Origin: PVC group bacterium
GTDB taxonomy: Bacteria > Omnitrophota > Gorgyraeia > B26-G9
NCBI GenBank assembly: GCA_024231215.1
Contig: JAAEQR010000072.1
Location: forward strand, 449,210 to 513,209
DNA length: 64,000 nucleotides
Direction of reading: 5' to 3'
In this document: piece after piece, positions 1-64,000 of the stretch
How the letters are laid out: every line of letters begins with the position of its first letter
How positions within the stretch are numbered: the stretch's first letter is position 1
Position numbers and translations under genes: made by a program
Notes under the pieces: model-generated
What the model saw: the letters and a program-made list of their open reading frames with translations, nothing else
What the model was told of the DNA's origin: nothing
Database searches by the model: none

Positions 1-5
1 CATTA

Positions 6-857
6 TTGAAAAAACATAGAGACAAAGGGTTGGTGTTTTTCAATCAAATTCAGCCTTGGAAAAAACAAAATGACGAATACTGTGGAGAAGGCTTGGAGTC
101 ACAGCCATATTTAGTGAATCTGATTAAGGATGGACTTGCCGGGGATGTGTTTTTTTACTATTTACCGCATGATCACGAACTTATGCAAGGTTTTACCGAA
201 ACAACGGGATATCCGTTACACACGGTGTTATTAGCGGCAAATAAAAAATTATTTTTTTATGAATATGATCAAAAGTATCAGGCAGATATTTCCTATGTCG
301 GAAGTTTGTTAAAAAATAAAAAGGTTTTTATTAAAGATCATCTCTTTCCTCTGATGAAAAAATATAAAGTAAAAGTATACGGCAGTGATTGGAACCTGGT
401 AAATAAATTGCAGGGATATATGCAAAAAGTCGGCCAATATTTTAATATTGAGCCATTAAAACATGTACGTAAAATAGATTTGCCGATTGAAGATGAAAGA
501 AAGGTTTATTCTTCTTCGCTGATTTCTTTAAATATTCATCTTGATGGGCAAAGAAAATTTGGCAGTGACTTTAATGAAAGAACATTTAAAATTATAGCCA
601 GCGGCGGGTTTGAGATATGTGATAATGTTGCTGTTTTGCGCAAGTATTTTAATGATCAGGAATTAGTAGTAGCAAATAATACCAAGGACTGGTTTGAAAA
701 AATAGATTTTTTTATAAAAAATCCTGATAAAAGAATTCCAATTATTGAAGCCGGGAAAAAGAAAATCTTGGCGGAGCATACTTATGAACATAGGGTGGCT
801 CAACTGATAGATATTTATAATACGATAAAACATGGAAATAAACCAACGTCAAATTGA
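6..857 (+). CDS. glycosyltransferase, CgeB-like group-1 C-terminal domain; reading frame is open to the window start, so probably 5'-truncated
   Basis: ORF has no in-frame stop back to base 3. C-terminal segment ...PIIEAGKKKILAEHTYEHRVAQLIDI matches the HTYxHR signature of CgeB/DUF3880-type glycosyltransferase C-terminal domains. Confidence 0.5.
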   Translation: MKKHRDKGLVFFNQIQPWKKQNDEYCGEGLESQPYLVNLIKDGLAGDVFFYYLPHDHELMQGFTETTGYPLHTVLLAANKKLFFYEYDQKYQADISYVGSLLKNKKVFIKDHLFPLMKKYKVKVYGSDWNLVNKLQGYMQKVGQYFNIEPLKHVRKIDLPIEDERKVYSSSLISLNIHLDGQRKFGSDFNERTFKIIASGGFEICDNVAVLRKYFNDQELVVANNTKDWFEKIDFFIKNPDKRIPIIEAGKKKILAEHTYEHRVAQLIDIYNTIKHGNKPTSN

Positions 858-2398
858 TAAATAATATGAAAAACAAAATTGTTCTTTTTTCTTCAGATTT
901 GCAATATGCCGGGGTGCCGATGGCATTATTAGCGGTTACGAAGCTGCTGGATAAAAAAGAAAATGATATTAAAATTATAACAAGCGCTGAATATCCCAAG
1001 TATAAGGAGGAGATTCTAGCTCAATGTGAAGGTGCTTTGTGTTTTGGGATAAGCTGTATAAGTGGTACTCCGATAAAATCAGCGATAGAAGTTTCCAAGA
1101 TGGTTAAGGAAAAATATCCATCATTGCCGATTATCTGGGGGGGATGGCAGGCGATTACCTTGCCGGATGTTACATTACAGGAGCCCTATGTTGATTATCT
1201 CTGTACTGGGCAGGGGGAGCGTACATTTTCTGAGTTTATTCGTATGCTGCGGGAAAATGATTTTGGTTCAATTGATAAGATAGACGGATTAAGTTATAAG
1301 AATAATGGGGTTATTACACACAATAACAGAAGAGTTCCTGAGGACTTGAATTCTTTTCCCGATTTTGATTTAGATCTGATCGAATGGGATAAATATCTGG
1401 AAGTTACAGATTTTGGAAATAATGTTTTGAGAATTGTAACAAGTTATGGGTGTCCTTATCGCTGCGGTTTCTGCTGTGAGCCTAACAATTCTAAACGACA
1501 ATGGAAATCTCTAACGGCAGAACGAATAATTTCTCTTCTGAAAAAAATCAGGTCTAAAGTTGATTTTGACGGCTTGATGATCGTGGAAAATAATTTTTTT
1601 GTCAGAGAACAGAGAGTTATAGATTTTTGCAATGGATTGATCGAGAATGGGTTTAATATAAAACTTGGGCAGGTCAACGGTAGGACAAATAAACTGGTTA
1701 CCTATAAAGAAAGTACCTGGGGATTACTCAAACAGGCAGGATTACATGATATTCTAATTGGGGCTGAGTCAGCGAATGAGGAGACATTACGGCTCATTAA
1801 TAAAGATGCAACGGTTGAGCAAACATATTTATTAAGTCGGATTTGCCGAAAATACGAGATAAAATTAATTGCCTCTATTATTGTCGGGCTTCCAATCCCG
1901 GCTTATTTTAGTGAGAATTCTCAAGATGCGTTTGATGTTGAATTTAGGGAGATAACTAAATTATACAAAGACCTCTTTCTCTTGGACAGAAATAATCGTT
2001 TGATTATATTTATTTATGCTCCTTTGCCGTTTTCTCCGATGTATGAGAGAGCTATTGAATTAGGTTTTCGTCCCCCGAAAAATCTTGAAGAATGGGGAAA
2101 TTATGATTTAACAGAGACACATATAGGTTGGATTTCTAAAAAGAATATTGTTAAAGTTCAAGCCTTAGTTTATGTTTCTTCGATGTTAGCTATAGATTTT
2201 AAGTATTTAGTGCAAAAGCTACCTATTATCTTGAGAGTATTTGTTATCCCGATGTTGGGCATTGCAAATTGGGTAAGTAAATTGCGTTTGCGATACGATT
2301 GTTATTCATTTCCGTTAGACAGCTATATGTTTTATGCGGCTTTGAAATTATTTAAGAGGTTAAATAAGACATATAAATTTATCAATATAACTAACTAA
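854..2398 (+). CDS. B12-binding domain / radical SAM protein (class B radical SAM family)
   Basis: N-terminal Rossmann-like B12-binding region (KIVLFSSDLQYAGVPMALLAVTKLL). Radical SAM cysteine triad CPYRCGFC (CxxxCxxC) at YGCPYRCGFCCEP. ATGA start/stop overlap with upstream gene. Confidence 0.75.
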   Translation: MINNMKNKIVLFSSDLQYAGVPMALLAVTKLLDKKENDIKIITSAEYPKYKEEILAQCEGALCFGISCISGTPIKSAIEVSKMVKEKYPSLPIIWGGWQAITLPDVTLQEPYVDYLCTGQGERTFSEFIRMLRENDFGSIDKIDGLSYKNNGVITHNNRRVPEDLNSFPDFDLDLIEWDKYLEVTDFGNNVLRIVTSYGCPYRCGFCCEPNNSKRQWKSLTAERIISLLKKIRSKVDFDGLMIVENNFFVREQRVIDFCNGLIENGFNIKLGQVNGRTNKLVTYKESTWGLLKQAGLHDILIGAESANEETLRLINKDATVEQTYLLSRICRKYEIKLIASIIVGLPIPAYFSENSQDAFDVEFREITKLYKDLFLLDRNNRLIIFIYAPLPFSPMYERAIELGFRPPKNLEEWGNYDLTETHIGWISKKNIVKVQALVYVSSMLAIDFKYLVQKLPIILRVFVIPMLGIANWVSKLRLRYDCYSFPLDSYMFYAALKLFKRLNKTYKFINITN

Positions 2399-2435
2399 TA
2401 TCTTTAGAAGCTAGAGTTATTTTAACAGTTATGCT

Positions 2436-5003
2436 GTGCGAAAAAAGGAGGGAATATTGTTTGCATTACAGAAAATTAAAAAAATAGATTTTATCCTGAT
2501 TGTTATTATTGTTTCAATGATCGTTATTGCTTATGGCAAAGTCATGGAAGCATCATTTCAGCAGGATGAATGGTATAGTCTGGCTAACTATCAGGTTACA
2601 AAAGATTTTTCTATAATGGAGACTATTCGGTACTTTACGCAAGGAGGGAATGTGTTCCCGCGGCCGCTAAGTTCATCTTTAAGCTTGATAAACTTTCGTT
2701 TATTTGGAATAAATTATGCTTTGTACTATGTTTGTTCTATTTTGACTCATATAGCTGTGAGCTTGTCTTTATATTATATTATTTTTGCTATGACCAAAAA
2801 GCGGGAACTTGCTTTCTTGACTGGGGTATTTTTTGCTATAAGTAGTACCGGTGCCCAGGCGATTACCTGGATAAGTGCCTATTTTGGGTCTGCTCAGTCT
2901 ACGTTTTTTGCTCTTTGGAGCCTGTTTTTTTACTTTAAATATCTTATTGGGGGGCAGGATAATAAGAAGCTGCAATATGCGGCAGTGGGATTGTTTTTAA
3001 TCGCAATATTATTTAAAGAGACTGTGGCTAATTTAATATTAATTTTCCCTTTCATGCACTTAATTCTTGCTAAGAAACGTGGATTGTTTGTTTTTTTAAA
3101 AGAACAGATTCCTTTATTAGTAACAATAGTTGGGTTTTTTCTGATTTTCTTTTCTCCTAGTTTTTTTAAAACTGCGGATAGTTCTATGGTGAGCCAAGCA
3201 GCTTCGGGGAGTAGTAATATAGCGGTATTATTATATCGTTCTGTTACTATTCCTTTTTCTGTTCTTGTTGATGTATATTTCCCTCCAGTATTCTTGTATA
3301 AGTGGAGTGCAATAATTACCCAGCTGGATCACCCATTTTTTTATTCTCAAAAAGGCACAAGTGTATATGATATTTTTATTGGATCAGCGGGGGCTAATCT
3401 AGTAACTTGCTATTTGCTATTAGGAATTTTATCATGTGTAGCGGGAGTATTGTCATATCTTAAAAAACACGATCAAAAGCTTTTTAATATTTTTTTAATT
3501 TTCTTTGGTTTTGTATTGACTGGCGGATTACCGCTTATTTTTGCGTATAGTGCTTCCTTTGCGGTTTTGGAATCAAGATATCTTTATTTGCCAGCAATTG
3601 GAGGAATGTTTATGCTGGCAGTAGCTGTAGATATTATGGGAAAGATGATTGGGAATTTATTTTCTGAAGATTGGAAGGAAACAGTCTATTATTGTTTGAT
3701 TGGTTTGCTTGCAATTGGTTTTTGTATTTTTAATATTCCAAAGATACGAGAGCCGATAAAAGAACTTGTGAGGATTTCTAAGGTGCGTAACTCTATTGTC
3801 GAAGGAATCGGTTCTAACTTGTCTCCTAAATCAAAAAGATTTTTTATTTATACTAAAAGCAATAGATCTTATTATGGGAAGGCTGAAACAATATTGCCAT
3901 TTCAGTGCGGAGCAGGGTATCTTTTGATGACAAGACATAGTATGAATAATGAAATGTTTATTCCGTTGTTGAAAGATAATCATTTATGGGATCTTACTAG
4001 TCAGGGAGTAGCTGAAGCTGACGGGATAGTTTTCGGATACTTCAGAGAATATCCTCTTTTTAAAAAAGCTATTTCAGAATATGAGGTAAAGGCTGAGGAA
4101 TTATATGCTTTTACTTGGGATGGGTATGCTGGGGAATTCGAAGATATTACTATCAGTGAGAGGCAACAGTTACAGGAAATCAAATACTATATAAATAAAG
4201 ATTTTGATAAAGATAGTTTGAAAATTGGTGTTCCAGATGGGAAGACTCGTCGTTTTTATTATGAAGGATTCATGTCTTCCCCGGTTGCAAAAATTGTTAA
4301 TCTTAAAAATGATAAAGAGTGGTTTTTTTGTGATTTTGCTAAAGGTGATGCTCGCAGACCTGAACCGAATACACAGGATTACTATTTAACCTATAAATAT
4401 GGGCTGGAAGATACTTATGGCGGAGCTTTAGTGGTCTATCATCTCTCAGGCAATGGGACAAATATTTATAGTATTCCCGGGGTAGTCTATGGTAAGCAGG
4501 TAGCTGGGTTGCATTATGCTCGAGCTTCGACTGGGGCTGTCCCGAAAAAGATTAGAAGAAAAAATGATGGAAGTATAGATATTGAGTTTGAAGCAACTTA
4601 TAATTCGGGGCAAGGGGTGCAGTTTGGAGCTTTACTTAATGAACCCGTTTTGTATTATATTCCCGGCAAAGGGGTCGAGGATATAGTTAAGGGGATGTAT
4701 GCAAAAGTTGAAGCTGACGGGAAGAAGAAGGCTTACGAGATAAGTTTGCCTGGGCAGCTGAAAACCTTGCGGTCATATTGGGAAAGTGATATATTAAGGT
4801 ATCAACCAAAGGCATTTATAGCCGGGAAAATGATACAAATTGTTAAATGGAGCGGATTAGAGACAAATACTTTGCGAATTGAATTTGCCCAGCCACCGGC
4901 AAAGGGAGCAGAAATTTTGGTTCCTTTGCTGGTTACTTATGCTCCTAAGCAAGAAGATGATAATATACTTATAATGAATTTTGCTGCTTGTGTTGCAAAA
5001 TAA
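2436..5003 (+). CDS. large polytopic membrane protein, putative GT-C-fold glycosyltransferase, with a C-terminal ~245-aa conserved soluble domain paralogous to the next gene
   Basis: About 11 predicted hydrophobic helices in the N-terminal 430 aa. D44-E45 (QQDEWYS, nt 2565-2570) immediately after TM1, as in the catalytic first loop of GT-C enzymes (ArnT/PMT-like). C-terminal domain (aa 598-845) is ~70% identical to aa 626-870 of the following ORF. Confidence 0.55.
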   Translation: MRKKEGILFALQKIKKIDFILIVIIVSMIVIAYGKVMEASFQQDEWYSLANYQVTKDFSIMETIRYFTQGGNVFPRPLSSSLSLINFRLFGINYALYYVCSILTHIAVSLSLYYIIFAMTKKRELAFLTGVFFAISSTGAQAITWISAYFGSAQSTFFALWSLFFYFKYLIGGQDNKKLQYAAVGLFLIAILFKETVANLILIFPFMHLILAKKRGLFVFLKEQIPLLVTIVGFFLIFFSPSFFKTADSSMVSQAASGSSNIAVLLYRSVTIPFSVLVDVYFPPVFLYKWSAIITQLDHPFFYSQKGTSVYDIFIGSAGANLVTCYLLLGILSCVAGVLSYLKKHDQKLFNIFLIFFGFVLTGGLPLIFAYSASFAVLESRYLYLPAIGGMFMLAVAVDIMGKMIGNLFSEDWKETVYYCLIGLLAIGFCIFNIPKIREPIKELVRISKVRNSIVEGIGSNLSPKSKRFFIYTKSNRSYYGKAETILPFQCGAGYLLMTRHSMNNEMFIPLLKDNHLWDLTSQGVAEADGIVFGYFREYPLFKKAISEYEVKAEELYAFTWDGYAGEFEDITISERQQLQEIKYYINKDFDKDSLKIGVPDGKTRRFYYEGFMSSPVAKIVNLKNDKEWFFCDFAKGDARRPEPNTQDYYLTYKYGLEDTYGGALVVYHLSGNGTNIYSIPGVVYGKQVAGLHYARASTGAVPKKIRRKNDGSIDIEFEATYNSGQGVQFGALLNEPVLYYIPGKGVEDIVKGMYAKVEADGKKKAYEISLPGQLKTLRSYWESDILRYQPKAFIAGKMIQIVKWSGLETNTLRIEFAQPPAKGAEILVPLLVTYAPKQEDDNILIMNFAACVAK
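4227..4965. repeat. copy A of a ~740-bp intergenic-distance duplication encoding a conserved soluble domain (paralogous to 6893-7628)
   Basis: Translated segments align colinearly: GVPDGKTRRFYYEGFMSSPVAK...QDYYLTYKYGLEDTYGG...HLSGNGTNIYS...LLNEPVLYYIPGKGV...LRSYW..DILRYQPKAFI...VTYAPKQED versus GIPDGESREFIKQGIMSCPVAK...QDYYLIYKYGFEDTYGG...VTYAPRQED. Confidence 0.8.
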
Positions 5004-5017
5004 AATACAAGGCTTAA

Positions 5018-8000
5018 ATGCGCAACGTAAAAAACTTTTTATATAGTACAATTATAATTTTAGTAGGAATTATTGCATGGCATAGGGTTCTGGATTTTGT
5101 TTTTTTTAAAGCTTATGAACCTGGCTGGCTGATGGCTCGTTACAATCCAAATTTGAGCTTTGACCAATTGCTGCTTAGCCTAATGCGGGCACATGCTTTT
5201 ATCTATTTTTTGTGTTATAAGGTTTTTGGATGGAATCCCATGGGGTGGTATGGGGTAAGTTTAGTTCTACATTTGTTAGCAGCATTGTTGATAGCGTATC
5301 TTACAGGATTTATTACTAAAAGTGAAAAGACCGGGTTTATTGCCGGTCTTTTTTTTGTTGCTAATGTTGCTTATAATGATGTGCTTACCTGGGGCAGTTT
5401 CAATGCATATTATGCTTTTATCATGTGTGCTTTTATTGCTGCTATTTTATTTTTTGGTTATTATCGTAAAACCAGCAATAGAGATTATTATTTGCTTTCT
5501 GTGGTGATGTTTTTTTTAGCCTTGGTTACCCGTGAAACAGCTTTACTTATTCCTATTTTTATTTTTCTTTTTGATATAATTATAATCCACCATTTGAAAG
5601 TGAAAGAGTTCTTTTTTCAGAATAAACGAAAACTGCTTGTATATATTCCATATTTTGTTTTGGCAGTTGCCTATCTTATATTTAGGGCCAAATTTATTTG
5701 CGGACTAAGTGGCGATAGTATGGATGGGCAGGTAAAGCTGGGGATGAAGCTAGTAGCGGAAAAGCAGTATATTTTATTCTTTAGCAGAGTTATGCTGGCT
5801 TTTGGACGTAATTTTGCGGCGCATATTGTGCCGTATGTGTTATTAAATAAATTACCCGCAATATTATATTCTTTGCTGGGTTGGGTGTTTTGGGGAAGTA
5901 TTGGACTTGTTGTCATTGCTGTTCGGAAAAATAAACAGCTTTTTACAGTTTTGTTCTTTGCTTTATTATGGATGAGCATTCAGACTCTTTTTATTTCACT
6001 GGCTATGCCGGCAACAGAGGAAATACTGGCGAGAAAGTATCTTTGGAATACCAGAAGATACAGTTATTATCCATTTTTTGGAGTGGTTTTATTTGGCAGT
6101 GTAATTATTGATCACATTGTTAATGTTATAGCAACAAAAAAGAAAATGTTTCACGGGCGATCGAATGTTCTTTTATGGACTATTGTCTGGGTGATTGTAG
6201 CGGGAAATATTTTAATGATCTGGAACGTTGAAGCTTTTGTGGCTAAGACTGTTTATGATCCGTCTAAAAAGTTTTTTAATGACCTTAAATCTTTTTATCC
6301 TATGCTTCCTGAAGGACTTGCTATTTACCAATATCCTAATGCTTCCGGGTTGTCAGATTTATTCTATGAATGGAATTGGACCAAGGAATTAAAGCATCCT
6401 AATCTTAAGGGGCAGCCTTTTCGCAGTGAAACGCAAATGGCCAGAATGTTTGAAAAAATAGAAAAAAAACAATTTTCTTTTGATGAAATATACTTTTTTG
6501 ATTATAACGATAAGGATGGATTAAGGGATTTTACAAAAGAAGCAAAACATTGGATTGAAAACTATCAAGAAGTAGAGATTTCTCTAAGTCGGGAGATTGA
6601 TTCCTATTTTGTGCTGCCAAAGAAGCGAGGAGCGATTAATATTATTCCGGAAGTAATAATTTCATTAAAAGATGAAAAGATAGCTCCTGTTGAATTTCCG
6701 TATTTTCTAGAAATAAAAATGAAAGCGACAATGATAAATGATCTAAAATTTCCTTTTTGCGTATCAGGAGACCGATTGTTACTGGAATCTGATATTTTGA
6801 AAAATGTTAATATATCTCGTGAAAATCGAGGCGCTATTAAACAATTACCATTGCATATAGGTCAGAGTGTACTGCCGAGTAGCTTACGGCTTGGCATTCC
6901 GGATGGGGAGTCCAGAGAGTTTATAAAACAGGGGATTATGAGTTGTCCGGTAGCAAAAGTAATGAATCAAAAGGATAACAGAGAATGGTTTTTTTGTGAT
7001 TTTGTTAAAGGGCAAGAGCGGATAGCTGAGCCCGGAACACAAGATTACTATTTAATATATAAATATGGGTTTGAAGATACTTATGGAGGGGCAGGGTTAG
7101 TATATCATTTATCCGGAAATGGCACTAATATATATAGTGTGCCCGGGACTATTTATGGTCACGAGGTAGCTGGTTTACAATATGCCAGAGCAGCAAACGG
7201 TGATTTGCCGAGGAAGATTACCCGTAAAGATGATGGGCAGATAGATATTGAATTTGCTTCTGTGTATAATGCGGGGCAGGGATTACAGTTTGGAGTTTTG
7301 TTGAATGAGCCGGTATTGTATTATATCCCTGGCAAAGGGGTGCAGGATATTGCCAAGGGCAAGTATGCAGAAATTAAAGCAGACGGTATAAGAAAAAGAT
7401 ATGAAATTGGTTTAAGCGGAGAGCTAAAAGCCTTGCGGTCATATTGGGGAAATGATATATTGAGGTATCAACCTAAGGCTTTTATCGATGGTAAGATGAC
7501 ACAAATTGTTAAATGGTGCGGATTAGGTACTAATACTCTTACAGTTGAATTTGCGCAACCGCCGCGCAGGGGAGCTAATATATTGATCCCTATGCTTGTA
7601 ACATATGCTCCGAGGCAAGAAGATAATATAATTATTACTTCTGAAGACAAACTGAAAAATAAATTGCATAAGAGTGAGATTGTAAATCCTGAAGTATTAC
7701 GTTCACTTACTATCTATGCTAAAGATAGAAAGGAATTTCTCGATAAAGCTGTTGTTTCTGTGAGCGGGACTCATGAACAATGGCCGGGTGAGCCGTTTTT
7801 GCATTTTTTACCGGACAATCTCATGGATGGGGATTTTGGAGATCGTTCTCAATGGATTTCAGAATCTAAGCCTTCCTGGATTGTTATAGATCAGGGGGAA
7901 TCAAAAAACGTCGGAGCTCTAATCTGGAAGGCAAAAGCTGGTTCGGGGAGAGTGCCCAGTACATATTCGTATTACAGTTCCAATGATGGTAAAGAATGGC

Positions 8001-8554
8001 GCTTTATTAAGAAGGAGAAAGGGAATAATCAAACAGAAAAGATTGATATTTTTCATCCTGCGATAAATGGGCGATATTTTAAAATGGAGATTGAAACAAC
8101 GTCAATGGGTGATTATGCAATGTTGCAGGAGCTTGAGCTTGTAGGAGAAGAAGCGAGTAAAATTTTCACCTACTACCAAATCAGGCAGGAACTTATACAT
8201 GATAGTAAACATTTCACTTCATATATAGGATCAAAAGATGAAATGGGAAACATGCTTTCTCTTGGACTCGATGGGGGATGGGCAAAGCTTTCCTGGCGGA
8301 CAAGAAGTGGTTGGGAAGAAGATTGTTTTATTGAGTTTCCTTATTATGTTGATGGCAAGTACCATGTTTATAGGTTAGATATTAAAGAAGGAGATGTCTA
8401 TGGTCGTCAGGGCGAGTTTTTGAAAAGAAAATTACATGAGCTGCGTCTTGATCTAGGGGAATTTCCGGCAAAATATGAGATAGAGTCGATTAAATTAATT
8501 CCAAAATATAATTTAAGGAGTAATAATGAAAATTCGAATTCCACAGTACGATAA
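5018..8554 (+). CDS. very large membrane protein (1178 aa): N-terminal polytopic domain (GT-C-like), central paralogous domain, C-terminal F5/8 type C (discoidin / CBM32-like) domain
   Basis: Multiple TM helices in the first ~400 aa. Central domain paralogous to the previous ORF. C-terminal region ...FLPDNLMDGDFGDRSQWISESKPSWIVIDQG...INGRYFKMEIETTS resembles the discoidin/F5-8 type C pattern (D-G-[DN]..T.W ... GRY.K). Confidence 0.55.
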   Translation: MRNVKNFLYSTIIILVGIIAWHRVLDFVFFKAYEPGWLMARYNPNLSFDQLLLSLMRAHAFIYFLCYKVFGWNPMGWYGVSLVLHLLAALLIAYLTGFITKSEKTGFIAGLFFVANVAYNDVLTWGSFNAYYAFIMCAFIAAILFFGYYRKTSNRDYYLLSVVMFFLALVTRETALLIPIFIFLFDIIIIHHLKVKEFFFQNKRKLLVYIPYFVLAVAYLIFRAKFICGLSGDSMDGQVKLGMKLVAEKQYILFFSRVMLAFGRNFAAHIVPYVLLNKLPAILYSLLGWVFWGSIGLVVIAVRKNKQLFTVLFFALLWMSIQTLFISLAMPATEEILARKYLWNTRRYSYYPFFGVVLFGSVIIDHIVNVIATKKKMFHGRSNVLLWTIVWVIVAGNILMIWNVEAFVAKTVYDPSKKFFNDLKSFYPMLPEGLAIYQYPNASGLSDLFYEWNWTKELKHPNLKGQPFRSETQMARMFEKIEKKQFSFDEIYFFDYNDKDGLRDFTKEAKHWIENYQEVEISLSREIDSYFVLPKKRGAINIIPEVIISLKDEKIAPVEFPYFLEIKMKATMINDLKFPFCVSGDRLLLESDILKNVNISRENRGAIKQLPLHIGQSVLPSSLRLGIPDGESREFIKQGIMSCPVAKVMNQKDNREWFFCDFVKGQERIAEPGTQDYYLIYKYGFEDTYGGAGLVYHLSGNGTNIYSVPGTIYGHEVAGLQYARAANGDLPRKITRKDDGQIDIEFASVYNAGQGLQFGVLLNEPVLYYIPGKGVQDIAKGKYAEIKADGIRKRYEIGLSGELKALRSYWGNDILRYQPKAFIDGKMTQIVKWCGLGTNTLTVEFAQPPRRGANILIPMLVTYAPRQEDNIIITSEDKLKNKLHKSEIVNPEVLRSLTIYAKDRKEFLDKAVVSVSGTHEQWPGEPFLHFLPDNLMDGDFGDRSQWISESKPSWIVIDQGESKNVGALIWKAKAGSGRVPSTYSYYSSNDGKEWRFIKKEKGNNQTEKIDIFHPAINGRYFKMEIETTSMGDYAMLQELELVGEEASKIFTYYQIRQELIHDSKHFTSYIGSKDEMGNMLSLGLDGGWAKLSWRTRSGWEEDCFIEFPYYVDGKYHVYRLDIKEGDVYGRQGEFLKRKLHELRLDLGEFPAKYEIESIKLIPKYNLRSNNENSNSTVR
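6893..7628. repeat. copy B of the duplicated ~740-bp domain-coding segment (paralogous to 4227-4965)
   Basis: See copy A; about 70% amino-acid identity over ~245 residues, same order and spacing of conserved blocks. Confidence 0.8.
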
Positions 8555-9185
8555 TATTAGAAAACTTAATTATAAATATCTCGATAGCACAGTAAAGCAA
8601 TATTATAAGCCGCTTGTGAGAGGGCCGATGATTAAGCGGTTGCAACTGGCACTTATGCTTATAGGTGATGAAAAAAAGAAACGGTTACTTGATGTGGGGT
8701 TTGGGGGCGGTACATTTTTCCCGGAATTGAGTACTCGTTGTGAAGAACTTTTTGGTATAGATGTTCATCCTGAGATTGAAACAGTTAAAAAGATGTTGGA
8801 AAAAGAAGATATAAAGGCGGATATTTCTAATGGAAGTATTTTGAATATAGCTCACCCCGATGGTTTTTTTGATTGTGTTGTTTGTATGAGTGTTTTAGAG
8901 CATTTAGAAGGAGAAACATTAAAAAATGCTGTTCGGGAGATGTCGAGGGTTCTAGCTGTGAATGGAAAATGTATAATTGGAGTTCCGGTTAAAAATAAGA
9001 TTTCAGATGCTATAATAGACAAAATACTTAAATTTAAGCCGGATGAAATTCATCCTACAAGCCATTCGATGGCTTTAGATGCTTTAACTGAGTGTTTTGA
9101 TCTAAAGGAAGAGGTTCATTATCCTTTTTTTATGCCTCTTGATTGGTCGCTGTATACGGTTTTTTCATTTATTAAAAAACGCTAA
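8526..9185 (+). CDS. class I SAM-dependent methyltransferase
   Basis: Motif I LLDVGFGGGTFFPEL (hh[DE]hGxGxG). Post-I acidic residue FGIDV. Motif II/III region DCVVCMSVLEHL. Start overlaps the end of the upstream giant ORF, so the true start may be further downstream. Confidence 0.65.
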   Translation: MKIRIPQYDNIRKLNYKYLDSTVKQYYKPLVRGPMIKRLQLALMLIGDEKKKRLLDVGFGGGTFFPELSTRCEELFGIDVHPEIETVKKMLEKEDIKADISNGSILNIAHPDGFFDCVVCMSVLEHLEGETLKNAVREMSRVLAVNGKCIIGVPVKNKISDAIIDKILKFKPDEIHPTSHSMALDALTECFDLKEEVHYPFFMPLDWSLYTVFSFIKKR

Positions 9186-9238
9186 ATTAAGATCAAAGTA
9201 TTATAAGGAAATACTAGATTGTAAAAGAGGAGATAGTT

Positions 9239-9910
9239 ATGGGTGTAAGTATTATTATTCCAGCTAAAAATGAAGGTGAAGGAATTACTAGAATTTTAGA
9301 ATCTATAAAAGGTTATGCGAATGAAATTATAGTAGTTGATGGACATTCTCAGGATGGGACAAAAGAGAAAGTTGAAAAGTTTGGGGCAAAGTTTATTCTG
9401 GATAACAAAAAAGGCCGGGGTGATGCTGTTCGGGTAGCAATTAAAGCTGCCTCAGAGGATATAATTTTATTTTTCGATGCAGATGGATCTCACGATGATA
9501 AGGATGTTCTTAGTGTGTTAAAGCCATTGCAAGAAGGTAAAGCTGATATGGTAACCTGTTCTCGCCGTAAGGGTGGAAGTTTGGATATTAAAATGGATTT
9601 TCCCGGATTTATTCGGATGGTGGGTTGCGATATGCTTGCGATGCTTATTAATCTTCGTTGGAAATCAGATCTTTCGGATGTTCTGTATAGTTTTCGGGCT
9701 ATAAAGCGAGAGGTTATTCTAGATTTGAATTTAAAAGCTGACAAATTCTATATTGAGCAGGAAATGATTGTTAAAGCCCTCAAAAAGAAATATAAAATTA
9801 TTGAAATACCTAGCCGTGAGTTTGCTCGGGGGTGGGGGAACTCGAAATTATCTACATTTGAAGGGATTGAATTTTTCTTGCATTTTATTCGGGAAGCTTT
9901 ATTACCGTAA
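9239..9910 (+). CDS. family-2 glycosyltransferase, polyprenyl-phosphate sugar synthase type (DPM1/ArnC/GtrB-like)
   Basis: VSIIIPAKNEGEGI ... IIVVDGHSQDGT ... ILFFDADGSHD (DxD) is the classic small GT2 architecture of dolichyl/undecaprenyl-phosphate sugar transferases. AGGAG-type RBS upstream. Confidence 0.75.
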   Translation: MGVSIIIPAKNEGEGITRILESIKGYANEIIVVDGHSQDGTKEKVEKFGAKFILDNKKGRGDAVRVAIKAASEDIILFFDADGSHDDKDVLSVLKPLQEGKADMVTCSRRKGGSLDIKMDFPGFIRMVGCDMLAMLINLRWKSDLSDVLYSFRAIKREVILDLNLKADKFYIEQEMIVKALKKKYKIIEIPSREFARGWGNSKLSTFEGIEFFLHFIREALLP

Positions 9911-9971
9911 AAACAAGGTGGACTTTTTAAGATAAATAACTCATTCTTTGAATTTAATATAGGAGATTGTA

Positions 9972-12449
9972 TTGTTACCTTTGAGCACAAGAGAGTTGCC
10001 GGATAAGAGAAAAAAAATATCTTTTCTTCTTCTTATTGTTGTGATTTTATTCTGCATTCCTTTTTTTTGGAGTAGTCCTAATCACTATAACCTGGGCGGG
10101 GATGATTCGCGTTTGTATTTATATTCTCCGTATGAGTGGCTGCATAATGTAGCATTGTATTCATGGTTTGATATTTCCGGGATATCTTCGTATAACCCCC
10201 AGCAATTTTCCTTTCCTTTTGTCATATTGCTTGCTTTGTTGCAGAAGATATTTTTCTTTCTTAATATCCAAAAATTAGCTTGGGGGCTAACTCTTTCTTT
10301 TGGATTTTTTTCTATATATTTGTTTATCGAAGAATTATTGCAGGATAAAAATAATCTGAATTCTACTATTTCAGCTGCAATCGGAGGGTTGCTCTATGTT
10401 TTCTTCCCGTTAATATTTTATATAGATTGGCCTCAGCCGCTGTACAATCTATATGCTATTGCGGTGTTTCCATCATTTCTCTGGTTTTTTCTAAAGGCAG
10501 TGAATAATGCAGATGTGAGGTATTTGTTAGGTGGTGCAGTAGTAAGCGCGTTATTTAGTCTGGTGATTGTGAATTTCCCGTGGTTTTTACCTTTTGCAAT
10601 TGGAGCTTTTATTTTTCTTGTGTTGTATTGTTTTTTAATTGAAGAAAATAAAGGTAGGCTAGGCTTTTATTTGCTTTTATATGTTTTGTTTTCGATATTA
10701 TTCAATCTTTTTTGGATAATCCCATTGTTGCATTCTATTCTTTTTGGGGGATTTGCCAGCGAAGCTACTGTAGGCGGTGGAGTTAAAGAAGCTGCATTAA
10801 ATGTTATTCATAGTGTGGCACCGTCGATGAATATTTTTGATACGCTTTGCGGATTATTGAGCAGAGAATTGATTTTTGGTTGGAACTGGCCACAGAAAGT
10901 AATTGCGAAGTACACATTCAACTTTTCCGCTTTTAGCGCGTTGCTTCCAGGGGTTATCTTTTTGTCACTGCTAATCAGGCAAGGGAAGGTAAGAACTAAA
11001 AAATTACTGGTAATTTTTAGTTTAATAACAGTAATCCTGGCTTATTTGCAGACTGTTAATATCGGGGGATGGGGAGTTAAATTATTTGATTGGTTAATAT
11101 ATACTGTTCCTTGGTGGACAATGTTGAGGAATTTCTTTAGTAAAGTACCTATTGCCTATGGCATCTTTTTCTCAATTACAATAGGTATAGCTGTTTTTCA
11201 CGTATTAGAACGGATTAATAAGCAAAAAATAAAGAGAATATTTGTTGCCGGACTTATAGTTGTTATTTTAGTTCAGGCTTTGCCCTTTATTTTTGGAAGG
11301 GTTAATGCTCTGCCTGTCTATAATGCGGATATTCCTTTGAACCGAAATATTATTGTGCCGGACTATTATCGAGAGACTACAGAGTATATCAAAAAATTAA
11401 GGGTAGGGCGAGTGTTGACCCTTCCGATGACGTTTGCGACATGGTCAATTTTTAAAAGCTCTTGTGGGAAAGGCTTATATGTGGGGAGTTCTCCGATAAA
11501 AGTTTTTACGGGTAAGGACGATTTTAATGGGAAGATGGGTTTTGAAAGAATCTCGGGTCTGCCGGAGCTGATTATTGATGCTTATCAGAAAGATGCTAAT
11601 GTATTAGGTTATGTTTTTGGAAAATTAGGTGTTCGCTATATGCTTTATAATACGCAGATGGAGAAATTACCGGAGGTTTTAAAGACAGGATGGTTGTGGG
11701 AATACGAAACACTTTCAAATAATAAAAGCATAAAGTCAATTTTAAGTAGTGTGGCAAATGAAAGGTTGGCTGTTTTTGGGCCTTTAGAAATATATAAGAT
11801 CAATGATGAGTTTTTTCTACCGCATATTTATCCTGCTAAAAAGGCAAGTGTAGTAAAAGGAGATATAAGTGCTTTAATGTCTTTATCTGAGGGTATTGAC
11901 TTGGATAAATCAGATGTTTTATTTTTTGAGAAAAACGAAACGACTAAGGGCAAAGGGATATTCTCGGATGAGGGGAGAATAGAAGGAGGTAATAATCCTG
12001 AAATAGTTTTTAAGAAAATAAACCCCACAAAATTTAGCGTAGAAATCAAAAATGCCAAACATCCTTTCTGGCTGGTATTTAATGAAAGGTTTCATGAAGA
12101 CTGGAATATTTATAAAACACAAATATCCGATGCAAATACTCTTAGAAATGATGAGTTATCCAGTTATTCTCAATTTGGGGTAAAAGAATCAGAATACCGG
12201 CTGCAATTTGCCCCGCAGGATTTTAAATTCCTTTTTTTAAAACCAATGGATTTGCAGCATAAGGTTGCTAATGCTTATGCGAACGCATGGTATATAGAGC
12301 CTGAAAACTTTGAGAAAAGTAATAATTTTTCTTTTGTCATATACTTTTTGCCGCAAAGCTTTTTTTATTTAGGATTACTAATTTCTGTTTTTTCGATGCT
12401 TTTGTCGGTGATTTTCATGATTGTTTATAGTATTAAAAGGAGAAGCTAG
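9972..12449 (+). CDS. large polytopic membrane protein, putative GT-C-fold glycosyltransferase (825 aa), TTG start
   Basis: RBS AGGAG at 9961-9965, TTG at 9972. About 12 hydrophobic helices. D44-D45 (GGDDSRLY, nt 10101-10106) directly after TM1, as in Emb/Aft-type GT-C enzymes. Large C-terminal soluble region with a final C-terminal TM helix. Confidence 0.5.
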   Translation: MLPLSTRELPDKRKKISFLLLIVVILFCIPFFWSSPNHYNLGGDDSRLYLYSPYEWLHNVALYSWFDISGISSYNPQQFSFPFVILLALLQKIFFFLNIQKLAWGLTLSFGFFSIYLFIEELLQDKNNLNSTISAAIGGLLYVFFPLIFYIDWPQPLYNLYAIAVFPSFLWFFLKAVNNADVRYLLGGAVVSALFSLVIVNFPWFLPFAIGAFIFLVLYCFLIEENKGRLGFYLLLYVLFSILFNLFWIIPLLHSILFGGFASEATVGGGVKEAALNVIHSVAPSMNIFDTLCGLLSRELIFGWNWPQKVIAKYTFNFSAFSALLPGVIFLSLLIRQGKVRTKKLLVIFSLITVILAYLQTVNIGGWGVKLFDWLIYTVPWWTMLRNFFSKVPIAYGIFFSITIGIAVFHVLERINKQKIKRIFVAGLIVVILVQALPFIFGRVNALPVYNADIPLNRNIIVPDYYRETTEYIKKLRVGRVLTLPMTFATWSIFKSSCGKGLYVGSSPIKVFTGKDDFNGKMGFERISGLPELIIDAYQKDANVLGYVFGKLGVRYMLYNTQMEKLPEVLKTGWLWEYETLSNNKSIKSILSSVANERLAVFGPLEIYKINDEFFLPHIYPAKKASVVKGDISALMSLSEGIDLDKSDVLFFEKNETTKGKGIFSDEGRIEGGNNPEIVFKKINPTKFSVEIKNAKHPFWLVFNERFHEDWNIYKTQISDANTLRNDELSSYSQFGVKESEYRLQFAPQDFKFLFLKPMDLQHKVANAYANAWYIEPENFEKSNNFSFVIYFLPQSFFYLGLLISVFSMLLSVIFMIVYSIKRRS

Positions 12450-13474
12450 TGATAAACTTTAAAAAGATAAGAGATAAACAGTTAGCGTTTTTAATTTCAC
12501 TGATTATTGTTCTTTCTTGTTTTTTGATTGCAGATACTAATTTAGCGAAAAAAGTTGTTAGTGTGGAACGGGAATATCCGGTTAATTCCGAATCGCTGTT
12601 GAAGAAAATACCGTTGCCGATTAAAAGTGATTATGTGGTGAAAATCAAGTATCAGTCTAGAAAGATGATGGGGGCGATGGTTTGGTTAAATCAATATCCA
12701 TTAGAAATGAGGGCGTCTAACGTATCAAATAAATTGAATGTTACATGTTATTATTATGCACCGAAAGACAAAGTAATGCTTGGGGATAATGTTTTCGAAA
12801 TTAAGTTCCACGGAGAACATCCATCAACAGTAACGGTGCGTATGAATAACTACGTTGCAGCAGTAGCAGATAATAATATTATTATTTCACTAGCAAACTC
12901 TGTTTTTAAAAATAAGGCTTGGGTTAAACTTTTCTTTTTTGGGATTATTTTGTTTGGTTGTGTTTTTTGGGTATGGCGGTTTCTGGTTTTTATGGGTATG
13001 GTTCTTTTTCATGAATCATTTCAGAGAAGTACTTTTAACACAGCACTTTCTTTTTCCCCCTGCACGTTATTATTTTTTATTCTTTCGATTAAGTCTTATC
13101 AAGGTCCATATTTGATTGCGATAAGTCCGGGGTATCTTTTATTATTATTTGTTCTTTTAACAGGGTTTACTAACGCTGTTTTAAATCTTATCCATGTATT
13201 AATCTTGAGGAAAGTATTTCCGTCGATTAAGCGTGAGTATATTCTGCCGACAGCTCGGGTGGAGATTCCCCCCTGGCTTATAGGGGGCGGAAAGTGGTTT
13301 AAGAAAAGGAGTTTAGCTGATAAATGCATAATATTCTGTTTATTTGTTTTTAGTTGTTCTGTTTTTCTTTTTATGCTGGGGGTGTCGAAATGGGGAGAGC
13401 CCCTTGCTAACGTAGCATATACCAGCGTACTTATAGGTATTTCCATGAAATTATTTAGCTTAACTAAGAAATAA
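12449..13474 (+). CDS. membrane protein of unknown function
   Basis: ATGA-type coupling to the upstream gene. N-terminal TM helix, ~130-aa soluble segment, then several TM helices. Confidence 0.5.
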   Translation: MINFKKIRDKQLAFLISLIIVLSCFLIADTNLAKKVVSVEREYPVNSESLLKKIPLPIKSDYVVKIKYQSRKMMGAMVWLNQYPLEMRASNVSNKLNVTCYYYAPKDKVMLGDNVFEIKFHGEHPSTVTVRMNNYVAAVADNNIIISLANSVFKNKAWVKLFFFGIILFGCVFWVWRFLVFMGMVLFHESFQRSTFNTALSFSPCTLLFFILSIKSYQGPYLIAISPGYLLLLFVLLTGFTNAVLNLIHVLILRKVFPSIKREYILPTARVEIPPWLIGGGKWFKKRSLADKCIIFCLFVFSCSVFLFMLGVSKWGEPLANVAYTSVLIGISMKLFSLTKK

Positions 13475-13481
13475 TAATCTT

Positions 13482-15941
13482 GTGAAAAGCAAAATTTTAA
13501 TTTTAGCATTTTTTGTGCTATTGAGTATAATAGCCACATATCCTCTGATTATCCATTTTGATGAACAGCTTTTTGGTAATCCTACAGATAATTTAGCTGC
13601 AGTCTGGAATTTCTGGTGGGTTAAGACTGCTGTGCAGCAAAACATTTCAGATTTGTACATACCTATGTTAGCGGCTCCTTATGGGGTCGATGTTAGTGCA
13701 ACGCCTTATTATCCAGTTTGGAATTACATGAATGCAAGATTAGCTCTTTTGATGGGGGAGATTGCTACCTATAATATCCAGATTCTATTAGGATTTATTT
13801 TTTCCGGTTTTTGTATGGCGTATATGATTTATCGGTTTACAAAAAAGCGGACAATTGCTTTAATCGTAGGAACAATCTTTACTCTTTCTCCATACCACTT
13901 TGCGCAAGCCTTTGAGTATCTAGCATTAAGTAATATGCAGTGGATGATTATATATGTAATAAGTCTTTTTAATCTAAAGCGGAAAACTAATTACTTAAAT
14001 GGAATAATTTGTGCGGTGGCTTTGGCTATGATTGGTTTTTTTGATTATTACTATCTGTATTTTATGATTATCTTTACCGGAGTATTTTTGGTTTATTGTG
14101 CATGGTATTACAGGAAGCAATTAAATAAAAATATATTTCTTAAAAAAATTAAAGTTATCTTGTTTTCTGCGATGGTACATTTGATTGTTTTGGTTCCGGG
14201 GATTACCCATATTATTTTTCCGAATAAATCTGCACAAGTTATAGCACAGCCTTCAGGTGTTGATTTTGTCCGTCCGCTGAATCATTTATTTGCGGATTCT
14301 GCAAGGGTGCTCAATTATTTTTTACCAGCTCCTTTTCATCCTGTTCTAGGTAAAATAACTGAGCCGTTGATAGGCACTTTTCTCTACGGTGATAACTTTT
14401 TTGGTAATGCGTTATATCTGGGGTATGTGGGTATTTTCTTGGCATTTGTTTGTATTTCCCGCTGGAGGAAAGAATCTGCCTTAGAAAAAAAAGACAGGAT
14501 AGGGGAGGAAGATAATTTCACAATAAGCTTCTTTTTTGCAGCGTTTTTTATTTTTATGATTTTCTCGTTCCCTCCGTATTGGCAAATAGGCAAAGTTATG
14601 ATTCCATTCCCTTCATTTTTTTTATATAAGATAGTTCCGATGTTTCGCAATTATGCCCGGATGGGGGTATTAGTATTGATATCTGTATGTGTGCTTTCCG
14701 GATTTGGTTTGAAGTATATATTTAAATCAATCCGGGAATCAAAAAAGAGGTTGGCATTGAGTGGTGTGTTTTTCATGCTTATATTTTTGGAGTTTTTACC
14801 CTTTCCTCCGGCTAGAATTGTCGATTGTATGAATATACCGGCGGCTTATCAATGGCTGAAGGAGGATTCCACGGATTTTATTATTGCGGAATATCCATTA
14901 GAAGCGGATGAACGTCTCTATTTATTTTATCAGAGGATTCATGCTAAGAAGATGATTAACGGTGCTATGCCCGGGACATATGCCTATGAAGTAAGGAGTA
15001 AAATCCTAGATATCGAAAATGAACAAACATCGATGATGCTTAGTTTTCTTGGGGCGAAATATGTGTTGATTCATCGGGATAGTTATCTTAACTATGAGGG
15101 AGGTCAGGTGCTAGGTCAGATCCCAAACTTAAATGGAGTGTCGGGACTTAAATTACTGAAAAAATTTGAAGATATCGATATTTATGAAGTAATTGCCTCA
15201 CCGTTGGATCCTAGAAAAGTTGTTGTTAGAAAAAAGAGTATGGAAAAAAAATCTTTTGTTGCAGAAGAAATTATTCCCGCAAATGGAGTTTTTAAATTTA
15301 AGCCGGGAGATTCGTTGAAATATACAGTGAAATATTTCAATTTAATACCAGCCCTTAATGTTCAAATAGATATGTGCCGGGAAGCGAATAATTTGGAAAA
15401 TGAAATTATTTTGAAGGCGAAGATCCATAGTACTAAAATGTTTTCTTATTTAGTGAATTTTCAAGCGGTATTTAATTCATTTTTTGATCGGAAATATTTA
15501 AGCCCTTTCCGATATGAAGAATCTTATGGTATTGTAGGACAGAAGCCGCGGAGTAAATATGCGGTTTTTGACCGTGGCAGCCAGGTTATGAGAACAAGTG
15601 ATAAAGAAGTTAAAATTCCGCCACATACGCAGGATCCTATTTCTATAATTTTTTTCCTTTCAAGTCAGAAATTTGAGCTTGGGAAAAAAATAGAAATAAA
15701 TTTAAACCCCGGTAAATCTAACTATAAGGTAGAAGCTGAGGTCTTAGGCAAAGATAAGATTAGTGTATTAGGTCGAAAAAAATATGCATGGAAAGTAGGT
15801 GTAACTCTTTTTAGAGGGAAAAAAGAACAAAAGAAGAATGCTGAGGCGATTTTATGGTTTTCAGTCACAGATAAACAAGAATTATTGGCATTGAGAGCAT
15901 CAACTAAAATTGGTGTTTTTAATATGGACTTAAGGAAATAA
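13482..15941 (+). CDS. large polytopic membrane protein, putative GT-C-fold glycosyltransferase (819 aa)
   Basis: D27-E28 (HFDEQLFG, nt 13560-13565) immediately after TM1. More than 10 hydrophobic helices, then a ~400-aa C-terminal soluble region. Confidence 0.55.
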   Translation: MKSKILILAFFVLLSIIATYPLIIHFDEQLFGNPTDNLAAVWNFWWVKTAVQQNISDLYIPMLAAPYGVDVSATPYYPVWNYMNARLALLMGEIATYNIQILLGFIFSGFCMAYMIYRFTKKRTIALIVGTIFTLSPYHFAQAFEYLALSNMQWMIIYVISLFNLKRKTNYLNGIICAVALAMIGFFDYYYLYFMIIFTGVFLVYCAWYYRKQLNKNIFLKKIKVILFSAMVHLIVLVPGITHIIFPNKSAQVIAQPSGVDFVRPLNHLFADSARVLNYFLPAPFHPVLGKITEPLIGTFLYGDNFFGNALYLGYVGIFLAFVCISRWRKESALEKKDRIGEEDNFTISFFFAAFFIFMIFSFPPYWQIGKVMIPFPSFFLYKIVPMFRNYARMGVLVLISVCVLSGFGLKYIFKSIRESKKRLALSGVFFMLIFLEFLPFPPARIVDCMNIPAAYQWLKEDSTDFIIAEYPLEADERLYLFYQRIHAKKMINGAMPGTYAYEVRSKILDIENEQTSMMLSFLGAKYVLIHRDSYLNYEGGQVLGQIPNLNGVSGLKLLKKFEDIDIYEVIASPLDPRKVVVRKKSMEKKSFVAEEIIPANGVFKFKPGDSLKYTVKYFNLIPALNVQIDMCREANNLENEIILKAKIHSTKMFSYLVNFQAVFNSFFDRKYLSPFRYEESYGIVGQKPRSKYAVFDRGSQVMRTSDKEVKIPPHTQDPISIIFFLSSQKFELGKKIEINLNPGKSNYKVEAEVLGKDKISVLGRKKYAWKVGVTLFRGKKEQKKNAEAILWFSVTDKQELLALRASTKIGVFNMDLRK

Positions 15942-15957
15942 AAGAGGGGAATATCAC

Positions 15958-16470
15958 ATGCTAAATGCTGAAAAATTGATTGTTTTAGATTTTGGATGTA
16001 AGACGGAAAAATGCGAGGGAGCAATTGGGGTGGATATTGACCCTACGGTTAATCCTGATGTTGTTCATGACTTCAATGTTTTTCCTTATCCATTTAAAGA
16101 TAATTATGCAGATAAAATATACGCAAAACATATAATAGAACATTTGGATAATCCTAAAAAGTTTATTGAAGAAATCTATCGTATACTCAAACCTGGTGGA
16201 ATAGTTTTTATTGAGACTCCGCATTTTTCTAATTATGTTGCATATGCAGAACCTCAGCATAAGTTATTTTATTCTTATTTTATGTTTAGGGAGATAATGT
16301 CGGGAGTACGCAAAAACATTGAGGTTTTGCAGTGGAAGCTTACTTTTTATAGGACATTCCGGTTTGTTGGGGTCCAGGCTTTAGCAAATAAGTTTCCGGT
16401 AGAATATGAGCGGTTTTGGACATATATGTTTCCGGCTGAAAATATTGTCTTGAAATTTAAAAAAATATAA
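15958..16470 (+). CDS. small SAM-dependent methyltransferase-domain protein
   Basis: IVLDFGCKTEKCEGAIGVDID (motif I-like) and PGGIVFIETP (motif IV-like). Confidence 0.5.
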   Translation: MLNAEKLIVLDFGCKTEKCEGAIGVDIDPTVNPDVVHDFNVFPYPFKDNYADKIYAKHIIEHLDNPKKFIEEIYRILKPGGIVFIETPHFSNYVAYAEPQHKLFYSYFMFREIMSGVRKNIEVLQWKLTFYRTFRFVGVQALANKFPVEYERFWTYMFPAENIVLKFKKI

Positions 16471-16584
16471 TAGGGCAGAAGCGGTTAATGGAGTTTTTCG
16501 GCTGGAAATAGCCATAGAATTAAAATTGTTTTTATGGTAAAATTAGATAATATTTGATAAGTAAGTAGAACTAGAGGAGGAAGT

Positions 16585-17631
16585 GTGAAGGTATTAGTGA
16601 CCGGGGGAGCCGGATTAGTTGGATCACATTGTGCCGAATATTATGCGAATAAAGGTGCTAAGGTTGTCGTTCTGGATAATTTGATTCGCTCTCAGATATT
16701 TAAATCCAAAAAAGAGAGTGTAGAGTATAACTGGAGACGCCTTGGTAAATTTAAAAATATAAAAAGAATAAAAGGTGATGTTCGAGAAGAAAAAGACGTG
16801 TTGTCGGCTATTGGAAAAGGAGTAGATGCGGTAATCCATGCGGCAGGACAGCCGGGTATTCCTTCGTCGATACGGATGCCTAAAGAAGATTTCAGTATTA
16901 ATGCTTTTGGAACTCTTAATGTTCTGGAGTGTTTGCGCAAAAAAAGTAAAAAAGCTGCTTTTGTCTATTGTTCGACTAATAAGGTTTATGGAGAGAATGT
17001 AGATAAAGTGGCATTAAAGCAGCTGAAAACACGATATATGTTTAAAGGGATGAAGGGCGTTGACGAGCATATGCTTACTGATTTGGCGGGACATACACCG
17101 TACGGAGTAAGTAAATTGGTTGGGGATTTATACACACAGGAATATGCGCGTATTTATGGGATGAAGACAGCAGTATTTAGAATGAGTTGTATCTATGGAG
17201 ATAGACAGTTTGGATATGAGGATCAGGGCTGGGTGGCCTGGTTTATTATTGCTTGTCTTTTAGGAAAAAAAATTACTATTTATGGAAACGGTAAGCAGGT
17301 TCGCGATTTGTTGTATGCTGGTGATCTAGCCAAAGCTTTTGATTTATTTATAACAAATCAAAAACATAGACATGTTTTAGTGAATATTGGCGGGGGGCCG
17401 GAAAATACGACTTCATTATTGGAATATTTAAAGAGGTTAGAAGGTTTGGTTGGAAAGCCTCCTAAGGTTAAGTTTGCGGATTGGCGACTTTCTGATCAGC
17501 GAGTATATATTAGTAATATTGATAAAGCAAAAAAGATATTGTCCTGGAAACCAGCGGTAAGTATTGATCAGGGATCACTAGAGCTTACCAAATGGATCAA
17601 GAATAATAAAAGTATGTTTTGGATAGATTAA
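16585..17631 (+). CDS. NAD-dependent sugar epimerase/dehydratase (SDR family; CDP-paratose 2-epimerase-like)
   Basis: GTG start after GGAGGAAG RBS. VTGGAGLVGSH (GxxGxxG). Catalytic YGVSK (YxxxK). SCIYGDRQFGYEDQGWVAWF block typical of the CDP-sugar 2-epimerase subgroup. Confidence 0.75.
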   Translation: MKVLVTGGAGLVGSHCAEYYANKGAKVVVLDNLIRSQIFKSKKESVEYNWRRLGKFKNIKRIKGDVREEKDVLSAIGKGVDAVIHAAGQPGIPSSIRMPKEDFSINAFGTLNVLECLRKKSKKAAFVYCSTNKVYGENVDKVALKQLKTRYMFKGMKGVDEHMLTDLAGHTPYGVSKLVGDLYTQEYARIYGMKTAVFRMSCIYGDRQFGYEDQGWVAWFIIACLLGKKITIYGNGKQVRDLLYAGDLAKAFDLFITNQKHRHVLVNIGGGPENTTSLLEYLKRLEGLVGKPPKVKFADWRLSDQRVYISNIDKAKKILSWKPAVSIDQGSLELTKWIKNNKSMFWID

Positions 17632-17656
17632 GTAATGTTATGGAGGAGGAAGAAGA

Positions 17657-18517
17657 ATGAAGGGTATTATTTTGGCTGGAGGCAGAGCTACAAGGCTTTA
17701 TCCGATTACAAAGGTAGTTTGTAAACAGCTGCTTCCCTTGTACGATAAACCGATGATATATTATCCTTTATCAACGCTTATGCAGGCTGGAATCAGAGAT
17801 GTATTGATTATATCTACCCCGTATGATTTGCCCCGGATTAAAGAATTGTTTTTAGATGGCAAAGAAATAGGGATTAATATTTCTTATGCAGAGCAGGCTG
17901 AGCCTAAGGGGATTGCAGATGCGTTTGTTGTGGGGAAAGAATTTATTGGCAATGAAAAAGTATGTTTGATTTTGGGGGATAATATTTTCTATGGTAATGA
18001 AATGTCGGAATATCTTAAAGAAGCTATGAGTTTTCAGCAGGGAGCAGCTATTTTTGGTTATTATGTAAAAGATCCCGAGCGGTATGGTGTTATTGAGTTT
18101 GATCAGGCGCACAATGTAGTTTCTATAGAGGAAAAACCCAAACAGCCAAAATCTCATTGGGTTGCTACCGGACTTTATGTCTATGACAATGAAGTTGTAA
18201 ATATTGCGAGTAATCTTGCTCCTTCGCAACGAGGGGAACTTGAGATTACCGATGTTAACAATGTTTATTTGAGTAAAAAACAATTAAAAGTAAAATTGCT
18301 TGGCCGGGGGTATGCTTGGCTGGATACAGGTACATATGACTCTCTTATAGATGCATCTGTTTTCATTAAGACAATTGAGGAACGACAGGGGCTAAAAATA
18401 GGTTGTGTGGAGGAAATTGCTTATCGTATGGGGTATATTGATAAAGAACAAGTGAAAAATCTAGCGAAGAAGATAAATACAGATTATGGTAATTATCTTC
18501 GTAGTATTATCACGTAG
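17657..18517 (+). CDS. rfbA: glucose-1-phosphate thymidylyltransferase
   Basis: [54 protein letters not shown] is near-consensus RmlA N-terminus. Strong GGAGGAGG RBS. Confidence 0.9.
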
Positions 18518-18571
18518 GGGTTTGATTTATCAAATCCCCTAATCAGTAGTTACAATTATGGAGTAAAATTT

Positions 18572-19993
18572 ATGAAAAAAAGTATTTATTTTATAATGGC
18601 CGGAGGCGAAGGGATGCGGCTATGGCCGATGAGTCGGTCTCATTTTCCGAAACAGTTACATTCTTTGTTGGGTAAAGAATCAATGCTACAACAGTCAATA
18701 GGCAGGCTTTTGAAAATAGCAGACCCAGAGAATATTCTTATCGGGACTCGGGAAGATTTATATTTTTCGGTTAAGGAGCAATGGGCAAATATGAATTTAA
18801 AAGCGGATCCGTGGTTGATTCTGGAGCCTTTAAGCCGGAATACAGCACCGGCAATTGCCTTGGCTATTCTTGCCTGCCGTGAAAGATTTGGAGAGGATGT
18901 AATAATTTCTACATTTGCGGCAGATCATGTAATTAAGGATAAAAAGAAATTTGAAGAGCTTTTGAAAACCGGGATACGGATTGCCCAAAAAGGACAGATT
19001 GTAACTTTTGGTATTGTGCCGGATTATCCGGAAACGGGATATGGTTATATAAAATCCGGAAAGAAAATCGAAAAAGATGTTTTTGAAGTGGCACAGTTCA
19101 AAGAAAAACCCTCTTTGCAGACAGCAGAGAAGTATGTAAAACAGGGTAATTATTTTTGGAACAGCGGCATGTTTATTTTTGATAGCGGAGTTGTTGCCGA
19201 AGCGTTAAAGAAGTTTTCGCCTGAGGTGTGGAAAACAGCTGAAAAAGTTTGGAAGGCAAAAAGAAAGAAGAACGGAGGAGTAGTTTTTCCTCAGAGTCTA
19301 TTTAGTAAATTTTCCAAAGTTTCTATAGATTATGCGGTTATGGAAAAGGCTTCCAAACTGGCTGTAATCAAGGCTGATTTTCGCTGGTGTGATGTTGGCT
19401 GCTGGCGTATGGTGCATGAGATGTCAGAGAAGGACAAAAACGGAAATGTTTTTTCCGGGAATATATTCAGCGTGGATTCAAGTCGCAGCTTTATAAAATC
19501 TGAGAAGCGTTTTGTTGCTGCGGTAGGGGTGCATGATTTGGTTGTTATTGATACACCTGATGCATTGCTTATTTCAGAGCAAGGTCGCAGTCAGGATGTG
19601 AAAAAAGTGGTAGAAAAGCTAAATGCTCAACAATCACAGTTGACAAAGTTTCATGCTACAGTATATAGGCCCTGGGGGAATTATACTGTACTTGAAGAAG
19701 GTCCGGGTTATAAAATTAAACGTATGGTTGTAAAACCAAAACAAAAACTGTCTTTACAAAAGCATAACTTTCGGAGTGAACATTGGGTAGTAATTTCAGG
19801 TAAAGCACGGATTATAAATGAACGCAATTCAATTCTGCTAAAAGCCAATGAGAGTATTTTTATTCGCAAAAAAGGAAAACATCGAATTATTAATCCGTAT
19901 AATACAGAGCTGGTAATTATCGAGGTTCAGACCGGAACAAATATAAGTGAAGATGACATCGTGAGATATGAAGATATTTACGAACGCATATAA
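18572..19993 (+). CDS. manC: mannose-1-phosphate guanylyltransferase / mannose-6-phosphate isomerase (bifunctional, C-terminal cupin)
   Basis: FIMAGGEGMRLWPMSRSHFPKQL nucleotidyltransferase motif. C-terminal cupin block GKARIINERNSILLKANESIFIRKKGKHRIINP. Confidence 0.85.
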   Translation: MKKSIYFIMAGGEGMRLWPMSRSHFPKQLHSLLGKESMLQQSIGRLLKIADPENILIGTREDLYFSVKEQWANMNLKADPWLILEPLSRNTAPAIALAILACRERFGEDVIISTFAADHVIKDKKKFEELLKTGIRIAQKGQIVTFGIVPDYPETGYGYIKSGKKIEKDVFEVAQFKEKPSLQTAEKYVKQGNYFWNSGMFIFDSGVVAEALKKFSPEVWKTAEKVWKAKRKKNGGVVFPQSLFSKFSKVSIDYAVMEKASKLAVIKADFRWCDVGCWRMVHEMSEKDKNGNVFSGNIFSVDSSRSFIKSEKRFVAAVGVHDLVVIDTPDALLISEQGRSQDVKKVVEKLNAQQSQLTKFHATVYRPWGNYTVLEEGPGYKIKRMVVKPKQKLSLQKHNFRSEHWVVISGKARIINERNSILLKANESIFIRKKGKHRIINPYNTELVIIEVQTGTNISEDDIVRYEDIYERI

Positions 19994-19999
19994 TAGAAA

Positions 20000-20029
20000 T
20001 TGGCAGGAATAAAAGAGATAAGGTATACT
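20000..20029 (+). promoter_or_regulatory. sigma-70-like promoter (TTGGCA, 18-nt spacer, TATACT) driving the structured RNA
   Basis: TTGGCA at 20000-20005, TATACT at 20024-20029, immediately after the manC stop. Confidence 0.4.
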
Positions 20030-20036
20030 TATAGTA

Positions 20037-20277
20037 AGGGTAAAAAATACATAATTTAACCTTTTTACTGAAAAGGCAAACCTCATGTGAGTGGGGGGCG
20101 TTCCGAAGAGTGGCTAGATATCGGGATCCCGAGAGCAATAAACCGTCATTATTTATAAGGTTATATCGGGGCAAAGCTGCGGGTCTAAAAGAGATATTTA
20201 GATAGCCGGGTTACCGAAAAGGAAGAGTGAGTAGCAAGCCACTAGAAGTCTGTGTAAAAGGTGGCTTGTTTTTTTTT
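20037..20277 (+). ncRNA. structured RNA (~240 nt) with c-di-GMP-I (GEMM) riboswitch-like sequence blocks, ending in an intrinsic terminator
   Basis: GGCAAACC (20074-20081), CGGGGCAAAGCUGCGGGUCUAAA (20167-20189) and GCCGGGUUACCGAAAAGG (20204-20221) resemble, from memory, the conserved blocks of the Vibrio cholerae Vc2 aptamer (GGCAAACC / CGCAAAGCC..CGG.CUAAA / GCGGGGUUACCGAUGG). The 5' half deviates: no clear GNRA-capped P2 and extra inserted hairpins. Confidence 0.4.
20236..20277 (+). terminator. rho-independent terminator (AAGCCAC ... GUGGCUU + U9)
   Basis: 7-bp GC-containing stem closing an 18-nt loop, followed by GTTTTTTTTT. Confidence 0.6.
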
Positions 20278-20403
20278 AATTCTTGCGTCTGTGACGAAAG
20301 AATTAAATCTCGCCAAGTTGTGTGGCGGATAGATGTGAAAGGAGGTGAGAAGACGGAGAGGATTAAGCTTAGCAGGAAGGGGGTGAACAAAGGGATAATT
20401 ATC

Positions 20404-20432
20404 TTGACAAACATTGAAATTTTTGATATATT
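20404..20432 (+). promoter_or_regulatory. near-consensus sigma-70 promoter for the pilin gene (TTGACA, 17-nt spacer, TATATT)
   Basis: TTGACA at 20404-20409 and TATATT at 20427-20432, ~55 nt upstream of the pilin ATG. RBS AAAGGGGGTGA precedes ATG 20486. Confidence 0.5.
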
Positions 20433-20485
20433 TTTAATAATTAGAAATCTGTATTTATTAAGTCTGTGAAAGGGGGTGAATAGTA

Positions 20486-20896
20486 ATGATTAATAAAAAA
20501 GGTTTTACATTGGTTGAGTTGTTGATGGTCGTTATCATCATTGGTATTTTAGTTACAATCGCTGTTCCTAACTATTTTAGGTCAATTGAAAGAGCAAAAG
20601 GTGGGAAGGCAAAAGCGGCAATAGATGTTATTAGAAAAGCATCTATACAATATAGAGCGTTGAATGATACTTTTCCACCTACTGATATTACTGAGTTAGA
20701 TGGTATGGAAATTCCGGGTAATATGACAGCAGCTACTCCTTTTGATGATGGAGATTGGCAGTATACAGTATCTGGAGATGCGACAACTGTATCAATTGTT
20801 GCAACGAGGAACGCGGGAGAACACAGCACAGAGACTTTAACGATGGACGTGGATGGAACGATCACGAATAGTGCTACTCCTAATGAATGGGATTGA
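20486..20896 (+). CDS. type IV pilin / prepilin with N-terminal cleavage-methylation domain
   Basis: MINKKGFTLVELLMVVIIIGILVTIAVPNYFRS: G-F-T-L-[V]-E class III signal peptide with Glu+5 and hydrophobic N-terminal helix. Confidence 0.85.
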   Translation: MINKKGFTLVELLMVVIIIGILVTIAVPNYFRSIERAKGGKAKAAIDVIRKASIQYRALNDTFPPTDITELDGMEIPGNMTAATPFDDGDWQYTVSGDATTVSIVATRNAGEHSTETLTMDVDGTITNSATPNEWD

Positions 20897-20927
20897 TGTA
20901 ACTTGACTTGGATAATTTAAGGATAAT

Positions 20928-20994
20928 AAAATGTGCTATCGATTTATTTGTAAACTACATAACAGATTAAATCGATAGCACATTTTTATTTTTT
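20928..20994 (+). terminator. intrinsic terminator: perfect 19-bp inverted repeat followed by a T-tract
   Basis: AAAATGTGCTATCGATTTA (20928-20946) / TAAATCGATAGCACATTTT (20968-20986), 21-nt loop, then TATTTTTT. Confidence 0.6.
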
Positions 20995-21042
20995 AAAGAC
21001 ATTATATAGGTTTGTAAATTAAAAACATGGGGAGGCGGTGTA

Positions 21043-22125
21043 ATGCGGATAATTGCTATTGCTAATCAAAAAGGAGGATGCGGTAAAACAACAACAGCCA
21101 TAAATTTCTCTGCGTGTTTAGCTCAGGCAAAAAAGAATGTTTTGTTGATAGATTTGGATCCCCAGGGACATGCGACTTTAGGCTTAAATATAAAACATCA
21201 GGATGTGGATAAGAGCATGTATCATGTTTTGACACCGCAATCCGGTAAAAAAGTCAGACTGGACGAAATTATTTTACCTATTTCTCAGAATTTTGATCTA
21301 GCACCGGCGGATATTCTTTTGTCTGCGATTGAACAAGAACTTTCCGGTAAACCGGAACGGGAAGCTAAGCTGTATCAGGCAATTTCACTTATGGTAACAA
21401 AAAAAACCTATGATTATATTGTTATTGATTGTCCTCCTAGTTTGGGGCTTTTAACTTTTAATGCTTTGCGTGTTTCTGGGGAAGTTATTGCGCCTGTAGA
21501 GACCGGGTTTTTCTCTGTGCATGGGGTAAGTAAACTTTTAGAAATAGTAGATGTGATTGGAAAACGTTTAAAATGTGATATTGCTGTTAAAGCATTAATC
21601 ACATTATTTGATCGTCGCACTAAATTTTCTCAGGAAATAAAAGATGATATTTACAATCATTTTTCCGGACAGGTATTTAAATCTATAATTAATACAAATG
21701 TGCGATTAAAAGAAGCGGCAAGTTATGGTATGCCGGTTATTGCCTATGATAAGCGTTGTCGGGGTTCAGAAGATTATATGGCCTTGGCTAAAGAGGTAAT
21801 ACGTAAATATGATTGGACTAAACCAGAAACAGTGACGGAAACTGTTGGCGGGCCGCAACAAAGCAAAAGTGGAATATTGTTTACATATAGTTCTACCGAA
21901 GCAGGTTCTGTACAGATTGCAGGAGATTTTAATAACTGGGCAGCAGACCAAAAAGATAAATTAGAAACTACAAAAAAGGGTGTTTGGGCTAAAGTTTATA
22001 ATTTGAGGCCGGGGCGCTATCGTTATAAGTTTATTGTTGACGGACAATGGGTTACAGATCCTAATAATCCACAGACAGAAGCTGATGAAATTGGGAACTT
22101 AAATTCTTTACTAGAAATAAAGTGA
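21043..22125 (+). CDS. ParA/MinD-family deviant Walker-A ATPase fused to a C-terminal AMPK-beta / CBM48-type glycogen-binding domain
   Basis: IIAIANQKGGCGKTTTAINFSACLA (KGGxGKT deviant Walker A with signature Lys). ParA-like DLDPQG and VIDCPPS blocks. C-terminal ~85 aa FTYSSTEAGSVQIAGDFNNW...KGVWAKVYNLRPGRYRYKFIVDGQWVTDPNNP fit the AMPK-beta GBD/CBM48 pattern. GGGGAGG RBS. Confidence 0.75.
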   Translation: MRIIAIANQKGGCGKTTTAINFSACLAQAKKNVLLIDLDPQGHATLGLNIKHQDVDKSMYHVLTPQSGKKVRLDEIILPISQNFDLAPADILLSAIEQELSGKPEREAKLYQAISLMVTKKTYDYIVIDCPPSLGLLTFNALRVSGEVIAPVETGFFSVHGVSKLLEIVDVIGKRLKCDIAVKALITLFDRRTKFSQEIKDDIYNHFSGQVFKSIINTNVRLKEAASYGMPVIAYDKRCRGSEDYMALAKEVIRKYDWTKPETVTETVGGPQQSKSGILFTYSSTEAGSVQIAGDFNNWAADQKDKLETTKKGVWAKVYNLRPGRYRYKFIVDGQWVTDPNNPQTEADEIGNLNSLLEIK

Positions 22126-22142
22126 TAAGGTGTGTGTAAAAG

Positions 22143-23072
22143 TTGTCTATGAGCGATTCTAAAAAACTAGGTAAAAGTATAGAAGATATTTCGTATTTGT
22201 TTCTTTCTCCCTCTGGAGAAGATTCTTCCGAACCGGATGATTCTGGGCAGCAGGAAGAAAAAAGCACTTCTATTTTAGAGACTCCAATTAAGAGTATCTG
22301 CATGGTTGGTGGTGAATTTTCTTTTCTTGATGCTTTTCTGGTAATAAATTTATCGTTGGCACTGGCTCGTTTGGGCATGCGTATCGCAGTTGTCGATTTA
22401 GAACCGGAACGTCCTTGTTTGAATTTCTTTTTGGGAACTGATGGTCAAAAAGAAGATTCTAATAATATGAACACAGTTATCAAAGAAGGGCCTTTAGGTG
22501 TTAAACTTATTAGTTTAAATACATCTGCGCTTACGGAACTCTCAAACACCGCAAAGAATAGCAAACTGATTTCTCAATTGAATAAGATAGAAGAAGATGT
22601 GGATTTGATCCTGGTTAATGTTATGCAGCGTAATTTAATGAATATGCATGAGTTGTTGCCTGAGCAGATAAGAGAGTTTTTAGTGCTTACTTATCCGGAT
22701 AAAAATAAGATGATTGAATCTTATCGGACGATGAAGATGATTTCTCAACGTAATCCGTTAACTAAGATTGGTGTGGTTGTCGCTGAGGTAGATCACATGT
22801 ATGAGATAGATGCTGTTTATGATAAGATGTCCGGGGCAGTCAGGAAATTTTTAGATAAAGAGCTTTATAAGGGTGGTTTCTTATTTAAGATCAAGCAGGA
22901 TCTTGATGTTAATGCGACTATTGCATCGTTTTACGATGCAGATCTTACTGCTTGTATTTCAAATATAGCTCAGATTGTTGTTCTACGATTGAATTTAGGA
23001 GAAAATATTGTTTCAAAAGAAGCTTTTTTCAAGAAAATGATTGGCGGATTTAACGCGCAAAGGAAGTTATGA
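22143..23072 (+). CDS. degenerate ParA/MinD-fold paralogue lacking the P-loop (putative pseudo-ATPase partner)
   Basis: SICMVGGEFSFLDAFLVINLSLALARLGMRIAVVDLEPE aligns to the ParA N-terminus (ViaV.SgKGGvGKTT.A.NLa.aLa..Gk+VllIDlD), but GKGGxGKT is replaced by GGEFSF. 18-nt gap after the ParA gene. Confidence 0.45.
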   Translation: MSMSDSKKLGKSIEDISYLFLSPSGEDSSEPDDSGQQEEKSTSILETPIKSICMVGGEFSFLDAFLVINLSLALARLGMRIAVVDLEPERPCLNFFLGTDGQKEDSNNMNTVIKEGPLGVKLISLNTSALTELSNTAKNSKLISQLNKIEEDVDLILVNVMQRNLMNMHELLPEQIREFLVLTYPDKNKMIESYRTMKMISQRNPLTKIGVVVAEVDHMYEIDAVYDKMSGAVRKFLDKELYKGGFLFKIKQDLDVNATIASFYDADLTACISNIAQIVVLRLNLGENIVSKEAFFKKMIGGFNAQRKL

Positions 23073-23746
23073 CCACTATTTTTCGCAAAGCACAAATAGA
23101 TAGAGATAAATTAAGAGATGTAATATTAAAAAACCCCGGAGATATTCAGTCGGAACTTGGTTTTATTGATTTTCAGTTTGGAACGGCAGAAGAAGGGGTT
23201 ATAGATTTCTTGGGTGTAGATAGTACCGGAAGACTGGTTATTATAAATTTCGATACAAAAGAAAACGATGAATTGTTAGTAACGGCATTGAGTCAGATGC
23301 GCTGGTTGAAAAAAAATGAAAACCTTGTGAAGCGGGTATTTTTTAGTGAAAATGTTGATTTCAATCAAGATCCCTTGATCCTGCTTATTTGTCCGGGGTT
23401 TTCCAGGAAATTAATTTCTGCGGCTAAAGAGCTGAGCGGGCATGATCTGAGATTTGTCCAATTTCAATATGTTATCTCGGATGCCCAGGATGCAATATTA
23501 TTTGAGGATATATTTAGCCAGCAGAAACCCGAGATAGAAGATCTTCCAATGCAAAATATTGAAAGTTTAAAGCCGCCAACAATTTTAGAAGAAGTGAAAG
23601 TAACAGATAATTCTATAGTAGATACTACTGTAGAGCTAACAGAAATATCTCCAGAGCAAGAGGAGATTATTTCTCTGACACAGCAAGAGATTGCTGAATT
23701 TATGGATTTCGATAAAATTTTAGAAGAAAAACAGACTTCGGATTAA
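23069..23746 (+). CDS. hypothetical protein, possible PD-(D/E)xK nuclease-like core with strongly acidic C-terminal tail
   Basis: ATGA overlap with the upstream gene. VIDFLGVDSTGRLVIINFDTKEND resembles the D...(D/E)xK strand pattern of restriction-endonuclease-like folds (NucS/YraN-like). C-terminal 90 aa is rich in E/D. Confidence 0.3.
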   Translation: MTTIFRKAQIDRDKLRDVILKNPGDIQSELGFIDFQFGTAEEGVIDFLGVDSTGRLVIINFDTKENDELLVTALSQMRWLKKNENLVKRVFFSENVDFNQDPLILLICPGFSRKLISAAKELSGHDLRFVQFQYVISDAQDAILFEDIFSQQKPEIEDLPMQNIESLKPPTILEEVKVTDNSIVDTTVELTEISPEQEEIISLTQQEIAEFMDFDKILEEKQTSD

Positions 23747-23754
23747 ACCTTCCT

Positions 23755-24504
23755 GTGCAAAGCCAAAACAAATTCATATCTCTGAAAAAAACAGTAAATT
23801 ATTATCAGATAGAAGATGTTAGATTTCCAAATCTTATGTGTGTATTCTCAACGCGCATATTTGATTATAGTTTACATGAAGATTTAGGTGTTCGCCAAAG
23901 CTTTTTTATTGAACTGGGTTTAAAAATAGAGGATAGTATTTTTTTAGAACAGCCCCATCAGGCGAGAGTTTTTAGAGCTAAGAAAGAAGACAGGGGGAAA
24001 GGCGCGGTTGATTTTTATACTCGAGTTCCCGGATGTGATGCGGTGATAACCGAAGAGCCTGGGACAGCTTTATGTTTGTTGACGGCTGATTGTCTGCCTT
24101 TGTTTTTTTTCGTTCCGGGTGAAAAAGTTTTAGGGATTGCTCATGCGGGATGGCGTGGGACTCAGGCGAAAATTGCAGAGACAACAGTAAATAAACTATG
24201 TCAAGAATTCGATTGTTTTGCCGAAAAAATATGTGTTTATATTGGTCCGGGAATAGGCCCCTGTTGTTATCGCGTAGGGAAAGAGTTAAGAGATGTATTT
24301 CCTGATTTTGTTAAAACTCAAAGAGATGGTTTGTATTTTGATCTTGCCGCGGCGAATACTGAGCAATTAGTTGAATTCGGGATAAATAGAGAAAACATTT
24401 ACAGTACAGGACTTTGCACTAGTTGCAAAAATGATAAATTTTTCTCTTATCGTCGGGGGGATAAAATGAAACGTATGCTAAGTGTAGCAATGTTAAAGCC
24501 ATAA
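23755..24504 (+). CDS. pgeF: PgeF/YfiH family (DUF152, laccase-domain) purine nucleoside enzyme / peptidoglycan editing factor; GTG start
   Basis: LTADCLPLFF...LGIAHAGWRGT...IGPGIGPCCYRVG are the conserved Cys/His zinc-ligand blocks of YfiH. Confidence 0.8.
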   Translation: MQSQNKFISLKKTVNYYQIEDVRFPNLMCVFSTRIFDYSLHEDLGVRQSFFIELGLKIEDSIFLEQPHQARVFRAKKEDRGKGAVDFYTRVPGCDAVITEEPGTALCLLTADCLPLFFFVPGEKVLGIAHAGWRGTQAKIAETTVNKLCQEFDCFAEKICVYIGPGIGPCCYRVGKELRDVFPDFVKTQRDGLYFDLAAANTEQLVEFGINRENIYSTGLCTSCKNDKFFSYRRGDKMKRMLSVAMLKP

Positions 24505-24524
24505 GTTGTGGCGATTATTTTGCT

Positions 24525-24553
24525 TGACTTAATGCCATTAAATAATGTAATAT
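24525..24553 (+). promoter_or_regulatory. sigma-70-like promoter (TTGACT, 17-nt spacer, TAATAT) upstream of the DUF4912 gene
   Basis: TTGACT at 24525-24530, TAATAT at 24548-24553. A GGTGTTGTGATACACC palindrome (24600-24616) lies in the 5' UTR. RBS GAGGAGG before ATG 24643. Confidence 0.45.
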
Positions 24554-24642
24554 TACAATGTAAAATCGGGATTAAAGCAATTTTTAGCTAGTATTAAGAG
24601 GTGTTGTGATACACCTTACAAAACAGAGGAGGCGGTATTGCT

Positions 24643-25689
24643 ATGAAAAAAACCGCAGTTAAAAAAAGTAAATCAACAAAAATTTCAAAGGCTAAATCAA
24701 AATCTGTTGCAAAAACAAAGAAAACAATTTCTCGACGGACGAATGTGAAAAGTGCAGCAAAATTGGTGAAAAACAAAGTGGTAAAACCAGTGCACTCTTC
24801 AGTGGAAACAGAAGTTTTTCCCGCTTTAGCTGAAGGTAAACAGCAGGTAGGAGAAAGTAAGTTTTTTCGGCGGCCAGCGGGAGTTCAGGTTCAGGAAAGA
24901 GATACTTATGAACTACCTGCCGAATATGGCGATACTCGTATTGTAATCCAGGTTCGTGATCCATATTGGATCTATTCATATTGGGAAATTAATGCTGATA
25001 AATGGGCTGGGTTACGCCAGGAATTTGGGGATGTATTAAATTCTGCTAAGCGCATGCTTCGGATCTATGATATTACCGGTGTTATTTTTAACGGGAATAA
25101 TTTTAACAGCTTTTTTGATATCGAAATTAATGATTGCGCAAGTACTTGGTACATTAATGTTGGAACCCCAGGCAGGAGTTATTGTGTAGATATCGGGTTA
25201 TTATTATCAGATGGTAAGTTTATTACTTTGGCGCGTTCAAATTGTGTGACGACTCCATTGGATGGTCCTAGCTCAATTACAGATGAGGAATGGATGGTGG
25301 TAGAGGATGATTTTAATAAACTTTATGGTCTCTCTGTTGGTTTAGGCGTGGGGTTAAGTTCAGCTGATATAAAAAGAAAGATTACGCAAAGATTACAAAG
25401 TGATATCTCTTCCGGGGCAATATCTTCATTTGGTAGTCCGGTTAAAAAGATGGATCAAAAGCGTGGGTTCTGGCTGGTGGTTAATACAGAGCTGATTGTA
25501 TATGGTGCTACAGAACCTGATGCTAAAGTAACGGTTCAGGGCCGCCCGATACAACTGAATAAAGAGGGTACATTTAGCTTGCGTTTTGCGCTTCCCGACG
25601 GAGAACAGACAATCCCGGTAAAAGCAGTTTCCTCAGACGGGGGAGAAAAACGGGTAATTACCCCGATTGTAAATAAGAAAACAATATAA
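24643..25689 (+). CDS. DUF4912-domain protein with a lysine-rich histone-H1-like N-terminal tail
   Basis: N-terminal 50 aa is K/A/S/T-rich (KKSKSTKISKAKSKSVAKTKKT...). Core block RIVIQVRDPYWIYSYWEIN matches the DUF4912 family, which is typically encoded next to GH57 enzymes. Confidence 0.6.
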   Translation: MKKTAVKKSKSTKISKAKSKSVAKTKKTISRRTNVKSAAKLVKNKVVKPVHSSVETEVFPALAEGKQQVGESKFFRRPAGVQVQERDTYELPAEYGDTRIVIQVRDPYWIYSYWEINADKWAGLRQEFGDVLNSAKRMLRIYDITGVIFNGNNFNSFFDIEINDCASTWYINVGTPGRSYCVDIGLLLSDGKFITLARSNCVTTPLDGPSSITDEEWMVVEDDFNKLYGLSVGLGVGLSSADIKRKITQRLQSDISSGAISSFGSPVKKMDQKRGFWLVVNTELIVYGATEPDAKVTVQGRPIQLNKEGTFSLRFALPDGEQTIPVKAVSSDGGEKRVITPIVNKKTI

Positions 25690-25716
25690 GTTATAATATA
25701 GATATATAGTGCCAAA

Positions 25717-25752
25717 GGGGACGGATATAAAACCGTCCTCTTTTTGATTTTT
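25717..25752 (+). terminator. rho-independent terminator
   Basis: GGGGACGG-ATATAAAA-CCGTCCTC hairpin, followed by TTTTTGATTTTT. Confidence 0.55.
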
Positions 25753-25876
25753 AAATATCTTGAATTGTAATTATTAGTATGTTAAGATAAAATTCATTAT
25801 TTATAATCTATATATAATATAAAATATTAATTTAAGCAAGGATGGGGAAGAATCGCTTAAAATTAAGGGGAAAGTT

Positions 25877-27457
25877 ATGGAAAAAGGGTATTTATGTATT
25901 GTTTTGCACGGACATTTGCCATATGTGCGGCATCCGGAACATGAGGATTTTTTAGAGGAAGACTGGCTTTACGAAGCAATTACCGAAACTTATATACCTT
26001 TGATCAATGTTTTTGAAAAGTTGATAGATGATAATATTGATTTTCGGATTACAATGGGACTTTCTCCGACGCTTATTACGATGCTTATGGATCCGTTATT
26101 GCAAAGAAGGTACTTAAAGCATTTAGAGAGTCTTATCGAATTGGCCACTAAAGAAGTTGAAAGGACACAGTGGCAGCCGGAATTTCACAAACTTGCATTG
26201 ATGTATCTGGATAAGTTTAAGCTCACGCGCCATGTTTTTGTGGATAAATATAACCGCAATATCATTCAGGCGTTTAAGAATGTTCAGGATGCTGGTAAGC
26301 TGGAGATTATGACTTGCGGTGCTACACATGGGTTTTTTCCTCTTATGCATGTGTGCCGGGAATCGGTCAGAGCCCAGGTTCGCACAGCAGTAGATCAGTA
26401 TAAAAATGTTTTTGGTCGTCCTCCCAGAGGAATTTGGCTGCCGGAATGTGGTTTTAACCCGGGTGACGATGAGGTTTTGAAAGAAAGTGGTCTGCGTTTC
26501 TTTTTCGTCGACAGTCATGGGATATTGCATGGCTCACCACGGCCTAAATACGGTGTTTTTGCTCCGGTTTATTGTAAGTCAGGGGTTGCCTGTTTTGGCC
26601 GTGATATTGAATCTTCAAAGCAGGTATGGAGTGCGGTAGAAGGGTATCCGGGAGATTATAATTATCGCGAGTTTTACCGGGATATCGGTTTTGAATTGGA
26701 TTATGAATATATAAAACCGTATATTCACAGTGATGGTATTCGGGTTAATACTGGGATGAAGTATTATAAAATTACCGGAGAGACCGATGATAAACAGGCT
26801 TATGTCCCGGAGACAGCTATGCAAAAAGCTGCGGACCAAGCTGGTAACTTTATGTTTAACCGGGAGAAACAAGTCGAAGCTCTTTACGATATGTTAAAAA
26901 AGAAACCGATCATTATTTCTCCCTATGATGCTGAATTATTCGGCCATTGGTGGTATGAAGGGCCTGATTGGCTTAACTTTTTAATGCGCAAGATTGCCTG
27001 TGACCAAAAAACAATAAAGATGATTACTCCTTCGGAATATCTGGAGAAATATCCTAGCAATCAGGTGATTACGCCTTCAATGTCTACCTGGGGATATAAG
27101 GGCTATAATGAAGTTTGGTTGGAAGGTTCAAATGACTGGATTTATCGTCATTTGCATAAAGCTTCGGATAGAATGAGTGAATTAGTAAGATCATACCCGA
27201 AGGCCGGAGGCATTACTTTAAGGGCATTAAATCAGGCTTTACGGGAACTATTGCTGGCACAGAGTTCTGATTGGGCATTTATTATGAAGACCGGAACACA
27301 TATTCCTTATGCAGTAAAGAGAACAAAAGATCATTTGCTTAGATTTAATAAGCTTTATCATAATATTAAGTCAAGAAATGTGAATGAGTCATGGCTTAAT
27401 GATCTTGAATATACGGATAACATTTTTCCGACAATTGACTATCGTTTTCATTCATAA
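25877..27457 (+). CDS. glycoside hydrolase family 57 enzyme, most likely 1,4-alpha-glucan branching enzyme
   Basis: N-terminal CIVLHGHLPYVRHPEHEDFLEEDWLYEAITETYIPL is the GH57 branching-enzyme signature (HGHLPYV...). 526 aa, consistent with GH57 GlgB. Confidence 0.8.
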   Translation: MEKGYLCIVLHGHLPYVRHPEHEDFLEEDWLYEAITETYIPLINVFEKLIDDNIDFRITMGLSPTLITMLMDPLLQRRYLKHLESLIELATKEVERTQWQPEFHKLALMYLDKFKLTRHVFVDKYNRNIIQAFKNVQDAGKLEIMTCGATHGFFPLMHVCRESVRAQVRTAVDQYKNVFGRPPRGIWLPECGFNPGDDEVLKESGLRFFFVDSHGILHGSPRPKYGVFAPVYCKSGVACFGRDIESSKQVWSAVEGYPGDYNYREFYRDIGFELDYEYIKPYIHSDGIRVNTGMKYYKITGETDDKQAYVPETAMQKAADQAGNFMFNREKQVEALYDMLKKKPIIISPYDAELFGHWWYEGPDWLNFLMRKIACDQKTIKMITPSEYLEKYPSNQVITPSMSTWGYKGYNEVWLEGSNDWIYRHLHKASDRMSELVRSYPKAGGITLRALNQALRELLLAQSSDWAFIMKTGTHIPYAVKRTKDHLLRFNKLYHNIKSRNVNESWLNDLEYTDNIFPTIDYRFHS

Positions 27458-27462
27458 AAGGT

Positions 27463-28176
27463 ATGATTATGCAGATTCCTCAGCATATAGCAATGATTAT
27501 GGACGGTAATGGCCGTTGGGCCAAGCAGAAACATTTACCACGGATTGCCGGACATAAGCAGGGTGTAGAGACTGTTAGAAATATGGTGCGAGCCTGCGAT
27601 GATCTGGGAGTGAGATTTCTTACGCTTTATACTTTTTCTACGGAAAACTGGCGTAGAACAAAAATAGAAGTAAATTTTTTAATGCAGCTTTTGAATAAAC
27701 AATTAAATAAGGCTCTTCAGGAGTTGCAGGAAAATAATGTGCGTCTTTTGACTATCGGACGACAGGATGGGTTGCCTAAGAAGGTTCTTGAGGTAATCAC
27801 AAGGGCAGTGGACCAGACAAAGAATAATACTGGTCTTACCTTAATCCTGGCTTTAAATTATGGTTCACGCACAGAAATAGTCGATGCAGCATTAGCGATG
27901 TGTCGTGATGTTCAAAATGGAAATATCTCTTCAGAGGCTGTTACAGAAGAAGTGTTTAACCGGTATCTTTATACCGCAGATATTCCCGATCCGGATCTTT
28001 TAATACGTACAGGCGGGGAAATGCGTTTAAGCAATTTTTTGCTTTGGCAGCTTTCGTATAGCGAAATATATGTAACTGAAAAATTCTGGCCTGATTTTAA
28101 TAAGCAGGACTTAAAAGAGGCTATAGCTGAATTTCAGAAAAGAGACCGTAGGTTTGGCGGAGTGAAAAAAATATGA
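27463..28176 (+). CDS. uppS: undecaprenyl diphosphate synthase (isoprenyl transferase)
   Basis: HIAMIMDGNGRWAK...GHKQG...LTLYTFSTENWRR...RTGGEMRLSNFLLWQLSYSE are the canonical cis-IPPS blocks. Confidence 0.9.
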   Translation: MIMQIPQHIAMIMDGNGRWAKQKHLPRIAGHKQGVETVRNMVRACDDLGVRFLTLYTFSTENWRRTKIEVNFLMQLLNKQLNKALQELQENNVRLLTIGRQDGLPKKVLEVITRAVDQTKNNTGLTLILALNYGSRTEIVDAALAMCRDVQNGNISSEAVTEEVFNRYLYTADIPDPDLLIRTGGEMRLSNFLLWQLSYSEIYVTEKFWPDFNKQDLKEAIAEFQKRDRRFGGVKKI

Positions 28177-28994
28177 ATACACTGTTAATGAAAAGAATTG
28201 TAACTGCAATTTCTGTGATTTTATTTGTGAGCTGGGGATTATTTTTTTTACCGGCCTGGGTTTACGCTGGAGTCGTAGTTTTTTTAATTGGCATGGGATT
28301 GTATGAGTTTTACTCTCTGATTGAAAAAAAAGGAATTTTTATTTACAAATATTTTGGAATACTTATGGGTATGCTTATTCCGCTAAGTATTTATTTTCGT
28401 TTTGAACCAACCAAAGGCTGGGAACTTTTTTTTATAGTTACCGCCACATTAATCTTTTTTGTCCTGCAATTTATACGCAAGGATAGTTCTCAAGCGATTG
28501 TTGGTATTTCTACGACTTTTTTTGGTATATTTTATGTAAGTTGGTTTTTTTCCTTTTTAATAAAGATAAGATTTTTGCCGCAGGGAATGTATTTGGCAGC
28601 ATTTTTGCTTTTAGTTACAAAAATCGGAGATGTTGGCGCTTATACCATAGGTAGTATGTTTGGAAAGCGTTTATTGATTACCAGAATTAGTCCGAAAAAG
28701 ACATTAGAAGGTGCTATCGGAGGCTTAATATTTAGCATAGCGGCGGCGTTAATAAGTAAATTATATTTGCCCTATATCTCCATTCTTCATCTTGCGGCTA
28801 TGGGTGCACTTATTGGATTGCTGGCGCAAATTGGTGATTTGTGTGAATCTTTGATTAAGCGTGATTGTGAGGTTAAAGATAGCGGAAATTATCTCCCGGG
28901 CTTGGGAGGAGTGTTGGATATTATAGACAGCATTATTTTCACTAGCCCGATTTTTTATTTTTATATAATTCATTTTAACTTAATCCCCTCGTAG
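28173..28994 (+). CDS. cdsA: phosphatidate cytidylyltransferase
   Basis: Polytopic protein; C-terminal KKTLEGAIGG...GDLCESLIKRDCEVKDSGNYLPGLGGVLD matches the CdsA signature. ATGA coupling to uppS. Confidence 0.85.
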   Translation: MNTLLMKRIVTAISVILFVSWGLFFLPAWVYAGVVVFLIGMGLYEFYSLIEKKGIFIYKYFGILMGMLIPLSIYFRFEPTKGWELFFIVTATLIFFVLQFIRKDSSQAIVGISTTFFGIFYVSWFFSFLIKIRFLPQGMYLAAFLLLVTKIGDVGAYTIGSMFGKRLLITRISPKKTLEGAIGGLIFSIAAALISKLYLPYISILHLAAMGALIGLLAQIGDLCESLIKRDCEVKDSGNYLPGLGGVLDIIDSIIFTSPIFYFYIIHFNLIPS

Positions 28995-29008
28995 GGGCAC
29001 AGCGTGCT

Positions 29009-30181
29009 GTGACCTTGGACAGCCCCATGAAGAAAATTTCTATTTTAGGTGCAACTGGTTCTATCGGCACTAATACATTAGATGTGATTAGCAAAAGACC
29101 TGTTGATTTCAGGGTCATTGGTCTTAGTGCCTATAGCAATATGAGGTTACTGGCTAAGCAAATAAAATTATTTAAGCCAAAGTTAGTTAGTGTGAAAGAC
29201 CAGGATAGTATCCGAGAACTGGAGAAATTGACGGATTTATCAGGGATTCGGGTATATACTCAAGAACAAGGACTGAGTAAGATTGCTACACACCGGGAAA
29301 CCGAGATCCTGGTGGTGGCTACTAGCGGGACGATAAGCCTGGTCCCGACATTGTTGGCAATTGAACAAGGCAAAACAATTGCTTTGGCGAATAAAGAGCC
29401 GTTAGTGATGGCTGGAAAAATTGTGATGGAACGGCTCAGGAAATCCAAGGGCAAGATTATTCCGGTGGATTCTGAGCATAGTGCTGTATTCCAGTGTTTG
29501 CAGAATTCAGATATCAATACGGTTAAAAATATATATCTGACCGGCAGCGGTGGGCCTTTTCGGGAATTTTCTAAACAAAAATTAAAAACAGTAAGTTTAG
29601 AGATGGCTTTAAAACACCCTAAATGGAAAATGGGCCGGAAAATAACTATAGATTCGGCAACGTTAATGAATAAAGGCCTTGAAATCATTGAGGCGCGCTG
29701 GCTTTTTGATATAGCGCCTGAAAAAATTAAAGTCGTAGTGCATCCGGAAGCGATTATTCATTCAATGGTTGAGTTTTATGACGGTTCTGTTTTATCTCAG
29801 ATGGGAGTAACTGATATGCGTTTACCGATACAGTATGCTTTAGATTATCCGAATCGTCGACCAAATCATTTGAAGGCTGTAGATTTTTTTGCGCTTAAAA
29901 AACTTACTTTTTTTAAGCCGGATGAAAATAAATTCCCCTGTCTTAAAATAGCTAAAAAAATTGCAGCAGAATCAGGGACAGGCGGGTGTGTAATGAACGC
30001 AGCGAACGAAGTGGCGGTAAATGCGTTCTTAACTGGAAAAATCGGATTCATGTCGATATCGAAGATAATCGAAAGCGTGCTTAAAAGGCACAAGCGGATG
30101 AAATCTCCGACATTGGACCAAATATTTGAATGTGATGATTGGGCAAGAAGGGAGGCGCGGTTACTTTGTTATCAACAATAG
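29009..30181 (+). CDS. dxr: 1-deoxy-D-xylulose 5-phosphate reductoisomerase; GTG start at 29009, with an alternative ATG at 29027
   Basis: KKISILGATGSIGTNTLDVI NADPH-binding N-terminus. Conserved LANKEPLVMAG and EHSAVFQC blocks. Confidence 0.9.
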   Translation: MTLDSPMKKISILGATGSIGTNTLDVISKRPVDFRVIGLSAYSNMRLLAKQIKLFKPKLVSVKDQDSIRELEKLTDLSGIRVYTQEQGLSKIATHRETEILVVATSGTISLVPTLLAIEQGKTIALANKEPLVMAGKIVMERLRKSKGKIIPVDSEHSAVFQCLQNSDINTVKNIYLTGSGGPFREFSKQKLKTVSLEMALKHPKWKMGRKITIDSATLMNKGLEIIEARWLFDIAPEKIKVVVHPEAIIHSMVEFYDGSVLSQMGVTDMRLPIQYALDYPNRRPNHLKAVDFFALKKLTFFKPDENKFPCLKIAKKIAAESGTGGCVMNAANEVAVNAFLTGKIGFMSISKIIESVLKRHKRMKSPTLDQIFECDDWARREARLLCYQQ

Positions 30182-31257
30182 CATTTATTTTCGTGTTAAG
30201 TATTTTAGTTGTAGTGCATGAGTTTGGACATTTTATTGTAGCCAAACTTATGAAGGTAAGAGTGGAAACTTTTTCTGTTGGTTTTGGAAAAAAACTCATT
30301 TCTTTTACTCGTGGAGATACAGAGTATTGTGTTTCGGCGATTCCCTTAGGTGGTTATGTGAAAATGTCTGGAGACAATCCGGAAGAAGAACGACAGGGCA
30401 ATTCATGGGAATTTCTATCTAAGCCTGTAGGTGAACGTGCAGCGATTGTTGCGGCCGGACCATTGTTTAATTATATATTTGCGTTTATTGTGTTTAGTAT
30501 AGTTTTTTTTATTGGATTTTCTGTTCCGACGGCTAAAATCGGAGAAATTGTAGCTGACTATCCTGCGCAAACAGCTGGGGTGCAAGAAGGGGACAGGATT
30601 GTTTCTATTGCCGGTGAAAATGTGAAAACATGGGATGAATTATCGGCTATAATACAGCAAAAGACACAGAATATTCCGGTTAGCTTTGAAATAGAACGAA
30701 AAAATATACTACAGAATGTAATGATAACTCCTAAGGTTATAGAAGAGAAAAATCTATTTGGAGAAGATATTAAAATTGGGGTGATTGGAATTAGACAATC
30801 CAGTGAAGTAACGTTAGTTCGTTTTGGAGTTGGAGAGTCTGTGATTAAAGGGGCTCAACAGGTTTGGATGGTTACACATGTGACGTATAAAATGTTATCC
30901 AAAGTATTTACCGGACAGATGTCTATGCGCAAATCAATTGCCGGACCGATTGGGATATTCAAGATTACCGGAGATGCCGCAAAGACAGGCTTTTCCTCAT
31001 TATTGCAGATTATGGCATTGTTGAGTGTAAGTTTGGCGATTATAAATCTTTTTCCGATACCTGTACTTGACGGAGGACATCTGGTTTTTATGTTTATTGA
31101 AAAGATAAAAGGGAAACCAGTAAGCATCAAAACTCAGGAAGTTGCAACCCGGATCGGATTTGCTTTACTTTTGGCTTTGATGGTTTTTACTGTCTATAAT
31201 GATTTACTGCGATATGATTTTTTTCAAAAAGTTTGTGGCTTTTTTACAAAGAAATAA
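30139..31257 (+). CDS. rseP: RIP zinc metalloprotease RseP (site-2 protease) with PDZ domain; exact start uncertain, possibly TTG at 30166
   Basis: HEFGHFIVAK (HExxH in TM1). PDZ region GVQEGDRIVSIAGENV. C-terminal LDGG motif LFPIPVLDGGHLVF. Confidence 0.85.
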   Translation: MGKKGGAVTLLSTIAFIFVLSILVVVHEFGHFIVAKLMKVRVETFSVGFGKKLISFTRGDTEYCVSAIPLGGYVKMSGDNPEEERQGNSWEFLSKPVGERAAIVAAGPLFNYIFAFIVFSIVFFIGFSVPTAKIGEIVADYPAQTAGVQEGDRIVSIAGENVKTWDELSAIIQQKTQNIPVSFEIERKNILQNVMITPKVIEEKNLFGEDIKIGVIGIRQSSEVTLVRFGVGESVIKGAQQVWMVTHVTYKMLSKVFTGQMSMRKSIAGPIGIFKITGDAAKTGFSSLLQIMALLSVSLAIINLFPIPVLDGGHLVFMFIEKIKGKPVSIKTQEVATRIGFALLLALMVFTVYNDLLRYDFFQKVCGFFTKK

Positions 31258-31263
31258 TTAGCA

Positions 31264-32328
31264 ATGAAAATAAAACGAAGAAAGACAAGAAAAATATTTA
31301 TAGGTAATGTTCCGGTTGGCGGAGGCAGTCCTGTTTCTATACAGTCGATGACTAAGACTGATACCCGGGATGTAGCAAAAACTGTAAGTCAGATCAAAAG
31401 GCTAGAGCAAGCTGGTTGTCAGATCGTCAGAGTCGCGGTTGAAGATGAGGCAGCGGCGCGAGCTATAGCTAAGATCAAAAGAAAAATTAAAATCCCGTTG
31501 GTGGCAGACATTCATTTCCATTATAAACTGGCTCTTTTAGCTATGGAAAATGGAGCGGACAAGATCAGATTGAATCCCGGTAATATCCAAAAACGAAGTC
31601 AAATTGAAGCTGTAGTAAATACAGCCAAAAAATATAAGGTGCCAATACGAATTGGTCTTAATTCCGGGTCGGTTAAGAGAACTCCAAAGAAAACATTGGT
31701 TGATGATCTAGTAGCTGCTGCAGTATCCTATCGTGACCTTTTTCGTGAATTAAAGTTTAATAAAATAATTTTTTCTTTAAAAACTCCGGATGTGTTGACT
31801 ACAATCGAAGCATATCGGCGTATGGCAAAATTGACTGATGCTCCTATGCATTTGGGGGTAACTGCTACTGGTTTGCCGCAGAATGGGATTATAAAAACAA
31901 GTATTGCCCTGGGAACATTATTACTTGAAGGAATTGGTGATACTATCCGTGTTTCATTAACTTGCGATCCTGTAGATGAGGTGATCGCAGCTCGGGAAAT
32001 GTTACAAGCACTTTCCCTTCGTAATTTTGGAGTGGAGGTAATATCCTGCCCGACATGTGGTAGATGCAAGCTGGATCTTATGAATATAGTAAAAAAGGTT
32101 GAAAAAAAATTATCTGAAATAGAATATCGCAATACTAAGAAGAAGATAACAGTTGCGGTTATGGGATGTGTGGTTAACGGTCCGGGAGAAGCTAAGGAAG
32201 CAGATATTGGTGTTGCCTGGGGCGGTAAAACAGGTATACTATTTAAAAAGGGAAAACAAATACGGTTAGTTAATGAGAAAGAATTAATTAAAACATTATT
32301 TGAGGAGGTAAGCAATGAAATGGTCTGA
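31264..32328 (+). CDS. ispG: 4-hydroxy-3-methylbut-2-enyl diphosphate synthase
   Basis: KTRKIFIGNVPVGGGSPVSIQSMTKTDTRDV N-terminus. C-terminal 4Fe-4S cysteines (CPTCGRC ... GCVVNGPGE). Confidence 0.9.
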   Translation: MKIKRRKTRKIFIGNVPVGGGSPVSIQSMTKTDTRDVAKTVSQIKRLEQAGCQIVRVAVEDEAAARAIAKIKRKIKIPLVADIHFHYKLALLAMENGADKIRLNPGNIQKRSQIEAVVNTAKKYKVPIRIGLNSGSVKRTPKKTLVDDLVAAAVSYRDLFRELKFNKIIFSLKTPDVLTTIEAYRRMAKLTDAPMHLGVTATGLPQNGIIKTSIALGTLLLEGIGDTIRVSLTCDPVDEVIAAREMLQALSLRNFGVEVISCPTCGRCKLDLMNIVKKVEKKLSEIEYRNTKKKITVAVMGCVVNGPGEAKEADIGVAWGGKTGILFKKGKQIRLVNEKELIKTLFEEVSNEMV

Positions 32329-34057
32329 ACTTTTACTTCCTACTTTGAAGGAAACCCCGGCAGAAGCAGAGGCAATAAGCCATATTCTGATGATCCGGGC
32401 GGGGTTAATCCGTAAACTTACCTCGGGAGTGTATTCTTACTTGCCCTTAGGATTTCGAGTCTTAAAGAAGGTAGAAGATATCATTCGGCAGGAAATGAAT
32501 GATAAAGGAGCGCAGGAGGTATTGCTCCCGGCAATTCAGCCGGCTGAACTCTGGATGAGAAGTGGGCGTTTTGAAGCGTTGGGTGAGGATATGATCACGT
32601 TTACGGATAGACATAAGAAACTGAATGTTTTAGGGCCAACACATGAGGAAGTTATTACATCATTGGTGAAAAATGAAGTCAGTTCATATCGTCAGCTGCC
32701 ATTAATTATCTATCAGATCCAGACCAAGTTTCGGGATGAAGCAAGGCCTAGGTTTGGGGTGATGCGTTCGCGCGAATTTATTATGAAAGATGCCTATAGT
32801 TTTGACCGTGACTGGGAAGGGTTAGATAAAAGTTATCAGAAGATGTACGATGCATATTGCCGTATATTTAACCGTTGTGGATTGAAGTTTCTTCCGGTAG
32901 AAGCAGATACCGGGATGATGGGTGGAGATACATCGCATGAATTTATGGTTTTAGCTGAAAATGGGGAAGATCGTATCGCACGATGTAAAAAATGTAATTA
33001 TGCTGCTAGTATGACTAAGGCTGAATGCGTTTTACCAGATATACCCTTGCGGGCACAGGCCAGTGGACAGATACTAGATTCCAGAGAAATAGAGAAGATG
33101 AAGACTCCGGGGGTTAGTTCTGTAAGAGATGTTGCGGAATTTTTAAAAGTAACTTCGGAGAAATTGATTAAGACTATACTCTATGAGAAAGATGGTAAAC
33201 CGGTAGCTATTCTGGTAAGGGGTGATCATGATGTTAATGAAACTAAATTGACGCATGTGTTAAAAACAAATCAGCTTGTAATGGCGGATGAAAAAATGAT
33301 CAAGAATATAACTAAAGGTCCTATGGGGTTTAGCGGTCCGGTAGGTTTAAAAGGTGTTGAAATTATTGCGGATCTGTCGCTTAAACAAGGGGAAAACTGG
33401 ATTATTGGGGCGAATGAAGCAGACACGCATTTTAAAAACGTTAATATTGGAAGAGACTTTGAGGTTTTGCATTGGGCAGATGTACGGAATATTACAGAAT
33501 CAGATACATGTCCTAAGTGTAATGAAAGTATTGAGATTAGTTCTGCGATTGAGGCAGGGCATGTTTTTAAGTTGGGAACAAAATACACCGATAGTTTAGA
33601 AGCCGATATCCTAGATGAAAAAGGAAAGAGTTCTAGGATTATCATGGGGTGTTATGGGATCGGCGTAACTAGAATAGTTGCGGCATGTATTGAGCAAAAC
33701 TACGATGATCACGGGATTATTTGGCCGATAGAGATTTGCCCTTTTCAGGCGGTTGTGATGCCTCTTAATCCGGATCATGATGCTTCGATTGCTGAGGCTC
33801 AGAAGATATACAACCAGTTGCAGGATGCCGGGATTGAGGTGCTTTTTGACGATCGGAATGTCCGGGCAGGTATAAAATTTAAAGATGCTGATTTGATTGG
33901 TTTCCCGATCCAGATTATTATTGGAGAAAAGAGCTTGGCTCAGAATCTCATAGAGATGAAAGTTCGTAATACGGATGATCGCAGTAAAATAAAGAGTGGA
34001 GAGGTATTGAACGCTGTACTTCAGAACATAAAAAATTTATATAAAAATAATAAATAA
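32315..34057 (+). CDS. proS: prolyl-tRNA synthetase (bacterial type with INS editing domain)
   Basis: Class II aaRS motifs (FRDEARPRFGVMRSREFIMKDAYSF; GCYGIGVTR). Approximately 580 aa is consistent with the bacterial-type enzyme. Confidence 0.9.
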   Translation: MKWSELLLPTLKETPAEAEAISHILMIRAGLIRKLTSGVYSYLPLGFRVLKKVEDIIRQEMNDKGAQEVLLPAIQPAELWMRSGRFEALGEDMITFTDRHKKLNVLGPTHEEVITSLVKNEVSSYRQLPLIIYQIQTKFRDEARPRFGVMRSREFIMKDAYSFDRDWEGLDKSYQKMYDAYCRIFNRCGLKFLPVEADTGMMGGDTSHEFMVLAENGEDRIARCKKCNYAASMTKAECVLPDIPLRAQASGQILDSREIEKMKTPGVSSVRDVAEFLKVTSEKLIKTILYEKDGKPVAILVRGDHDVNETKLTHVLKTNQLVMADEKMIKNITKGPMGFSGPVGLKGVEIIADLSLKQGENWIIGANEADTHFKNVNIGRDFEVLHWADVRNITESDTCPKCNESIEISSAIEAGHVFKLGTKYTDSLEADILDEKGKSSRIIMGCYGIGVTRIVAACIEQNYDDHGIIWPIEICPFQAVVMPLNPDHDASIAEAQKIYNQLQDAGIEVLFDDRNVRAGIKFKDADLIGFPIQIIIGEKSLAQNLIEMKVRNTDDRSKIKSGEVLNAVLQNIKNLYKNNK

Positions 34058-34123
34058 AGTATAATATTAATGTAAATTATTTAATATATAGATATTGATA
34101 AAGCGGTCTTAGAGAAAAAACGA

Positions 34124-34152
34124 TTGACATTTTATCCGTTTTATGTTAAAAA
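34124..34152 (+). promoter_or_regulatory. possible promoter for the pil operon (TTGACA, 17-nt spacer, TAAAAA; weak -10)
   Basis: TTGACA at 34124-34129 in the AT-rich 160-bp gap between proS and pilM. The -10 is poor. Confidence 0.25.
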
Positions 34153-34218
34153 AGTATTATATCGGAAAAGTCGAAACAATAGGGGAAAAAGGACTTTACA
34201 AAAAAACGGATTTTAAAA

Positions 34219-35880
34219 ATGCTGACTTTTTATAAAAGTTCGGTAGGGATTTATATAGGCCCTAAATCAATACAGTTGGCTCAGTTGAAGTCAGTGGCCG
34301 GCCGTATTCAATTGACTAACTTTGTTCACGTTGATATTCTCGAGGATGAAATTAGCTCTGAATCAGCTACCCAAGAGTCTCTCATTCATAATGCTCTCCG
34401 CAAAGCCGTTAATAAAGCTAAAATTGATCTAAAAAAAGTTAATACTGTACTTATGCCTGGAATGGTGTTGTTGCGCTATTTCCAAATGCCTAAGATTTCT
34501 GCCGAAGAGATGGAAGAAGCAGTTCGATTTGAAGCAAGGAAATATATTCCTTTTCGTTTAGAAGAAGCAGTAACCGGATTCTATATTCTTAAAGATGATC
34601 CGGAAAACAGAAAAGTAGGGATTCTTTCTTTAGTTACCAAAGAAGAATCTATAAAAAATCATTTATCTGTCCTGAATAAAGTAAACATCAATCCAGTAGC
34701 AGTGGAAACTGCGTCTTTTGCGCTTATCCGTCTTTTAGAATATTCTCAAGAAATAGAAAAGGAAGAGTCGAATGTAGTAATATACATTTATGCTCAGAGA
34801 GTAAATATTGTTATTTTAAAAAATGGAGTACCGTATTTTGTAAGAGATATCTCTTTGGGCAGAAGAGAAGAATGGCTAGATGATGAGACCGCAGCATTAC
34901 TTTTGGAGGATGGTGGAGAGATGTCTGATAGTCGGATGGCTATTTTAGAGAATCTCTTAAGTGAACTTCGAATTTCCCTTGAATATTATAAAAAAGAATT
35001 AGGAAAAGAGCAAATAAATAAGGTGATCTTGTGTGGTGAAATAGATGATTTTGATGATTTGGAAGTTGTTGCTCAAGCGGCACAAGAAGAACCGGACGCT
35101 GAATCACCTTTATCTGTATATTTGAAAAAGAAATTGAACTTACCGGTTGTTACCATAGATCCTCTTAAAACCATTCAAACTCCCAAAGCAAAACCTTTGC
35201 CATATACATTTCCGATGCTGGCAATAACCGTTGGTGCTGCGCTAAGAAATCTTACCAAATCCACAGTAGAAATAGACCTTTTTAAAGCGCGGAAAAAGAC
35301 AAGTATAAAAAAGAAGATTTTTATTAATAAAATGATGGTTATTGAAGGGTCAGCTTTGCTTATAAGTCTTATTGTTCTGTTTTTTCTGTTTTCCATTTTT
35401 GTTTCAAATGAAAAAAGTCTTTTGGAAAAAGAAAAACAAAATAGGCCTAAGTTTATGGAGCTAAGCCATTTTAAAAATAAACAGTTGAAAGAGGGCGAAA
35501 AGCAGATTGATAAACGCTTAAAAAAATACAAAGCAATGGTTTCAAAAAGAGTTTATCTTACCCCTAAATTAAATGTTTTAGCCAAATCTGTCCCCAAGGG
35601 TATCTGGTTCTCAGACTTAAACTATGGTGTGATAAAGATTCCTGGGAAAGGGAAGCAAAAGATAGGAAAAATTTTAAAGTTAAGTGGCAGGGTTTTTGTT
35701 GAGAAAAAAGGAACAGAGATTGAAATAATAAATAAATTAACAGAGGATTTGAAGAAGAACGAAGACTTTTTTGAGGGCTTTAAGGTTATAAAGACAGGTT
35801 CTGTAAAGAGAGAAGAATATATGGTCATCCCTGTAATGGGATTTTCCTTGCAGTGTTCTTCGGATATTTCAGGACAATAG
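34219..35880 (+). CDS. pilM: type IV pilus assembly protein PilM fused to a PilN-like TM/periplasmic module
   Basis: N-terminal ~350 aa actin-like ATPase fold, PilM pattern (IGPKSIQLAQLK...). Single TM MMVIEGSALLISLIVLFFLF at aa ~378-397, followed by a ~150-aa periplasmic region as in PilN. Confidence 0.7.
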   Translation: MLTFYKSSVGIYIGPKSIQLAQLKSVAGRIQLTNFVHVDILEDEISSESATQESLIHNALRKAVNKAKIDLKKVNTVLMPGMVLLRYFQMPKISAEEMEEAVRFEARKYIPFRLEEAVTGFYILKDDPENRKVGILSLVTKEESIKNHLSVLNKVNINPVAVETASFALIRLLEYSQEIEKEESNVVIYIYAQRVNIVILKNGVPYFVRDISLGRREEWLDDETAALLLEDGGEMSDSRMAILENLLSELRISLEYYKKELGKEQINKVILCGEIDDFDDLEVVAQAAQEEPDAESPLSVYLKKKLNLPVVTIDPLKTIQTPKAKPLPYTFPMLAITVGAALRNLTKSTVEIDLFKARKKTSIKKKIFINKMMVIEGSALLISLIVLFFLFSIFVSNEKSLLEKEKQNRPKFMELSHFKNKQLKEGEKQIDKRLKKYKAMVSKRVYLTPKLNVLAKSVPKGIWFSDLNYGVIKIPGKGKQKIGKILKLSGRVFVEKKGTEIEIINKLTEDLKKNEDFFEGFKVIKTGSVKREEYMVIPVMGFSLQCSSDISGQ

Positions 35881-35899
35881 AGTAATTTTATAATAAGGA

Positions 35900-36445
35900 T
35901 TGAGAAATATGATAGGGTCAGGGTTTTCTTTACCTAAAGAAATTAAAAACACATTAGCTATTGGTGTTACTATTTTTGTTGTTGTTCTCTTTTTTGGCGG
36001 GCGGTTTATATATAAACGGAGTTTGAAGAAATTAATCGGATACAAAAAACAACGTTCTCGTGTAGAATTGGAGAATAAGGTTGGAAAAAAACTAGCTGAA
36101 CTGCAAAAGATTCGTGAGAATATGCCTATAATTAAAGAAAGTGCTCATTTTTTATCGGAAGTTGCGAAAGTAGCGGGTGCGCTTAATATGAACATGGTTT
36201 CAATATCAGCTCAACCGGTTGAGAGAAGAAAAGATATGGTGAAATTTTCCGTGCAGATGGAACTGGATACCACATATCATCAACTCGGGGCGTTTATTAG
36301 TAAGATAGAAGGGGGCGATTTATTTGTCAACGTGGATGCATTGGATATTAGGTCTAAATCTAATCAGGAAACAACGAAGGCTGCGATTGTAGCAGAGATA
36401 ACTGTGCATACCTTTTATTTGACAGATACTGATTTGGAGAAATAA
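35900..36445 (+). CDS. pilO: PilO-like type IV pilus inner-membrane assembly protein
   Basis: N-terminal TM (LAIGVTIFVVVLFFGG), coiled-coil, ~100-aa C-terminal domain. Position between pilMN and pilP/Q. Confidence 0.5.
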   Translation: MRNMIGSGFSLPKEIKNTLAIGVTIFVVVLFFGGRFIYKRSLKKLIGYKKQRSRVELENKVGKKLAELQKIRENMPIIKESAHFLSEVAKVAGALNMNMVSISAQPVERRKDMVKFSVQMELDTTYHQLGAFISKIEGGDLFVNVDALDIRSKSNQETTKAAIVAEITVHTFYLTDTDLEK

Positions 36446-36915
36446 TGAGGAAAACATTTGCAATTTTACTTACAGTTATATTTATTTTTTCGCTAGCAGC
36501 ATCTATTGATGCTGCTCCTAAAAAGAGTAAGAAGAAAAGTAAAAAAGAAACGTCAAAAAACATCGGTAAAAAACAACATGGTGCAATAAAATACACAGGT
36601 TTTGAGGCAAAACGTGATCCATTCGGTGTGCCAGCGATAATTGAGAAGATGCTTCTAAAGCCAGATATAGCTATTGGTGCGGGGCAAGAAGAAGTAATTA
36701 AACTTCCATCGATATTTGTGCAAGGGATTATCTGGTCTAAAAGAAGGCCTCAGGCTATTGTAGATAATAATGTGCTGAAGGTGGGCGATTATATTAAAGA
36801 ATTTGAGATAAAAGAAATAAAAAGAAAAAGCATTGAATTATTTTATAAAGGAAAGACATTTTCTGTGCCTGTAGCAGGTACAAGTTCTACAAGTAAAAGT
36901 AAAAGTAAAAAATAA
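36445..36915 (+). CDS. PilP-like periplasmic protein with signal peptide and K/S-rich low-complexity segments
   Basis: Signal peptide MRKTFAILLTVIFIFSLAASIDAA. Small beta-rich C-terminal domain. Position immediately upstream of the secretin. Confidence 0.4.
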   Translation: MRKTFAILLTVIFIFSLAASIDAAPKKSKKKSKKETSKNIGKKQHGAIKYTGFEAKRDPFGVPAIIEKMLLKPDIAIGAGQEEVIKLPSIFVQGIIWSKRRPQAIVDNNVLKVGDYIKEFEIKEIKRKSIELFYKGKTFSVPVAGTSSTSKSKSKK

Positions 36916-36932
36916 AGATAAGGAGTGTAAAG

Positions 36933-38567
36933 ATGAAAAGGATTTTCAGGTTACTGGTATTTGTTTTATGCCTATGCCTTATCGGGGTTTTGACTCCATT
37001 GCCGATGCTTTTAGCGCAGGCTACGTATGAGATTGAAGACGATGCTGATATTTCAGAATCTGAACTGGAAGATGATGGATTGGTATCGTTGGATTTTAAG
37101 GATGCGAATCTAAAAGATGTCTTAAAAGTCTTTTCACAACAGTCTGGCTTAAATTTTGTGGCAACACAAAATATTCAGGATAGACCGGTAACTCTTTACA
37201 TGGAAGAGGTTAAAGTTGAGAATGCATTACAGGCGTTACTAGCCTCAAATAATCTAGGTTTGGAACAGTCTCCGGGGAGCAATATTATTATTGTTAAGGC
37301 TCAGCCTGTTCCCCCGGTACAAACAAAAACTAAAGTGTATAAAATGCGTTATTTTCACGGGAACGTTTCTCCCGGACAATATCTTATGCAAAAGGGAAGT
37401 GTTGCTCAGGGGAGCGGGATGAATTGGGAAGCGATTATACGTCCTTTATTGAGCGAAGTAGGCACTTTGGTGAATTATGCTAATTTATTGGTTATTACTG
37501 ATGTTCCCGCTAGATTTAAACTTATTGACCAGGTGATCGCGGAGATTGATCGGCCGATTCCTGAAGTAATGTTAGAAGTGGAATTGATTGAAACAACTTC
37601 GGATTTCTTAAAAGATGTGGGGGTAAAATGGGGCAAAGAATTTGCTAAATTTACCGGGCCTAGTACTATTAGCTCGATGCCTTATGCTCATTGGAAAAAA
37701 CCTGGTAATGAAGGGTATATGCTACCAAGCAGTATGGCGGATGGTACACGTTTTCAATACGGATTGATGAGTTCTGCAGGGCTTAGTTTTCTTCTGGAAA
37801 TGCTTGAATCAGATACCAGTACAAAATTTTTATCAAAACCGAGAATACTTTGTCAGGATCGGGAATGGGCAGAAATCAAAATAACAGCGAATCAGATAGT
37901 TTCAATTAAGACTACGGTAACAGAGACAACTACGGAAACAGAAGTAGAAAGAATGGAAGTAGGAACAATTTTAAGGATTGTGCCGTTAATCAATGAAGAA
38001 GAGGGATTTGTATCATTGCTCTTAGAGCCTAGTATTTCACGACCAAAAGATTCTCCATTTACAGCTCCTGCGGCAATGGGGGGAGCAAATTATGTTGATC
38101 CGCAAAAACGCAGTATGAGAACAACGGTTATGATTAGAGATGGCGATACGGTTGCGGTAGGAGGTTTTATTACTACAGAAGACCAGGAGAGTTCGACTAA
38201 AGTTCCTTGGTTAGGTGATATTCCTTTATTTGGGATGTTTTTTAGACATAAGTCAATAGACAGGATAGATAAAGAGCTTATGATTTTTATTACGCCTAAG
38301 ATTATACGGCCGACAGATAGGATGGAGATGTGGGTTGATAATGTATCTACAGGCGGGGAACAATCAATGGCGGCTAAGCCTGTTGAAAAAGAAGATAAAT
38401 CTGAAAAGCTAATAGAAAAACTTAAGATCGAATCTAAAGCTAAACAAGAACCGGTAGCAATCAAACCCCAGCCGGTTAAAGCGCTTCCCTTTAGAGAGCA
38501 GGACGATTTAAAGTTAGATCTTACAATGCAAAGCCCGGGAATGATCGGTGTAGATTTATTAAAGTAA
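36933..38567 (+). CDS. pilQ: type IV pilus secretin PilQ
   Basis: Signal peptide. Secretin C-domain RDGDTVAVGGFITTEDQESSTKVPWLGDIPLFGMFFRHKSIDRIDKELMIFITPKII. Confidence 0.85.
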   Translation: MKRIFRLLVFVLCLCLIGVLTPLPMLLAQATYEIEDDADISESELEDDGLVSLDFKDANLKDVLKVFSQQSGLNFVATQNIQDRPVTLYMEEVKVENALQALLASNNLGLEQSPGSNIIIVKAQPVPPVQTKTKVYKMRYFHGNVSPGQYLMQKGSVAQGSGMNWEAIIRPLLSEVGTLVNYANLLVITDVPARFKLIDQVIAEIDRPIPEVMLEVELIETTSDFLKDVGVKWGKEFAKFTGPSTISSMPYAHWKKPGNEGYMLPSSMADGTRFQYGLMSSAGLSFLLEMLESDTSTKFLSKPRILCQDREWAEIKITANQIVSIKTTVTETTTETEVERMEVGTILRIVPLINEEEGFVSLLLEPSISRPKDSPFTAPAAMGGANYVDPQKRSMRTTVMIRDGDTVAVGGFITTEDQESSTKVPWLGDIPLFGMFFRHKSIDRIDKELMIFITPKIIRPTDRMEMWVDNVSTGGEQSMAAKPVEKEDKSEKLIEKLKIESKAKQEPVAIKPQPVKALPFREQDDLKLDLTMQSPGMIGVDLLK

Positions 38568-38584
38568 TTATTGAAAGATAGAAA

Positions 38585-40276
38585 ATGATTAAATCAGAGT
38601 TAAAATTAGGTGATATTTTAAAAAAGCAAAATCTGCTTACTGAACTAGATCTACAACGGGCGCTTGCTGAACAAAAGCGCAAAGGTGGTAAACTCGGCGA
38701 AATTTTAGTTGAGATGGGGATTGTGACTGATAAAGATATTGCAGTTGCTTTGGCAAAACAATTGCGGGTTATGTTTGTAGATATGGAAAAGGGCTTGCTC
38801 AAGCCTAATATTCATCAGGGATTGGAAAAGCTTATTCCCGAGGAGTATGCTAAAGAGCATTATATATTACCACTTTCTAAACACGGACAAAGTCTCACCG
38901 TAGCGATGATCGACCCTTTAGACCTAATGACTATTGACGATATTATGAAAATGACTGCTTGTGATGTTAGTGTGGTTGTAACTACTTCCGGCGATATGGT
39001 AAAGGGCATTGAGGAGTTTTATGGCAGCAAAGAAATGAGGAAAAAGAATATCCAGGAGAAGTTTATTTTAATGGATTCATCTGGGGGTAAAAAAGATAGA
39101 TTTGATGTCAGAGATGTTGTTTCCGATGCCGATGCCGCGCCGATCGTTAAGTTTGTGGATATAATAATGCTTGAGGCTATTGAGAATGGGGCTTCAGATG
39201 TTCATGTTGAGCATTACGAGCAGAGAGTTAGTTTGCGTTATCGGATTGACGGGGTACTTTATGAGATGAATCCACCGGATCCTAAGATGTATTTTGCAAT
39301 TGTGTCTCGTATAAAAATATTGTCCAAAATGGATATTGCAGAACGCCGGTTACCTCAGGACGGAGCCTTTTCAATTTCCTACAAAGAGAAGGTTATCGAT
39401 GTTCGTGTTTCTTCTATCCCTGCTATTTTTGGGGAGAAAATAGTTATGAGGTTGTTAGACCAGGCCAAACTTCCTCTTGAGTTTGAATTTCTTGGGGTTT
39501 CTGATTTTGAATTAGCTAAGATTAAAGCCGAAATATATAAACCATTTGGTATGATTTTTATTAGCGGACCGACTGGTTCCGGGAAATCAACAACCTTATA
39601 CACTATATTAAATGAAATAAAAACACCTAAGAAGAATATTGTTACAGTTGAAGATCCGGTAGAATATAAACTAGATGGGATTAATCAGGTTCAAGTTAAA
39701 CCTCTTATTGGTTTGAATTTTGCGAATGCGTTACGTTCATTTTTGCGGCAGGATCCGGATATTATGATGGTGGGGGAAGTCCGGGATTTAGAAACTGCGC
39801 AAATGTGTATACGTTCAGCACTTACCGGTCACTTGGTATTTAGCACCTTGCATACTAATGATGCGCCGACTGCAGTAACTAGAATTATGGATATAGGGAT
39901 TGAACCTTTTTTGTTGGTTTCTTCATTACGTTTGATTGTTGCTCAGCGTTTAATTCGTAAGTTGTGTGACGAGTGTAAGCAGGAGATCAAGCCGGATGTT
40001 AGATTTAAGGATATGAAGCTTAACGGTCCGATATATGAAGCCAAAGGCTGTGAGAAATGTCGTTTTAGCGGGTATAGAGGTCGTGTTGGGATTTATGAGT
40101 GTTTACCTATAGGTGTGGAAATTAGAGACATGATTTATTACCGTAAGTCAAGTGATGAGATTAGAATCAGGGCTGAAGAATTAGGCATGCGATCTTTATA
40201 TGAGAGTGGGTTAGAAAAGATGAAACAAGGACTAACTTCGTATGAAGAGGTCTTGGCAGTAACTATTTCCAGTTAA
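38585..40276 (+). CDS. pilB: type IV pilus assembly ATPase PilB (GspE family) with N-terminal MshEN/T2SSE_N domain
   Basis: Walker A ISGPTGSGKSTTLY. Asp box and His box blocks. Tetracysteine CDECKQE...CEKCRFSGY. Confidence 0.9.
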   Translation: MIKSELKLGDILKKQNLLTELDLQRALAEQKRKGGKLGEILVEMGIVTDKDIAVALAKQLRVMFVDMEKGLLKPNIHQGLEKLIPEEYAKEHYILPLSKHGQSLTVAMIDPLDLMTIDDIMKMTACDVSVVVTTSGDMVKGIEEFYGSKEMRKKNIQEKFILMDSSGGKKDRFDVRDVVSDADAAPIVKFVDIIMLEAIENGASDVHVEHYEQRVSLRYRIDGVLYEMNPPDPKMYFAIVSRIKILSKMDIAERRLPQDGAFSISYKEKVIDVRVSSIPAIFGEKIVMRLLDQAKLPLEFEFLGVSDFELAKIKAEIYKPFGMIFISGPTGSGKSTTLYTILNEIKTPKKNIVTVEDPVEYKLDGINQVQVKPLIGLNFANALRSFLRQDPDIMMVGEVRDLETAQMCIRSALTGHLVFSTLHTNDAPTAVTRIMDIGIEPFLLVSSLRLIVAQRLIRKLCDECKQEIKPDVRFKDMKLNGPIYEAKGCEKCRFSGYRGRVGIYECLPIGVEIRDMIYYRKSSDEIRIRAEELGMRSLYESGLEKMKQGLTSYEEVLAVTISS

Positions 40277-40358
40277 TCTGCAATCAATATTCCTTTCCCA
40301 AATAAGTGATTATATAGTATATTAGTAATAGATATTAATAAGAAAAGAGAACTTTAAA

Positions 40359-41597
40359 ATGCCGGATTTTCTGTATAAAGCTAGAGATAAAGAAGGTAAT
40401 CTTGTTCAGGGGACAATGGTTGCTGAGTTGCAATCTGAAATTGTGGAGATTTTGCAGCGCAGAGGTTTATTAATCACTTCAATAGAAGAAATTGTTACTA
40501 AGCAAAAGACTCCAAAAACGTTTCTGTCAAGACCCAAAAAAAAAGCCGGTGGTTCTCGCAGGGTAAAGAACGATGATTTGTGTATATTTGCGCGACAGTT
40601 AGGAACATTATTAAATGCCGGGGTTCCATTATTGCGTAGTCTTAGCGTATTGGGTCAGCAAATAGGCAGTATTCCTCTGCAGCGGGCAGTTGAGAGTATA
40701 AAGGAAGATATCCAATCTGGAAGCACGTTAAGAGACGCTTTAGATAAACACCCTAAAGTCTTCTCAAAATTTTGGGTGAATTTGGTGGGAACAGGGGAGG
40801 CTTCTGGGCAGCTGCCTTCGGTTTTAGAGCAAATTGCCGAATATTTTGAAAGTTCCGGAGAATTGCATAGAAAAGTTATTTCTGCGTTGATATATCCGGC
40901 GATTCTAATGTCTGTTTGTTTCTCGGCAATTCTTGTTTTTGTTCTTAAAATAGTGCCTGTTTTTGCCGAGATGTTTGAAGGCTTTAACGCGGACCTGCCG
41001 GCGATCACTCAAAGTCTAGTTGATTTGAGTGCTATTCTTAGAAAATTCGCACTGCCGTTTATGATTTTACTGCCGGTGCTTATATATCTTATGATTCGGT
41101 TAGTTAATACGAATAAAGGGCGGTTGTATTATGATAAATTTCGTCTTCATTTGCCTATTTTTGGTAATTTATTTAGATATATCGCGATTTCCAACTTTGC
41201 GCGTGGTTTAGGGACAATGATTTCTAGTGGTGTTCCTATTCTTTATGCTCTGGAAATTGTAACTAAAACCGTAGGTAATCGTGTAGTAGAAGATTCTTTG
41301 GAAGTAGTCAAAGATAGCGTTCGCGATGGGAAGACAATAGCTGAACCACTTGAACAGACCGGTGTGTTTCCTCCGATGGTTGTGCTTATGGTAAACGTGG
41401 GAGAAGAGACGGGTGAGCTTTCTGATATGCTTAGACACGTGGCAAAATTTTATGACGAAAGAACCTCTATGATCGTGGAACGATTATCGGCATTATTAGA
41501 ACCATTTATGCTTGTTTTTATGGGAGTTGTTGTTGGATTTTTAGTTGTAGCGATGTTTCTGCCTATATTCCAGATGGCCTCAACTATAAAAATGTAA
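40359..41597 (+). CDS. pilC: type IV pilus inner-membrane platform protein PilC (GspF family)
   Basis: Duplicated GspF domain architecture. LGTLLNAGVPLLRSL and LGTMISSGVPILYAL repeats. Confidence 0.9.
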   Translation: MPDFLYKARDKEGNLVQGTMVAELQSEIVEILQRRGLLITSIEEIVTKQKTPKTFLSRPKKKAGGSRRVKNDDLCIFARQLGTLLNAGVPLLRSLSVLGQQIGSIPLQRAVESIKEDIQSGSTLRDALDKHPKVFSKFWVNLVGTGEASGQLPSVLEQIAEYFESSGELHRKVISALIYPAILMSVCFSAILVFVLKIVPVFAEMFEGFNADLPAITQSLVDLSAILRKFALPFMILLPVLIYLMIRLVNTNKGRLYYDKFRLHLPIFGNLFRYIAISNFARGLGTMISSGVPILYALEIVTKTVGNRVVEDSLEVVKDSVRDGKTIAEPLEQTGVFPPMVVLMVNVGEETGELSDMLRHVAKFYDERTSMIVERLSALLEPFMLVFMGVVVGFLVVAMFLPIFQMASTIKM

Positions 41598-41618
41598 TAA
41601 TTTAAGGAGGCGGTTATA

Positions 41619-42020
41619 ATGCGTAGTAAAGGTTTTTCATTAGTTGAGTTGGTATTGGTTGTTTTGGTAATTGCGATACTGGTTAGTATTTCAGTTCCAA
41701 CATATTTTCAAACTGTAGAAAGAGCTAGAGCGCGAGAGGCCAGGGCTACGTTGGAGTCAATGTTTGCAGCACAGCGTAGTTATTCTGCAGAACGCAGAAC
41801 ATTTATTGATTTGCCTCAGGCGAGTAATCCTGAATGGTTGGCAGTTGGTTTGGAAAATCCCAATCTCAATACTAATAGGGCGTTTGATTATTCTTTGGAT
41901 GAGACAGGAGGCAATGCTTTTGATGCAACTGCTACACGGCGCAGTGGGTATAATGCAGGAGAGATTATCGAAATTGACGAAACCGGTGCGGAGACTGCAA
42001 GTACTAATTGGACTCCGTAG
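41619..42020 (+). CDS. second type IV pilin / pseudopilin (prepilin N-terminal cleavage-methylation domain)
   Basis: MRSKGFSLVELVLVVLVIAILVSISVPTYFQ. RBS AAGGAGG. Confidence 0.8.
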   Translation: MRSKGFSLVELVLVVLVIAILVSISVPTYFQTVERARAREARATLESMFAAQRSYSAERRTFIDLPQASNPEWLAVGLENPNLNTNRAFDYSLDETGGNAFDATATRRSGYNAGEIIEIDETGAETASTNWTP

Positions 42021-43166
42021 TTATTGAATTAAAGAGGCAATAGTACGAGCTGCATTTTTGTTTGCTCCGGAAGAGCCTAATTTTAATTTTGCCGCGGTTA
42101 ATTGTAATATTAATTGATCGCGGCTTTTTCTATTCTGTTGAAAAAATCTTAAAGAGCATTCTGTAATATTTTTAGGAGTAGCCTGGAACTGAATAAATTC
42201 CTCAACTATTTTTTCTTCAGCCACAACATTTATAAGCCCAATAAACGGAAGTTTAATGAGAAATTTCGATATGCACCAGGTGAAAAGACTGGTTTTATAA
42301 ACGATAGCCATGGGGATGCCTAATATCGCGGTTTCTAGTGTTGCGGTGCCTGAACATACCCAGGCAAAAAAGCAAACACTTAAAAAATTGTAATTATTTT
42401 CTTTAATGACTTGAATGTTTTCAACTGGATATTTATGAAGCAATTCATTAATGAGTTCATCTTTTATGTTCGGAGATTTTATTAATATAAATTTCGTTTG
42501 CGGCATTTTTTGCGCAAATAATTGAGCACTTTTTAACATTACCGGTAATATTCTTTTTATTTCAACTTCTCTAGATCCCGGAAGGAGTCCAATTATCAGG
42601 TCTTTTTCTGTATAGCTTAATTTCTTTAGTAATAATGACTTAGATTGGGTGTTTTTAACTGTGTCTGTTAAGGGGTGTCCGACAAAAGTTACCGGTACGT
42701 TATTACGTTCATAGAGTTTTTTTTCAAACTCAAAAATAACAATCATATGATCGACGATATCTCGTATAAGATGAACACGTTTTTTACCCCAGGCCCAGAT
42801 TTGAGGACTAATATAATAAATTATTTTAACTTGCGGGCATTCTTTCTTGATACGTTTAGCCAGTCTAAGGTTAAAGCCGGGAAAGTCGATAAGAATAATT
42901 GCTTTGGGTTTAGTTTCCTTGACTTTTCGAATTGTCATCTCAAAAATTTGTTTATATATTTTAAGATGTTTTAGAACTTCAATAAATCCAATTACCGCAT
43001 GCTTGGTCAAATCAGCAAATATTTTCACCCCGGCTTGGGACATTTGTTTGCTGCCAATACCTGATATCTTTAGGTTTGGAGATAATGCTTTTAGTTCCTT
43101 TACCAGATGAGATCCATGCATGTCTGCAGAGGGCTCTCCGGCAATTATAAAAATTGTATCATTCAT
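42021..43166 (-). CDS. lpxB: lipid-A-disaccharide synthase
   Basis: N-terminus IFIIAGEPSADMHGSHLVKELK and the overall GT19 pattern. Confidence 0.85.
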   Translation of the reverse strand: MNDTIFIIAGEPSADMHGSHLVKELKALSPNLKISGIGSKQMSQAGVKIFADLTKHAVIGFIEVLKHLKIYKQIFEMTIRKVKETKPKAIILIDFPGFNLRLAKRIKKECPQVKIIYYISPQIWAWGKKRVHLIRDIVDHMIVIFEFEKKLYERNNVPVTFVGHPLTDTVKNTQSKSLLLKKLSYTEKDLIIGLLPGSREVEIKRILPVMLKSAQLFAQKMPQTKFILIKSPNIKDELINELLHKYPVENIQVIKENNYNFLSVCFFAWVCSGTATLETAILGIPMAIVYKTSLFTWCISKFLIKLPFIGLINVVAEEKIVEEFIQFQATPKNITECSLRFFQQNRKSRDQLILQLTAAKLKLGSSGANKNAARTIASLIQ

Positions 43167-44119
43167 TTTTTCTTCTGTATTTGTTTGTTAATGGTTAGGG
43201 CAATTTTTAACGCTTGTTTTGCGTCTTTCCCGCAGACGACAGGGTCTTTGCCTTTTTTGATGCAGTCAATGAAAGAACGCAATTCTTCGGCTAGGGGCTG
43301 TTTTTTTGAAACTTCAATCTCTTTACAGGTTATTTTTGTTCCTTTTTTCTTAAAAAGAGTTATTTTCTGAGATGCATAATCAATACTTATATACGTATCT
43401 TTCTGGAATATTCTTATCTTTCGCAATACATCGTTGCTGACTCTACTGGCTGTAATATTACAGACAGTTCCATTTTTAAATACCAGTCGTGTATTAGCAA
43501 TATCTTCAGAGCGAGAGAGTACTTTTACCCCGACGGCGTCACAGCTTTTTAAGGAAGAGCGGATGAGCGAAAGGACTATGTCTATATCATGGATCATTAG
43601 ATCCAATACTACGCTTACATCAGTTCCTCTTTGAGGATAAGGACTTAATCGGTGACATTCAATGAATTGTGCATTCTTGCATAATTTCTGTACAGCTTTT
43701 ACCGCAGGATTGAATCTTTCTACATGGCCTACTTGTAGGATTTGATTGTTTTTGCGTGCAAGACGAATCAGTTTTTCTGCATCTTCGATTGTTGTCGTTA
43801 TAGGTTTTTCCACCATTACGTGGATATTGTTTTTAAGGAAATATTTAGCGATATCAAAATGAGAGGTAGTTGTAGTGGCAATGCTTACAGCATCGACTTT
43901 ATTTAGGATGTCTTTATAGTTAATAAAGCTTTGGGTATTAAAGTGCTGAGCATTGAGCTTGGCTTTTTCTTCGTCGATGTCACAGATTCCGATCAGTTGA
44001 GTATCTTTAAACTCAGAGTAAATCCGGGCGTGAATCTTGCCGAGATGGCCGGCTCCAATTACTGCTACTTTTATTAATTTCATAATAACAACTGTAGCAG
44101 AGTGTAAAGGGGTTGTCAA
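43163..44119 (-). CDS. Gfo/Idh/MocA-family NAD(P)-dependent oxidoreductase, co-transcribed with lpxB
   Basis: KVAVIGAGHLGKIHARIY Rossmann N-terminus. EKP motif (VMVEKPITTT). ATGA-type overlap with lpxB. Confidence 0.75.
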   Translation of the reverse strand: MTTPLHSATVVIMKLIKVAVIGAGHLGKIHARIYSEFKDTQLIGICDIDEEKAKLNAQHFNTQSFINYKDILNKVDAVSIATTTTSHFDIAKYFLKNNIHVMVEKPITTTIEDAEKLIRLARKNNQILQVGHVERFNPAVKAVQKLCKNAQFIECHRLSPYPQRGTDVSVVLDLMIHDIDIVLSLIRSSLKSCDAVGVKVLSRSEDIANTRLVFKNGTVCNITASRVSNDVLRKIRIFQKDTYISIDYASQKITLFKKKGTKITCKEIEVSKKQPLAEELRSFIDCIKKGKDPVVCGKDAKQALKIALTINKQIQKKK

Positions 44120-44176
44120 CTATCTGGTTTAATTTGTTGACGTCAGAATGTATTTATAGTATCCTGTAATGCTATA

Positions 44177-45097
44177 ATGAAAAAGATTATTCGTATAATT
44201 GTATCCTGGATTGGGTATTTTGGCTTTAAGTTTTTAATATATGTGATTAAGCATCTACCTCACAAGATAGTCTATTCTTGTGGAAGTGTTTTGAGTTCGT
44301 TGTACTATGTCTGTGCCAGAAGGAACAGACAATTGGCTTTACGTAATATAAGGCTGGCTTTGGGTGATGAGCTGTCTCTGGTGAGATTAAATTCTGTGGT
44401 CAGGGAAAGTTTCAAGACCATGGGGCAGGTAGTTCTTGATACCATACGGTTTAAAGATTTGCCTAAAGAAAAAATACGAGATTTAATCGCAGTTGAAGGA
44501 TTTGAGAATTTTAAAAAGGCAGTAGAAGGCGGTAAAGGAGTAATTGTTGTAAGTGCCCATATGGGGAGTTTTTCATTGGTAGCGAAACGCTTAACCATAG
44601 AGGGACATAAAGCAAGCTTTGTTGCCAGACATATGCGGGATAAAAAGATGGAAAAGGTTCTTGTTAAATTATGTCGTGAAGCAGGACAAAAAATAATATT
44701 CAATAGTCCTATAGTTGCGTTTTACCGTCGTTGTATTCGTAGTTTGGCGAAAAATGAGAGCGTTATTATCGAGCTTGATCAAAATTTTGGCACTGAAGGG
44801 ATACCGTTAAGTTTTTTTGGCCGACAAGCTATGGTTGCACCCGGGCCGATAGTTTTATCTATAAGGACAGAAGCTCCGATTTTGCCGATGTTTATTGTTA
44901 AAAAGAAGGATAATACGCATGTGTTAAAAATAGAGCCGGCAATTGAGCTTAGTTTTACTGATGACGCCGATAAGGATATGCGTAATAATTTGCAAAAGAT
45001 AATTGATGTTATTGAGGCATATATACGTAGATATCCGGGGCAATGGGTAAACTGGATACATAAACGTTGGGATGTGGGTAAAGAGTCTAAAAGTTGA
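44177..45097 (+). CDS. lpxL: lipid A biosynthesis lauroyl/myristoyl acyltransferase family (LpxL/HtrB-like lysophospholipid acyltransferase)
   Basis: N-terminal TM anchor. Acyltransferase block VVSAHMGSF. C-terminal PGQWVNWIHKRW typical of LpxL/LpxM. Confidence 0.65.
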   Translation: MKKIIRIIVSWIGYFGFKFLIYVIKHLPHKIVYSCGSVLSSLYYVCARRNRQLALRNIRLALGDELSLVRLNSVVRESFKTMGQVVLDTIRFKDLPKEKIRDLIAVEGFENFKKAVEGGKGVIVVSAHMGSFSLVAKRLTIEGHKASFVARHMRDKKMEKVLVKLCREAGQKIIFNSPIVAFYRRCIRSLAKNESVIIELDQNFGTEGIPLSFFGRQAMVAPGPIVLSIRTEAPILPMFIVKKKDNTHVLKIEPAIELSFTDDADKDMRNNLQKIIDVIEAYIRRYPGQWVNWIHKRWDVGKESKS

Positions 45098-45202
45098 CAT
45101 TTTAGGCATAAGCAGATACAATATCTTCTTGTTACTATATATATTAAACTATTATTAATAAAGTACTAAAATATTTTTAATAAACAAAAAGGATGGATTA
45201 AA

Positions 45203-46078
45203 ATGAAAAAAGTTATTAAACTCGGCTTGCCCAAAGGCAGTTTGCAGGAATCTACATTTCGTTTGTTTAAAAAAGCGGGATTTTCTGTTAGTGTCGCTGT
45301 CCGGTCATATTTTCCCTATATCGATGATGAAGAAATAGAACCGGTTTTGATCAGAGCTCAGGAAATACCTCGATATGTAGAGAATGGTGTTTTAGATTGT
45401 GGAATTACAGGAGCTGACTGGATATCGGAAAACAGTGCCAAGGTTGTAGTTATTGCTGATTTGATGTATTCTAAGCAGAGTAAGAATCCTGTTCGTTGGG
45501 TGTTAGCTGTGCCGAATGATTCGAAATTTAAGTCAGTCAAGGGGCTTCAGGGAAAACTTATTGCTACGGAGCTTGTCAATGTTACGAAAAAATATTTGAA
45601 AAAAAATAAAGTAAAGGCAGCTGTGGAGTTTAGCTGGGGATCAACCGAGGCAAAAGTACCTCAATTAGTGGATGCTATTGTGGAATTGACAGAGACTGGT
45701 TCGAGTTTGCGTGCTAATAATTTAAAGATTATTGACACAATTTGTCAGTCTACCACACAGTTTATTGCTAATAAAAATGCCTGGAAGAATGCATGGAAAA
45801 AAGACAAAATGGAAAATATCGCGATGCTGTTTAAGGGGGCGATTGAGGCAGAAGAAAAGGTTGGGTTGAAACTGAATGTGAGTCATAATAATTTAAAAAA
45901 GATACTTTCCTTGCTGCCGGCGATGAATAATCCTACAATTTCCCACTTGAGTCGAGACCGATGGTATGCGATAGAGATAGTTACTGAGGAAAAGATAGTA
46001 AAGAAATTGATCCCAAGGTTAAAGAAAGCCGGGGCAGAAGGGATCATTGAATATAATTTAAGTAAAGTTGTTCCCTGA
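45203..46078 (+). CDS. hisG: ATP phosphoribosyltransferase, long form with C-terminal regulatory domain
   Basis: [24 protein letters not shown]-terminus. 291 aa. Confidence 0.85.
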
Positions 46079-46142
46079 ATAGTTTAAGACTTATAAGGTG
46101 AATAACGGTTCACTAGATAAAAGTTAAGGAGGAGGAAAGTCT

Positions 46143-46238
46143 ATGCCGTGCGGAAAGAAAAGAAAACGCGCAAAGATGTCTAATCACAAGCGGAAAAAAA
46201 GATTAAGAAGAGATAGACATAAGAAGAAAAACAAATAA
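46143..46238 (+). CDS. 31-aa highly basic small protein, ribosomal protein bS22-like (not in the supplied ORF track)
   Basis: Strong RBS AGGAGGAGG 6 nt upstream of ATG 46143. MPCGKKRKRAKMSNHKRKKRLRRDRHKKKNK resembles the actinobacterial/Bacteroidetes bS22 pattern (.KKRRKRM.KKKHRKLL.RTR). Confidence 0.45.
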   Translation: MPCGKKRKRAKMSNHKRKKRLRRDRHKKKNK

Positions 46239-46351
46239 GCAGTCGGGTAGTTTTTAAGTTTTCAGATCGTTTATCCTGAAGAGCAGAGTGAAGAAATATC
46301 TAAACATGAAGGCTCAAAAAGGATACTTTTAAATAAAAGGCAGCTTTTGAA

Positions 46352-47902
46352 ATGAAAAAGATAGAGAAAAAATTTTTTCAGTTGATGATCGTATTATCGA
46401 TGTTTTCTTTTATCTTTTGCGGGTGTGCTACCCGGAGTATGTCTCAGAAGCAAAAGTATAATTCTGTTCTTCCTGAGCAGGTCCGACGTAGACATGAACG
46501 GACGGATATCGTTTCCAAGGGATATAGTCATTATCTGCGTGGATTATTATATGAAAGGCAGAATAGTCAGGAAGAAGCACTGAAGGAATTTGAACAGGCC
46601 TCTCGTTATGATCGGGAATCTTCCCCCATTAACATTAAATTAGGGGCGATATATTTCAAAAAGGGAGAGTTTGATAAAGCTGTTATCCAGTTTAAAAAGG
46701 CGCTATCTATAGACCCTGATAATATACAGGTTCGGCTTTTCTTAGGGATAATACATACTACTTTAGGTGATTTTAAAAAGGCAATTAAAGAATACGAAAG
46801 AGTTATAAAAATTGCTCCGGATAATAAGCAGGCTTTTTTGAGCCTAGCGGATATTTATGTTTTGCAGAAGCAAGTAGAAAAGGCCATTCTTCTTTATGAA
46901 CAGCTTATTTCCAAACAAAGCGATAATCCGTACCTCTATTTTAATTTAGGTATGCTTTACAGTCAGATTGATAGGCATGATGATGCTATTTCTTATCTGG
47001 AACAGGCGATTGCTATAGAGCCAAATTATTTAGAAGCATATTTAGGTCTTGGCTTAGTGTATGAGATTAATAAAGAAACGGCTAAATGTCAAGAGGTCTA
47101 TGAACAGGCAATCGCAATAAATTCCAATAGTCCACTTCCTTATTTTCGCTTGGGGCAAATGTTTGTAGAGTGTGGTTTTCATGAAAAGGCAATAGAACAA
47201 TTTCAGAAAGTGTTGGAAATCAATCCTCGTATTGTCGATGCATACTTCGAAAAAGCACATGTTTTGCTGAAAGTTAATAAGGTAGATGAGGCAATAGAGA
47301 CGCTTTTAGCCGCAGAACCTCTGGTGAAGAAAAAGTCGTATGTATTTCTTTTATTGGGATTGGCTAATAGTCTCAAGGAAAACTTTACCGACGCGGAAAT
47401 GTATTATAAAAAAACAATAGAGATAGTTCCGGATGATGACTTAACATATTTTTACTTAGGAGCTCTTTATGAAAAACAAGGTAAAATAGATTTAGCTATA
47501 AAACAATTCTATAAAGCATTGGAACTTAATCCTGATAATGCTGAGGCATGTAATTATTTAGGATATATGTTTGCTGAAGCCGGGGAAAATTTGCCGGAGG
47601 CAGCTCGTTTAATTAAGAAAGCTTTAAAGATAGATCCGGATAACGGTGCTTATGTTGATTCATTGGGGTGGGTTTACTATAAGCAGGGAAAAATTGCCGA
47701 ATCTCTAAAGTATTTAGAGCGGGCGGTGAAATTGCTGAATACAGATGCGGTAATTTATGACCACCTCGGAGACGTTTATTATAAAAAGGGGAAGTTATCT
47801 AAAGCCCGCGCTCAGTGGGAAAAATCATTGCAGATTGATTCTGAACAGACTAAAATTCGGGAAAAGTTGAATAATCTGCGATTAGAAAAGGAGAAAAAAT
47901 GA
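46352..47902 (+). CDS. TPR-repeat protein with N-terminal signal peptide / probable lipoprotein
   Basis: Signal peptide ending FIFCGCATRS. At least 10 consecutive 34-aa TPR units (W-LG-Y...A...F...A-P pattern). Confidence 0.7.
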   Translation: MKKIEKKFFQLMIVLSMFSFIFCGCATRSMSQKQKYNSVLPEQVRRRHERTDIVSKGYSHYLRGLLYERQNSQEEALKEFEQASRYDRESSPINIKLGAIYFKKGEFDKAVIQFKKALSIDPDNIQVRLFLGIIHTTLGDFKKAIKEYERVIKIAPDNKQAFLSLADIYVLQKQVEKAILLYEQLISKQSDNPYLYFNLGMLYSQIDRHDDAISYLEQAIAIEPNYLEAYLGLGLVYEINKETAKCQEVYEQAIAINSNSPLPYFRLGQMFVECGFHEKAIEQFQKVLEINPRIVDAYFEKAHVLLKVNKVDEAIETLLAAEPLVKKKSYVFLLLGLANSLKENFTDAEMYYKKTIEIVPDDDLTYFYLGALYEKQGKIDLAIKQFYKALELNPDNAEACNYLGYMFAEAGENLPEAARLIKKALKIDPDNGAYVDSLGWVYYKQGKIAESLKYLERAVKLLNTDAVIYDHLGDVYYKKGKLSKARAQWEKSLQIDSEQTKIREKLNNLRLEKEKK

Positions 47903-49530
47903 AGAAACTACTAATATTCGAAAAAATCAGAATATTTTTTAGCGACTTCTGGATGATTTTAACCATAGTGGCAACATTGAGTTTATTAATTGCCGCAGCA
48001 GTAGTTTTTATCGGAAAAATGGAATATTATGGCAGGGTAACGCTATTTGCGCATATGTCTTTGTTTGCGATCGTTGTATTGATCAGCGGGGTTTTTTCAG
48101 CTTTGGTCTATATTGCTCTTTTCTCCAATTCTTTTGGCAAAAGCAATAAAGATAAGCATTTGAACGTTAAAGATTTAAAAATTCCTTTTTCAAGTGTTAT
48201 CGGGATTGATGAGGCTAAACAAGAGGCCTTGGAATTGGTGCAACTTTTAAGAGATAGAACTTTGATTAAAAAAATCGGGGGCAAGGTGTTGCGTGGGATT
48301 TTAATGGTTGGTCCTCCTGGTTGTGGTAAGACATATTTAGCGAAGGCGATAGCCACAGAGGCGGGAATTCCTTTTCTAAGCATGGCTGGGAGTGAGTTTG
48401 TGGAGATATTTGTCGGAGTTGGAGCGCAGCGTATTCGGAAGGTTTTTAATAAAGCTAAGCGTTATGCTCGTTTTGAAGGAGCATGTATTATATTTATCGA
48501 TGAAATAGATGCGGTTGGGAGATCTAGGTCATTTAGCTTTATGGGGGGACAAGAAACCAATAATACTTTAAATCAGTTGTTGGTAGAAATGGATGGATTA
48601 TCCAGTAAAGAGCAAAATGTTATCGTGGTTGCTGCAACGAATGCCGAGGAATCTGTTTTAGACGCGGCATTATTGCGCCCGGGACGGTTTGATCGCAAGA
48701 TATACATTGATAGACCAAATCTTGAGGGTAGAGAACAATTATTTGAGTTCTACCTGAGTAAGGTTCGTTGCGATGAAACAATCGATGTCGGACGTTTAGC
48801 GCGAAAGGCTGTATACAAAACTCCTGCGGATATTGAAAACATAATAAAAGAAGCGGCTTTGATTGCTACCCGGAAAAAGAAAGAGGATATTGGATATAAA
48901 GAAATCAGCGAGGCTATGGAACGGATAGAATTAGGGATTAAACACAAACGCAAAATGACTAAACATGAAAGAGAGATGACGGCTTATCATGAATCCGGGC
49001 ATTTGGTTTCATTATATATTTTGCATCCTACAGATGATGTTTTTAAAGCATCGATAATTTCACGGCGGAACACTTTGGGAGTAGTCTATCATCAGCCAAG
49101 GGAAGAAATTTTTTGTGAAGATAGGGATCATTTGCTTGCAGATATTAAAGTTGGCTTAGCTGGATATGTGGCAGAAAAATTACGTTTTGGAGTTACTTCA
49201 AATGGGGTGACATCTGATTTTCAGCAAGCAATGAGGGTAGCGCATATGATGGTCTGGCGATTTGGGATGGGGATATCCGAGACATTGGGTGATTATACGG
49301 CTATCCCAAAATCACAGCTATCTGAATCAGTTAAGCAGCGTTTAAATGAAGAAACAAACCAGATTTTACAGGAATGTTTGAAAGACGTAGAAGATTTGCT
49401 GAAAAAAGAAAGACAAATCTTGGATAGATTCGCTAAAGAATTATTAGAAAAAGACGAATTAGAATACGATGATATAGAAGCTATTTTCAAGGAGTATGGA
49501 AAAACATCCATTCGGAATGAGAATTCTTAA
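47899..49530 (+). CDS. FtsH-family AAA+ zinc metalloprotease paralogue with short N-terminal membrane anchor (no large periplasmic domain)
   Basis: Walker A GPPGCGKTYLAKAIA. Walker B IIFIDEIDAV. SRH region. HESGH zinc-binding HExxH. ATGA overlap with the TPR gene. Confidence 0.75.
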   Translation: MKKLLIFEKIRIFFSDFWMILTIVATLSLLIAAAVVFIGKMEYYGRVTLFAHMSLFAIVVLISGVFSALVYIALFSNSFGKSNKDKHLNVKDLKIPFSSVIGIDEAKQEALELVQLLRDRTLIKKIGGKVLRGILMVGPPGCGKTYLAKAIATEAGIPFLSMAGSEFVEIFVGVGAQRIRKVFNKAKRYARFEGACIIFIDEIDAVGRSRSFSFMGGQETNNTLNQLLVEMDGLSSKEQNVIVVAATNAEESVLDAALLRPGRFDRKIYIDRPNLEGREQLFEFYLSKVRCDETIDVGRLARKAVYKTPADIENIIKEAALIATRKKKEDIGYKEISEAMERIELGIKHKRKMTKHEREMTAYHESGHLVSLYILHPTDDVFKASIISRRNTLGVVYHQPREEIFCEDRDHLLADIKVGLAGYVAEKLRFGVTSNGVTSDFQQAMRVAHMMVWRFGMGISETLGDYTAIPKSQLSESVKQRLNEETNQILQECLKDVEDLLKKERQILDRFAKELLEKDELEYDDIEAIFKEYGKTSIRNENS

Positions 49531-50314
49531 ATTACTGTTTACTGGTATTCTTGTAGTGATTTTATGCAGCGGTTGCATGGCTCCGACTTATCCTAAGGAA
49601 GAGTTGATAGAATCATTAAAAAAGATTTGCAAACAAGATCATGAGATTGAAGCTCAAGCAAAGTTAATTGACAATACGCTGGTTGTTTTTCTGCCTCTGG
49701 AAAAGCTTTTTGACGAAAACTTTGAACTTCTTCCTGAAGCCATAACTAAAATAGAAAAAATTGTTATGGTAACATCAAGAATAATTTTTAGTACAGATGC
49801 GGAAATATCTTTTTTTATGGTTATCGCTGCAGATACAAAAGTGACTGCCGCAGAGCTTATTTTAATAAAGTATGTTGAGGATGTCTATAAGCTTATGCAT
49901 AGTTGGATAAGCACTGAGGAGTATCGTCGACGAGTCCTTTGGCAAATCAGTTTTGATCCGCGACTTTTAAAACATACTGATTTTGATTTTGATATTGAAC
50001 CTCTGACTTTACCTGTTTTCCTGACTAAGCAAATCGCGCAGCGTTTTAATGCTGTCGCGGGAAATTTTGGTGATGGTAAAGTAGGGATAGATGGTGAGTA
50101 TAAGGAAGATGAGAAAGTATTCTTTTTTTCTCTTGTTGCTGCAGATGATGAGGCTTTTTACGATGTTTTAGTTCCGAAAGTTTTAGAGACAACAGCTTCT
50201 GTATTAGAAAAATATAAGTTTAGCGATTTTGAAAAGGTAAATATAATAAATTTACTTACCCGGAAAACGATAATAGTTAATCGGGAAGAATTGAAGCAAT
50301 ATATTAAGAAATAA
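49517..50314 (+). CDS. secreted/lipoprotein of unknown function
   Basis: Signal peptide MRILKLLFTGILVVILCSGC. Start chosen at the internal ATG 49517 of the tracked ORF, which begins at 49496. Confidence 0.5.
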   Translation: MRILKLLFTGILVVILCSGCMAPTYPKEELIESLKKICKQDHEIEAQAKLIDNTLVVFLPLEKLFDENFELLPEAITKIEKIVMVTSRIIFSTDAEISFFMVIAADTKVTAAELILIKYVEDVYKLMHSWISTEEYRRRVLWQISFDPRLLKHTDFDFDIEPLTLPVFLTKQIAQRFNAVAGNFGDGKVGIDGEYKEDEKVFFFSLVAADDEAFYDVLVPKVLETTASVLEKYKFSDFEKVNIINLLTRKTIIVNREELKQYIKK

Positions 50315-50341
50315 AGATATAACAAGCAAAGGAGTGTAAAG

Positions 50342-51154
50342 GTGGAAATAGCAGAATTACAGAAAAAGGCTAAACAAATTCGTCGGCTTATAATTCAAAT
50401 GCTGGAAAAAGCTCGTTCGGGACATCCCGGGGGGTCGCTTTCGGCAACTGATATTATGACTTGTTTGTTTTTTAAAATAATGCGGCATAATGCCAAAGAA
50501 CCTCAGTGGCCGGACAGAGACAGATTTCATATGTCTAAAGGCCATTGTTGTCCGGTATGGTATGCGGTCTTAGCAGAATCCGGATACTTTCCAAAAGAAG
50601 AACTATGGAAATTACGCTGTGCCGGAGCGCTTTTGCAAGGGCATCCTGACGTGAAGGTTCCCGGGGTTGAGGTTGCTAGCGGTTCTTTAGGCCAAGGGCT
50701 TTCTGTTTCAGTGGGGATGTCTCTTGCCGGTAAGTTGGATAAGAAAAATTATCGTGTTTATTGTATGTTAGGTGACGGAGAGATTCAAGAAGGTAATGTG
50801 TGGGAAGCGGCGATGGCCGGAGCACATTTTAAATGCGATAATTTATGTGCGATACTTGATTACAATGGTTTTCAAATAGATGGTCCTGTGGAATATGTTA
50901 TGGGCTTAGAACCAGTTGCTGATAAATGGAAAGCTTTTGGTTGGCAGGTATTTGTAATCGATGGCCATAATATATCTGAGATTCTGGATGCCTTTGAACA
51001 AGTTAAACAGGTTAAAGGAAAGCCATCGATAATTATTGCTAATACGACAAAAGGTAAGAATGTTTCGTTTATGGAGAATGTTGTTGATTTCCATGGTCGG
51101 GCTCCGACTAAGGAAGAAGCAGAAATCGCATTAAAGGAGTTGTCTGATGATTAG
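50342..51154 (+). CDS. tkt: transketolase, N-terminal (TPP-binding PP-domain) subunit; GTG start
   Basis: GHPGGSLSATDIMTCLF ... GSLGQGLSVSVGMSLAG ... MLGDGEIQEGNVWEA. Confidence 0.9.
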   Translation: MEIAELQKKAKQIRRLIIQMLEKARSGHPGGSLSATDIMTCLFFKIMRHNAKEPQWPDRDRFHMSKGHCCPVWYAVLAESGYFPKEELWKLRCAGALLQGHPDVKVPGVEVASGSLGQGLSVSVGMSLAGKLDKKNYRVYCMLGDGEIQEGNVWEAAMAGAHFKCDNLCAILDYNGFQIDGPVEYVMGLEPVADKWKAFGWQVFVIDGHNISEILDAFEQVKQVKGKPSIIIANTTKGKNVSFMENVVDFHGRAPTKEEAEIALKELSDD

Positions 51155-52088
51155 TGATGAAAAGATGTATCAACGAGATGTTTATGGAAAGACATTAGTA
51201 GAGCTCGGTAAACAGAATGAGAATGTAGTTGTTCTGGATGCTGACTTGTCCGGGTCAACCCGTACTTCTTTTTTCTTTCGTGAATTTCCGGATCGGTTTT
51301 TTAACTTTGGTGTTGCTGAACAAAATATGATGGCAGCAGCAGCGGGACTTGCCAGCTGTGGCAAAACTGTTTTCGCCTCTACTTTTGCTATGTTTGCTAC
51401 AGGCAGAGCTTGGGATCAGGTGAGAAATTCCATTTGTTATAGCGGGATGAATGTTAAAGTTGTTGCTACGCACGCGGGAATAACGGTTGGGCCGGATGGA
51501 GCAACACATCAAGCTTTAGAAGATATTGCTTTGATGCGAATTATTCCGAACATGACAGTTATTGTTCCTTGTGACGGTCCGGAAACCAGAGATGCGGTAT
51601 TGGCAGCAGCAGTTTTAAAAGGTCCTGTATATATTCGTTTAGGACGTTCAAAATTTCCGACTATTACAAATAAAGAAAAATTTGAAATAGGCAAAGCCTA
51701 TCAATTAACGCAGGGAGAAGATATTACGATTTTTACTTGCGGATATATGGTTCATGCAGCGCTTATTGCTCAGCAAGAGTTAGTAAAAGAGGGGATTAAT
51801 TGTTCAGTTGTTAATATGCATACGATTAAGCCTCTGGATACTGGAATAATTGAGCAGACAGCCGCGAACTCAAAAGGGATTATTATCTGTGAAGAGCATT
51901 CGGTTATTGGCGGCCTAGGTTGTGCGATTGAAGGTATGCTTTCAAAAATCGCTTATAAAAATAAGGTATCAAGAATAGGTGTCCATAATAAATTCGGACA
52001 ATCGGGTGATCCAAAAGATCTACTTAAGATATACAACTTGCAACCGCAAGACATCATTGAGTCAGCAAGAGAAATTCTAAAAAAATAA
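51147..52088 (+). CDS. tkt: transketolase, C-terminal (pyrimidine-binding and C-terminal domain) subunit
   Basis: FGVAEQNMMAAAAGLA ... VATHAGITVGPDGATHQALEDIALMRIIPNMTV. 8-nt overlap with the N-terminal subunit gene. Confidence 0.9.
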   Translation: MISDEKMYQRDVYGKTLVELGKQNENVVVLDADLSGSTRTSFFFREFPDRFFNFGVAEQNMMAAAAGLASCGKTVFASTFAMFATGRAWDQVRNSICYSGMNVKVVATHAGITVGPDGATHQALEDIALMRIIPNMTVIVPCDGPETRDAVLAAAVLKGPVYIRLGRSKFPTITNKEKFEIGKAYQLTQGEDITIFTCGYMVHAALIAQQELVKEGINCSVVNMHTIKPLDTGIIEQTAANSKGIIICEEHSVIGGLGCAIEGMLSKIAYKNKVSRIGVHNKFGQSGDPKDLLKIYNLQPQDIIESAREILKK

Positions 52089-52100
52089 AGAGGCATACTC

Positions 52101-52946
52101 GTGGTAACGCTTCAGGCTCCGGCAAAGATCAATTTATTTCTTGAAGTCTTAGGTAAAAGAAAAGATGGGTATCATAATTTAAATACGCTGTTTTTGAAAT
52201 TGCAGCTTTTTGATAAGATCAGCCTTACTCCTGCTAAAAGTGGAATTACCATATCCTGTGCACATCCTCAGGTTCCGGCTAGTTCGGACAATTTGGTTTG
52301 GAAAGCTGCAAATCTTTTCAGAAAATTCAGCGGCGTTGAGCAGGGAGTACATATAAACATAAAGAAGAATATTCCCGTTGCGGCAGGGTTAGGCGGCGGG
52401 TCTAGTGATGCTGCAGCTACGCTTATTGGTTTGAATAAGCTATGGGGAATAAAGGCTCAGAAACAGGATTTATTACGCATTGGAAAAAAGATAGGCGCAG
52501 ATGTGCCGTTATTTTTGATACCGGATGTCGCAGCTGTGGGCAAAGGCAGAGGTGATCGGCTTAGCCCTGTACCGTTATTGAAAAAAATGTGGATTGTTTT
52601 GATTATTCCGGCAATTTCTGTGTCCACAAAAGAGATTTTTGGCAATCTTCCGATAGGCTTGACAAACAAAAGAAATGATGTTAAACTGCTAATTCATGCT
52701 TTGAGAGAGGCAGATCCAGCAATTATTGGTAAGTATATATATAATCGTCTCGAGACTGTAACCTTTAGGAAACACAAGGCGTTAGCAACAATAAAAAGAA
52801 AAATTTCCGCCCTTGGCGTTAGGGCGGTTTTAATGTCTGGGAGTGGTTCTGTTATTTTTGGTATTGTGAAAACTAGAGAGGAGGCGATGTGCATCAAGCG
52901 TAGACTTCAGGACTGTGGAAAGGTAATGGTTGTAAAGAGTTTATAA
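52101..52946 (+). CDS. ispE: 4-diphosphocytidyl-2-C-methyl-D-erythritol kinase; GTG start
   Basis: APAKINLFLEVLGKRKDGYHNL and GHMP kinase motif PVAAGLGGGSSDAAATL. Confidence 0.85.
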   Translation: MVTLQAPAKINLFLEVLGKRKDGYHNLNTLFLKLQLFDKISLTPAKSGITISCAHPQVPASSDNLVWKAANLFRKFSGVEQGVHINIKKNIPVAAGLGGGSSDAAATLIGLNKLWGIKAQKQDLLRIGKKIGADVPLFLIPDVAAVGKGRGDRLSPVPLLKKMWIVLIIPAISVSTKEIFGNLPIGLTNKRNDVKLLIHALREADPAIIGKYIYNRLETVTFRKHKALATIKRKISALGVRAVLMSGSGSVIFGIVKTREEAMCIKRRLQDCGKVMVVKSL

Positions 52947-52979
52947 CTATATACATCCTTGGAAAGGAGTGATTCGAAG

Positions 52980-53444
52980 ATGGAAGTTACAGAGGTTAGA
53001 GTCTTTTTACGGAATAAAGATAGCAATAAAAAATTAAAAGCATATGCTACAGTAACCATTGACAATTGTTTTGTTGTCAGAGATGTTAAAGTTATTGAGG
53101 GCAGCAAAGGACTTTTTGTTGCTATGCCATCTGCAAAGATGAAGTCCACATGTTCTAAATGCGGACATCGCAATGTGGTGCGTAGTAAATTTTGTAATCA
53201 ATGTGGCGGAGTTTTGGAACAACAGCCAATTCAGACTTCATCTAGTCCGGAAGAAAACCGTCAGACAGAACATAAAGATATTGCACATCCGATTACTCCG
53301 GATTGCAGAGAATATATACAGAAGAAGGTATTAGAAGCTTACGATGCGGAAATGGCCAATGCTCCTGTGGCGGAAACTTTCAGCCGGGATGCGGCACCGG
53401 AGGCAATAAGTGAAACAGAACCGGTAAAAGACGCTGAAGTATAA
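52980..53444 (+). CDS. spoVG: SpoVG-family protein with a C-terminal zinc-ribbon extension
   Basis: MEVTEVRVFLRNKDSNKKLKAYATVTIDNCFVVRDVKVIEGSKGLFVAMPS is the SpoVG core. Followed by CSKCGHRNVVRSKFCNQCGG (CxxC-x11-CxxC). RBS GGAAAGGAG 10 nt upstream of ATG 52980. Confidence 0.8.
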   Translation: MEVTEVRVFLRNKDSNKKLKAYATVTIDNCFVVRDVKVIEGSKGLFVAMPSAKMKSTCSKCGHRNVVRSKFCNQCGGVLEQQPIQTSSSPEENRQTEHKDIAHPITPDCREYIQKKVLEAYDAEMANAPVAETFSRDAAPEAISETEPVKDAEV

Positions 53445-53457
53445 ACGACTTCTTTAT

Positions 53458-53531
53458 TACCCGGTAGTGTAATGGCAACACATCAGCTTTTGGAGCTGAC
53501 TTTCCTGGTTCGAGCCCAGGCCGGGTAGCCA
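53458..53531 (+). tRNA. tRNA-Gln (anticodon UUG)
   Basis: Hand-folded cloverleaf. Acceptor TACCCGG/CCGGGTA with U1:A72. D-arm GTGTAATGGCAACAC. Anticodon stem TCAGC/GCTGA with loop TTTTGGA (anticodon TTG). T-arm CCTGG-TTCGAGC-CCAGG. Discriminator G then encoded CCA. Confidence 0.85.
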
Positions 53532-53632
53532 TATTTTACCGGTCGGAATGAGAAAGCAGTTTCTATCGGCTGAACTTGAAAATTATCTAGTGAAATAGTG
53601 TATTGTTATTTCAAATTAGGATGAGAAAATAA

Positions 53633-54913
53633 ATGAAGAATTTAAATGCTGTTATTCTTGCGGCTGGTGAAGGTACGCGGATGAAATCAAATTGTCCGAA
53701 AATACTGCACAAGCTTGGTAGCAAGCCTATGCTTGGGCATGTGATGGATAATGTTCAGGCCGGAGGTATTAAAAACATTTTTGTGATTACCGGATATAAA
53801 TCTTCTATGGTAGAAACATATGTGGGCAAGAAAGCTAAATGTTTGCAGCAAAAGAAGTTATTAGGTACTGCGGATGCAGTTTGGCAGCTTAAAAACGAAG
53901 CAATATTGAAGAAAAAAGATGCTAAAATTTTAGTGATTTATGGAGATACTCCACTAATCAGTGCCCAAACAATACAGGATTTGCTTAAAACGCATGAAAG
54001 CAAAAAAGCTGGTTGTACATTATTAACGGTAAAAATAAAAGATCCAACCGGTTACGGAAGGATTGTACGTAATGGTGCGGGGAAAATAATAAAGATTGTA
54101 GAAGAAAATGATGCAGATGTTTATCAAAAAGCAATTGAAGAAATAAATGTCGGTTTGTATGTTTTTAATGTGCTGGAGCTTTTTGAGGCGATAAAAAGGA
54201 TTAAGCCGAATAATAAAAAGAAAGAATATTATTTGACTGATGTTATTGAGCAAATGCGCAAGAAAAACTTAGCGATAAATTCTGTGGAAACTATAGACCA
54301 AGATGAAATCCTTGGGGTGAATTCCCGGGTTGGCTTGGTACGTGCGTATGAGATCTGGCGTTTGCGTATAGTTGAGAATATTATTAATCAGGGAGTTACA
54401 ATTGTTGACCCAAAAACAACCTACATAGACGAAAATGTAAAAATAGGTAAAGATACAGTTGTTTATCCTTTTACTGTTATTGAGAAAGACGTAGTTATCG
54501 GTGAGGATTGTACAATTGGACCTTTTTGCCGGATTCGTGCCGGCTGTAAAGTTGCTGATGATGTTTCTCTGGGTAATTTTGTTGAACTTAATCGTTCCGA
54601 GGTGGGAAGCCATACCCGAATAAAACATCAGAGTTATATTGGCGATACCAAGGTTAGCCAAAAAGTTAATGTTGGTGCAGGTACTATCGTTGCAAATTAC
54701 GATGGCAAAAATAAAAATAAAACAATAATAGATACAGGGGCATTTATAGGTACAGGAACAATATTAGTAGCTCCGGTTAAAGTTGGTAAGCAAGCGATGA
54801 CTGGTGCGGGTGCAGTTGTGACAAAAAATAAAAATGTTCCGGATAAAGCCATAGTTGTGGGTGTTCCAGCTAAGATATTGAAAAAAGTAAAGAAAGTAAA
54901 GGGAAAAAGGTAG
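53633..54913 (+). CDS. glmU: bifunctional UDP-N-acetylglucosamine pyrophosphorylase / glucosamine-1-phosphate N-acetyltransferase
   Basis: AVILAAGEGTRMKSNCPKILHKLGSKPML nucleotidyltransferase N-terminus. C-terminal left-handed beta-helix hexapeptide repeats (IGEDCTIGPFCRIRAGCKVADDVSLGNFVEL...). Confidence 0.85.
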   Translation: MKNLNAVILAAGEGTRMKSNCPKILHKLGSKPMLGHVMDNVQAGGIKNIFVITGYKSSMVETYVGKKAKCLQQKKLLGTADAVWQLKNEAILKKKDAKILVIYGDTPLISAQTIQDLLKTHESKKAGCTLLTVKIKDPTGYGRIVRNGAGKIIKIVEENDADVYQKAIEEINVGLYVFNVLELFEAIKRIKPNNKKKEYYLTDVIEQMRKKNLAINSVETIDQDEILGVNSRVGLVRAYEIWRLRIVENIINQGVTIVDPKTTYIDENVKIGKDTVVYPFTVIEKDVVIGEDCTIGPFCRIRAGCKVADDVSLGNFVELNRSEVGSHTRIKHQSYIGDTKVSQKVNVGAGTIVANYDGKNKNKTIIDTGAFIGTGTILVAPVKVGKQAMTGAGAVVTKNKNVPDKAIVVGVPAKILKKVKKVKGKR

Positions 54914-54922
54914 GGACTAAAG

Positions 54923-55861
54923 ATGCAAGAGAAGTTGATGGTATTTAGTGGCAATGCTAATATGAAACTTTCCTGTGATATCTGTGAGTGTTTAGGTATT
55001 AAAAGGGGAGAGGCATTTGTCGGGCAATTTAGTGAAGGGGAAATACGTGTTAAAATTGATCAGAATGTGCGGGGGAAAGATGTTTTTGTGATTCAGCCTA
55101 CATGTCCGCCGTCAAATGACAGTTTAATGGAATTATTAATTCTTATGGATGCATTAGCACGGGCATCTGCAGGCAGATTAACTGCGGTGGTTCCTTTTTA
55201 TGGATATGCGCGACAGGATCGTAAAGATCAACCACGAGTACCGATTACTGCTAAGTTGGTGGCAAACTTATTAACTACAGCCGGAGCAAACAGGATATTA
55301 ACGGTTGATCTACATGCCGGACAAATTCAGGGATTTTTCGATATTCCGGTAGATCATCTTTTTGCTGCGCCGGTATTGATAGATTATTTTGAAAAGTATA
55401 AAAAAGAAGATGCGGTTGTTGTTGCGCCTGATGTGGGGGCAGTAAAAATGGCCCGGGCTTTTGCTAAAAGGTTAGAGGTGCCGTTAGGGATAGTTGATAA
55501 ACGTCGTATAGATGCCTCTAGCGCGGAAGTTATGAATATCCTGGGAGAAGTAGAGGGTAAAACCGTAATTATTATCGATGATATGATTGCTACAGCAGGT
55601 TCTATAACCGAAGCGGCAAATGCAATAAAAAAGAAAGGTGCAAAGAAAGTTGTTGCAGGGGTAACTCATGGAATTTTTTCAGGGCCCGCATTAGAACGAA
55701 TTGATAAGAGTGCATTAGAAGAAGTCGTAGTAACAGATACTATTCCAATAAATAATGGTAATACCCATTATAAAATAAAAGTGTTAGGTGTAGCGAGTTT
55801 ACTTGCCGAAGCGATAAAAAGAATACATAACGAAGAGTCGGTAAGTTCTTTATTCGTGTGA
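54923..55861 (+). CDS. prs: ribose-phosphate pyrophosphokinase
   Basis: KLMVFSGNANMKLSCDICE ... PFYGYARQDRK ... IIDDMIATAGS (PRPP-binding). Confidence 0.9.
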   Translation: MQEKLMVFSGNANMKLSCDICECLGIKRGEAFVGQFSEGEIRVKIDQNVRGKDVFVIQPTCPPSNDSLMELLILMDALARASAGRLTAVVPFYGYARQDRKDQPRVPITAKLVANLLTTAGANRILTVDLHAGQIQGFFDIPVDHLFAAPVLIDYFEKYKKEDAVVVAPDVGAVKMARAFAKRLEVPLGIVDKRRIDASSAEVMNILGEVEGKTVIIIDDMIATAGSITEAANAIKKKGAKKVVAGVTHGIFSGPALERIDKSALEEVVVTDTIPINNGNTHYKIKVLGVASLLAEAIKRIHNEESVSSLFV

Positions 55862-55879
55862 AAAAAGGAGAGGTGAATT

Positions 55880-56554
55880 GTGGAACGAGCAGTATTAAAT
55901 GCAGAAATCAGAAGTGAAGCGGGAAAATCCGCTGCGAGAAAATTTAGAGGACAGGGATTAATTCCCGGAGTTGTTTACGCAAAAGATAAAGAACCGGTAC
56001 CTGTAAGTACTAATAGCCGGGAATTTGTTAAGCTGTTGCATAAATATGGTGAAAACGCAATTATTGATTTGAAGGTCAAAAAAGAAGATAAAACGCTTGA
56101 TAAAAACGTAATCATCAAAGAGATTCAATACAATACACTTAAGGGCGATGTTCTGCATATAGATTTTCAGCAGATAAAACTTACCGAAAGTATTAAGGTT
56201 AATGTTCCTTTGGTGACCAAAGGAGACGCTGATTGTCCGGGAGTCAAAGAAGGTGGTATTTTAGAGCATATCCTGCGTGAAGTAGAAGTTGAATGTTTAC
56301 CGACACAGATTCCGCATGAAATAACTATTGATGTTGCGGCTTTAAATATCAATGATTCTATACATGTTAAAGATCTTGTTGTTCCAGAAGGAGTAAAAAT
56401 TACTACTGAGGCAGAAAAAATCGCTGTTTTAGTTAAGTTTGAGGCAGAAAAAATAGAGGAAGAAGAAAAGCCAGAAGAAGAAGGCGCAGCGGCTGAACCT
56501 GAAGTCATAAATCAGAAAAAACCTGAAGAAGGCTCTGCCGAGGAGAAAAAATAG
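55880..56554 (+). CDS. rplY: ribosomal protein bL25 (Ctc form with acidic C-terminal extension); GTG start
   Basis: LNAEIRSEAGKSAARKFRGQGLIPGVVYAKDKEPVPVS. Confidence 0.85.
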   Translation: MERAVLNAEIRSEAGKSAARKFRGQGLIPGVVYAKDKEPVPVSTNSREFVKLLHKYGENAIIDLKVKKEDKTLDKNVIIKEIQYNTLKGDVLHIDFQQIKLTESIKVNVPLVTKGDADCPGVKEGGILEHILREVEVECLPTQIPHEITIDVAALNINDSIHVKDLVVPEGVKITTEAEKIAVLVKFEAEKIEEEEKPEEEGAAAEPEVINQKKPEEGSAEEKK

Positions 56555-56562
56555 TCTCTTAA

Positions 56563-57138
56563 ATGAAGCTGATTGTTGGGTTAGGAAATCCGGGGATTCG
56601 TTATAAGCGTACGAAGCATAATGCGGGGTTTTGGGTTATAGATGAACTAGCAAAACAAGAAAGTGTTAGTTTGCAAAAACGCCGGTTTAATGCGATCTGG
56701 GCTGAACATAGATTAGGAAGAGAGAAAGTTTTTTTTGTAAAACCTTTGACATATATGAATTTAAGCGGCAAGGCGGTTAGAGGCTTTGTTGATTATTTTA
56801 AAATTTCAATTGATAATATATTAGTTATCTTTGATGATGTTAGTTTAAAGTTAGGAACAATCAGATTGCGCGCTACCGGTAGTGCCGGAGGACATAACGG
56901 CGTTCGTTCGTTAATTGATAGTTTAGGTACTGATTCTTTTGCACGTTTGCGATTAGGGATACGAACTGAAGAGAATTCTTCAGAGTTGTCTGATTATGTG
57001 CTAAGTTCTTTTAAAAGCAAAGCAGATGAGGTTATTGTTCGTGATATGGTGCAAAATGCAAAAGGAGCGGTGTTTAGCTGGGTAAAAGAAGGAGTAACAT
57101 TTGCGATGAATAAATATAATAAGAAAGGGGATACTTGA
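56563..57138 (+). CDS. pth: peptidyl-tRNA hydrolase
   Basis: MKLIVGLGNPGIRYKRTKHNAGF ... GGHNGVRS. Confidence 0.9.
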   Translation: MKLIVGLGNPGIRYKRTKHNAGFWVIDELAKQESVSLQKRRFNAIWAEHRLGREKVFFVKPLTYMNLSGKAVRGFVDYFKISIDNILVIFDDVSLKLGTIRLRATGSAGGHNGVRSLIDSLGTDSFARLRLGIRTEENSSELSDYVLSSFKSKADEVIVRDMVQNAKGAVFSWVKEGVTFAMNKYNKKGDT

Positions 57139-57141
57139 GTT

Positions 57142-57426
57142 ATGAATGATTACGAGGCGATTTTTATTTTGAAGGCAACCTTGAGTAATGAAGCTCTAGA
57201 AACAGCGGTAGAAGGTATAAAAGGAGTGATTACTAAAAATAAAGGTGAGGTTACCCAATCCCAATCTTGGGGCAAAAGAAAGTTGGCGTATCTAATACAA
57301 AAACAAGCTGAAGGAGTATATTACTTATTTGATTTTAAACTGGCTGCGACTGCGGTTAAAAAAATTGAAAGTGTTTTTAAAATCAATGATTTAATTTTGA
57401 GAACATTAATTGTTAGGAAGGTATAG
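57142..57426 (+). CDS. rpsF: ribosomal protein bS6
   Basis: YEAIFILKATLSNE...SWGKRKLAY pattern of S6. Confidence 0.85.
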   Translation: MNDYEAIFILKATLSNEALETAVEGIKGVITKNKGEVTQSQSWGKRKLAYLIQKQAEGVYYLFDFKLAATAVKKIESVFKINDLILRTLIVRKV

Positions 57427-57428
57427 AT

Positions 57429-57896
57429 ATGGCGAATTTGAATAAAGTTTTATTGATGGGTAATTTGACTCGGGATCCAGAGCTTCGTTATGCACCGAAT
57501 GGTTCGGCTGTAACGACATTTTCAGTGGCTATGAGCCGTGTTTTTAATAATGCTGCCGGAGAAAAAAAAGAAGATGTTTGTTATGTTCGGGTGGTATGCT
57601 GGGCTCGTTTAGCTCAAACTTGCAGCGAATATTTATTTAAAGGACGTCCTGTATTTGTGGAAGGAAGACTTCAGAGTCGTTCTTGGCAAGCTCAAGACGG
57701 AACAAAGCGTAATACAATTGAAGTGATTGCGCAAAATGTACAATTTTTAGGTAAAGGAAAAACACAGGATTCATCTTCAGTTCCAGATGCTTCTGCAATG
57801 GGAGTAGGCATGCCGGAATCAAGCGATGCTTTAGGCGGGGTGAATTTTGATGGAATGGCAGTACAGGCGAAACAGGATGAAGAGGTCCCATTTTAA
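57429..57896 (+). CDS. ssb: single-stranded DNA-binding protein
   Basis: MANLNKVLLMGNLTRDPELRY OB-fold N-terminus. Acidic C-terminal tip DEEVPF. Confidence 0.9.
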   Translation: MANLNKVLLMGNLTRDPELRYAPNGSAVTTFSVAMSRVFNNAAGEKKEDVCYVRVVCWARLAQTCSEYLFKGRPVFVEGRLQSRSWQAQDGTKRNTIEVIAQNVQFLGKGKTQDSSSVPDASAMGVGMPESSDALGGVNFDGMAVQAKQDEEVPF

Positions 57897-57927
57897 TTTG
57901 GATTAATAATAAAGGAGCATGTGAAAA

Positions 57928-58203
57928 ATGGCATTTGGTAAGTCAGGTGGTAGGAATGTTAAGAAGGTACGGAAAGATAGGAAGAAAACTGGGTTTTTGC
58001 GAAAACGGCAGTGTCGTTTTTGTCTGGAAAAAGCGCAAAATATCGATTATAAAGATATTAATCGCTTAGCTAAATTTGTAACTGAGCGGGGTAAAATTGT
58101 TCCTTCTCGAGCGAGTGGTGTTTGTGCAAAACATCAGAGAAAATTGGCGCAGGCAGTAAAAAGGGCTAGATACGTTGCATTGTTGCCCTATGCCGCAGAA
58201 TAG
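57928..58203 (+). CDS. rpsR: ribosomal protein bS18
   Basis: [56 protein letters not shown]. Confidence 0.9.
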
Positions 58204-58234
58204 CAGATTGTAGACGAAAACGAGGTATATAAAT

Positions 58235-58675
58235 ATGAAGGTGATTTTAAAAGAAGCAATTCAAAAACTGGGCAGTGTTGGTGAGGTCGTAGATGTAAAG
58301 ACCGGGTATGCACGGAATTTTCTTATTCCACAGGGCAAGGCGTTAATAGCAAATAAACAAAACCTGAAGTTGTTTGAAGATAGCAATCGTGTAGAGACGA
58401 AAAAGTTGGAAAAAGAAAAGCAAAGCGCAGAAGAAATCGCTAAAAAGCTTGCTCACGTTTCATGTACGATAGTAATGCAGGCTAATGAAGAACAATTGTA
58501 TGGGGCGGTAACTAATGCAGATATTGCCAAGTCCTTAGAACAAGAAGGCATGCAAATAGACAAAAAGGACATTATTTTAGAGGAGCCGATTAAGGCTTTA
58601 GGGGTTTATCATGTTGTTGTAAAACTTCATCCGGAAGTAAAACAGCAGGTTAAGGTATGGGTGGTAAAAAAATAG
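58235..58675 (+). CDS. rplI: ribosomal protein bL9
   Basis: MKVILKEAIQKLGSVGEVVDVKTGYARNFLIPQGKA. Confidence 0.9.
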   Translation: MKVILKEAIQKLGSVGEVVDVKTGYARNFLIPQGKALIANKQNLKLFEDSNRVETKKLEKEKQSAEEIAKKLAHVSCTIVMQANEEQLYGAVTNADIAKSLEQEGMQIDKKDIILEEPIKALGVYHVVVKLHPEVKQQVKVWVVKK

Positions 58676-60045
58676 CGGTAAGGACAGAAAAAAAACTACA
58701 AGTTTCCGGTAATTCACTTGTTGATAAAGTCCCTCCTCAGAATACAGAAGCTGAGATGGCTGTATTAGGCTCAATGCTTCTTGAAGAAGAAGCTATTGCT
58801 AATGTGATAGAGATTCTGAATGAGGGATGTTTTTATAAAGACAATCATCAGAAAATCTACCGGGCTCTTCTTAGTTTGTTTAGTGAAAACAAACCAGTCG
58901 ATTTAATTACTCTTACTGATCAGCTTCGTAAAGAAGATAGTTTAGAAGACATTGGCGGAGCTGTCTACCTGACTGAACTTGCAAATGTTGTTCCCACTGC
59001 GGCAAACGTGATGCATCATGCAAGGATTGTAAAAGAAAAGGCTTTGCTGAGAAGTTTGATTACTACAGCAACAAGTATTATCACCGAAGGATATGAACCA
59101 GGTCAGCAAGTAGATATTCTTTTAGATAAAGCCGAACGCTTGATTTTTGAAATAAGCAGTTCCAAAATCAAAGGTGGTTTTGTTTCAGTAAAAGAGCTGG
59201 TTAAAAACAGTATTGAAACCATAGAAAAATTATATCAAAGAAAAACTCAAGTTACCGGTATTCCTACTGGATATGAGGATTTAGACAGGATAACAGCTGG
59301 ATTTCAGCCTTCAGACTTGGTTATTGTTGCAGGTAGGCCGTCAATGGGAAAGAGTGCTTTGATGTGCGGCTTTGCCGAACACGCGGCATTGATAGAGAAA
59401 GTTCCTACGGCAATTTTTAGTTTGGAAATGTCCAAGGAGCAATTGGTTCAGAGAATACTCTGTTCACATGCCCGAGTAAATATGCAGGGAGTGCGAACCG
59501 GGTTTTTAGCCCAACAGGATTGGGGTAGATTAGTTACTGCTGCAGGGAAGTTGTCTCAAACACCGCTTTTTATCGATGATACTCCGGGAATAAATGTTTT
59601 AGAACTAAGAGCTAAAGCTAGAAGGCTTAAAGCTCAGCATAATATTGGATTTATAATTTTAGATTATATGCAGCTGATGCAGTCAACCGGTGGCCAGTCT
59701 CAGAGTAGACAGCAGGAAATTTCAGATATCTCAAGAGCCTTAAAAGCATTAGCTAGAGAAATTAATGTTCCGCTGATTGCGATTAGTCAGCTTTCACGGG
59801 CAACAGAACAAAGAGAAGGATTTCGTCCTCGGCTTTCGGATTTGCGTGACTCAGGAGCTATTGAGCAGGATGCTGATTTGGTTATGCTGCTTTTCAGGGA
59901 AGAATATTATAATCCAACTGAAGAGAATAAGGGGCTTGCCGAGGTTATTATCGCTAAACAAAGGAATGGTCCGGTGGGGACAAAAAAGCTGACCTTCATT
60001 AAGGAATTTACCCGATTTGAAAACTGTACAGAAAGAGAAGAATAG
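58657..60045 (+). CDS. dnaB: replicative DNA helicase DnaB
   Basis: PPQNTEAEMAVLGSMLLEE N-terminus. Walker A GRPSMGKSALM. RecA-fold motifs. No intein insertion apparent (462 aa). Confidence 0.9.
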   Translation: MGGKKIAVRTEKKLQVSGNSLVDKVPPQNTEAEMAVLGSMLLEEEAIANVIEILNEGCFYKDNHQKIYRALLSLFSENKPVDLITLTDQLRKEDSLEDIGGAVYLTELANVVPTAANVMHHARIVKEKALLRSLITTATSIITEGYEPGQQVDILLDKAERLIFEISSSKIKGGFVSVKELVKNSIETIEKLYQRKTQVTGIPTGYEDLDRITAGFQPSDLVIVAGRPSMGKSALMCGFAEHAALIEKVPTAIFSLEMSKEQLVQRILCSHARVNMQGVRTGFLAQQDWGRLVTAAGKLSQTPLFIDDTPGINVLELRAKARRLKAQHNIGFIILDYMQLMQSTGGQSQSRQQEISDISRALKALAREINVPLIAISQLSRATEQREGFRPRLSDLRDSGAIEQDADLVMLLFREEYYNPTEENKGLAEVIIAKQRNGPVGTKKLTFIKEFTRFENCTEREE

Positions 60046-60047
60046 AT

Positions 60048-62324
60048 ATGAATAAAAGGGGAAGAATATTTATTTTTATTGTTTTATTTATTTGTTTTTG
60101 CAGCACGGTTTTTGCCCAACAGCCAGAACGCATAGTTCGTAAGATTGTTGTGGAGAATAATAAAGTTGTTAGTGAGCACACAATTGTTTCCCAGCTTAAA
60201 ACAAAAGAGGGCCTAGCTCTTTCAACTAGCACTCTGAGTGATGATATCAAAAGGCTTTATACTACAGGTTTGTTTAAAGATGTCAGTGCTGATGTTGAAG
60301 ATATGGAAAAAGGGGTAAAGGTTATTTTCCGGGTTGAGGAAAAAGCGACATTAAAAGAGATAGTTTTTGAGGGAAACCGGAGATTGAGAACTAAAAAACT
60401 GCTTGCTAAAATGCAGACAAAACTGGATGAAGTTTTCGATCAGTTTAAACTGCGTGAGGACATAGAAGAATTAAAGAAGTTTTATGCGGAAAAAGGATAT
60501 TCTTTGGCTGATATAACTTACAAAATCGAAGAAATAGAACAGAGTGTTACGGTTAAAATTACGGTTATTGAAGGGGCTAGAGTAAGGGTTAGAAAAATAT
60601 TGTTTAAAGGTAATAGCATTTTAAAAAAAGGACGTCTTTTGAAAGTTGTTAAAACTAAGCGTAAAGGATGGTTTAATTCTGGTTTTTACAAAGAAAAGGT
60701 TTTGTCTGAAGATACAGAGCGTCTGATTTCTTTTTATCGTTTGGAAGGATTTATTGATGTAAATGTAAATACGCTTATTGATTATAACGATAAAAAAAGT
60801 GCAATGTATATAACTTTTGAGATTAAAGAAGGAAAACAGTATAAAGTAGGTCAGATTTCATTGGGCGGGTATACGATCGCCGAAAAAGATGAATTGAAAG
60901 AGTCGCTGAGTATGACTGAAGACGCTATATATAATGAACTAAAATTGCGTGATGATATTTCTGCTTTGCAGAGCTTTTATTTTGATAAAGGGTATATTGC
61001 TTCAGAAGTAAAAGTTGATACAGTGCTTAATGCAGGTGAGGGAAGTGTGGATTTAAGTTATGGTATAGATGAAGGTCATGTTGCTTATGTAGATAAAGTC
61101 AATGTAAGCGGTAATACCCGGACCAAAGATGTGGTTATCCGGCGTGAAATGAGATTATTCCCCGGAGATAAATATAATGGAGATAAATTAAAAAGAAGTC
61201 GTCAGCGGTTACATAATTTAGGCTATTTTGAAGAAGTGACATTTGATACCGCAGAAAAGCCGACAACACTGCCTGACAAGCATGACCTTGATATATTTGT
61301 TAAAGAGTCGAAAACAGGGGAGTTTAGTTTTGGAGCTGGATATAGCTCGGTAGACCAGTTTATAGGGTTTGTAGATCTTACACAAAGGAATTTTGACTTA
61401 TTCAACTTATCTAGTTTTACTGGCGGCGGACAAAGATTGCGTATGCGTATGGAATTTGGTTCAGATCGAAAAGACTATGAACTTGGTTTTGTTGAACCGT
61501 GGTTTTTAGGTTATCCGCTTACTATGGGATTTAACATTTACAACCGGACCAGAGACTGGGAAAAATATGACGAAAGACGTATTGGCGGAAACTTATTTTT
61601 AGGAAAAGAATTTGGAGAGTATTGGAACGGAAAAGTTAGTTATCGTTATGAAGGAGTTAGAATTTCAAATATTCTCGAGGATGCTAGTGCAGATATCAAG
61701 CTTGAAAAAGGGAAGAATTATATTAGCAGCGTGACTTCAGAAGTGATGCATGATACCCGGGATAATGTTTTCAATCCCACGACAGGAATATATAGTATGT
61801 TGTCCTGTGAAGTTGGCGGAGGAGTCTTAGAAGGTGATAAAGATTTTGTGAAATATTATACAAAAAACTGCCGATATTTTCCTGCAACTGAAAAAGCGGT
61901 GCTTGAGTTTAAAGGTCGTGCCGGATATGTGGAATCTTATAGTAATACAGCAGTTGTCCCTATTTATGAGCGATTTTATGTTGGAGGTGCTAATACGATT
62001 AGAGGATATAAAGAGAGAAGAGTGGGGCCAGAGGGAGAATTTGGTGATCCAATTGGCGGCCGCATAATGTTTGTTTTTAATGCCGAATATACATATAATT
62101 TGGCTAAGAACCTTAAATGGGCATTTTTCTATGATAATGGTAATGTGTGGAGACGGCCTTCTGAATTTAAATGGGACACATTAAAGCTTAAGAGCAGTAT
62201 CGGAACTGGAATGAGAGTAAAGACTCCACTGGGGCCGATAAGGCTTGATTATGGTTATGCGTTAAATCCTAAGGAGGGTGATTCTCGGGGGAGATTTCAT
62301 TTTACAATGAGCCAGGAATTTTAA
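60048..62324 (+). CDS. bamA: outer-membrane protein assembly factor BamA (POTRA repeats + 16-strand barrel)
   Basis: Signal peptide. Five POTRA-like repeats (I..I.F.GN...). C-terminal barrel ending ...GRFHFTMSQEF with terminal aromatic residue. Confidence 0.9.
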   Translation: MNKRGRIFIFIVLFICFCSTVFAQQPERIVRKIVVENNKVVSEHTIVSQLKTKEGLALSTSTLSDDIKRLYTTGLFKDVSADVEDMEKGVKVIFRVEEKATLKEIVFEGNRRLRTKKLLAKMQTKLDEVFDQFKLREDIEELKKFYAEKGYSLADITYKIEEIEQSVTVKITVIEGARVRVRKILFKGNSILKKGRLLKVVKTKRKGWFNSGFYKEKVLSEDTERLISFYRLEGFIDVNVNTLIDYNDKKSAMYITFEIKEGKQYKVGQISLGGYTIAEKDELKESLSMTEDAIYNELKLRDDISALQSFYFDKGYIASEVKVDTVLNAGEGSVDLSYGIDEGHVAYVDKVNVSGNTRTKDVVIRREMRLFPGDKYNGDKLKRSRQRLHNLGYFEEVTFDTAEKPTTLPDKHDLDIFVKESKTGEFSFGAGYSSVDQFIGFVDLTQRNFDLFNLSSFTGGGQRLRMRMEFGSDRKDYELGFVEPWFLGYPLTMGFNIYNRTRDWEKYDERRIGGNLFLGKEFGEYWNGKVSYRYEGVRISNILEDASADIKLEKGKNYISSVTSEVMHDTRDNVFNPTTGIYSMLSCEVGGGVLEGDKDFVKYYTKNCRYFPATEKAVLEFKGRAGYVESYSNTAVVPIYERFYVGGANTIRGYKERRVGPEGEFGDPIGGRIMFVFNAEYTYNLAKNLKWAFFYDNGNVWRRPSEFKWDTLKLKSSIGTGMRVKTPLGPIRLDYGYALNPKEGDSRGRFHFTMSQEF

Positions 62325-62436
62325 TTGGTTTATATATAAGGAGTTAGAGTAATATTAGAAACATTTGTACTAAGTTTACGTTGACAAATTATAATAATAT
62401 GTTAAAATGAAAAAAATTGGCTGATAAGGAGGATTA

Positions 62437-62916
62437 ATGAAGAAATCATTACTTATTTTGGGGATATTGGGGTTTGTTTTATTATTTACACAATTTGGTT
62501 TTGCGGAAGAGATTAAAATTGGGTATATCAGTTTGAGCCAGGTTTTTCAAGATTATAAAAAAGTGATAGATTCTAATGAAAAACTTGAAGAACGCAAGAA
62601 GGAAGTAAAAAATATGCTTGCCGGCATGCAGGATTTACAGAAAAACTATGATTCTTTGAGTGAAAAAGGCAAGAAAGAGATGGAAGTAGAACTCAAGGCT
62701 AAACAGGAAGATATTCGTCAGCGTACGGTTGAGGTCAGGAAAGATGAAGACCGGGTTCTGAGGGAAATTTTAGAAGATATAGAAAAGACAACAGGAGAAT
62801 TGCGTAAAGAACGCAAGTTCACTTACATTTTAGATGATAGACTTATTATTGATGGTCCGGAAAATATGAACGTCACGGATGATGTTATTAAGCTTTTGAA
62901 TGAACGCTATAAATAA
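62437..62916 (+). CDS. skp: periplasmic chaperone Skp (OmpH family)
   Basis: Signal peptide followed by a long coiled-coil K/E-rich domain. Canonical position between bamA and lpxD. Confidence 0.7.
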   Translation: MKKSLLILGILGFVLLFTQFGFAEEIKIGYISLSQVFQDYKKVIDSNEKLEERKKEVKNMLAGMQDLQKNYDSLSEKGKKEMEVELKAKQEDIRQRTVEVRKDEDRVLREILEDIEKTTGELRKERKFTYILDDRLIIDGPENMNVTDDVIKLLNERYK

Positions 62917-62955
62917 AAAACACAGAAAAGCTAAATGGATAAAAGGAAGTTGAAT

Positions 62956-64000
62956 ATGAACAAGACCTTAAAAGAAATAGCGCAGCTTATAGAGGGGACA
63001 ATTGTAGGTAATGAGTCAACGGTAATTACCGGAGTTTGCGGGATAAAAGAAGCCAAGGCCGGAGATATTACCTTTGTTGCTAATCCTAAGTATATTTCTT
63101 TAATCAAACAAACTAATGCTTCGGCAATAATTACAACTCCGGATATTAAAAAAGCTTCCAAACCTTTGATCCTTACAGATAATCCTTCGATAGCTTTCGC
63201 AAAATTACTTTCTCTAATTGCTCCAAATGAAGTCAGTCATTTTAAAGGAATTCATCCTACTGCGGTTGTTGGTGAAAATGTTAAGTTAGGCAAAGATGTT
63301 GCAATTCATCCGCATGTGGTTATTGAAGATGGAGTAGTGATTGGTGAGCGTACCATATTAGGAGCTGGTGTTTTTGTGGGGAACCATACGACTATCGGGC
63401 AAGATACAATGATTCATCCGCATGTAAGCATAAGGGAAAGAGTTAGTATTGGAAGTCGTGTTATTGTTCATAATGGAACAGTAATCGGAAGTGATGGTTT
63501 TGGATTTGCTACGGTAAAGGGCATGCATCATAAAATTCCACAAATCGGTACGGTTATTATTGAGGACGATGTGGAAATCGGAGCAAATGTTACAATAGAT
63601 AGGGCTCGTTTTGATAAGACCTTAATAAAGCACGGGACTAAAATTGATAATTTGGTACAGATTGCTCATAACGTAGTAATCGGTGAAAATACAATAGTCG
63701 TAGCACAGGCCGGTATTTCCGGCAGTACCATTGTCGGTAAAAATGTTACTATAGCTGGACAATCTGGGATTATCGGGCATATTACAATTGGAGATAACGC
63801 AGTTATTGCTGCTCAGGCAGGGGTTACAAAATCAATTCCGAATGATACCTGTGTTTCTGGGTATCCGGCAAAACAGCATAAAAAAGCCAAGCGGATAAAT
63901 GCTTGTGTGCAGAAACTTCCGGATCTATATAAATTAGTAACTAAATTAGAAGATAAAATAGCAAGCTTAGAGGCCGCTTTAGATGAAAAAAAGGGAATAT
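62956..64000 (+). CDS. lpxD: UDP-3-O-acylglucosamine N-acyltransferase, 3' end cut by the window edge (not in the ORF track because no stop is reached)
   Basis: [50 protein letters not shown]-terminus. Left-handed beta-helix hexapeptide repeats ([51 protein letters not shown]). bamA-skp-lpxD synteny. Confidence 0.85.

Follow-up and report, generated by a model that had tools for sequence, protein, structure and literature searches.

The general scheme of transmembrane glycosylation has been reviewed, and the TM-less GT2 enzymes characterised so far need a membrane partner, as in GacI/GacJ (PMC8035078). In mycobacterial AftD, K39 and D41, at an N-terminal position equivalent to that of the acidic residues discussed below, are essential, and the periplasmic CBMs of this enzyme set a precedent for glycan-binding domains on a GT-C glycosyltransferase (10.1101/2019.12.22.885152); GT136, which carries a CBM, provides another (PMC11127046). 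Proteins can also be the acceptors: the GT-C enzyme TfpW glycosylates pilin, a precedent for protein O-glycosylation (10.1101/2020.04.19.049825), and a streptococcal system of a GT2 and a GT-C is reported to glycosylate Ser/Thr-rich protein regions.

The locus described here is a multi-component extracytoplasmic glycosylation locus, unusually dependent on membrane enzymes outside the cytoplasm, and its components are of known kinds, yet belong to unannotated sub-families. It comes from a MAG of an uncultured member of the Omnitrophota (PVC group). Within the window, the whole stretch of 64,000 nucleotides that was analysed, we consider positions 1–19993 to be, with reasonable likelihood, the downstream, visible end of a strain-variable island for cell-surface glycan biosynthesis. 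All of the features given below are on the forward strand. The window also encodes LpxB, a lipid A acyltransferase and BamA, and the host organism is, as judged from its genes, a diderm that makes lipid A.

An ORF check confirmed the coordinates and sizes that an earlier, sequence-only reading had given for four large membrane proteins, A (2436–5003, 855 aa), B (5018–8554, 1178 aa), C (9972–12449, 825 aa) and E (13482–15941, 819 aa). They had been described as consecutive; all four are present, but a methyltransferase and a GT2 lie between B and C, and another membrane protein, D, lies between C and E. Each of the four is composed of an N-terminal multi-helix membrane domain of ~440 aa, with ~9–12 hydrophobic segments, and large soluble domains, and the AF2 models, made for A and C, contain helix bundles in the membrane domain. 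A, B, C and E are GT-C-fold glycosyltransferases, B and E on the basis of profile homology. In profile-profile comparisons, E matched C at 98.7% (E 3e-16, 475 columns) and A at 96.2%, while C matched A at 96.9%. The membrane domains have no direct match in Pfam or NCBIfam, and PDB sequence searches with the large membrane proteins were empty, as might be expected of transporters or of membrane proteins of another kind that bear surface domains. This identity is extremely improbable, however, as these genes lie in the midst of sugar-nucleotide and glycosyltransferase genes, and transporters were rejected by Foldseek, in which MFS and other transporters reached a probability of ≤0.44 with a TM-score of ~0.1, as compared to 1.0 for GT-C enzymes. 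Foldseek, the profile-profile comparisons and the A-family profile all agree with the GT-C assignment of the sequence-only reading.

The conserved acidic residues of the GT-Cs are located in the first loop after TM1. Since the N-termini are rich in K and R, this loop is predicted, from the positive-inside rule and fold homology, to be extracytoplasmic, in line with the original proposal. That proposal had placed an acidic pair directly after TM1 in A, C and E. The codons were correctly identified and the pairs of A and C are conserved, whereas the pair of E at 13560–13565 (GATGAA, DE) is not (D27 in 2/28, E28 in 1/28). In E, conservation falls on D36 (26/28), encoded at 13587–13589, and the DE pair is not the candidate for a functional site. 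The large periplasmic domains of the GT-Cs probably hold the acceptor.

A is a PMT/ArnT-like glycosyltransferase with a QQDEW motif, in which D44 and E45 are encoded at 2565–2570 (GATGAA, DE). Among 30 relatives, all have E45 and 29 have D44, far above chance. The PMT family has a DE motif in loop 1. Among the A-family relatives, four match PMT_2 and one matches PMT in Pfam. Given that A most resembles protein O-mannosyltransferases, in structure as well as in sequence, a protein acceptor is favored for it. Together with the presence of manC, these features would suit an O-mannosylation-like protein O-glycosylation, in which the GT2 would make polyprenyl-P-mannose, and A and the other GT-Cs would modify Ser/Thr residues of pilin or other secreted or surface proteins, possibly with A and the degenerate B forming a heterodimer like Pmt1-Pmt2. 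We nevertheless regard such a pathway as unlikely. ArnT, AglB and ALG3 score nearly as high as the PMTs, and the fold therefore does not discriminate between acceptor types. In addition, A lacks a MIR domain, and the periplasmic domains of A and its family are of the glycan-binding type, with an F5/8 type C domain in 5/30 members of the family. A itself has a periplasmic α/β domain followed by a β-rich C-terminal domain (aa 561–855), of a rare type that a search of 1.84 billion representative proteins recovered in only 16 clusters. Elsewhere, A-family homologues reside in polysaccharide loci, beside Wzx in a Levybacteria (CPR) genome and in a GT-rich locus in another genome. GT2 and GT-C genes are also coupled in other loci: in one (L004), the A orthologue has in its vicinity a B12-radical SAM gene, a methyltransferase and a small GT2 of 28% identity over the full length, and in another (L021) a GT2-PMT_2 fusion is close to an A homologue.

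B is a clear paralogue of A, as indicated by the A-family profile and BLAST. When A and B are left out of the A-family profile, the TM domain of B still matches it (i-E 4.6e-23). B shares with A a C-terminal domain of 65% identity (aa 598–873, BLAST), and has in addition an F5/8 type C (discoidin) domain (aa 931–1038, PF00754) and a further C-terminal domain. In B, Y33-E34 (5114–5119) replaces the D-E of QQDEW, making it the sole member without the Asp (1/30). Its catalysis is therefore in doubt, and from its sequence B may be non-catalytic.

C is AftD-like. Its AF2 model (pLDDT 87.5, pTM 0.88) found AftD (6w98, E 2.6e-10) as the best Foldseek match, followed by STT3 and ArnT, and two of its homologues match GT-C_AftD in Pfam. 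The invariant GGD(D) motif contains D44/D45 (10101–10106, GATGAT, DD), with D44 conserved in 27/27 relatives and D45 in 21/27, far above chance. Periplasmic α/β and β-sandwich domains follow the membrane domain, and precede a C-terminal TM helix.

E is YfhO/DUF6311-like, as based on profile homology and the conserved D36. Six E-family relatives match YfhO (down to 6e-11) and four match PMT_2 in Pfam, and the precomputed annotation of a protein identical to E lists PF19830. The C-terminus of E is a DUF3108 (YmcC-fold β-barrel) domain (aa 613–818). E is the conserved core gene of the island, and immediately upstream lies the conserved membrane protein D (12449–13474, 341 aa), the fifth conserved membrane protein, which the first description had omitted. 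D consists of an N-terminal TM helix, a conserved β-rich domain of ~125 aa and 4–5 TM helices, and has no match in Pfam or NCBIfam. The adjacency of D and E recurs in L005/L011, L010, L012 and L013, and the order C-like, D, E is found again in L013 and partly in L005.

The GT2 (9239–9910, 223 aa; PF00535, E 1e-24), with a DAD motif at 9476–9484, is a candidate polyprenyl-phosphate hexose synthase. Among solved structures it is closest to the P. furiosus Dol-P-Man synthase (5mlz, E 6e-17, aa 1–218), and its best NCBIfam matches, all below the curated cutoffs, are AglJ (7e-38), PpgS (1.5e-18) and Dol-P-hexose transferase. The protein is most similar to the polyprenyl/dolichyl-phosphate hexose synthases, and its sugar and lipid acceptor are presumed from this likeness. 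It had been assigned a DPM1/ArnC/GtrB architecture. The synthase type holds, but a hydrophobicity scan detected no hydrophobic segment, and the GT2 is therefore like human DPM1, GacI and PpgS, rather than GtrB/ArnC. No membrane partner for it was identified in the locus.

The sugar and methylation enzymes named in the sequence-only reading were all verified by domain matches. The class B (B12-binding) radical SAM enzyme (854–2398) contains CPYRCGFC (CxxxCxxC) at 1451–1474 and a hydrophobic C-terminal tail; among PDB entries it is closest to OxsB and TokK, and its NCBIfam matches, BchE, HpnJ and PhpK, are each under their own cutoff. The two SAM-dependent methyltransferases are a class I enzyme (8526–9185; PF08241, E 2.5e-17) and a short one of 170 aa (15958–16470; PF08241, E 9e-12). 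They are accompanied by an NAD-dependent sugar-nucleotide epimerase/4,6-dehydratase (SDR, 16585–17631), assigned by family matches, of which the best is dTDP-glucose 4,6-dehydratase (145 bits, below cutoff); the glucose-1-phosphate thymidylyltransferase RmlA (17657–18517; TIGR01207, 457 bits, cutoff 361); and a ManC-type mannose-1-phosphate guanylyltransferase/mannose-6-phosphate isomerase (18572–19993), with which the glycan locus ends. The SDR is 58–77% identical across the Omnitrophota islands and is thus part of the conserved flank, and ManC orthologues at the same position in relatives are 67–76% identical.

At the other end, a GT1-like glycosyltransferase gene is represented by its 3' part (1–857; PF13524, E 1e-23), in which ORF inspection showed no in-frame stop before nt 6. 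This gene therefore seems to extend beyond the start of the window, implying that the glycan locus continues upstream. As noted before, no Wzx, Wzy or ABC exporter is encoded within 854–20000, and no flippase (GtrA- or Wzx-type), initiating phosphoglycosyltransferase, polymerase or ligase was found in the window. However, since the window starts inside the locus, the absence of Wzx/Wzy/ABC cannot be concluded, and the claim that this is not a standard O-antigen cluster is unsupported. In a related member of the Omnitrophota (L001), the syntenic island contains a Wzx-type gene (Polysacc_synt) and several cytoplasmic GT2s, L020 likewise combines Wzx (Polysacc_synt) with GT1/GT2 genes as L001 does, and cytoplasmic GT2 and GT4 genes predominate in the syntenic islands of relatives. 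The gene order E-SDR-manC-pilin-ParA is conserved in Omnitrophota. The conserved frame of the island is E with D, the SDR and ManC, and its variable cargo is A, B, C, the GT2, the radical SAM enzyme and the methyltransferases.

These comparisons also bear on a stand-alone, LM/LAM-like periplasmic lipoglycan pathway, in which the four GT-Cs would build a lipid-anchored polymer (e.g. mannan) stepwise, without a Wzx/Wzy-type undecaprenyl-PP unit. Four GT-Cs with a single polyprenyl-P-hexose-synthase-like GT2 and manC, the AftD-like C, the recurrent C-like, D, E order and the lack of Wzx and Wzy in the visible 20 kb are consistent with it. We consider it quite unlikely, however, because the truncation of the locus falls in a cytoplasmic GT1-like gene, the islands of relatives are rich in cytoplasmic GTs and one has Wzx, and only E and D, and not A, B and C, are conserved. 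The variability of A, B and C is more in keeping with a diversification of side chains or antigens than with a pathway for a core polymer.

The type IV pilin gene (20486–20896; N_methyl motif, G|FTLVE prepilin motif) follows the locus in an order kept in at least six genomes, which would speak for protein O-glycosylation, and the pilin had been put forward as a plausible acceptor by this adjacency. However, the 492-nt gap between manC and the pilin gene contains, in the leader of the pilin gene and outside the glycan locus, a c-di-GMP-I riboswitch aptamer (20149–20218; 36.4 bits against a gathering score of 35), with a terminator-like hairpin and T-run on its 3' side (~20237–20279), and a promoter-like site ahead of the pilin (20404–20432). 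Related riboswitch matches occur in L006 and L001. The pilin gene is a separate unit from the glycan locus. Furthermore, the manC-pilin-ParA order is found in at least six Omnitrophota genomes, whichever GT-C set lies upstream, and persists in genomes without A, B and C homologues; the adjacency therefore does not track the GT-C set. With its own regulatory elements and this general synteny, the pilin is not supported as the acceptor.

In the proposed mechanism of the surface-glycan island, RmlA, the SDR and ManC, with functions assigned by homology, would provide dTDP-hexose and GDP-mannose, and the TM-less GT2 would take a hexose, most likely mannose, from a nucleotide sugar and attach it to polyprenyl phosphate on the inner side of the membrane. 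A flippase outside the visible gene set would carry the lipid-linked sugar to the periplasmic face, where A, C and E would transfer it to the acceptor via the conserved acidic residue of the first periplasmic loop; for this step the fold and motifs were observed, and the chemistry is inferred from them. B, which has lost the Asp, is probably a non-catalytic or altered partner of A and may bring in its discoidin (glycan-binding) domain, while the two methyltransferases and the B12-radical SAM enzyme may modify the sugars. Cytoplasmic GTs, with genes further upstream than the window reaches, would assemble the backbone of the acceptor. The acceptor is most likely a lipid- or LPS-linked polysaccharide, and probably not the adjacent pilin, which is less likely than polysaccharide or LPS.

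Among known systems, the multi-component transmembrane ones, GtrA-GtrB-GtrC, CsbB-GtcA-YfhO, GacI/J-GacK-GacL and the GT136 pentofuranose systems, resemble this locus in a polyprenyl-phosphate-sugar synthase type of GT2, with a GT-A fold, adjoining multi-spanning GT-Cs, an acidic residue in the extracytoplasmic loop of each GT-C, periplasmic domains of the carbohydrate-binding type and a surface-glycan setting. In contrast, one GT2 here accompanies four GT-Cs of three families that escape Pfam and NCBIfam, the GT2 has neither a TM segment nor an identified membrane partner, no GtrA-, Wzx- or MATE-type flippase is in the window, and a B12-radical SAM enzyme and the conserved membrane protein D are associated. 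The A family shares with PMT (GT39) and PMT_2/ArnT (GT83) a near-invariant D-E after TM1 and weak PMT_2/PMT matches in its members, but A and B have no direct Pfam match and no MIR domain, B lacks the Asp, and A has a different, rare C-terminal β-rich domain. TfpW of Pseudomonas aeruginosa group IV, a GT-C encoded next to pilA, is similar in the proximity of GT-C genes to a type IV pilin and in the lipid-linked donor, whereas the pilin here is regulated separately behind a c-di-GMP riboswitch, with an adjacency independent of the GT-C set. E recalls the YfhO/DUF6311 proteins of Gram-positive teichoic-acid glycosylation in the YfhO matches of its relatives, the listed PF19830 and the conserved loop-1 Asp; however, E itself is under the YfhO threshold, comes from a diderm phylum, is fused to a C-terminal DUF3108 (YmcC-fold β-barrel) and is paired with D. 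Finally, mycobacterial AftD (PF11847) is the best structural match of C, the invariant Asp of which, ~10 residues after TM1, compares with the essential D41, and both have periplasmic α/β and β-sandwich domains, with two distant relatives of C matching PF11847. C itself is below PF11847, is shorter (825 aa, as compared to ~1400 aa), has fewer β-sandwich modules and lacks the ACP-binding TM13-16 module, and its locus lacks a decaprenyl-phosphoarabinose pathway (DprE1/DprE2, UbiA-like).

The locus at the start of the window is composed of closely spaced genes that begin no later than nt 6 and end at nt 19993, with gaps of −29 to +114 nt between them. The window has a low GC content (about 37%), and all genes examined within its first 42 kb are encoded on the plus strand. 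The first gene (6–857), which is GT1-like, appears to extend past the start of the window, and the locus is therefore truncated here. The genes of the four large membrane proteins, A (2436–5003), B (5018–8554), C (9972–12449) and E (13482–15941), are present with the extents given in the sequence-only reading, an earlier interpretation of this DNA made without database searches. They are not strictly consecutive as described there, since a fifth membrane protein of 341 residues, D (12449–13474), is encoded between C and E. Two SAM methyltransferases, both of class I, and the sugar-nucleotide genes for an SDR epimerase/dehydratase, RmlA (TIGR01207, 457 bits, above the cutoff) and ManC were confirmed, as was the type IV pilin gene (20486–20896) beyond the end of the locus, which follows ManC after a gap of 492 nt.

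Neither the membrane domains of A, B, C and E nor the protein D has a direct match in Pfam or NCBIfam, and PDB sequence searches, whether with single sequences or with family profiles, gave no meaningful match for the large proteins. PDB matches to YodM (E 0.004) and to a fragment of AglB (E 0.32) were set aside as insignificant. Homologues were aligned as three families, namely the E family, the C family and a family shared by A and B. The AlphaFold model of A has an overall pLDDT of 77, with values over 85 in the membrane region, and its best 15 Foldseek matches are all GT-C enzymes (STT3, DPY19, ArnT, AglB, PglB and EmbA). The model of C (pLDDT 87.5, pTM 0.88) retrieved mycobacterial AftD as the best match (E 2.6e-10), with STT3 and ArnT next. 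The E-family profile matches that of the C family with 98.7% probability over 475 columns and that of the A family with 96.2%, and residues 58–439 of B match an A-family profile from which A and B had been left out (i-E 4.6e-23). Among the E relatives, 6 of 28 match YfhO, and others match PMT_2, PTPS_related, DUF6541 or DUF2079. With hmmscan and a local Pfam copy, E itself matched no GT-C family and no family member matched PF19830, a model possibly absent from that copy; precomputed annotation lists PF19830/DUF6311 for a protein identical to E. All four large proteins are, as judged from predicted structures for A and C and from profile similarity for E and B, GT-C-type proteins of three families missed by current profile libraries.

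The structural searches with A and C favor the GT-C fold that had been proposed for the large proteins. A transporter interpretation was rejected, as MFS and other such folds reached Foldseek probabilities of at most 0.44 and TM-scores of about 0.1, and a function other than glycosyl transfer seems extremely improbable. Concerning known families, A and B show neither a Pfam match to PMT (GT39; PF02366) nor a detectable MIR domain, and only 4–5 of the 30 A relatives have weak PMT or PMT_2 matches. Given its high structural similarity to PMTs, A may work in a PMT-like manner, but it is no established member of that family. In the same way, C has no match to the AftD family (PF11847) at E ≤ 1, and 2 of its 27 relatives match it, at best with 6e-9; AftD and C are nearest structural neighbors, but C is much shorter. 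That the locus encodes a stand-alone pathway for a periplasmic polymer of the LM/LAM type, one of the possibilities raised by the sequence-only reading, appears quite unlikely to us.

The three acidic pairs that had been described directly after TM1 in A, C and E are encoded where they had been placed, and those in A and C are conserved, whereas that in E is not. In the A family, the motif F-Q-Q-D-E-W immediately follows TM1, with D44 present in 29 of 30 members and E45 in all 30. The sole member lacking the motif aspartate is B, which carries Y33 instead (nt 5114–5119) and keeps the glutamate. B also deviates at two more near-invariant positions, Q141 and D/E379, and could serve A as a pseudo-enzyme partner. 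The C family has the motif G-G-D-(D), in which G42, G43 and D44 are invariant (D44 in 27 of 27). In AftD, K39 and D41, at the place equivalent to the C motif, are essential (10.1101/2019.12.22.885152). In the E family, D27 and E28 of the described pair are found in 2 and 1 of the 28 members, respectively, and D36 in 26. The loop-1 acidic residue of GT-C enzymes is consequently represented in A, C and E, and B lacks the aspartate. The N-termini ahead of TM1 are rich in lysine and arginine, and in C and E loop 1 is acidic with few of these residues; together with the fold homology, this predicts an extracytoplasmic loop 1. To our knowledge, every GT-C enzyme of solved structure has loop 1 outside the cytoplasm.

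The C-terminal domains of A and B, each about 277 residues long (window 4116–5000 and 6809–7642), are 65% identical, as compared to about 25% in the membrane domains of the two proteins. This points to a duplication in the recent past, to gene conversion or to a strong constraint on the domain. The domain is very rare, with 16 clusters in 1.84 billion representative proteins (E ≤ 1e-3). In the strongest matches, it lies at the C-terminus of proteins of 800–1000 residues with a QQDEW or IGDEW motif, and none of the matching proteins shows a significant Pfam match. The domain corresponds to no Pfam family. B carries an additional F5/8 type C (discoidin) domain. The C-terminus of E is a DUF3108 domain, which is described as a YmcC-fold β-barrel (PMC4364669).

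The GT2 (9239–9910; 223 aa) matches PF00535 (E 1e-24), as had been expected. Its best solved relative is the dolichol-phosphate mannose synthase of Pyrococcus furiosus (E 6e-17, residues 1–218 against 23–245), and the NCBIfam models that fit it best are AglJ (7e-38), PpgS (1.5e-18) and a haloarchaeal Dol-P-hexose transferase (2.7e-16), with every NCBIfam score below the curated cutoff (AglJ, 131 bits vs 325). The protein thus combines a GT-A domain and a DXD motif (DAD, residues 80–82) with a nearest resemblance to lipid-phosphate sugar synthases, at scores below the equivalog level. It contains no hydrophobic or TM segment, and no membrane partner was identified for it. Of the DPM1/ArnC/GtrB architecture assigned to it earlier, the DPM1-like synthase part stands and the GtrB/ArnC type does not; since it has no hydrophobic segment, we liken it to synthases without TM helices, such as human DPM1, GacI and PpgS. 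GacI needs a small membrane partner, GacJ (PMC8035078).

The radical SAM enzyme (854–2398) matches both PF02310 and PF04055 and contains CPYRCGFC at residues 200–207, in keeping with its description as a class B, B12-dependent enzyme. Its best relatives span BchE, HpnJ, PhpK, OxsB and TokK, all below cutoff. Among the related loci in other genomes (L001–L021), B12-radical SAM genes recur in the glycan islands of Omnitrophota (L001, L002, L004, L006, L007, L009, L010, L016, L018 and L019), often as two per locus, and a close orthologue of the enzyme in the window (35% identity) occurs in L009 only. The recurrence of these genes hints at unusual, possibly C-methylated, sugars.

A tblastn comparison covered eleven further distinct loci with E homologues, and the close relatives of E in the species-representative genome collection are all from Candidatus Omnitrophota. 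The order E, SDR (58–77% identity), an interval of 0 to 5 kb, ManC (67–76%), pilin and ParA-CBM48 is found in L001, L006, L010, L013, L014 and L016, except that L001 ends inside the pilin gene and L014 has no detected ManC. In L005, L017 and L018, the order agrees up to ManC. D-family genes stand directly upstream of an E-type GT-C gene in each case, in L005 (8970–10004), L010 (8935–9996), L012 (131–1156) and L013 (4092–5165). They encode an N-terminal TM helix, a conserved β-rich domain of about 125 residues with the motifs KY, LNG, YYY and RNY, and four to five TM helices. For D, we found no family signal for or against a GtrA-like flippase or a GacJ-like partner. Further 5′, L013 has a C-like gene ahead of D, and L005 has a C fragment there.

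The content upstream of D and E is variable, with GT2s, GT4s, one or two B12-radical SAM enzymes, methyltransferases, and aminotransferase and transketolase-like genes, and the island of L001 contains a Wzx-type Polysacc_synt gene. Variable content beside a conserved E-SDR-ManC order is the pattern of a hypervariable island, and we interpret the locus accordingly as a surface-glycan island in which D, E, SDR and ManC form the conserved frame. A preprint on the Omnitrophota pangenome independently reports capsule and LPS glycosyltransferases among the cargo of hypervariable regions. In L005, the C-like protein encoded upstream of D and E is reduced to its C-terminal 150 residues (8380–8949; 45% identity), and the island contains an inserted AbiEii toxin gene (16721–17509); both observations speak for turnover of the locus.

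An A orthologue was found in L004 only, near a B12-radical SAM gene, a small GT2 gene (28% identity over the full length) and methyltransferase genes, and no orthologue of B was found among the compared loci. Two polysaccharide loci contain A-family homologues, namely L020 of a Levybacteria (CPR) genome, which carries Wzx, and L021. L021, the glycan locus of another uncultured bacterium, also encodes near its A-family homologue an 895-residue GT2-PMT_2 (GT-C) fusion (244–2931), which physically links the presumed donor-synthase and transferase activities. This fusion and the synthase-like GT2 co-located in the window are the basis that suggests the use of a polyprenyl-phosphate- or polyprenyl-diphosphate-linked donor by the GT-C proteins.

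The spacer between ManC and the pilin gene contains a c-di-GMP-I riboswitch aptamer (RF01051) at 20149–20218 (36.4 bits against a gathering score of 35, E 1.6e-5), a hairpin and then a T-run at about 20237–20279, recognized by eye, and a near-consensus extended −10 promoter-like site at 20404–20432. On the basis of these elements, we regard the pilin gene as a separately regulated unit. A weaker second aptamer-like match is located at 20065–20107. An 80-residue ORF at 20227–20469 was rejected as a gene, as it overlaps the riboswitch leader and the terminator region. The corresponding spacer of L006 (19304–19495) and of L001 (21910–21991) also matches this riboswitch clan, with E 5e-5 to 8e-5, below the gathering score, which suggests that pilin expression is under c-di-GMP control in this lineage.

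The sequence-only reading had regarded pilin or another surface protein as a plausible acceptor. The PMT-like fold of A argues for such protein O-glycosylation, and TfpW provides a precedent for pilin as an acceptor (10.1101/2020.04.19.049825). However, we found no specific support for pilin in this role: the gene is separately regulated, and its adjacency, as far as the compared loci indicate, is independent of which GT-C genes stand upstream. We consider O-glycosylation of pilin or another surface protein unlikely.

The best-supported reading, which we regard as probable, is a multi-component transmembrane glycosylation locus. In this pathway, nucleotide sugars supplied by RmlA, the SDR enzyme and ManC would be converted to a polyprenyl-phosphate-hexose by the GT2, flipped across the membrane and transferred on the periplasmic side by A, C and E, with B as a degenerate partner, and the methyltransferases and the radical SAM enzyme would methylate the product. 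No GtrA-, Wzx- or MATE-type flippase, as in a Gtr-type three-component system, was seen among all ORFs of at least 130 residues in 1–24.6 kb and 30 of the larger ORFs beyond, a set that lies above the size expected of a GtrA-type gene. In the 1–20 kb of the locus, which is cut at the window start, there is no initiating phosphoglycosyltransferase, Wzx, Wzy or chain-length regulator/ligase. The acceptor would most likely be a polysaccharide or an LPS-linked glycan, with the backbone genes located upstream.

A more elaborate proposal, in which A and B form a Pmt1/Pmt2-like pair, one subunit catalytic and the other degenerate, each with a new acceptor-binding C-terminal domain, accompanied by the conserved C-D-E module, for polyprenyl-phosphate-mannose O-glycosylation of the c-di-GMP-regulated pilin or other surface proteins or for an LM/LAM-like methylated lipoglycan, strikes us as distinctly improbable. 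If true, it would mean that an extensive GT-C pathway exists outside Actinobacteria, in a candidate phylum of diderm, ultra-small and host-dependent bacteria.

The rest of the window encodes type IV pilus machinery (PilM, PilO, a secretin, a PilB-like ATPase, PilC and a second pilin), BamA, LpxB and a lipid A acyltransferase (within 42021–45097) and an uppS-cdsA-dxr-rseP-ispG cluster with undecaprenyl-diphosphate synthase (within 27463–32328). The pilus, lipid A and BamA genes mark the organism as a diderm producing lipid A as well as type IV pili, and undecaprenyl-diphosphate synthase together with LpxB and the acyltransferase shows a predicted capacity for both carrier lipid and lipid A. Beside the pilin gene lies a gene for a ParA/MinD-type ATPase fused to a C-terminal AMPK1_CBM/CBM48 glycogen-binding module (21043–22125), followed by a second, degenerate CbiA-like gene (22143–23072). 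The fusion is kept beside the pilin gene in relatives (61–73% identity). Glycogen genes at 24643–27457 encode a GH57 branching enzyme and a protein with DUF4912 and glucodextranase-B domains, and a link of the ParA-CBM48 protein to the positioning of glycogen granules is possible.

Almost nothing is known about envelope chemistry in the Omnitrophota, which are uncultured and in many cases ultra-small bacteria. The present locus indicates that predicted extracytoplasmic GT-Cs unrecognized by profile libraries can predominate in the variable surface-glycan island of this lineage, and that the conserved frame of the island adjoins a putatively c-di-GMP-controlled pilin gene. The practical gain is for annotation, where names can now be given to three Pfam-dark GT-C families and to one rare C-terminal domain. 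The genes also form a tractable set for heterologous glycoengineering tests. No concept is overturned. The kinds of components and the overall logic are already known from three-component and multi-component systems. New in comparison with these are the presence in a single locus of four GT-Cs that belong to three unannotated families, the rare C-terminal domain of A and B, the degenerate paralogue B, the conserved D-E pair, the recurrent B12-radical SAM genes and the phylum itself.

Follow-up and report, generated by a model that had tools for sequence, protein, structure and literature searches.

Two large membrane proteins encoded by adjacent genes, here termed ORF A and ORF B, share a soluble segment that is far more similar between them than the remaining parts of their sequences, which raises the question of how this segment came to be present in both proteins and which role it plays there. 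Both genes are located in the window, a stretch of 64,000 nucleotides from contig JAAEQR010000072.1 of a PVC group bacterium (Omnitrophota). The features of the locus are compiled in Table 1.

Table 1. Features of the locus encoding ORF A and ORF B, in order of position within the window
Feature	Position	Strand	Basis or remark
B12-binding radical SAM gene	854..2398	+	Directly upstream of A; same arrangement beside the A homologue P0001
ORF A, 855 aa	2436..5003	+	Family alignments A4 and A6; AF2 model; Foldseek
A residues 1-440, multi-helix transmembrane module	2436..3755	+	Hydropathy, model helices
A residues 441-580, alpha/beta mid domain	3756..4175	+	Motif conservation in the A family
Shared module, copy 1 (A594-846)	4215..4973	+	BLASTP/BLASTN, AF2 domain model
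ORF B, 1178 aa, MCP4649296.1 'hypothetical protein'	5018..8554	+	B-family homologues, NCBI annotation
B residues 1-600, membrane module and mid domain of the B-family type	5018..6817	+	Alignment A5
B residues ~601-895, insertion including short junction linkers	6818..7702	+	Single clean gap in A5
Shared module, copy 2 (B622-873)	6881..7636	+	69-70% identity with copy 1
B residues 931-1038, F5/8 type C (discoidin, CBM32-like) domain	7808..8131	+	Pfam and PDB matches
B residues 1039-1178, C-terminal region shared by B-family members, not assigned to any known family	8132..8551	+	Alignment A5
Class I methyltransferase, 219 aa, first gene of the cassette downstream of B-family genes	8526..9185	+	
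Small GT2 glycosyltransferase, 223 aa, second cassette gene	9239..9910	+	PF00535 1.3e-24

BLASTP of ORF A against ORF B shows 65% identity over 277 aa (A570-846 versus B598-873, E 2e-125). The well-aligned stretch of this region, A594-846 versus B622-873, reaches 69 to 70% identity, in agreement with the ~70% that the earlier note had claimed for the shared domain. At the DNA level, the two copies (4266-4972 versus 6933-7635) are 74.3% identical over 712 bp and show a start-to-start spacing of 2666 bp; no third copy of the domain was found in the window by tblastn. The membrane regions of A and B are indeed far more diverged, as had been proposed, with 25 to 27% identity over 80 to 243 aa and a dN of 0.87, compared to 0.205 for the domain. 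Between the membrane part and the domain, A and B show no BLAST similarity.

The earlier note named recent duplication, gene conversion or strong constraint as possible reasons for this conservation; insertion of a domain was not among its explanations. Strong constraint is borne out by an omega of ~0.14 for the domain. Recent duplication and gene conversion do not agree with the synonymous sites, which show a pS of 0.65 and a dS of ~1.5, and with a codon identity only modestly above saturation: at identical residues, the same codon is used in 97 cases, compared to 77.5 expected at saturation (z = 3.3). It is thus very improbable that the two copies go back to a recent segmental duplication, to ongoing gene conversion or to an assembly artefact. 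The modest excess in shared codons would fit such an origin, as would a DNA identity of 74%, slightly above the expectation for 70% protein identity, and a 30-codon window (A776-805) with 87% nucleotide identity and a pS of 0.41. Against it stand the synonymous divergence of the domain, with a pS hardly different from the 0.68 of the membrane parts, a third-position identity of only 54% between the copies, two 3-nt indels and the lack of long identical tracts in the DNA alignment, where the longest gap-free block comprises 300 nt at 72% identity. An artefact is further opposed by the intact reading frames of both copies and by the NCBI annotation of B as a single protein. On the basis of dS, these origins are ruled out as the main explanation, and a short, old conversion tract around A776-805 is possible.

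In ORF A, the GT-C-fold membrane module is followed by a mid domain of the alpha/beta type, and the all-beta domain forms the C-terminus. An identical database entry was not found for the A sequence, probably owing to a different start codon in the annotation. Hydropathy analysis shows 10 to 11 hydrophobic segments in the N-terminal module, and the AF2 model of A, with moderate confidence over the full length (pLDDT 77.8, pTM 0.63), contains ~13 long helices in residues 15-461. In a Foldseek search of this model against the PDB, the top 15 matches are all GT-C enzymes (STT3, DPY19, PglB, ArnT and Pmt4), with a probability of 1.0, E values of 1e-4 to 6e-3 and TM-scores of 0.3 to 0.48, the upper value referring to the target; EmbB at rank 18, AftD at rank 39 and also Pmt1/2 are found among the further matches. 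The model matches STT3, PglB, ArnT, DPY19, Pmt4, EmbB and AftD through its membrane module. Two motifs of this module, FQQDEW (D44, E45 and W46) after the first helix and ESRYxYxP (R381 and Y382) in a later loop, are conserved in the alignment A6, where D44 and Y382 never vary and E45, W46 and R381 hardly do. In the first loop of B-family proteins, the Asp is replaced, with E34 and W37 as invariant residues. An acidic motif after helix 1 (DE in A-family and E in B-family proteins), a loop with a conserved Arg-Tyr motif and the predicted fold are features in common with the GT-C enzymes of the PMT/ArnT type (PMT_2, PF13231). In contrast to these likenesses, the Pfam and NCBIfam models of GT-C enzymes match neither A nor B even at E <= 10, and a precomputed PMT_2 match is present in one B-family member only, P0036. 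The fold prediction supports a classification of A and B as GT-C-type, glycosyltransferase-like membrane proteins, with B linked to A via the hhalign comparison described below.

Helix counting, the positive-inside pattern and the analogy with GT-C enzymes would place the shared domain outside the cytoplasm, after the last transmembrane helix. A soluble domain in this position is likewise found in GT-C enzymes with accessory domains, such as EmbA/B/C and AftD with their CBMs, PglB/STT3 with the periplasmic domain and TMTC with its TPR, and the genes of these enzymes are likewise part of a surface-glycan locus. The analogy to the C-terminal domains of the Emb/Aft enzymes drawn in the earlier note is architecturally reasonable because of the GT-C host protein, the placement of the domain after the last helix on the GT-C accessory side and the constraint on it. 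The accessory domains of Emb, AftD, PglB/STT3 and TMTC differ from the shared domain in that they show no sequence or fold similarity to it.

By sequence comparison, ORF A is assigned as an ordinary member of a small family, here called the A family. Its membrane module scores 96 to 147 bits against P0007, P0014, P0001 and P0002, compared to only 28 to 45 bits against B. The mid domain matches every member of the A family (E 1e-7 to 1e-19), with the motifs SIFY..SN..YYG, LPFQ.GFG, GFGYFRDY and NVYAFRWD kept throughout; B is not matched by BLAST in this region, and a remote profile match connects the mid domain of A with the mid region of the B family. For the C-terminal domain, B is the best match with 382 bits, and P0001 follows with 264 bits. 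At their loci, the genes of the A family are accompanied by those of radical SAM enzymes, methyltransferases and GT2 enzymes, and the C-terminus of these GT-C-fold proteins is the native position of the module.

The shared segment is an all-beta module of ~250 residues, comprising a linker and a core of ~200 residues, and represents a rare, unclassified family. In copy 1, a low-confidence linker or pre-domain (~594-643) precedes the all-beta core (~644-846). The AF2 model of the domain shows ~18 strands with high confidence (pLDDT 90.5, pTM 0.87). As the earlier note had stated, the domain belongs to no recognisable family: no match was obtained in Pfam, NCBIfam and PHROGs, lenient thresholds included, or in sequence searches of the PDB with the single sequence and with a 20-sequence profile. 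The 20 domain sequences show no consistent Pfam match at E <= 5, and Foldseek of the domain model against the PDB gives no fold match with E <= 1e-3. An identity as a standard CBM was rejected, as neither sequence nor fold shows a CBM match. A discoidin identity was likewise dismissed, with no PF00754 match in the shared domain; B is matched by this model further downstream, at residues 931-1038.

Relatives of the domain are few. Among 1.84 billion cluster representatives, 19 matches were found, 18 of which are genuine; the remaining match, P0006, is spurious and contains FN3-like repeats that match ~30 profile positions. Scans of genome contigs and viral contigs contained no relatives, and a word-indexed protein search gave none with the domain of A and only the fragment P0020 with the 20-sequence profile. 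This profile scores A with 5e-88 and B with 1e-88, both of which are training members. Sequences independent of the profile are residues 750-984 of Bacillus phage G gp211 with an E value of 1.7e-34 and a tandem paralogue in L003 with 7e-23. The family is characterized by the motifs Y.GG..L.Y...GNGT..Y.IP, DG, (Y)I(D/N)G and PP..G..I.(I/V)P(V/L)L..Y.P, and conservation throughout its members is limited to Gly, Pro and aromatic positions. The polar/aromatic motifs LRSYW..D.LRYQPKAF and LLNEPVLYYIPGKGV are kept in A, B, P0001 and P0020.

ORF B is placed by its homologues in a family of discoidin-domain membrane proteins, here called the B family, which is remotely related to the A family. The 17 homologues of B come from other organisms and show E values of 1e-150 to 1e-58 and identities of 32 to 47%, which extend over the membrane, mid, discoidin and C-terminal parts. 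Fourteen of them are full length, all with 805 to 885 aa and all with an F5/8 type C domain; a representative is P0027 (GCA_038063575.1), annotated as 'discoidin domain-containing protein [Patescibacteria group bacterium]'. Besides E34 and W37, the residue pairs R172-E173 and R347-Y348 are invariant in the B-family alignment A5. The discoidin domain of B (PF00754 at 8.7e-13, also PF22633) is native to this family, whose profile matches CBM32 and neuropilin structures in the PDB. The shared domain is missing in all eight homologues aligned with B, leaving one clean gap of ~290 residues (B ~601-895), so that among these proteins the module is found only in B. The cassette of a B-family gene, a methyltransferase and a small GT2 is syntenic in L006 and L007, and the downstream pair is common to the genes of the Patescibacteria proteins and B. 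The small GT2, named 'glycosyltransferase' by NCBI in the window, is conserved with 223 to 227 aa as the second gene after those of the B family. It is a putative polyprenyl-phosphate-sugar synthase and as such would supply the donor. With RmlA, ManC, methyltransferases and B12 radical SAM enzymes, the locus points to methylated deoxy-sugars. A further large membrane ORF, at 9972, shows no relationship to B.

The relationship of the two families was determined by hhalign with profiles of the A and the B family, from which ORF B had been omitted in both alignments. Only the membrane and mid parts align, over 449 columns with a probability of 99.8% and an E value of 3.5e-28. In the tree of the domain, A and B form a pair in 200/200 bootstraps, nested in a group of A, B, L009, P0001 and P0020 in 199/200. 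Since the copy of B is nested in the A family and the eight aligned homologues of B are devoid of the domain, B acquired an A-type module by insertion. In this lineage, the C-terminal module of an A-type protein was copied into B, where the mid domain precedes it and the discoidin domain follows. The near saturation of the synonymous sites shows that the event is old, and purifying selection has since kept both copies.

A tandem duplication of the whole gene, in which the membrane and mid parts of B diverged fast around a constrained C-terminal domain and no insertion took place, is hardly credible. The adjacent location of A and B on the same strand and the remote homology of their membrane and mid modules would be consistent with it. 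This scenario is opposed by the 32 to 47% identity of B to 17 foreign proteins, of which the eight aligned are without the domain, by the synteny of the methyltransferase and GT2 cassette with the B homologues, by the nesting of B's copy beside A within the A family, and by the membrane module of A, to which each further member of the A family is more similar than B. Alignment of the B family, synteny and the domain tree rule out such a duplication with asymmetric divergence; this exclusion is possible only because a separate B family lacks the domain, and the identity values would not suffice for it.

Because conservation in the whole family is confined to Gly, Pro and aromatic positions, the module is probably non-catalytic. 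Its most likely role is the binding of the acceptor, or of some other ligand at the cell surface, on the outer side of the membrane. The module would hold a surface polymer or glycoprotein near the active site of the GT-C enzyme, A and B would act on the same product of the glycosylation locus, and B would have gained the module to address the same target. Taken as a whole, a rare beta module that is native to A-type proteins, was inserted into B and probably serves in the binding of an acceptor or surface ligand is the best explanation of the locus and is considered reasonably probable.

GT-C enzymes are known to form complexes, as in the case of Pmt1-Pmt2 and EmbA-EmbB, and the module could accordingly be a site of protein-protein contact, with the copies of A and B pairing or docking on a common partner and the transferases working as a complex; in phages, the same domain would be an oligomerising element of a shaft. 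Such a role is judged unlikely. It is in line with the maintenance of ~70% identical copies in adjacent genes, apparently of one operon, with the action of several of the solved GT-C fold matches as dimers or heterocomplexes (in part general knowledge), with the position of the domain in the middle of the phage relatives instead of the tip, and with a family-wide conservation that is structural and not polar. However, the remaining A-family members identified here possess the domain without a B-type partner nearby, and pairing of A and B is therefore not its original role.

It is distinctly improbable that the module is a passive beta-sandwich spacer of the Ig/FN3 type, which has no ligand of its own and keeps other parts of the protein, for example B's discoidin domain, at a distance from the membrane. 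The all-beta structure of ~18 strands, the restriction of family-wide conservation to Gly, Pro and aromatic positions, the cross-match of the last ~30 profile positions with the FN3-like repeats of P0006 and the location in B, flanked by the mid domain and the CBM32 domain, are compatible with a spacer. In the A family, however, the domain is terminal and nothing lies beyond it to be spaced, and the long polar/aromatic motifs together with the omega of 0.14 indicate more constraint than is usual for a spacer.

In addition to membrane proteins, the domain is found in viruses. Six of the 18 genuine relatives show a soluble architecture of the jumbo-phage type, in which the domain occupies an internal, middle position in large proteins. 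Phage G gp211 and the related jumbo-phage proteins contain a true homologue of the core domain, with ~21 to 27% identity to the copies of the window. They differ from the A family in the absence of a membrane module and in the internal position of the domain, which is C-terminal in the A family. A ConA-like lectin domain precedes the domain in some phage proteins, and a Laminin_G_3 domain is present in gp211 and weakly in P0015. P0010 matches gp211 over 89% of its own length, and a protein annotated as a tail fibre is matched by the N-terminal third of P0010. With weak PHROG matches and this one annotated homologue of an N-terminal part, the phage relatives look like tail proteins. The link to phages derives from profile searches only, as 50,697 phage genomes searched by tblastn with the domain from the window contained no match. 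The best viral fold matches of the domain are weak (TM-score 0.2 to 0.43) and come from a library that is rich in beta-rich tail proteins anyway. It is a rather unlikely prospect that the module could be a new receptor-binding fold exchanged between the tails of jumbo phages and GT-C enzymes of the host surface. After such an exchange, phage and bacterial copies would have one kind of envelope polymer in common, recognised by the former and held as an enzyme substrate by the latter.

The finding is incremental in that GT-C accessory domains and domain insertion are both well known. It adds a new and very rare domain, with 18 representatives and a confidently predicted all-beta structure that has no solved equivalent in Foldseek. 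The locus also provides a clean case of domain shuffling, as donor and recipient adjoin each other, both parental architectures survive elsewhere, and the direction and relative age of the shuffling can be read from the sequences. Orphan proteins of jumbo phages gain a first cross-reference. GT-C enzymes from uncultured lineages have hardly been characterised, and an accessory domain shared by two of them within one locus offers a practical route to their common acceptor. The homologues in jumbo phages, including gp211, suggest a link between the synthesis of envelope glycans and phage adsorption; if the exchange described above took place, the specificity of surface-glycan synthesis would be tied directly to the recognition of hosts by phages in uncultured bacteria with small cells.

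The adjoining genes of A and B, two glycosyltransferase-like membrane proteins, share a segment of ~250 residues, a domain that is native to the C-terminus of the GT-C family of A and was copied into B, a member of a second family. The segments A594-846 and B622-873 are 69.4-69.6% identical, and BLASTP gives 65% identity (E 2e-125) over A570-846 and B598-873. The DNA of the copies shows 74.3% identity over 712 bp at a spacing of 2666 bp, and tblastn finds no third copy within the window. The N-terminal membrane regions of A and B align weakly, with 25-27% identity, and the segments linking the membrane part to the domain show no similarity by BLAST. An earlier note on this DNA had described a duplicated soluble domain of ~245 aa and ~70% identity in two adjacent proteins with far more diverged membrane domains; its coordinates, its identity estimate and the contrast with the membrane parts all agree with these measurements. 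Each copy also contains a short internal repeat encoding Y(N/I)xGxGV(Q/E), i.e., YNSGQGVQ and YIPGKGVE, which may represent two similar hairpins or chance.

Coordinates of features in the window
Feature	Position	Strand	Remarks
B12-binding radical SAM gene	854-2398		directly upstream of A
ORF A	2436..5003	+	855 aa
Domain DNA, copy 1	4266-4972		in A
Internal repeat, copy 1	4598-4622, 4655-4679		57 nt apart
Least diverged stretch, copy 1	~4761-4850		A776-805
ORF B	5018..8554	+	1178 aa; MCP4649296.1, NCBI name 'hypothetical protein'
(Y/F/W)E(A/P)xW motif	5018-5140		B residues 27-38
Domain DNA, copy 2	6933-7635		in B
Internal repeat, copy 2	7264-7288, 7321-7345		57 nt apart
Least diverged stretch, copy 2	~7427-7516		
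F5/8 type C (discoidin) domain			B residues 931-1038
Large ORF	9972-12449	+	825 aa
Large ORF	12449-13474	+	341 aa
Large ORF	13482-15941	+	819 aa
c-di-GMP-I riboswitch aptamer	20149-20218	+	Rfam RF01051
ParA/MinD-type ATPase-CBM48 fusion	21043-22125	+	
GH57 branching enzyme	25877		

A codon alignment of A and B (Nei-Gojobori method) gives pS values of 0.65 for the domain and 0.68 for the membrane part, dS values of about 1.5 and 1.76, dN values of 0.205 and 0.87, and omega values of 0.14 and about 0.5, respectively. Where the domains have the same amino acid, the codon is identical 97 times compared to 77.5 expected from the codon usage of the locus (z = 3.3); z is 1.5 in the remaining parts of the proteins. 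The pS and dS values and the codon counts indicate that synonymous sites are near saturation, and the copies are therefore old, their similarity being held by purifying selection. The earlier note had offered recent duplication, gene conversion or strong constraint and had proposed the comparison of dN/dS between domain and membrane part; the low omega of the domain favors constraint, and the near-saturated synonymous sites contradict a recent duplication as well as recent or ongoing conversion. The least diverged stretch of 30 codons shows 87% nucleotide identity with a pS of 0.41, compared to 0.65 overall, and could stem from an old conversion over a short tract or from local constraint.

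The domain folds independently as an all-beta module. The AF2 model of A619-855 (pLDDT 90.5, pTM 0.87) is all-beta with ~18 strands, and an alignment of 20 sequences shows a core of ~200 residues with the motifs Y.GG..L.Y...GNGT..Y.IP..(I/L)YG, a DG turn, (Y)I(D/N)G, and PP..G..I.(I/V)P(V/L)L..Y.P. The columns kept in at least 90% of these sequences are glycines, and the alignment contains no family-wide conserved polar residue of the active-site type. No member of the domain family has a consistent Pfam match, and neither PHROGs nor the PDB sequences searched with the domain profile give a match, in line with the earlier note, which could assign the domain to no known family. The Foldseek comparison that it suggested returns nothing from the PDB at E <= 1e-3, with TM-scores of <= 0.26. 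When 1.84 billion cluster representatives were searched exhaustively with HMMER, a profile of the two copies picked out only 19 proteins at E <= 1e-3, of which 18 are genuine; P0006 is a spurious repeat match. The domain family is unclassified and very rare, and its predicted structure has no solved equivalent in the PDB. GT-C enzymes with accessory domains are already known, as is the shuffling of domains.

For A and B alike, the membrane families of Pfam and NCBIfam give no match at a threshold as lenient as E <= 10. Eight relatives of ~790-960 aa (P0001, P0002, P0004, P0005, P0007, P0009, P0014, and P0017) share the full-length architecture of A, in which an N-terminal multihelix module is followed by a conserved mid domain and the C-terminal beta domain; a further member from metagenome contig L009 (833 aa) is 35% identical to A across its full length. 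The membrane module contains FQQDEW right behind the first helix, with D44 invariant and E45 nearly invariant, and ESRYxYxP in a later loop; the mid domain is marked by SIFY..SN..YYG, LPFQ.GFG, GFGYFRDY, and NVYAFRWD. The best 15 PDB matches of the full-length AF2 model from the family alignment (pLDDT 77.8, pTM 0.63) are all GT-C proteins (STT3, DPY19, PglB, ArnT, and Pmt4; Foldseek probability 1.0, E 1e-4 to 6e-3), with EmbB, Pmt1/Pmt2, and AftD lower in the list. Because of these matches, A is predicted to have the GT-C fold, and it carries the acidic motif expected of such proteins. The helix count of the model and the short Lys/Arg-rich loops point to an N-in, C-out topology with ~13 helices, which, by analogy with known GT-C enzymes, would place the mid and beta domains outside the cytoplasm.

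B belongs to a different family of discoidin-domain membrane proteins. With B residues 1-621 as the query, the strong homologues number 17, at E 1e-150 to 1e-58; 14 of these are full length (805-885 aa), and all 14 carry an F5/8 type C domain. One is named 'discoidin domain-containing protein [Patescibacteria group bacterium]' by NCBI, which labels the present MAG, whose contig with the window measures 708,307 bp, 'PVC group bacterium'; another also contains PMT_2. At the position of the A-family Asp-Glu of FQQDEW, the B family shows (Y/F/W)E(A/P)xW, with only E34 and W37 invariant. B and eight homologues are colinear throughout except for a single clean gap of ~290 columns at B ~601-895, which corresponds to the A-type module plus short junction linkers. 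A profile-profile comparison of the families, with B left out of both alignments, gives a match over 449 columns (probability 99.8%, E 3.5e-28) that spans the membrane and mid parts only, and the A-type C-terminal domain has no B-family counterpart. Segment-wise BLAST likewise shows incongruent relationships: the membrane module of A scores 96-147 bits with P0007, P0014, P0001, and P0002 compared to 28-45 bits with B, its mid domain matches every A-family member and not B, and its C-terminal domain reaches 382 bits with B compared to 264 bits with the best A-family match (P0001). A duplication of the whole gene with asymmetric divergence is contradicted by these data. In a neighbor-joining tree of the core domain, A and B pair in 200/200 bootstraps and are nested within a group with L009, P0001, and the relative P0020 in 199/200. 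This nesting shows that the domain was copied from an A-type into a B-type gene after the lineage of A had parted from that of P0001 and L009. The insertion probably took place with A and B as neighbors, as they are in this genome.

Homologues of the domain also occur in phage proteins. Among the 18 genuine relatives, six (P0010, P0011, P0012, P0015, P0016, and P0019) are soluble, measure 938-1156 aa, and carry the domain in mid-protein. P0010 and gp211 of Bacillus phage G align across 89% of P0010 (E 5e-21), and the N-terminal third of P0010 is similar to an annotated tail fiber protein of a 309-kb phage. Residues 750-984 of gp211, which lies outside the training alignment, match the domain profile (E 1.7e-34), and residues 482-594 form a ConA-like Laminin_G_3 domain. 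The phage-like contig of P0010 (L003) encodes a neighboring 965-aa ORF that also carries the domain (E 7e-23; genes 10001-12817 and 12863-15760), and phage genomes therefore also hold the domain as tandem paralogues. Other genes on this contig are one resembling homing endonucleases, one with a weak match to DUF4815, and one for a Laminin_G_3 protein, besides several ORFs of ~900 aa. Against BFVD, the domain model gives two matches at E <= 1e-3; the list, which includes gp211 and a DUF4815 protein, consists mostly of tail-fiber, tailspike, and minor-tail proteins at weak TM-scores of 0.2-0.43. The family is thus shared by GT-C proteins from uncultured bacteria and by large proteins of jumbo phages that resemble tail components, for which 'tail' is a tentative label.

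The window begins with a glycosylation locus of 20 kb. Its genes encode a GT1-like protein, a B12 radical SAM protein, A, B, a methyltransferase, a GT2, more large membrane proteins, another methyltransferase, an epimerase, RfbA, and ManC. The three large ORFs of this locus have no family match except DUF3108 at the C-terminus of the 819-aa ORF, and the 825-aa ORF is unrelated to B. B homologues in L006 and L007 share the downstream cassette of a methyltransferase (~220 aa) and a GT2 (~227 aa), with no A-type gene upstream. A-family homologues are found in similar loci, alongside genes of the radical SAM, methyltransferase, and GT2 types; the B12-binding radical SAM gene also lies directly upstream of the A-type gene of P0001 (L001, 8458-9867) and ~5 kb upstream in L009. 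This suggests a functional link, e.g., in sugar or acceptor methylation. Just downstream of the locus, the riboswitch aptamer (36.4 bits; gathering score, 35) is followed by a gap of ~800 bp and the ParA-like gene, whose product is fused to a CBM48/AMPK1_CBM domain of the glycogen-binding type. Next come genes related to glycogen, including a DUF4912 gene with a glucodextranase-B-like domain and the GH57 gene. Nearly all genes of the window are on the plus strand; the GC content is 0.33-0.41, and the GC skew is strongly positive over the whole length.

The structural and evolutionary account as a whole is held with high confidence. The role of the domain is more tentative: it would lie outside the cytoplasm, be noncatalytic, and bind the acceptor or another envelope component, and A and B would thereby act on one common product of the locus. 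This specific binding role is the leading reading, though held with less than even confidence; the rival readings are a module that forms complexes and a passive spacer.

Follow-up and report, generated by a model that had tools for sequence, protein, structure and literature searches.

In a 64,000-nucleotide stretch of DNA from a PVC group bacterium (GCA_024231215.1, JAAEQR010000072.1:449210-513209), hereafter referred to as the window, a ParA-type ATPase is predicted to end in a glycogen-binding domain. What cargo would such an ATPase serve? An initial annotation, made from the sequence, proposed that this protein and the products of the next two genes position alpha-glucan granules. As considered below, a dedicated ParA-type system, the cargo of which would be alpha-glucan (glycogen) granules tethered to and distributed on the nucleoid, is the explanation favored here, one judged to be modestly probable on the basis of sequence comparisons and structural models.

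The ATPase, its predicted glycogen-binding domain and the transcription unit

The three ORFs were found as annotated, at positions 21043-22125 (gene 1; 360 aa), 22143-23072 (gene 2; 309 aa when read from a TTG codon), and 23069-23746 (gene 3; 225 aa), all on the + strand, as are all other features described here. Of the tight coupling ascribed to these genes, the ATGA overlap between genes 2 and 3 was confirmed, whereas the gap between genes 1 and 2 is 17 nt rather than 18 nt. The 5' boundary of the unit is set by an intrinsic terminator at 20929-20993 that ends an upstream pilin-like gene and comprises a long AT-rich hairpin followed by a T-run. This terminator, already proposed in the annotation, is real (a stem of ~19 bp plus T-run; RNA fold of -40.5 kcal/mol, z = -6.6 relative to shuffled sequences), having been missed by a simple terminator scan because of its long loop.

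Gene 1 encodes a ParA/Soj-type ATPase (aa 1-255), a linker (aa 256-280), and a CBM48 domain (aa 281-360). The ATPase portion matched the Pfam profiles AAA_31 (4e-52, 177 bits; cutoff 27) and CbiA (2e-20, 73.7 bits; cutoff 25.4), and the best matches in the PDB were chromosomal ParA/Soj proteins, with Myxococcus xanthus ParA (8RAY) being retrieved at 1e-55 and 39% identity. The deviant Walker A motif reported for gene 1 is indeed present as NQKGGCGKT, including the signature lysine, with K10 and K15 being retained in 119 of 120 homologs. Functional ParA residues reported elsewhere (PMC12462528) were used to map gene 1 onto the M. xanthus structure. In this manner, the catalytic aspartates D37 and D39 (D58 and D60 in M. 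xanthus) were seen to be kept in 119/120 homologs, while the position of the catalytic N64 is occupied by His in 115/120. The DNA-binding arginine positions, equivalent to R189/R218 of Bacillus subtilis Soj and R238 of M. xanthus ParA, are strongly conserved (R192 in 120/120 homologs; R/K221, within NVRLKEA, in 118/120). In the pocket that accommodates the partner peptide, Y60 is found in 108 and E99 in 88 of the 120 homologs; two pocket residues are unlike those of chromosomal ParA, with E82 being replaced by H, D, or N and D110 being aligned to no acidic residue. As such, gene 1 is predicted to encode a catalytically intact Soj-like ParA, in which both the arginine positions used to contact DNA non-specifically and the Tyr/Glu pocket into which a ParB-type peptide inserts its central Arg/Lys have been kept.

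The assignment of the C-terminal domain (21883-22122, as aligned to PDB 4Y0G/2F15/1Z0M) to the AMPK-beta glycogen-binding domain/CBM48 family was upheld by two profiles, each scoring above its gathering threshold, namely AMPK1_CBM (PF16561; 4e-17, 62.5 bits, cutoff 26.8, aa 281-360) and CBM_48 (PF02922; 4.5e-6, 27.3 bits, cutoff 22.4). In a PDB sequence comparison, the domain matched the AMPK beta2 carbohydrate-binding module at 4e-11. It contains the sugar-contact motifs FNNW, YKF, DGQW, and G-x-x-N, and at the columns corresponding to the AMPK beta1 sugar-contact residues W100, K126, W133, and N150, W, W, and N are found in at least 90% and K/R in at least 70% of the 120 homologs. The domain is thus a putative alpha-glucan binder that retains the AMPK-beta sugar-contact residues. 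It belongs to the same family as the AMPK beta domains listed above (E about 1e-10; Trp/Lys/Trp/Asn positions kept) and, like the module of the plant CBM48 proteins PTST2/3, SEX4, and LSF1 (LSF1, 6.5e-6), is a non-catalytic module that would bring a regulatory protein to alpha-glucan. Unlike these examples, in which the partner is a kinase scaffold, a phosphatase, or a coiled-coil, the module is here fused to a P-loop ATPase in a bacterial, cytoplasmic protein.

Upstream of the unit lie nucleotide-sugar and glycosyltransferase genes as well as the pilin-like gene, and BcsQ profiles weakly match gene 1. These observations would suit an ATPase involved in the BcsQ-type localization of a polysaccharide machine, in which case the C-terminal domain would bind another ligand, be it the precursor of an envelope or secreted polysaccharide or a protein. 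Such an explanation is, however, highly improbable, given how the AMPK-beta sugar-contact residues are conserved, how the terminator divides the unit from the upstream genes, the synteny of which is limited to Omnitrophota, and how the BcsQ match falls far under its cutoff (61 vs. 158 bits).

Predicted partner proteins encoded by genes 2 and 3

Gene 2 likely begins at the ATG codon at 22149 (NCBI, 307 aa) rather than at the TTG at 22143, and its product comprises a disordered N-terminus containing a peptide of interest, followed by a P-loop-less body of the MinD/FlhG fold. Although the match to the CbiA profile (3.6e-5, 24.1 bits) is slightly under the cutoff of 25.4, a homolog from another locus (L016) exceeds the Pfam ParA/AAA_31 thresholds. 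Moreover, the AlphaFold model of the gene 2 product (pTM 0.71) was matched by Foldseek to FlhG (4RZ2; E = 4e-12, TM 0.6-0.7), MinD (1HYQ; 2.5e-11), and also FleN. Model and Foldseek search thus confirm the ParA-like fold noted earlier, in which GGEFSF replaces the P-loop. Because GK[ST] was absent from all 40 gene 2 homologs inspected across phyla, the protein was taken to be a pseudo-ATPase and was not classed as a MinD. A C-terminal segment of the 'FFKKMIGGF' type is kept only in Omnitrophota; the hydrophobic-moment metric does not discriminate as to whether this segment is an amphipathic helix that targets the membrane.

The Lys-containing N-terminal peptide to which the annotation had drawn attention corresponds to a ParB-type motif that is near-invariant in 40 of 42 homologs. 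Encoded at 22161-22208 and spanning aa 5-20 of the 307-aa protein, this ParB-like ParA-binding/activating peptide reads KKLGKSIEDISYLFLS. In the gene 2 family, it can be summarized as K-K-L-G-K/R-G-L-E-D-I-S-x-x-F-L-S, while the consensus from 54 loci, drawn from more than one phylum, is [KR][KP][KSR]-L-G-[RK]-G-L-[ED]-D-[IV]-S-x-[LFI]-F-L-S, with the L and G being present in 54/54. A stricter form was matched by 65 of 1794 ORFs, nearly all of which are the gene immediately downstream of the fusion or encode a DUF4912 protein; the peptide-bearing gene starts 17-23 nt downstream of the fusion. The peptide has a central K/R and, in the model, includes a helix (residues 11-17) within the otherwise disordered N-terminus. 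Partners of ParA/MinD proteins generally offer an N-terminal charged peptide to the ATPase, while the remainder of the protein binds the cargo (PMC10241942). The gene 2 product is accordingly predicted, from sequence and model, to display a ParB-type ParA-activating peptide on the disordered N-terminus of a pseudo-ATPase.

The likeness of this peptide to the ParB N-terminus, together with the chromosomal ParA/Soj proteins being the top PDB matches of gene 1 and the JGI annotation of relatives of the fusion as 'chromosome partitioning protein', raises the possibility that the fusion is simply the chromosome-partition ParA (Soj) of the organism bearing an accessory domain, with genes 2 and 3 being unrelated or a replacement for ParB. 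Yet neither the window nor any of the 85 loci yielded an adjoining Spo0J/ParB-like (CTPase/HTH) ORF, although the search was a weak one. In addition, the partner is a pseudo-ATPase rather than a DNA clamp, and the second half of its peptide, D-[IV]-S-x-x-F-L-S, is specific to the family and unlike ParB. Desulfobacterota, which fall within the range of the fusion family, moreover ordinarily have a canonical parAB. Chromosome partition is hence considered a very unlikely role.

Gene 3 (23069-23746) encodes a NucS/EndoMS-like PD-(D/E)xK fold (aa 1-150), a variable acidic linker, and a C-terminal helix peptide. The acidic nature of the tail, as described earlier, was confirmed (20 D/E vs. 5 K/R). 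The proposal that the protein is McdB-like, however, did not hold, since what was found is a dead NucS-like nuclease domain together with a conserved C-terminal peptide of the docking type. The model, in which aa 1-150 have a pLDDT of about 90, was matched by Foldseek to EndoMS (5GKE; E = 4e-6) and NucS (2VLD; 6e-6), whereas the NCBIfam NucS profile was matched at 1e-4, far under cutoff. Some 127 of the 225 residues align, and do so to the C-terminal half of NucS, the N-terminal domain being absent. The catalytic E-x-K is replaced by N60-F-D62; the Lys is missing throughout the triad-linked clade, while 36 of 148 wider relatives keep E-x-K. Gene 3 is therefore predicted to encode a catalytically dead NucS-like nuclease.

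The conserved peptide LTQQEIAEFMDFD (23675-23713) is a candidate docking motif, in which E207, E210, F211, and F214 are invariant among 21 homologs, despite the preceding ~50 aa being unalignable. A similar C-terminal motif is seen in a non-Omnitrophota homolog (L037), and gene 3 strictly co-occurs with gene-2-like partners. NucS itself docks on the sliding clamp through a C-terminal peptide, and NucS/EndoMS share with gene 3 the fold of the nuclease domain and a conserved peptide at the C-terminus. They differ in that gene 3 lacks the N-terminal domain, has N-F-D in place of E-x-K, and ends in a peptide unrelated to clamp-binding motifs.

Distribution of the triad and its association with glycogen genes

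The ParA-CBM48 fusion was found in 386 species genomes, in more than 120 protein clusters, such that the architecture is not due to chance. The three genes together form a conserved syntenic unit, thereby passing a check put forward in the annotation. This unit spans at least four phyla and was seen in Omnitrophota, Thermodesulfobacteriota, Desulfomonilia, and Nitrospirota, among others. In a minority clade, the fusion is without a peptide-bearing neighbor.

Downstream of the triad in the window, the genes named in the annotation were all matched by Pfam/NCBIfam profiles. The first of these, a pgeF/YfiH-family gene (23755-24504; Pfam Cu-oxidase_4, 5e-57; TIGR00726 above cutoff), follows gene 3 after 8 nt. 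It is a neighbor in 12 loci, all of Omnitrophota type, and, being syntenic only there, is probably an operon passenger. Next comes a gene encoding a DUF4912 and Glucodextran_B protein (24643-25689; 1.5e-37 and 1e-7, respectively), the N-terminal tail of which is polycationic, with K/R accounting for 19 of its first 55 residues. A strong intrinsic terminator 3' of this gene (25714-25743; an 11-bp stem with six GC pairs, then a T-run) is probably the 3' end of the transcription unit. Beyond this lies a gene for a GH57 1,4-alpha-glucan branching enzyme (25877-27457; Glyco_hydro_57, 5e-42; BE_C, 9e-40), which was also matched by NCBIfam models for branching enzymes (3.5e-101 and 6e-90), albeit with scores short of the equivalog cutoffs.

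In two phyla, the triad has glycogen genes next to it, namely those encoding GH57, DUF4912, a glycogen-synthase-like glycosyltransferase, and a stand-alone CBM48 protein, with the GH57 branching enzyme being adjacent in Omnitrophota and at the Thermodesulfobacteriota loci L016, L019, and L023. The DUF4912 proteins at five loci, all from sister Omnitrophota (L006, L008, L012, L013, and L014), bear the ParB-like peptide of gene 2; the peptide was not found in the DUF4912 protein of the window. On sequence grounds, the DUF4912 protein is thus a candidate second adaptor. Of the loci from outside Omnitrophota, most (those of the Desulfomonilia and Desulfobacterales types) have no glycogen gene nearby, so that outside the two phyla, the link to glycogen comes from the CBM48 domain alone.

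These associations could also reflect control of granule biogenesis or size, with bivalent ParA-CBM48 dimers, formed in an ATP-dependent manner, cross-linking or capping growing particles, or scaffolding enzymes (GH57, the synthase, DUF4912), the nucleoid being inessential. The presence of two CBMs per ATP dimer, the synteny of the triad with the branching enzyme, the synthase-like glycosyltransferase, and DUF4912, and the ParA-binding peptide on the latter all fit such a role, as does the fact that the plant CBM48 scaffolds PTST2/3 control starch granule initiation. At the same time, the conserved DNA-binding arginines of gene 1 would be needless were the nucleoid not bound, and a peptide predicted to stimulate the ATPase points to dynamic cycling of the kind that positioning systems typically show. 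This role is accordingly deemed rather unlikely.

Alternatively, the fusion could be a glycogen-sensing regulator, in which CBM48 would report the state of the store and so modulate a ParA whose cargo is defined by the gene 2-gene 3 complex. This cargo could, for instance, be a protein complex, the site of division, or part of the chromosome, and the arrangement would couple cell cycle or cell organization to carbon reserves. Here, one can point to the regulatory function that the domain has in AMPK beta subunits, the nearest CBM relatives, to the very Soj-like ParA domain with its retained DNA-binding arginines, to the DNA-enzyme fold of gene 3, and to the lack of glycogen genes near most loci outside Omnitrophota. 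Still, the flexible linker between ParA and CBM48, which varies from 21 to 148 aa across the family, fits tethering more than allosteric coupling, and both the occurrence of the ParA-binding peptide in DUF4912 proteins whose genes neighbor that of the branching enzyme and the glycogen gene clusters adjoining the triad in two phyla speak against a sensor, an explanation that is thus considered unlikely.

Proposed mode of action and relation to known systems

Were glycogen granules indeed the cargo, as favored here, ATP-bound ParA dimers would bind the nucleoid, and the two CBM48 arms of each dimer would hold multivalent glycogen particles there. The gene 2 peptide, two copies of which would probably be presented by each dimer of the pseudo-ATPase body, with gene 3 serving as a co-factor, would trigger ATP hydrolysis, leading to release of the tether. 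In those lineages where DUF4912 bears the peptide, that protein could act as an activator on the granule side. Repeated cycles of tethering and release would spread granules over the nucleoid without clumping and allow for their inheritance by daughter cells. This suggests that bacteria may actively organize glycogen stores as they do chromosomes and carboxysomes. A literature search found no earlier description of a ParA system with a polysaccharide cargo, in agreement with the annotation, which knew of none.

In the canonical ParA ratchet, the activator is found on the cargo and the ATPase is unattached, whereas here it is the ATPase that bears the module predicted to bind cargo; as a result, directional positioning is not automatic. 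A motor fused to a cargo module misfits the canonical diffusion-ratchet scheme unless that scheme is modified. A further possibility, considered somewhat unlikely, is an 'inverted' ParA system, in which the motor would remain permanently on glycogen, a cargo that is neither protein nor DNA, via its own arm. The activator, made up of the peptide-bearing pseudo-ParA complexed with the dead NucS-like nuclease, would be elsewhere, on DNA or the membrane, and would set sites of granule release or exclusion. If true, this would represent a new logic of ParA-based organization and the first active positioning of a storage polysaccharide in any bacterium, one both ancient and widespread (at least 386 species).

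The granule-positioning system favored here can be compared to systems already described. With chromosomal ParABS (8RAY; Thermus thermophilus Soj, 2BEK), it shares the deviant Walker A, catalytic Asp, DNA-binding Arg, and Tyr/Glu pocket, and the ParB N-terminal motif L-G-[RK]-G-L resembles the gene 2 peptide. It differs in that the body of the partner is a P-loop-less MinD fold without a CTPase clamp and in that the ATPase itself has a C-terminal carbohydrate-binding module and a family-wide change of N64 to His. As in McdA/McdB, which positions carboxysomes, and the orphan ParA/MinD cargo systems PomXYZ, ParC/PpfA, FlhG, MipZ, and BcsQ, the ATPase gene adjoins that of a partner with a charged N-terminal 'luggage tag'. 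As with those systems, the cargo would be something other than DNA, with the nucleoid as the presumed matrix. McdA/McdB-type systems, however, carry protein assemblies recognized by the adaptor, whereas here the proposed cargo is a polysaccharide, the recognition module is built into the ATPase, and the accessory proteins number two, one of them a pseudo-ATPase and the other a dead nuclease.

Finally, PhaF and PhaM link PHA/PHB granules to nucleoid DNA and so distribute the granules to daughter cells, but they tether passively, no ATPase cycle being involved. The histone-H1-like polycationic tail of these proteins resembles the N-terminus of the DUF4912 protein described here, although polymer and binding domains differ.

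Gene 1, a ParA-CBM48 fusion

The three ORFs of the locus were found on the + strand where the initial annotation had placed them, namely gene 1 (21043-22125; 360 aa), comprising a ParA domain and a CBM48 domain, gene 2 (22143-23072), the likely start of which is the ATG at 22149, and gene 3 (23069-23746). Of the junctions described, the ATGA overlap of genes 2 and 3 stood, while the gap between genes 1 and 2 measured 17 rather than 18 nt.

The ATPase domain of gene 1 matched Pfam families AAA_31 (4e-52) and CbiA (2e-20), both above gathering scores. The closest solved relatives of the protein are chromosomal ParAs, namely M. xanthus ParA (PDB 8RAY; 1e-55, 39% identity), Thermus Soj and H. pylori Soj. 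Functional residues of M. xanthus ParA (PMC12462528) were transferred to gene 1 via alignment, revealing retention of catalytic residues D58 and D60 (D37 and D39 in gene 1), peptide-pocket residues Y81 and E117 (Y60 and E99) and DNA-binding residue R238 (R221, within NVRLKEA). Across 120 family members, K10, K15, D37 and D39 are each kept in 119, R192 in all 120 and R or K at position 221 in 118, with Y60 and E99 being found in 108 and 88, respectively. Together with the Pfam scores, the retention of K10 and K15 bears out the complete ParA-type ATPase claimed earlier. As judged from these comparisons, gene 1 encodes an intact Soj-like ParA that probably binds DNA. The catalytic Motif-2 Asn of M. 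xanthus ParA, N64, is replaced by His in 115/120 homologues (DPQGH vs. DPQGN; His43 in the window, 21169-21171), a replacement that, on alignment, is a family signature and that may adjust the ATPase rate; pocket position E82, appearing as H, D or N in the family, is another departure from M. xanthus ParA. That the fusion is a plain chromosomal ParA is an alternative, improbable reading.

The C-terminal region of gene 1 matched AMPK1_CBM (4e-17; aa 281-360) and CBM_48 (4.5e-6), again above gathering scores, such that the CBM48/AMPK-beta domain assigned earlier withstood the Pfam check. The domain aligned with AMPK beta1 and beta2 CBM structures at ~1e-10, and more weakly with plant LSF1 and SEX4. 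The FNNW, YKF, DGQW and G-x-x-N positions, which correspond to AMPK beta1 sugar contacts W100, K126, W133 and N150, are retained by 70-90% or more of the 120 homologues. The C-terminal domain is thus predicted to be a bona fide AMPK-beta-type glycogen-binding module. The retention of these positions speaks against a further, improbable rival reading, namely that the CBM48 ligand is something other than glycogen. The linker joining the ParA domain to the CBM ranges from 21 to 148 residues across 120 family members, a variation in length expected of a flexible tether.

Partner proteins and distribution

Gene 2 matched CbiA at 3.6e-5, slightly below threshold. Its AlphaFold model (pTM 0.71) presents a disordered N-terminus with a single short helix inside a conserved motif, and a core resembling FlhG, MinD and FleN (E=4e-12), while a GK[ST] P-loop was found in 0 of 40 gene 2 homologues from several phyla. 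These findings agree with the earlier description of a ParA-like protein without a P-loop and, given that the motif is absent from all 40 homologues, loss of nucleotide binding is taken to be old and stable. Gene 2 being a recent duplicate of gene 1 was rejected, as pairwise similarity is limited to one ~20-aa segment and the fusion HMM misses gene 2.

The N-terminal motif of gene 2 is a near-invariant ParB-like peptide that follows, across 54 loci, the consensus [KR][KP][KSR]-L-G-[RK]-G-L-[ED]-D-[IV]-S-x-[LFI]-F-L-S, with L and G being kept in 54/54 and the second half being family-specific. In the ParB motif, a central Arg or Lys and flanking aliphatics are necessary and sufficient for ParA activation (PMC12462528). 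The N-terminal peptide of gene 2 also agrees with the general rule that an N-terminal charged peptide serves as a 'luggage tag' in ParA/MinD partners (PMC10241942). When a strict version of the motif was applied, 65 of the 1,794 ORFs of the loci matched, and nearly all of these encode DUF4912 proteins or lie directly 3' of the fusion. Matches lying ~1.2-1.7 kb 3' of the fusion in L076 and L081, two of the related loci from other genomes, were dismissed as secreted proteins with a fortuitous GKKLGRGISN, and not partners. Motif and model together lead to the prediction that gene 2 acts as an adaptor in which a ParB-type activating peptide is attached to a pseudo-ATPase; it would as such be an example of a stable pseudo-ATPase serving as adaptor body. 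The protein ends in a basic-hydrophobic segment, EAFFKKMIGGFNAQRKL (23016-23069), that is kept among Omnitrophota homologues only and that can be likened to the MinD membrane-targeting helix KKGFLKRLFGG. The hydrophobic-moment score of this C-terminus does not discriminate, with the E. coli MinD membrane-targeting sequence also scoring low; were the helix real, the activator would be membrane-anchored.

Gene 3 returned 0 Pfam matches and a faint NucS signal. Residues 1-150 are modeled with pLDDT ~90 and resemble the EndoMS/NucS nuclease domain (E ~5e-6), with the E-x-K of the PD-(D/E)xK motif being replaced by N60-F-D62. An exhaustive profile search put the domain family at 770 clusters; E-x-K is kept in 36 of the 148 top relatives, and the fusion-linked clade is without the lysine. 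Gene 3 is, as predicted from fold and motif, an inactivated NucS-like nuclease domain. Its tail comprises an unalignable acidic linker, then a near-invariant helix, LTPEEIAEFMDFD, resembling a docking peptide; it is via C-terminal peptides that NucS proteins bind sliding clamps. An ORF apparently fusing genes 2 and 3 (L032:2298-3365), would-be Rosetta-stone evidence, was discarded, as it arises from N-masked sequence in the public record that spans the boundary of the two genes.

The ParA-CBM48 fusion comprises more than 120 protein clusters and, in a search built from five sequences, was found in 386 of 185,579 species-representative genomes. Carriers belong to the Omnitrophota, Thermodesulfobacteriota/Desulfobacterales, Desulfomonilia, Nitrospirota, Eisenbacteria, Acidobacteriota and others, with Desulfosudis oleivorans and Desulfocicer vacuolatum among them. 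At 35 loci from at least four phyla, the fusion is followed by both a gene-2-like and a gene-3-like protein, such that the triad proved to be a conserved unit. Desulfobacterales loci have a different partner, 120-190 aa in length, in which the same peptide is combined with a conserved ~70-aa C-terminal domain without a Pfam match and, in some cases, with a Cys-rich CxxC...C...C segment. This short partner directly follows the fusion in L051-L053, L057, L058, L061-L064 and L080, and gene 3 is absent from loci containing it. In nine short-partner loci, a conserved 230-aa protein without a Pfam match comes next (L004:5864-6556, L068:5250-5951); that of L004, showing no similarity to gene 3, was rejected as its homologue. 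A minority clade of fusions has no peptide-bearing neighbor. In the case of divergent fusions (L017, L022, L028, L071, L076, L081, L084 and L085; 36-43% identity, C-terminal 165 aa), a conserved ~246-aa protein ends 5 nt 5' of the fusion and no peptide-bearing gene lies 3'. Given how partners vary across lineages, the conserved core is the ParA-CBM48 fusion together with a peptide-bearing partner.

Glycogen links and a candidate granule system

Downstream of the triad lie the neighbors listed in the initial annotation, namely pgeF, starting 8 nt after the end of gene 3, a gene for a DUF4912 and Glucodextran_B protein whose N-terminal tail contains 19 K/R, and one for a GH57 branching enzyme. 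This triad-pgeF-DUF4912-GH57 block is conserved in Omnitrophota. At three loci from Thermodesulfobacteriota, a convergent glycogen cluster directly adjoins the triad and encodes, besides a GH57 branching enzyme, DUF4912 and a glycogen-synthase-like glycosyltransferase, an AMPK1_CBM protein that stands alone and has a Lys tail; a second GH57 is present in L019. The stand-alone AMPK1_CBM/CBM48 proteins (~100 aa, Lys-rich N-terminal tail; L016:6337-6642, L019:6373-6669, L023:6422-6781, all on the minus strand) are encoded between the triad and the GH57/DUF4912/glycogen-synthase-like genes, and are further small proteins pairing a basic tail with a glucan binder. No glycogen genes were found adjoining Desulfomonilia-type and Desulfobacterales loci, the comparison covering +/-8-10 kb per locus in the other genomes. 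These neighborhoods bear on two rival readings, both rather improbable, one in which the fusion serves granule biogenesis or scaffolding, and another in which CBM48 makes the fusion a glycogen-sensing regulator of another ParA function.

Most tellingly as concerns a glycogen link beyond the CBM, DUF4912 proteins of five sister Omnitrophota loci (L008:7758-9230, L014:11024-12466, L006:11122-12660, L012:5806-7350 and L013:4209-5891) carry the same KKLGKGLEDISHLFLS peptide, as in KKLGKGLEDISHLFLSS, within a long polycationic, K/R-rich N-terminal extension of 220-300 aa. DUF4912 of the window (24643-25689) has a 90-aa polycationic tail only, without the peptide. The peptide suggests DUF4912 to be a second, granule-side adaptor, and the histone-H1-like tail recalls PhaF/PhaM-type granule-to-nucleoid tethers. 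Neither a solved structure nor relevant literature was found for DUF4912, an uncharacterised family accompanying GH57 branching enzymes on which the triad gives a first functional handle.

ParA/MinD ATPases are a general bacterial means of placing chromosomes, plasmids, carboxysomes, chemoreceptor arrays, flagella and division sites, and no bacterial carbon store is more widespread than glycogen. To our knowledge, all known ParA/MinD cargos are DNA or protein assemblies, and essentially nothing is known of the spacing, separation and inheritance of glycogen granules. In agreement with what had been stated earlier, a full-text literature search, with most subscription journals outside its coverage, returned no account of a ParA that has a carbohydrate-binding domain or a polysaccharide as cargo, nor is one found in the main ParA/MinD survey (PMC10241942). 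In kind, the system clearly belongs with ParA/MinD positioning systems; its novelty lies in the type of cargo, in an ATPase to which the cargo binder is fused, and in an accessory pair made up of a pseudo-ATPase and a dead nuclease.

Three independent lines, namely the ParB-like peptide, the synteny seen across phyla and the occurrence of the peptide on DUF4912, strengthen the proposal of a ParA system for glycogen granules, which is supported as far as sequence analysis goes, with function itself being a prediction. Granule tethering or positioning by the ParA-CBM48 system is considered somewhat probable. At the level of sequence, the system comprises a ParA that is intact and has both its DNA-binding and its peptide-pocket residues, a flexible arm bearing a glucan-binding module, and an adjacent protein with a ParB-type activating peptide. 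ATP dimers of the fusion would bridge nucleoid DNA and multivalent glycogen particles, while the peptides of the partner, probably paired by the pseudo-ATPase body and with gene 3 as co-factor, would trigger hydrolysis and release; cycling would spread granules so that they do not clump. Conceptually, this model is strained chiefly by the position of the cargo-binding module, which is part of the motor rather than of the activator. Whether the gene 2/gene 3 complex sits at the granule, DNA or membrane would decide between a ratchet, a regulated tether and an exclusion device. With a motor fused to a glycogen binder in a conserved three-gene module, and with some carriers being culturable Desulfobacterales, granule organisation becomes directly testable, and such a natural cargo-binder/ATPase fusion is relevant for engineered positioning systems.

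Boundaries and surroundings of the locus

The strong terminator earlier noted upstream of gene 1 was recovered by RNA folding as a ~19-bp hairpin and T-run (z=-6.6), a simple terminator scan having missed the same hairpin; a strong terminator also lies 3' of the DUF4912 gene (25714-25743). Directly 5' of the triad, with the terminator between, is a small pilin-like protein-encoding gene (20486-20896; N_methyl motif), the synteny of which is kept in 10 Omnitrophota loci, with no evident tie to the triad. The 64-kb window belongs to a 708-kb contig of a 'PVC group'/Omnitrophota MAG. No additional glycogen or partition genes were found elsewhere in the window, the remaining genes being concerned with surface polysaccharides, isoprenoids/lipids, type IV pili and housekeeping. 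Within the surface-polysaccharide region, ORFs of 855, 825 and 341 aa (2436-5003, 9972-12449 and 12449-13474) have no Pfam match at E<=1e-4. A 161-aa SpoVG homologue (52959-53444) has its 82-position SpoVG profile match spread over residues 8-129, with a zinc-ribbon-like insertion at ~residues 65-83. Across positions 1-64000, almost all genes are on the + strand, the sole large minus-strand genes being lpxB and an oxidoreductase gene (42021-44119), and GC skew is positive in all 2-kb bins (0.06-0.34), a pattern consistent with one replichore with a strong leading-strand gene bias.
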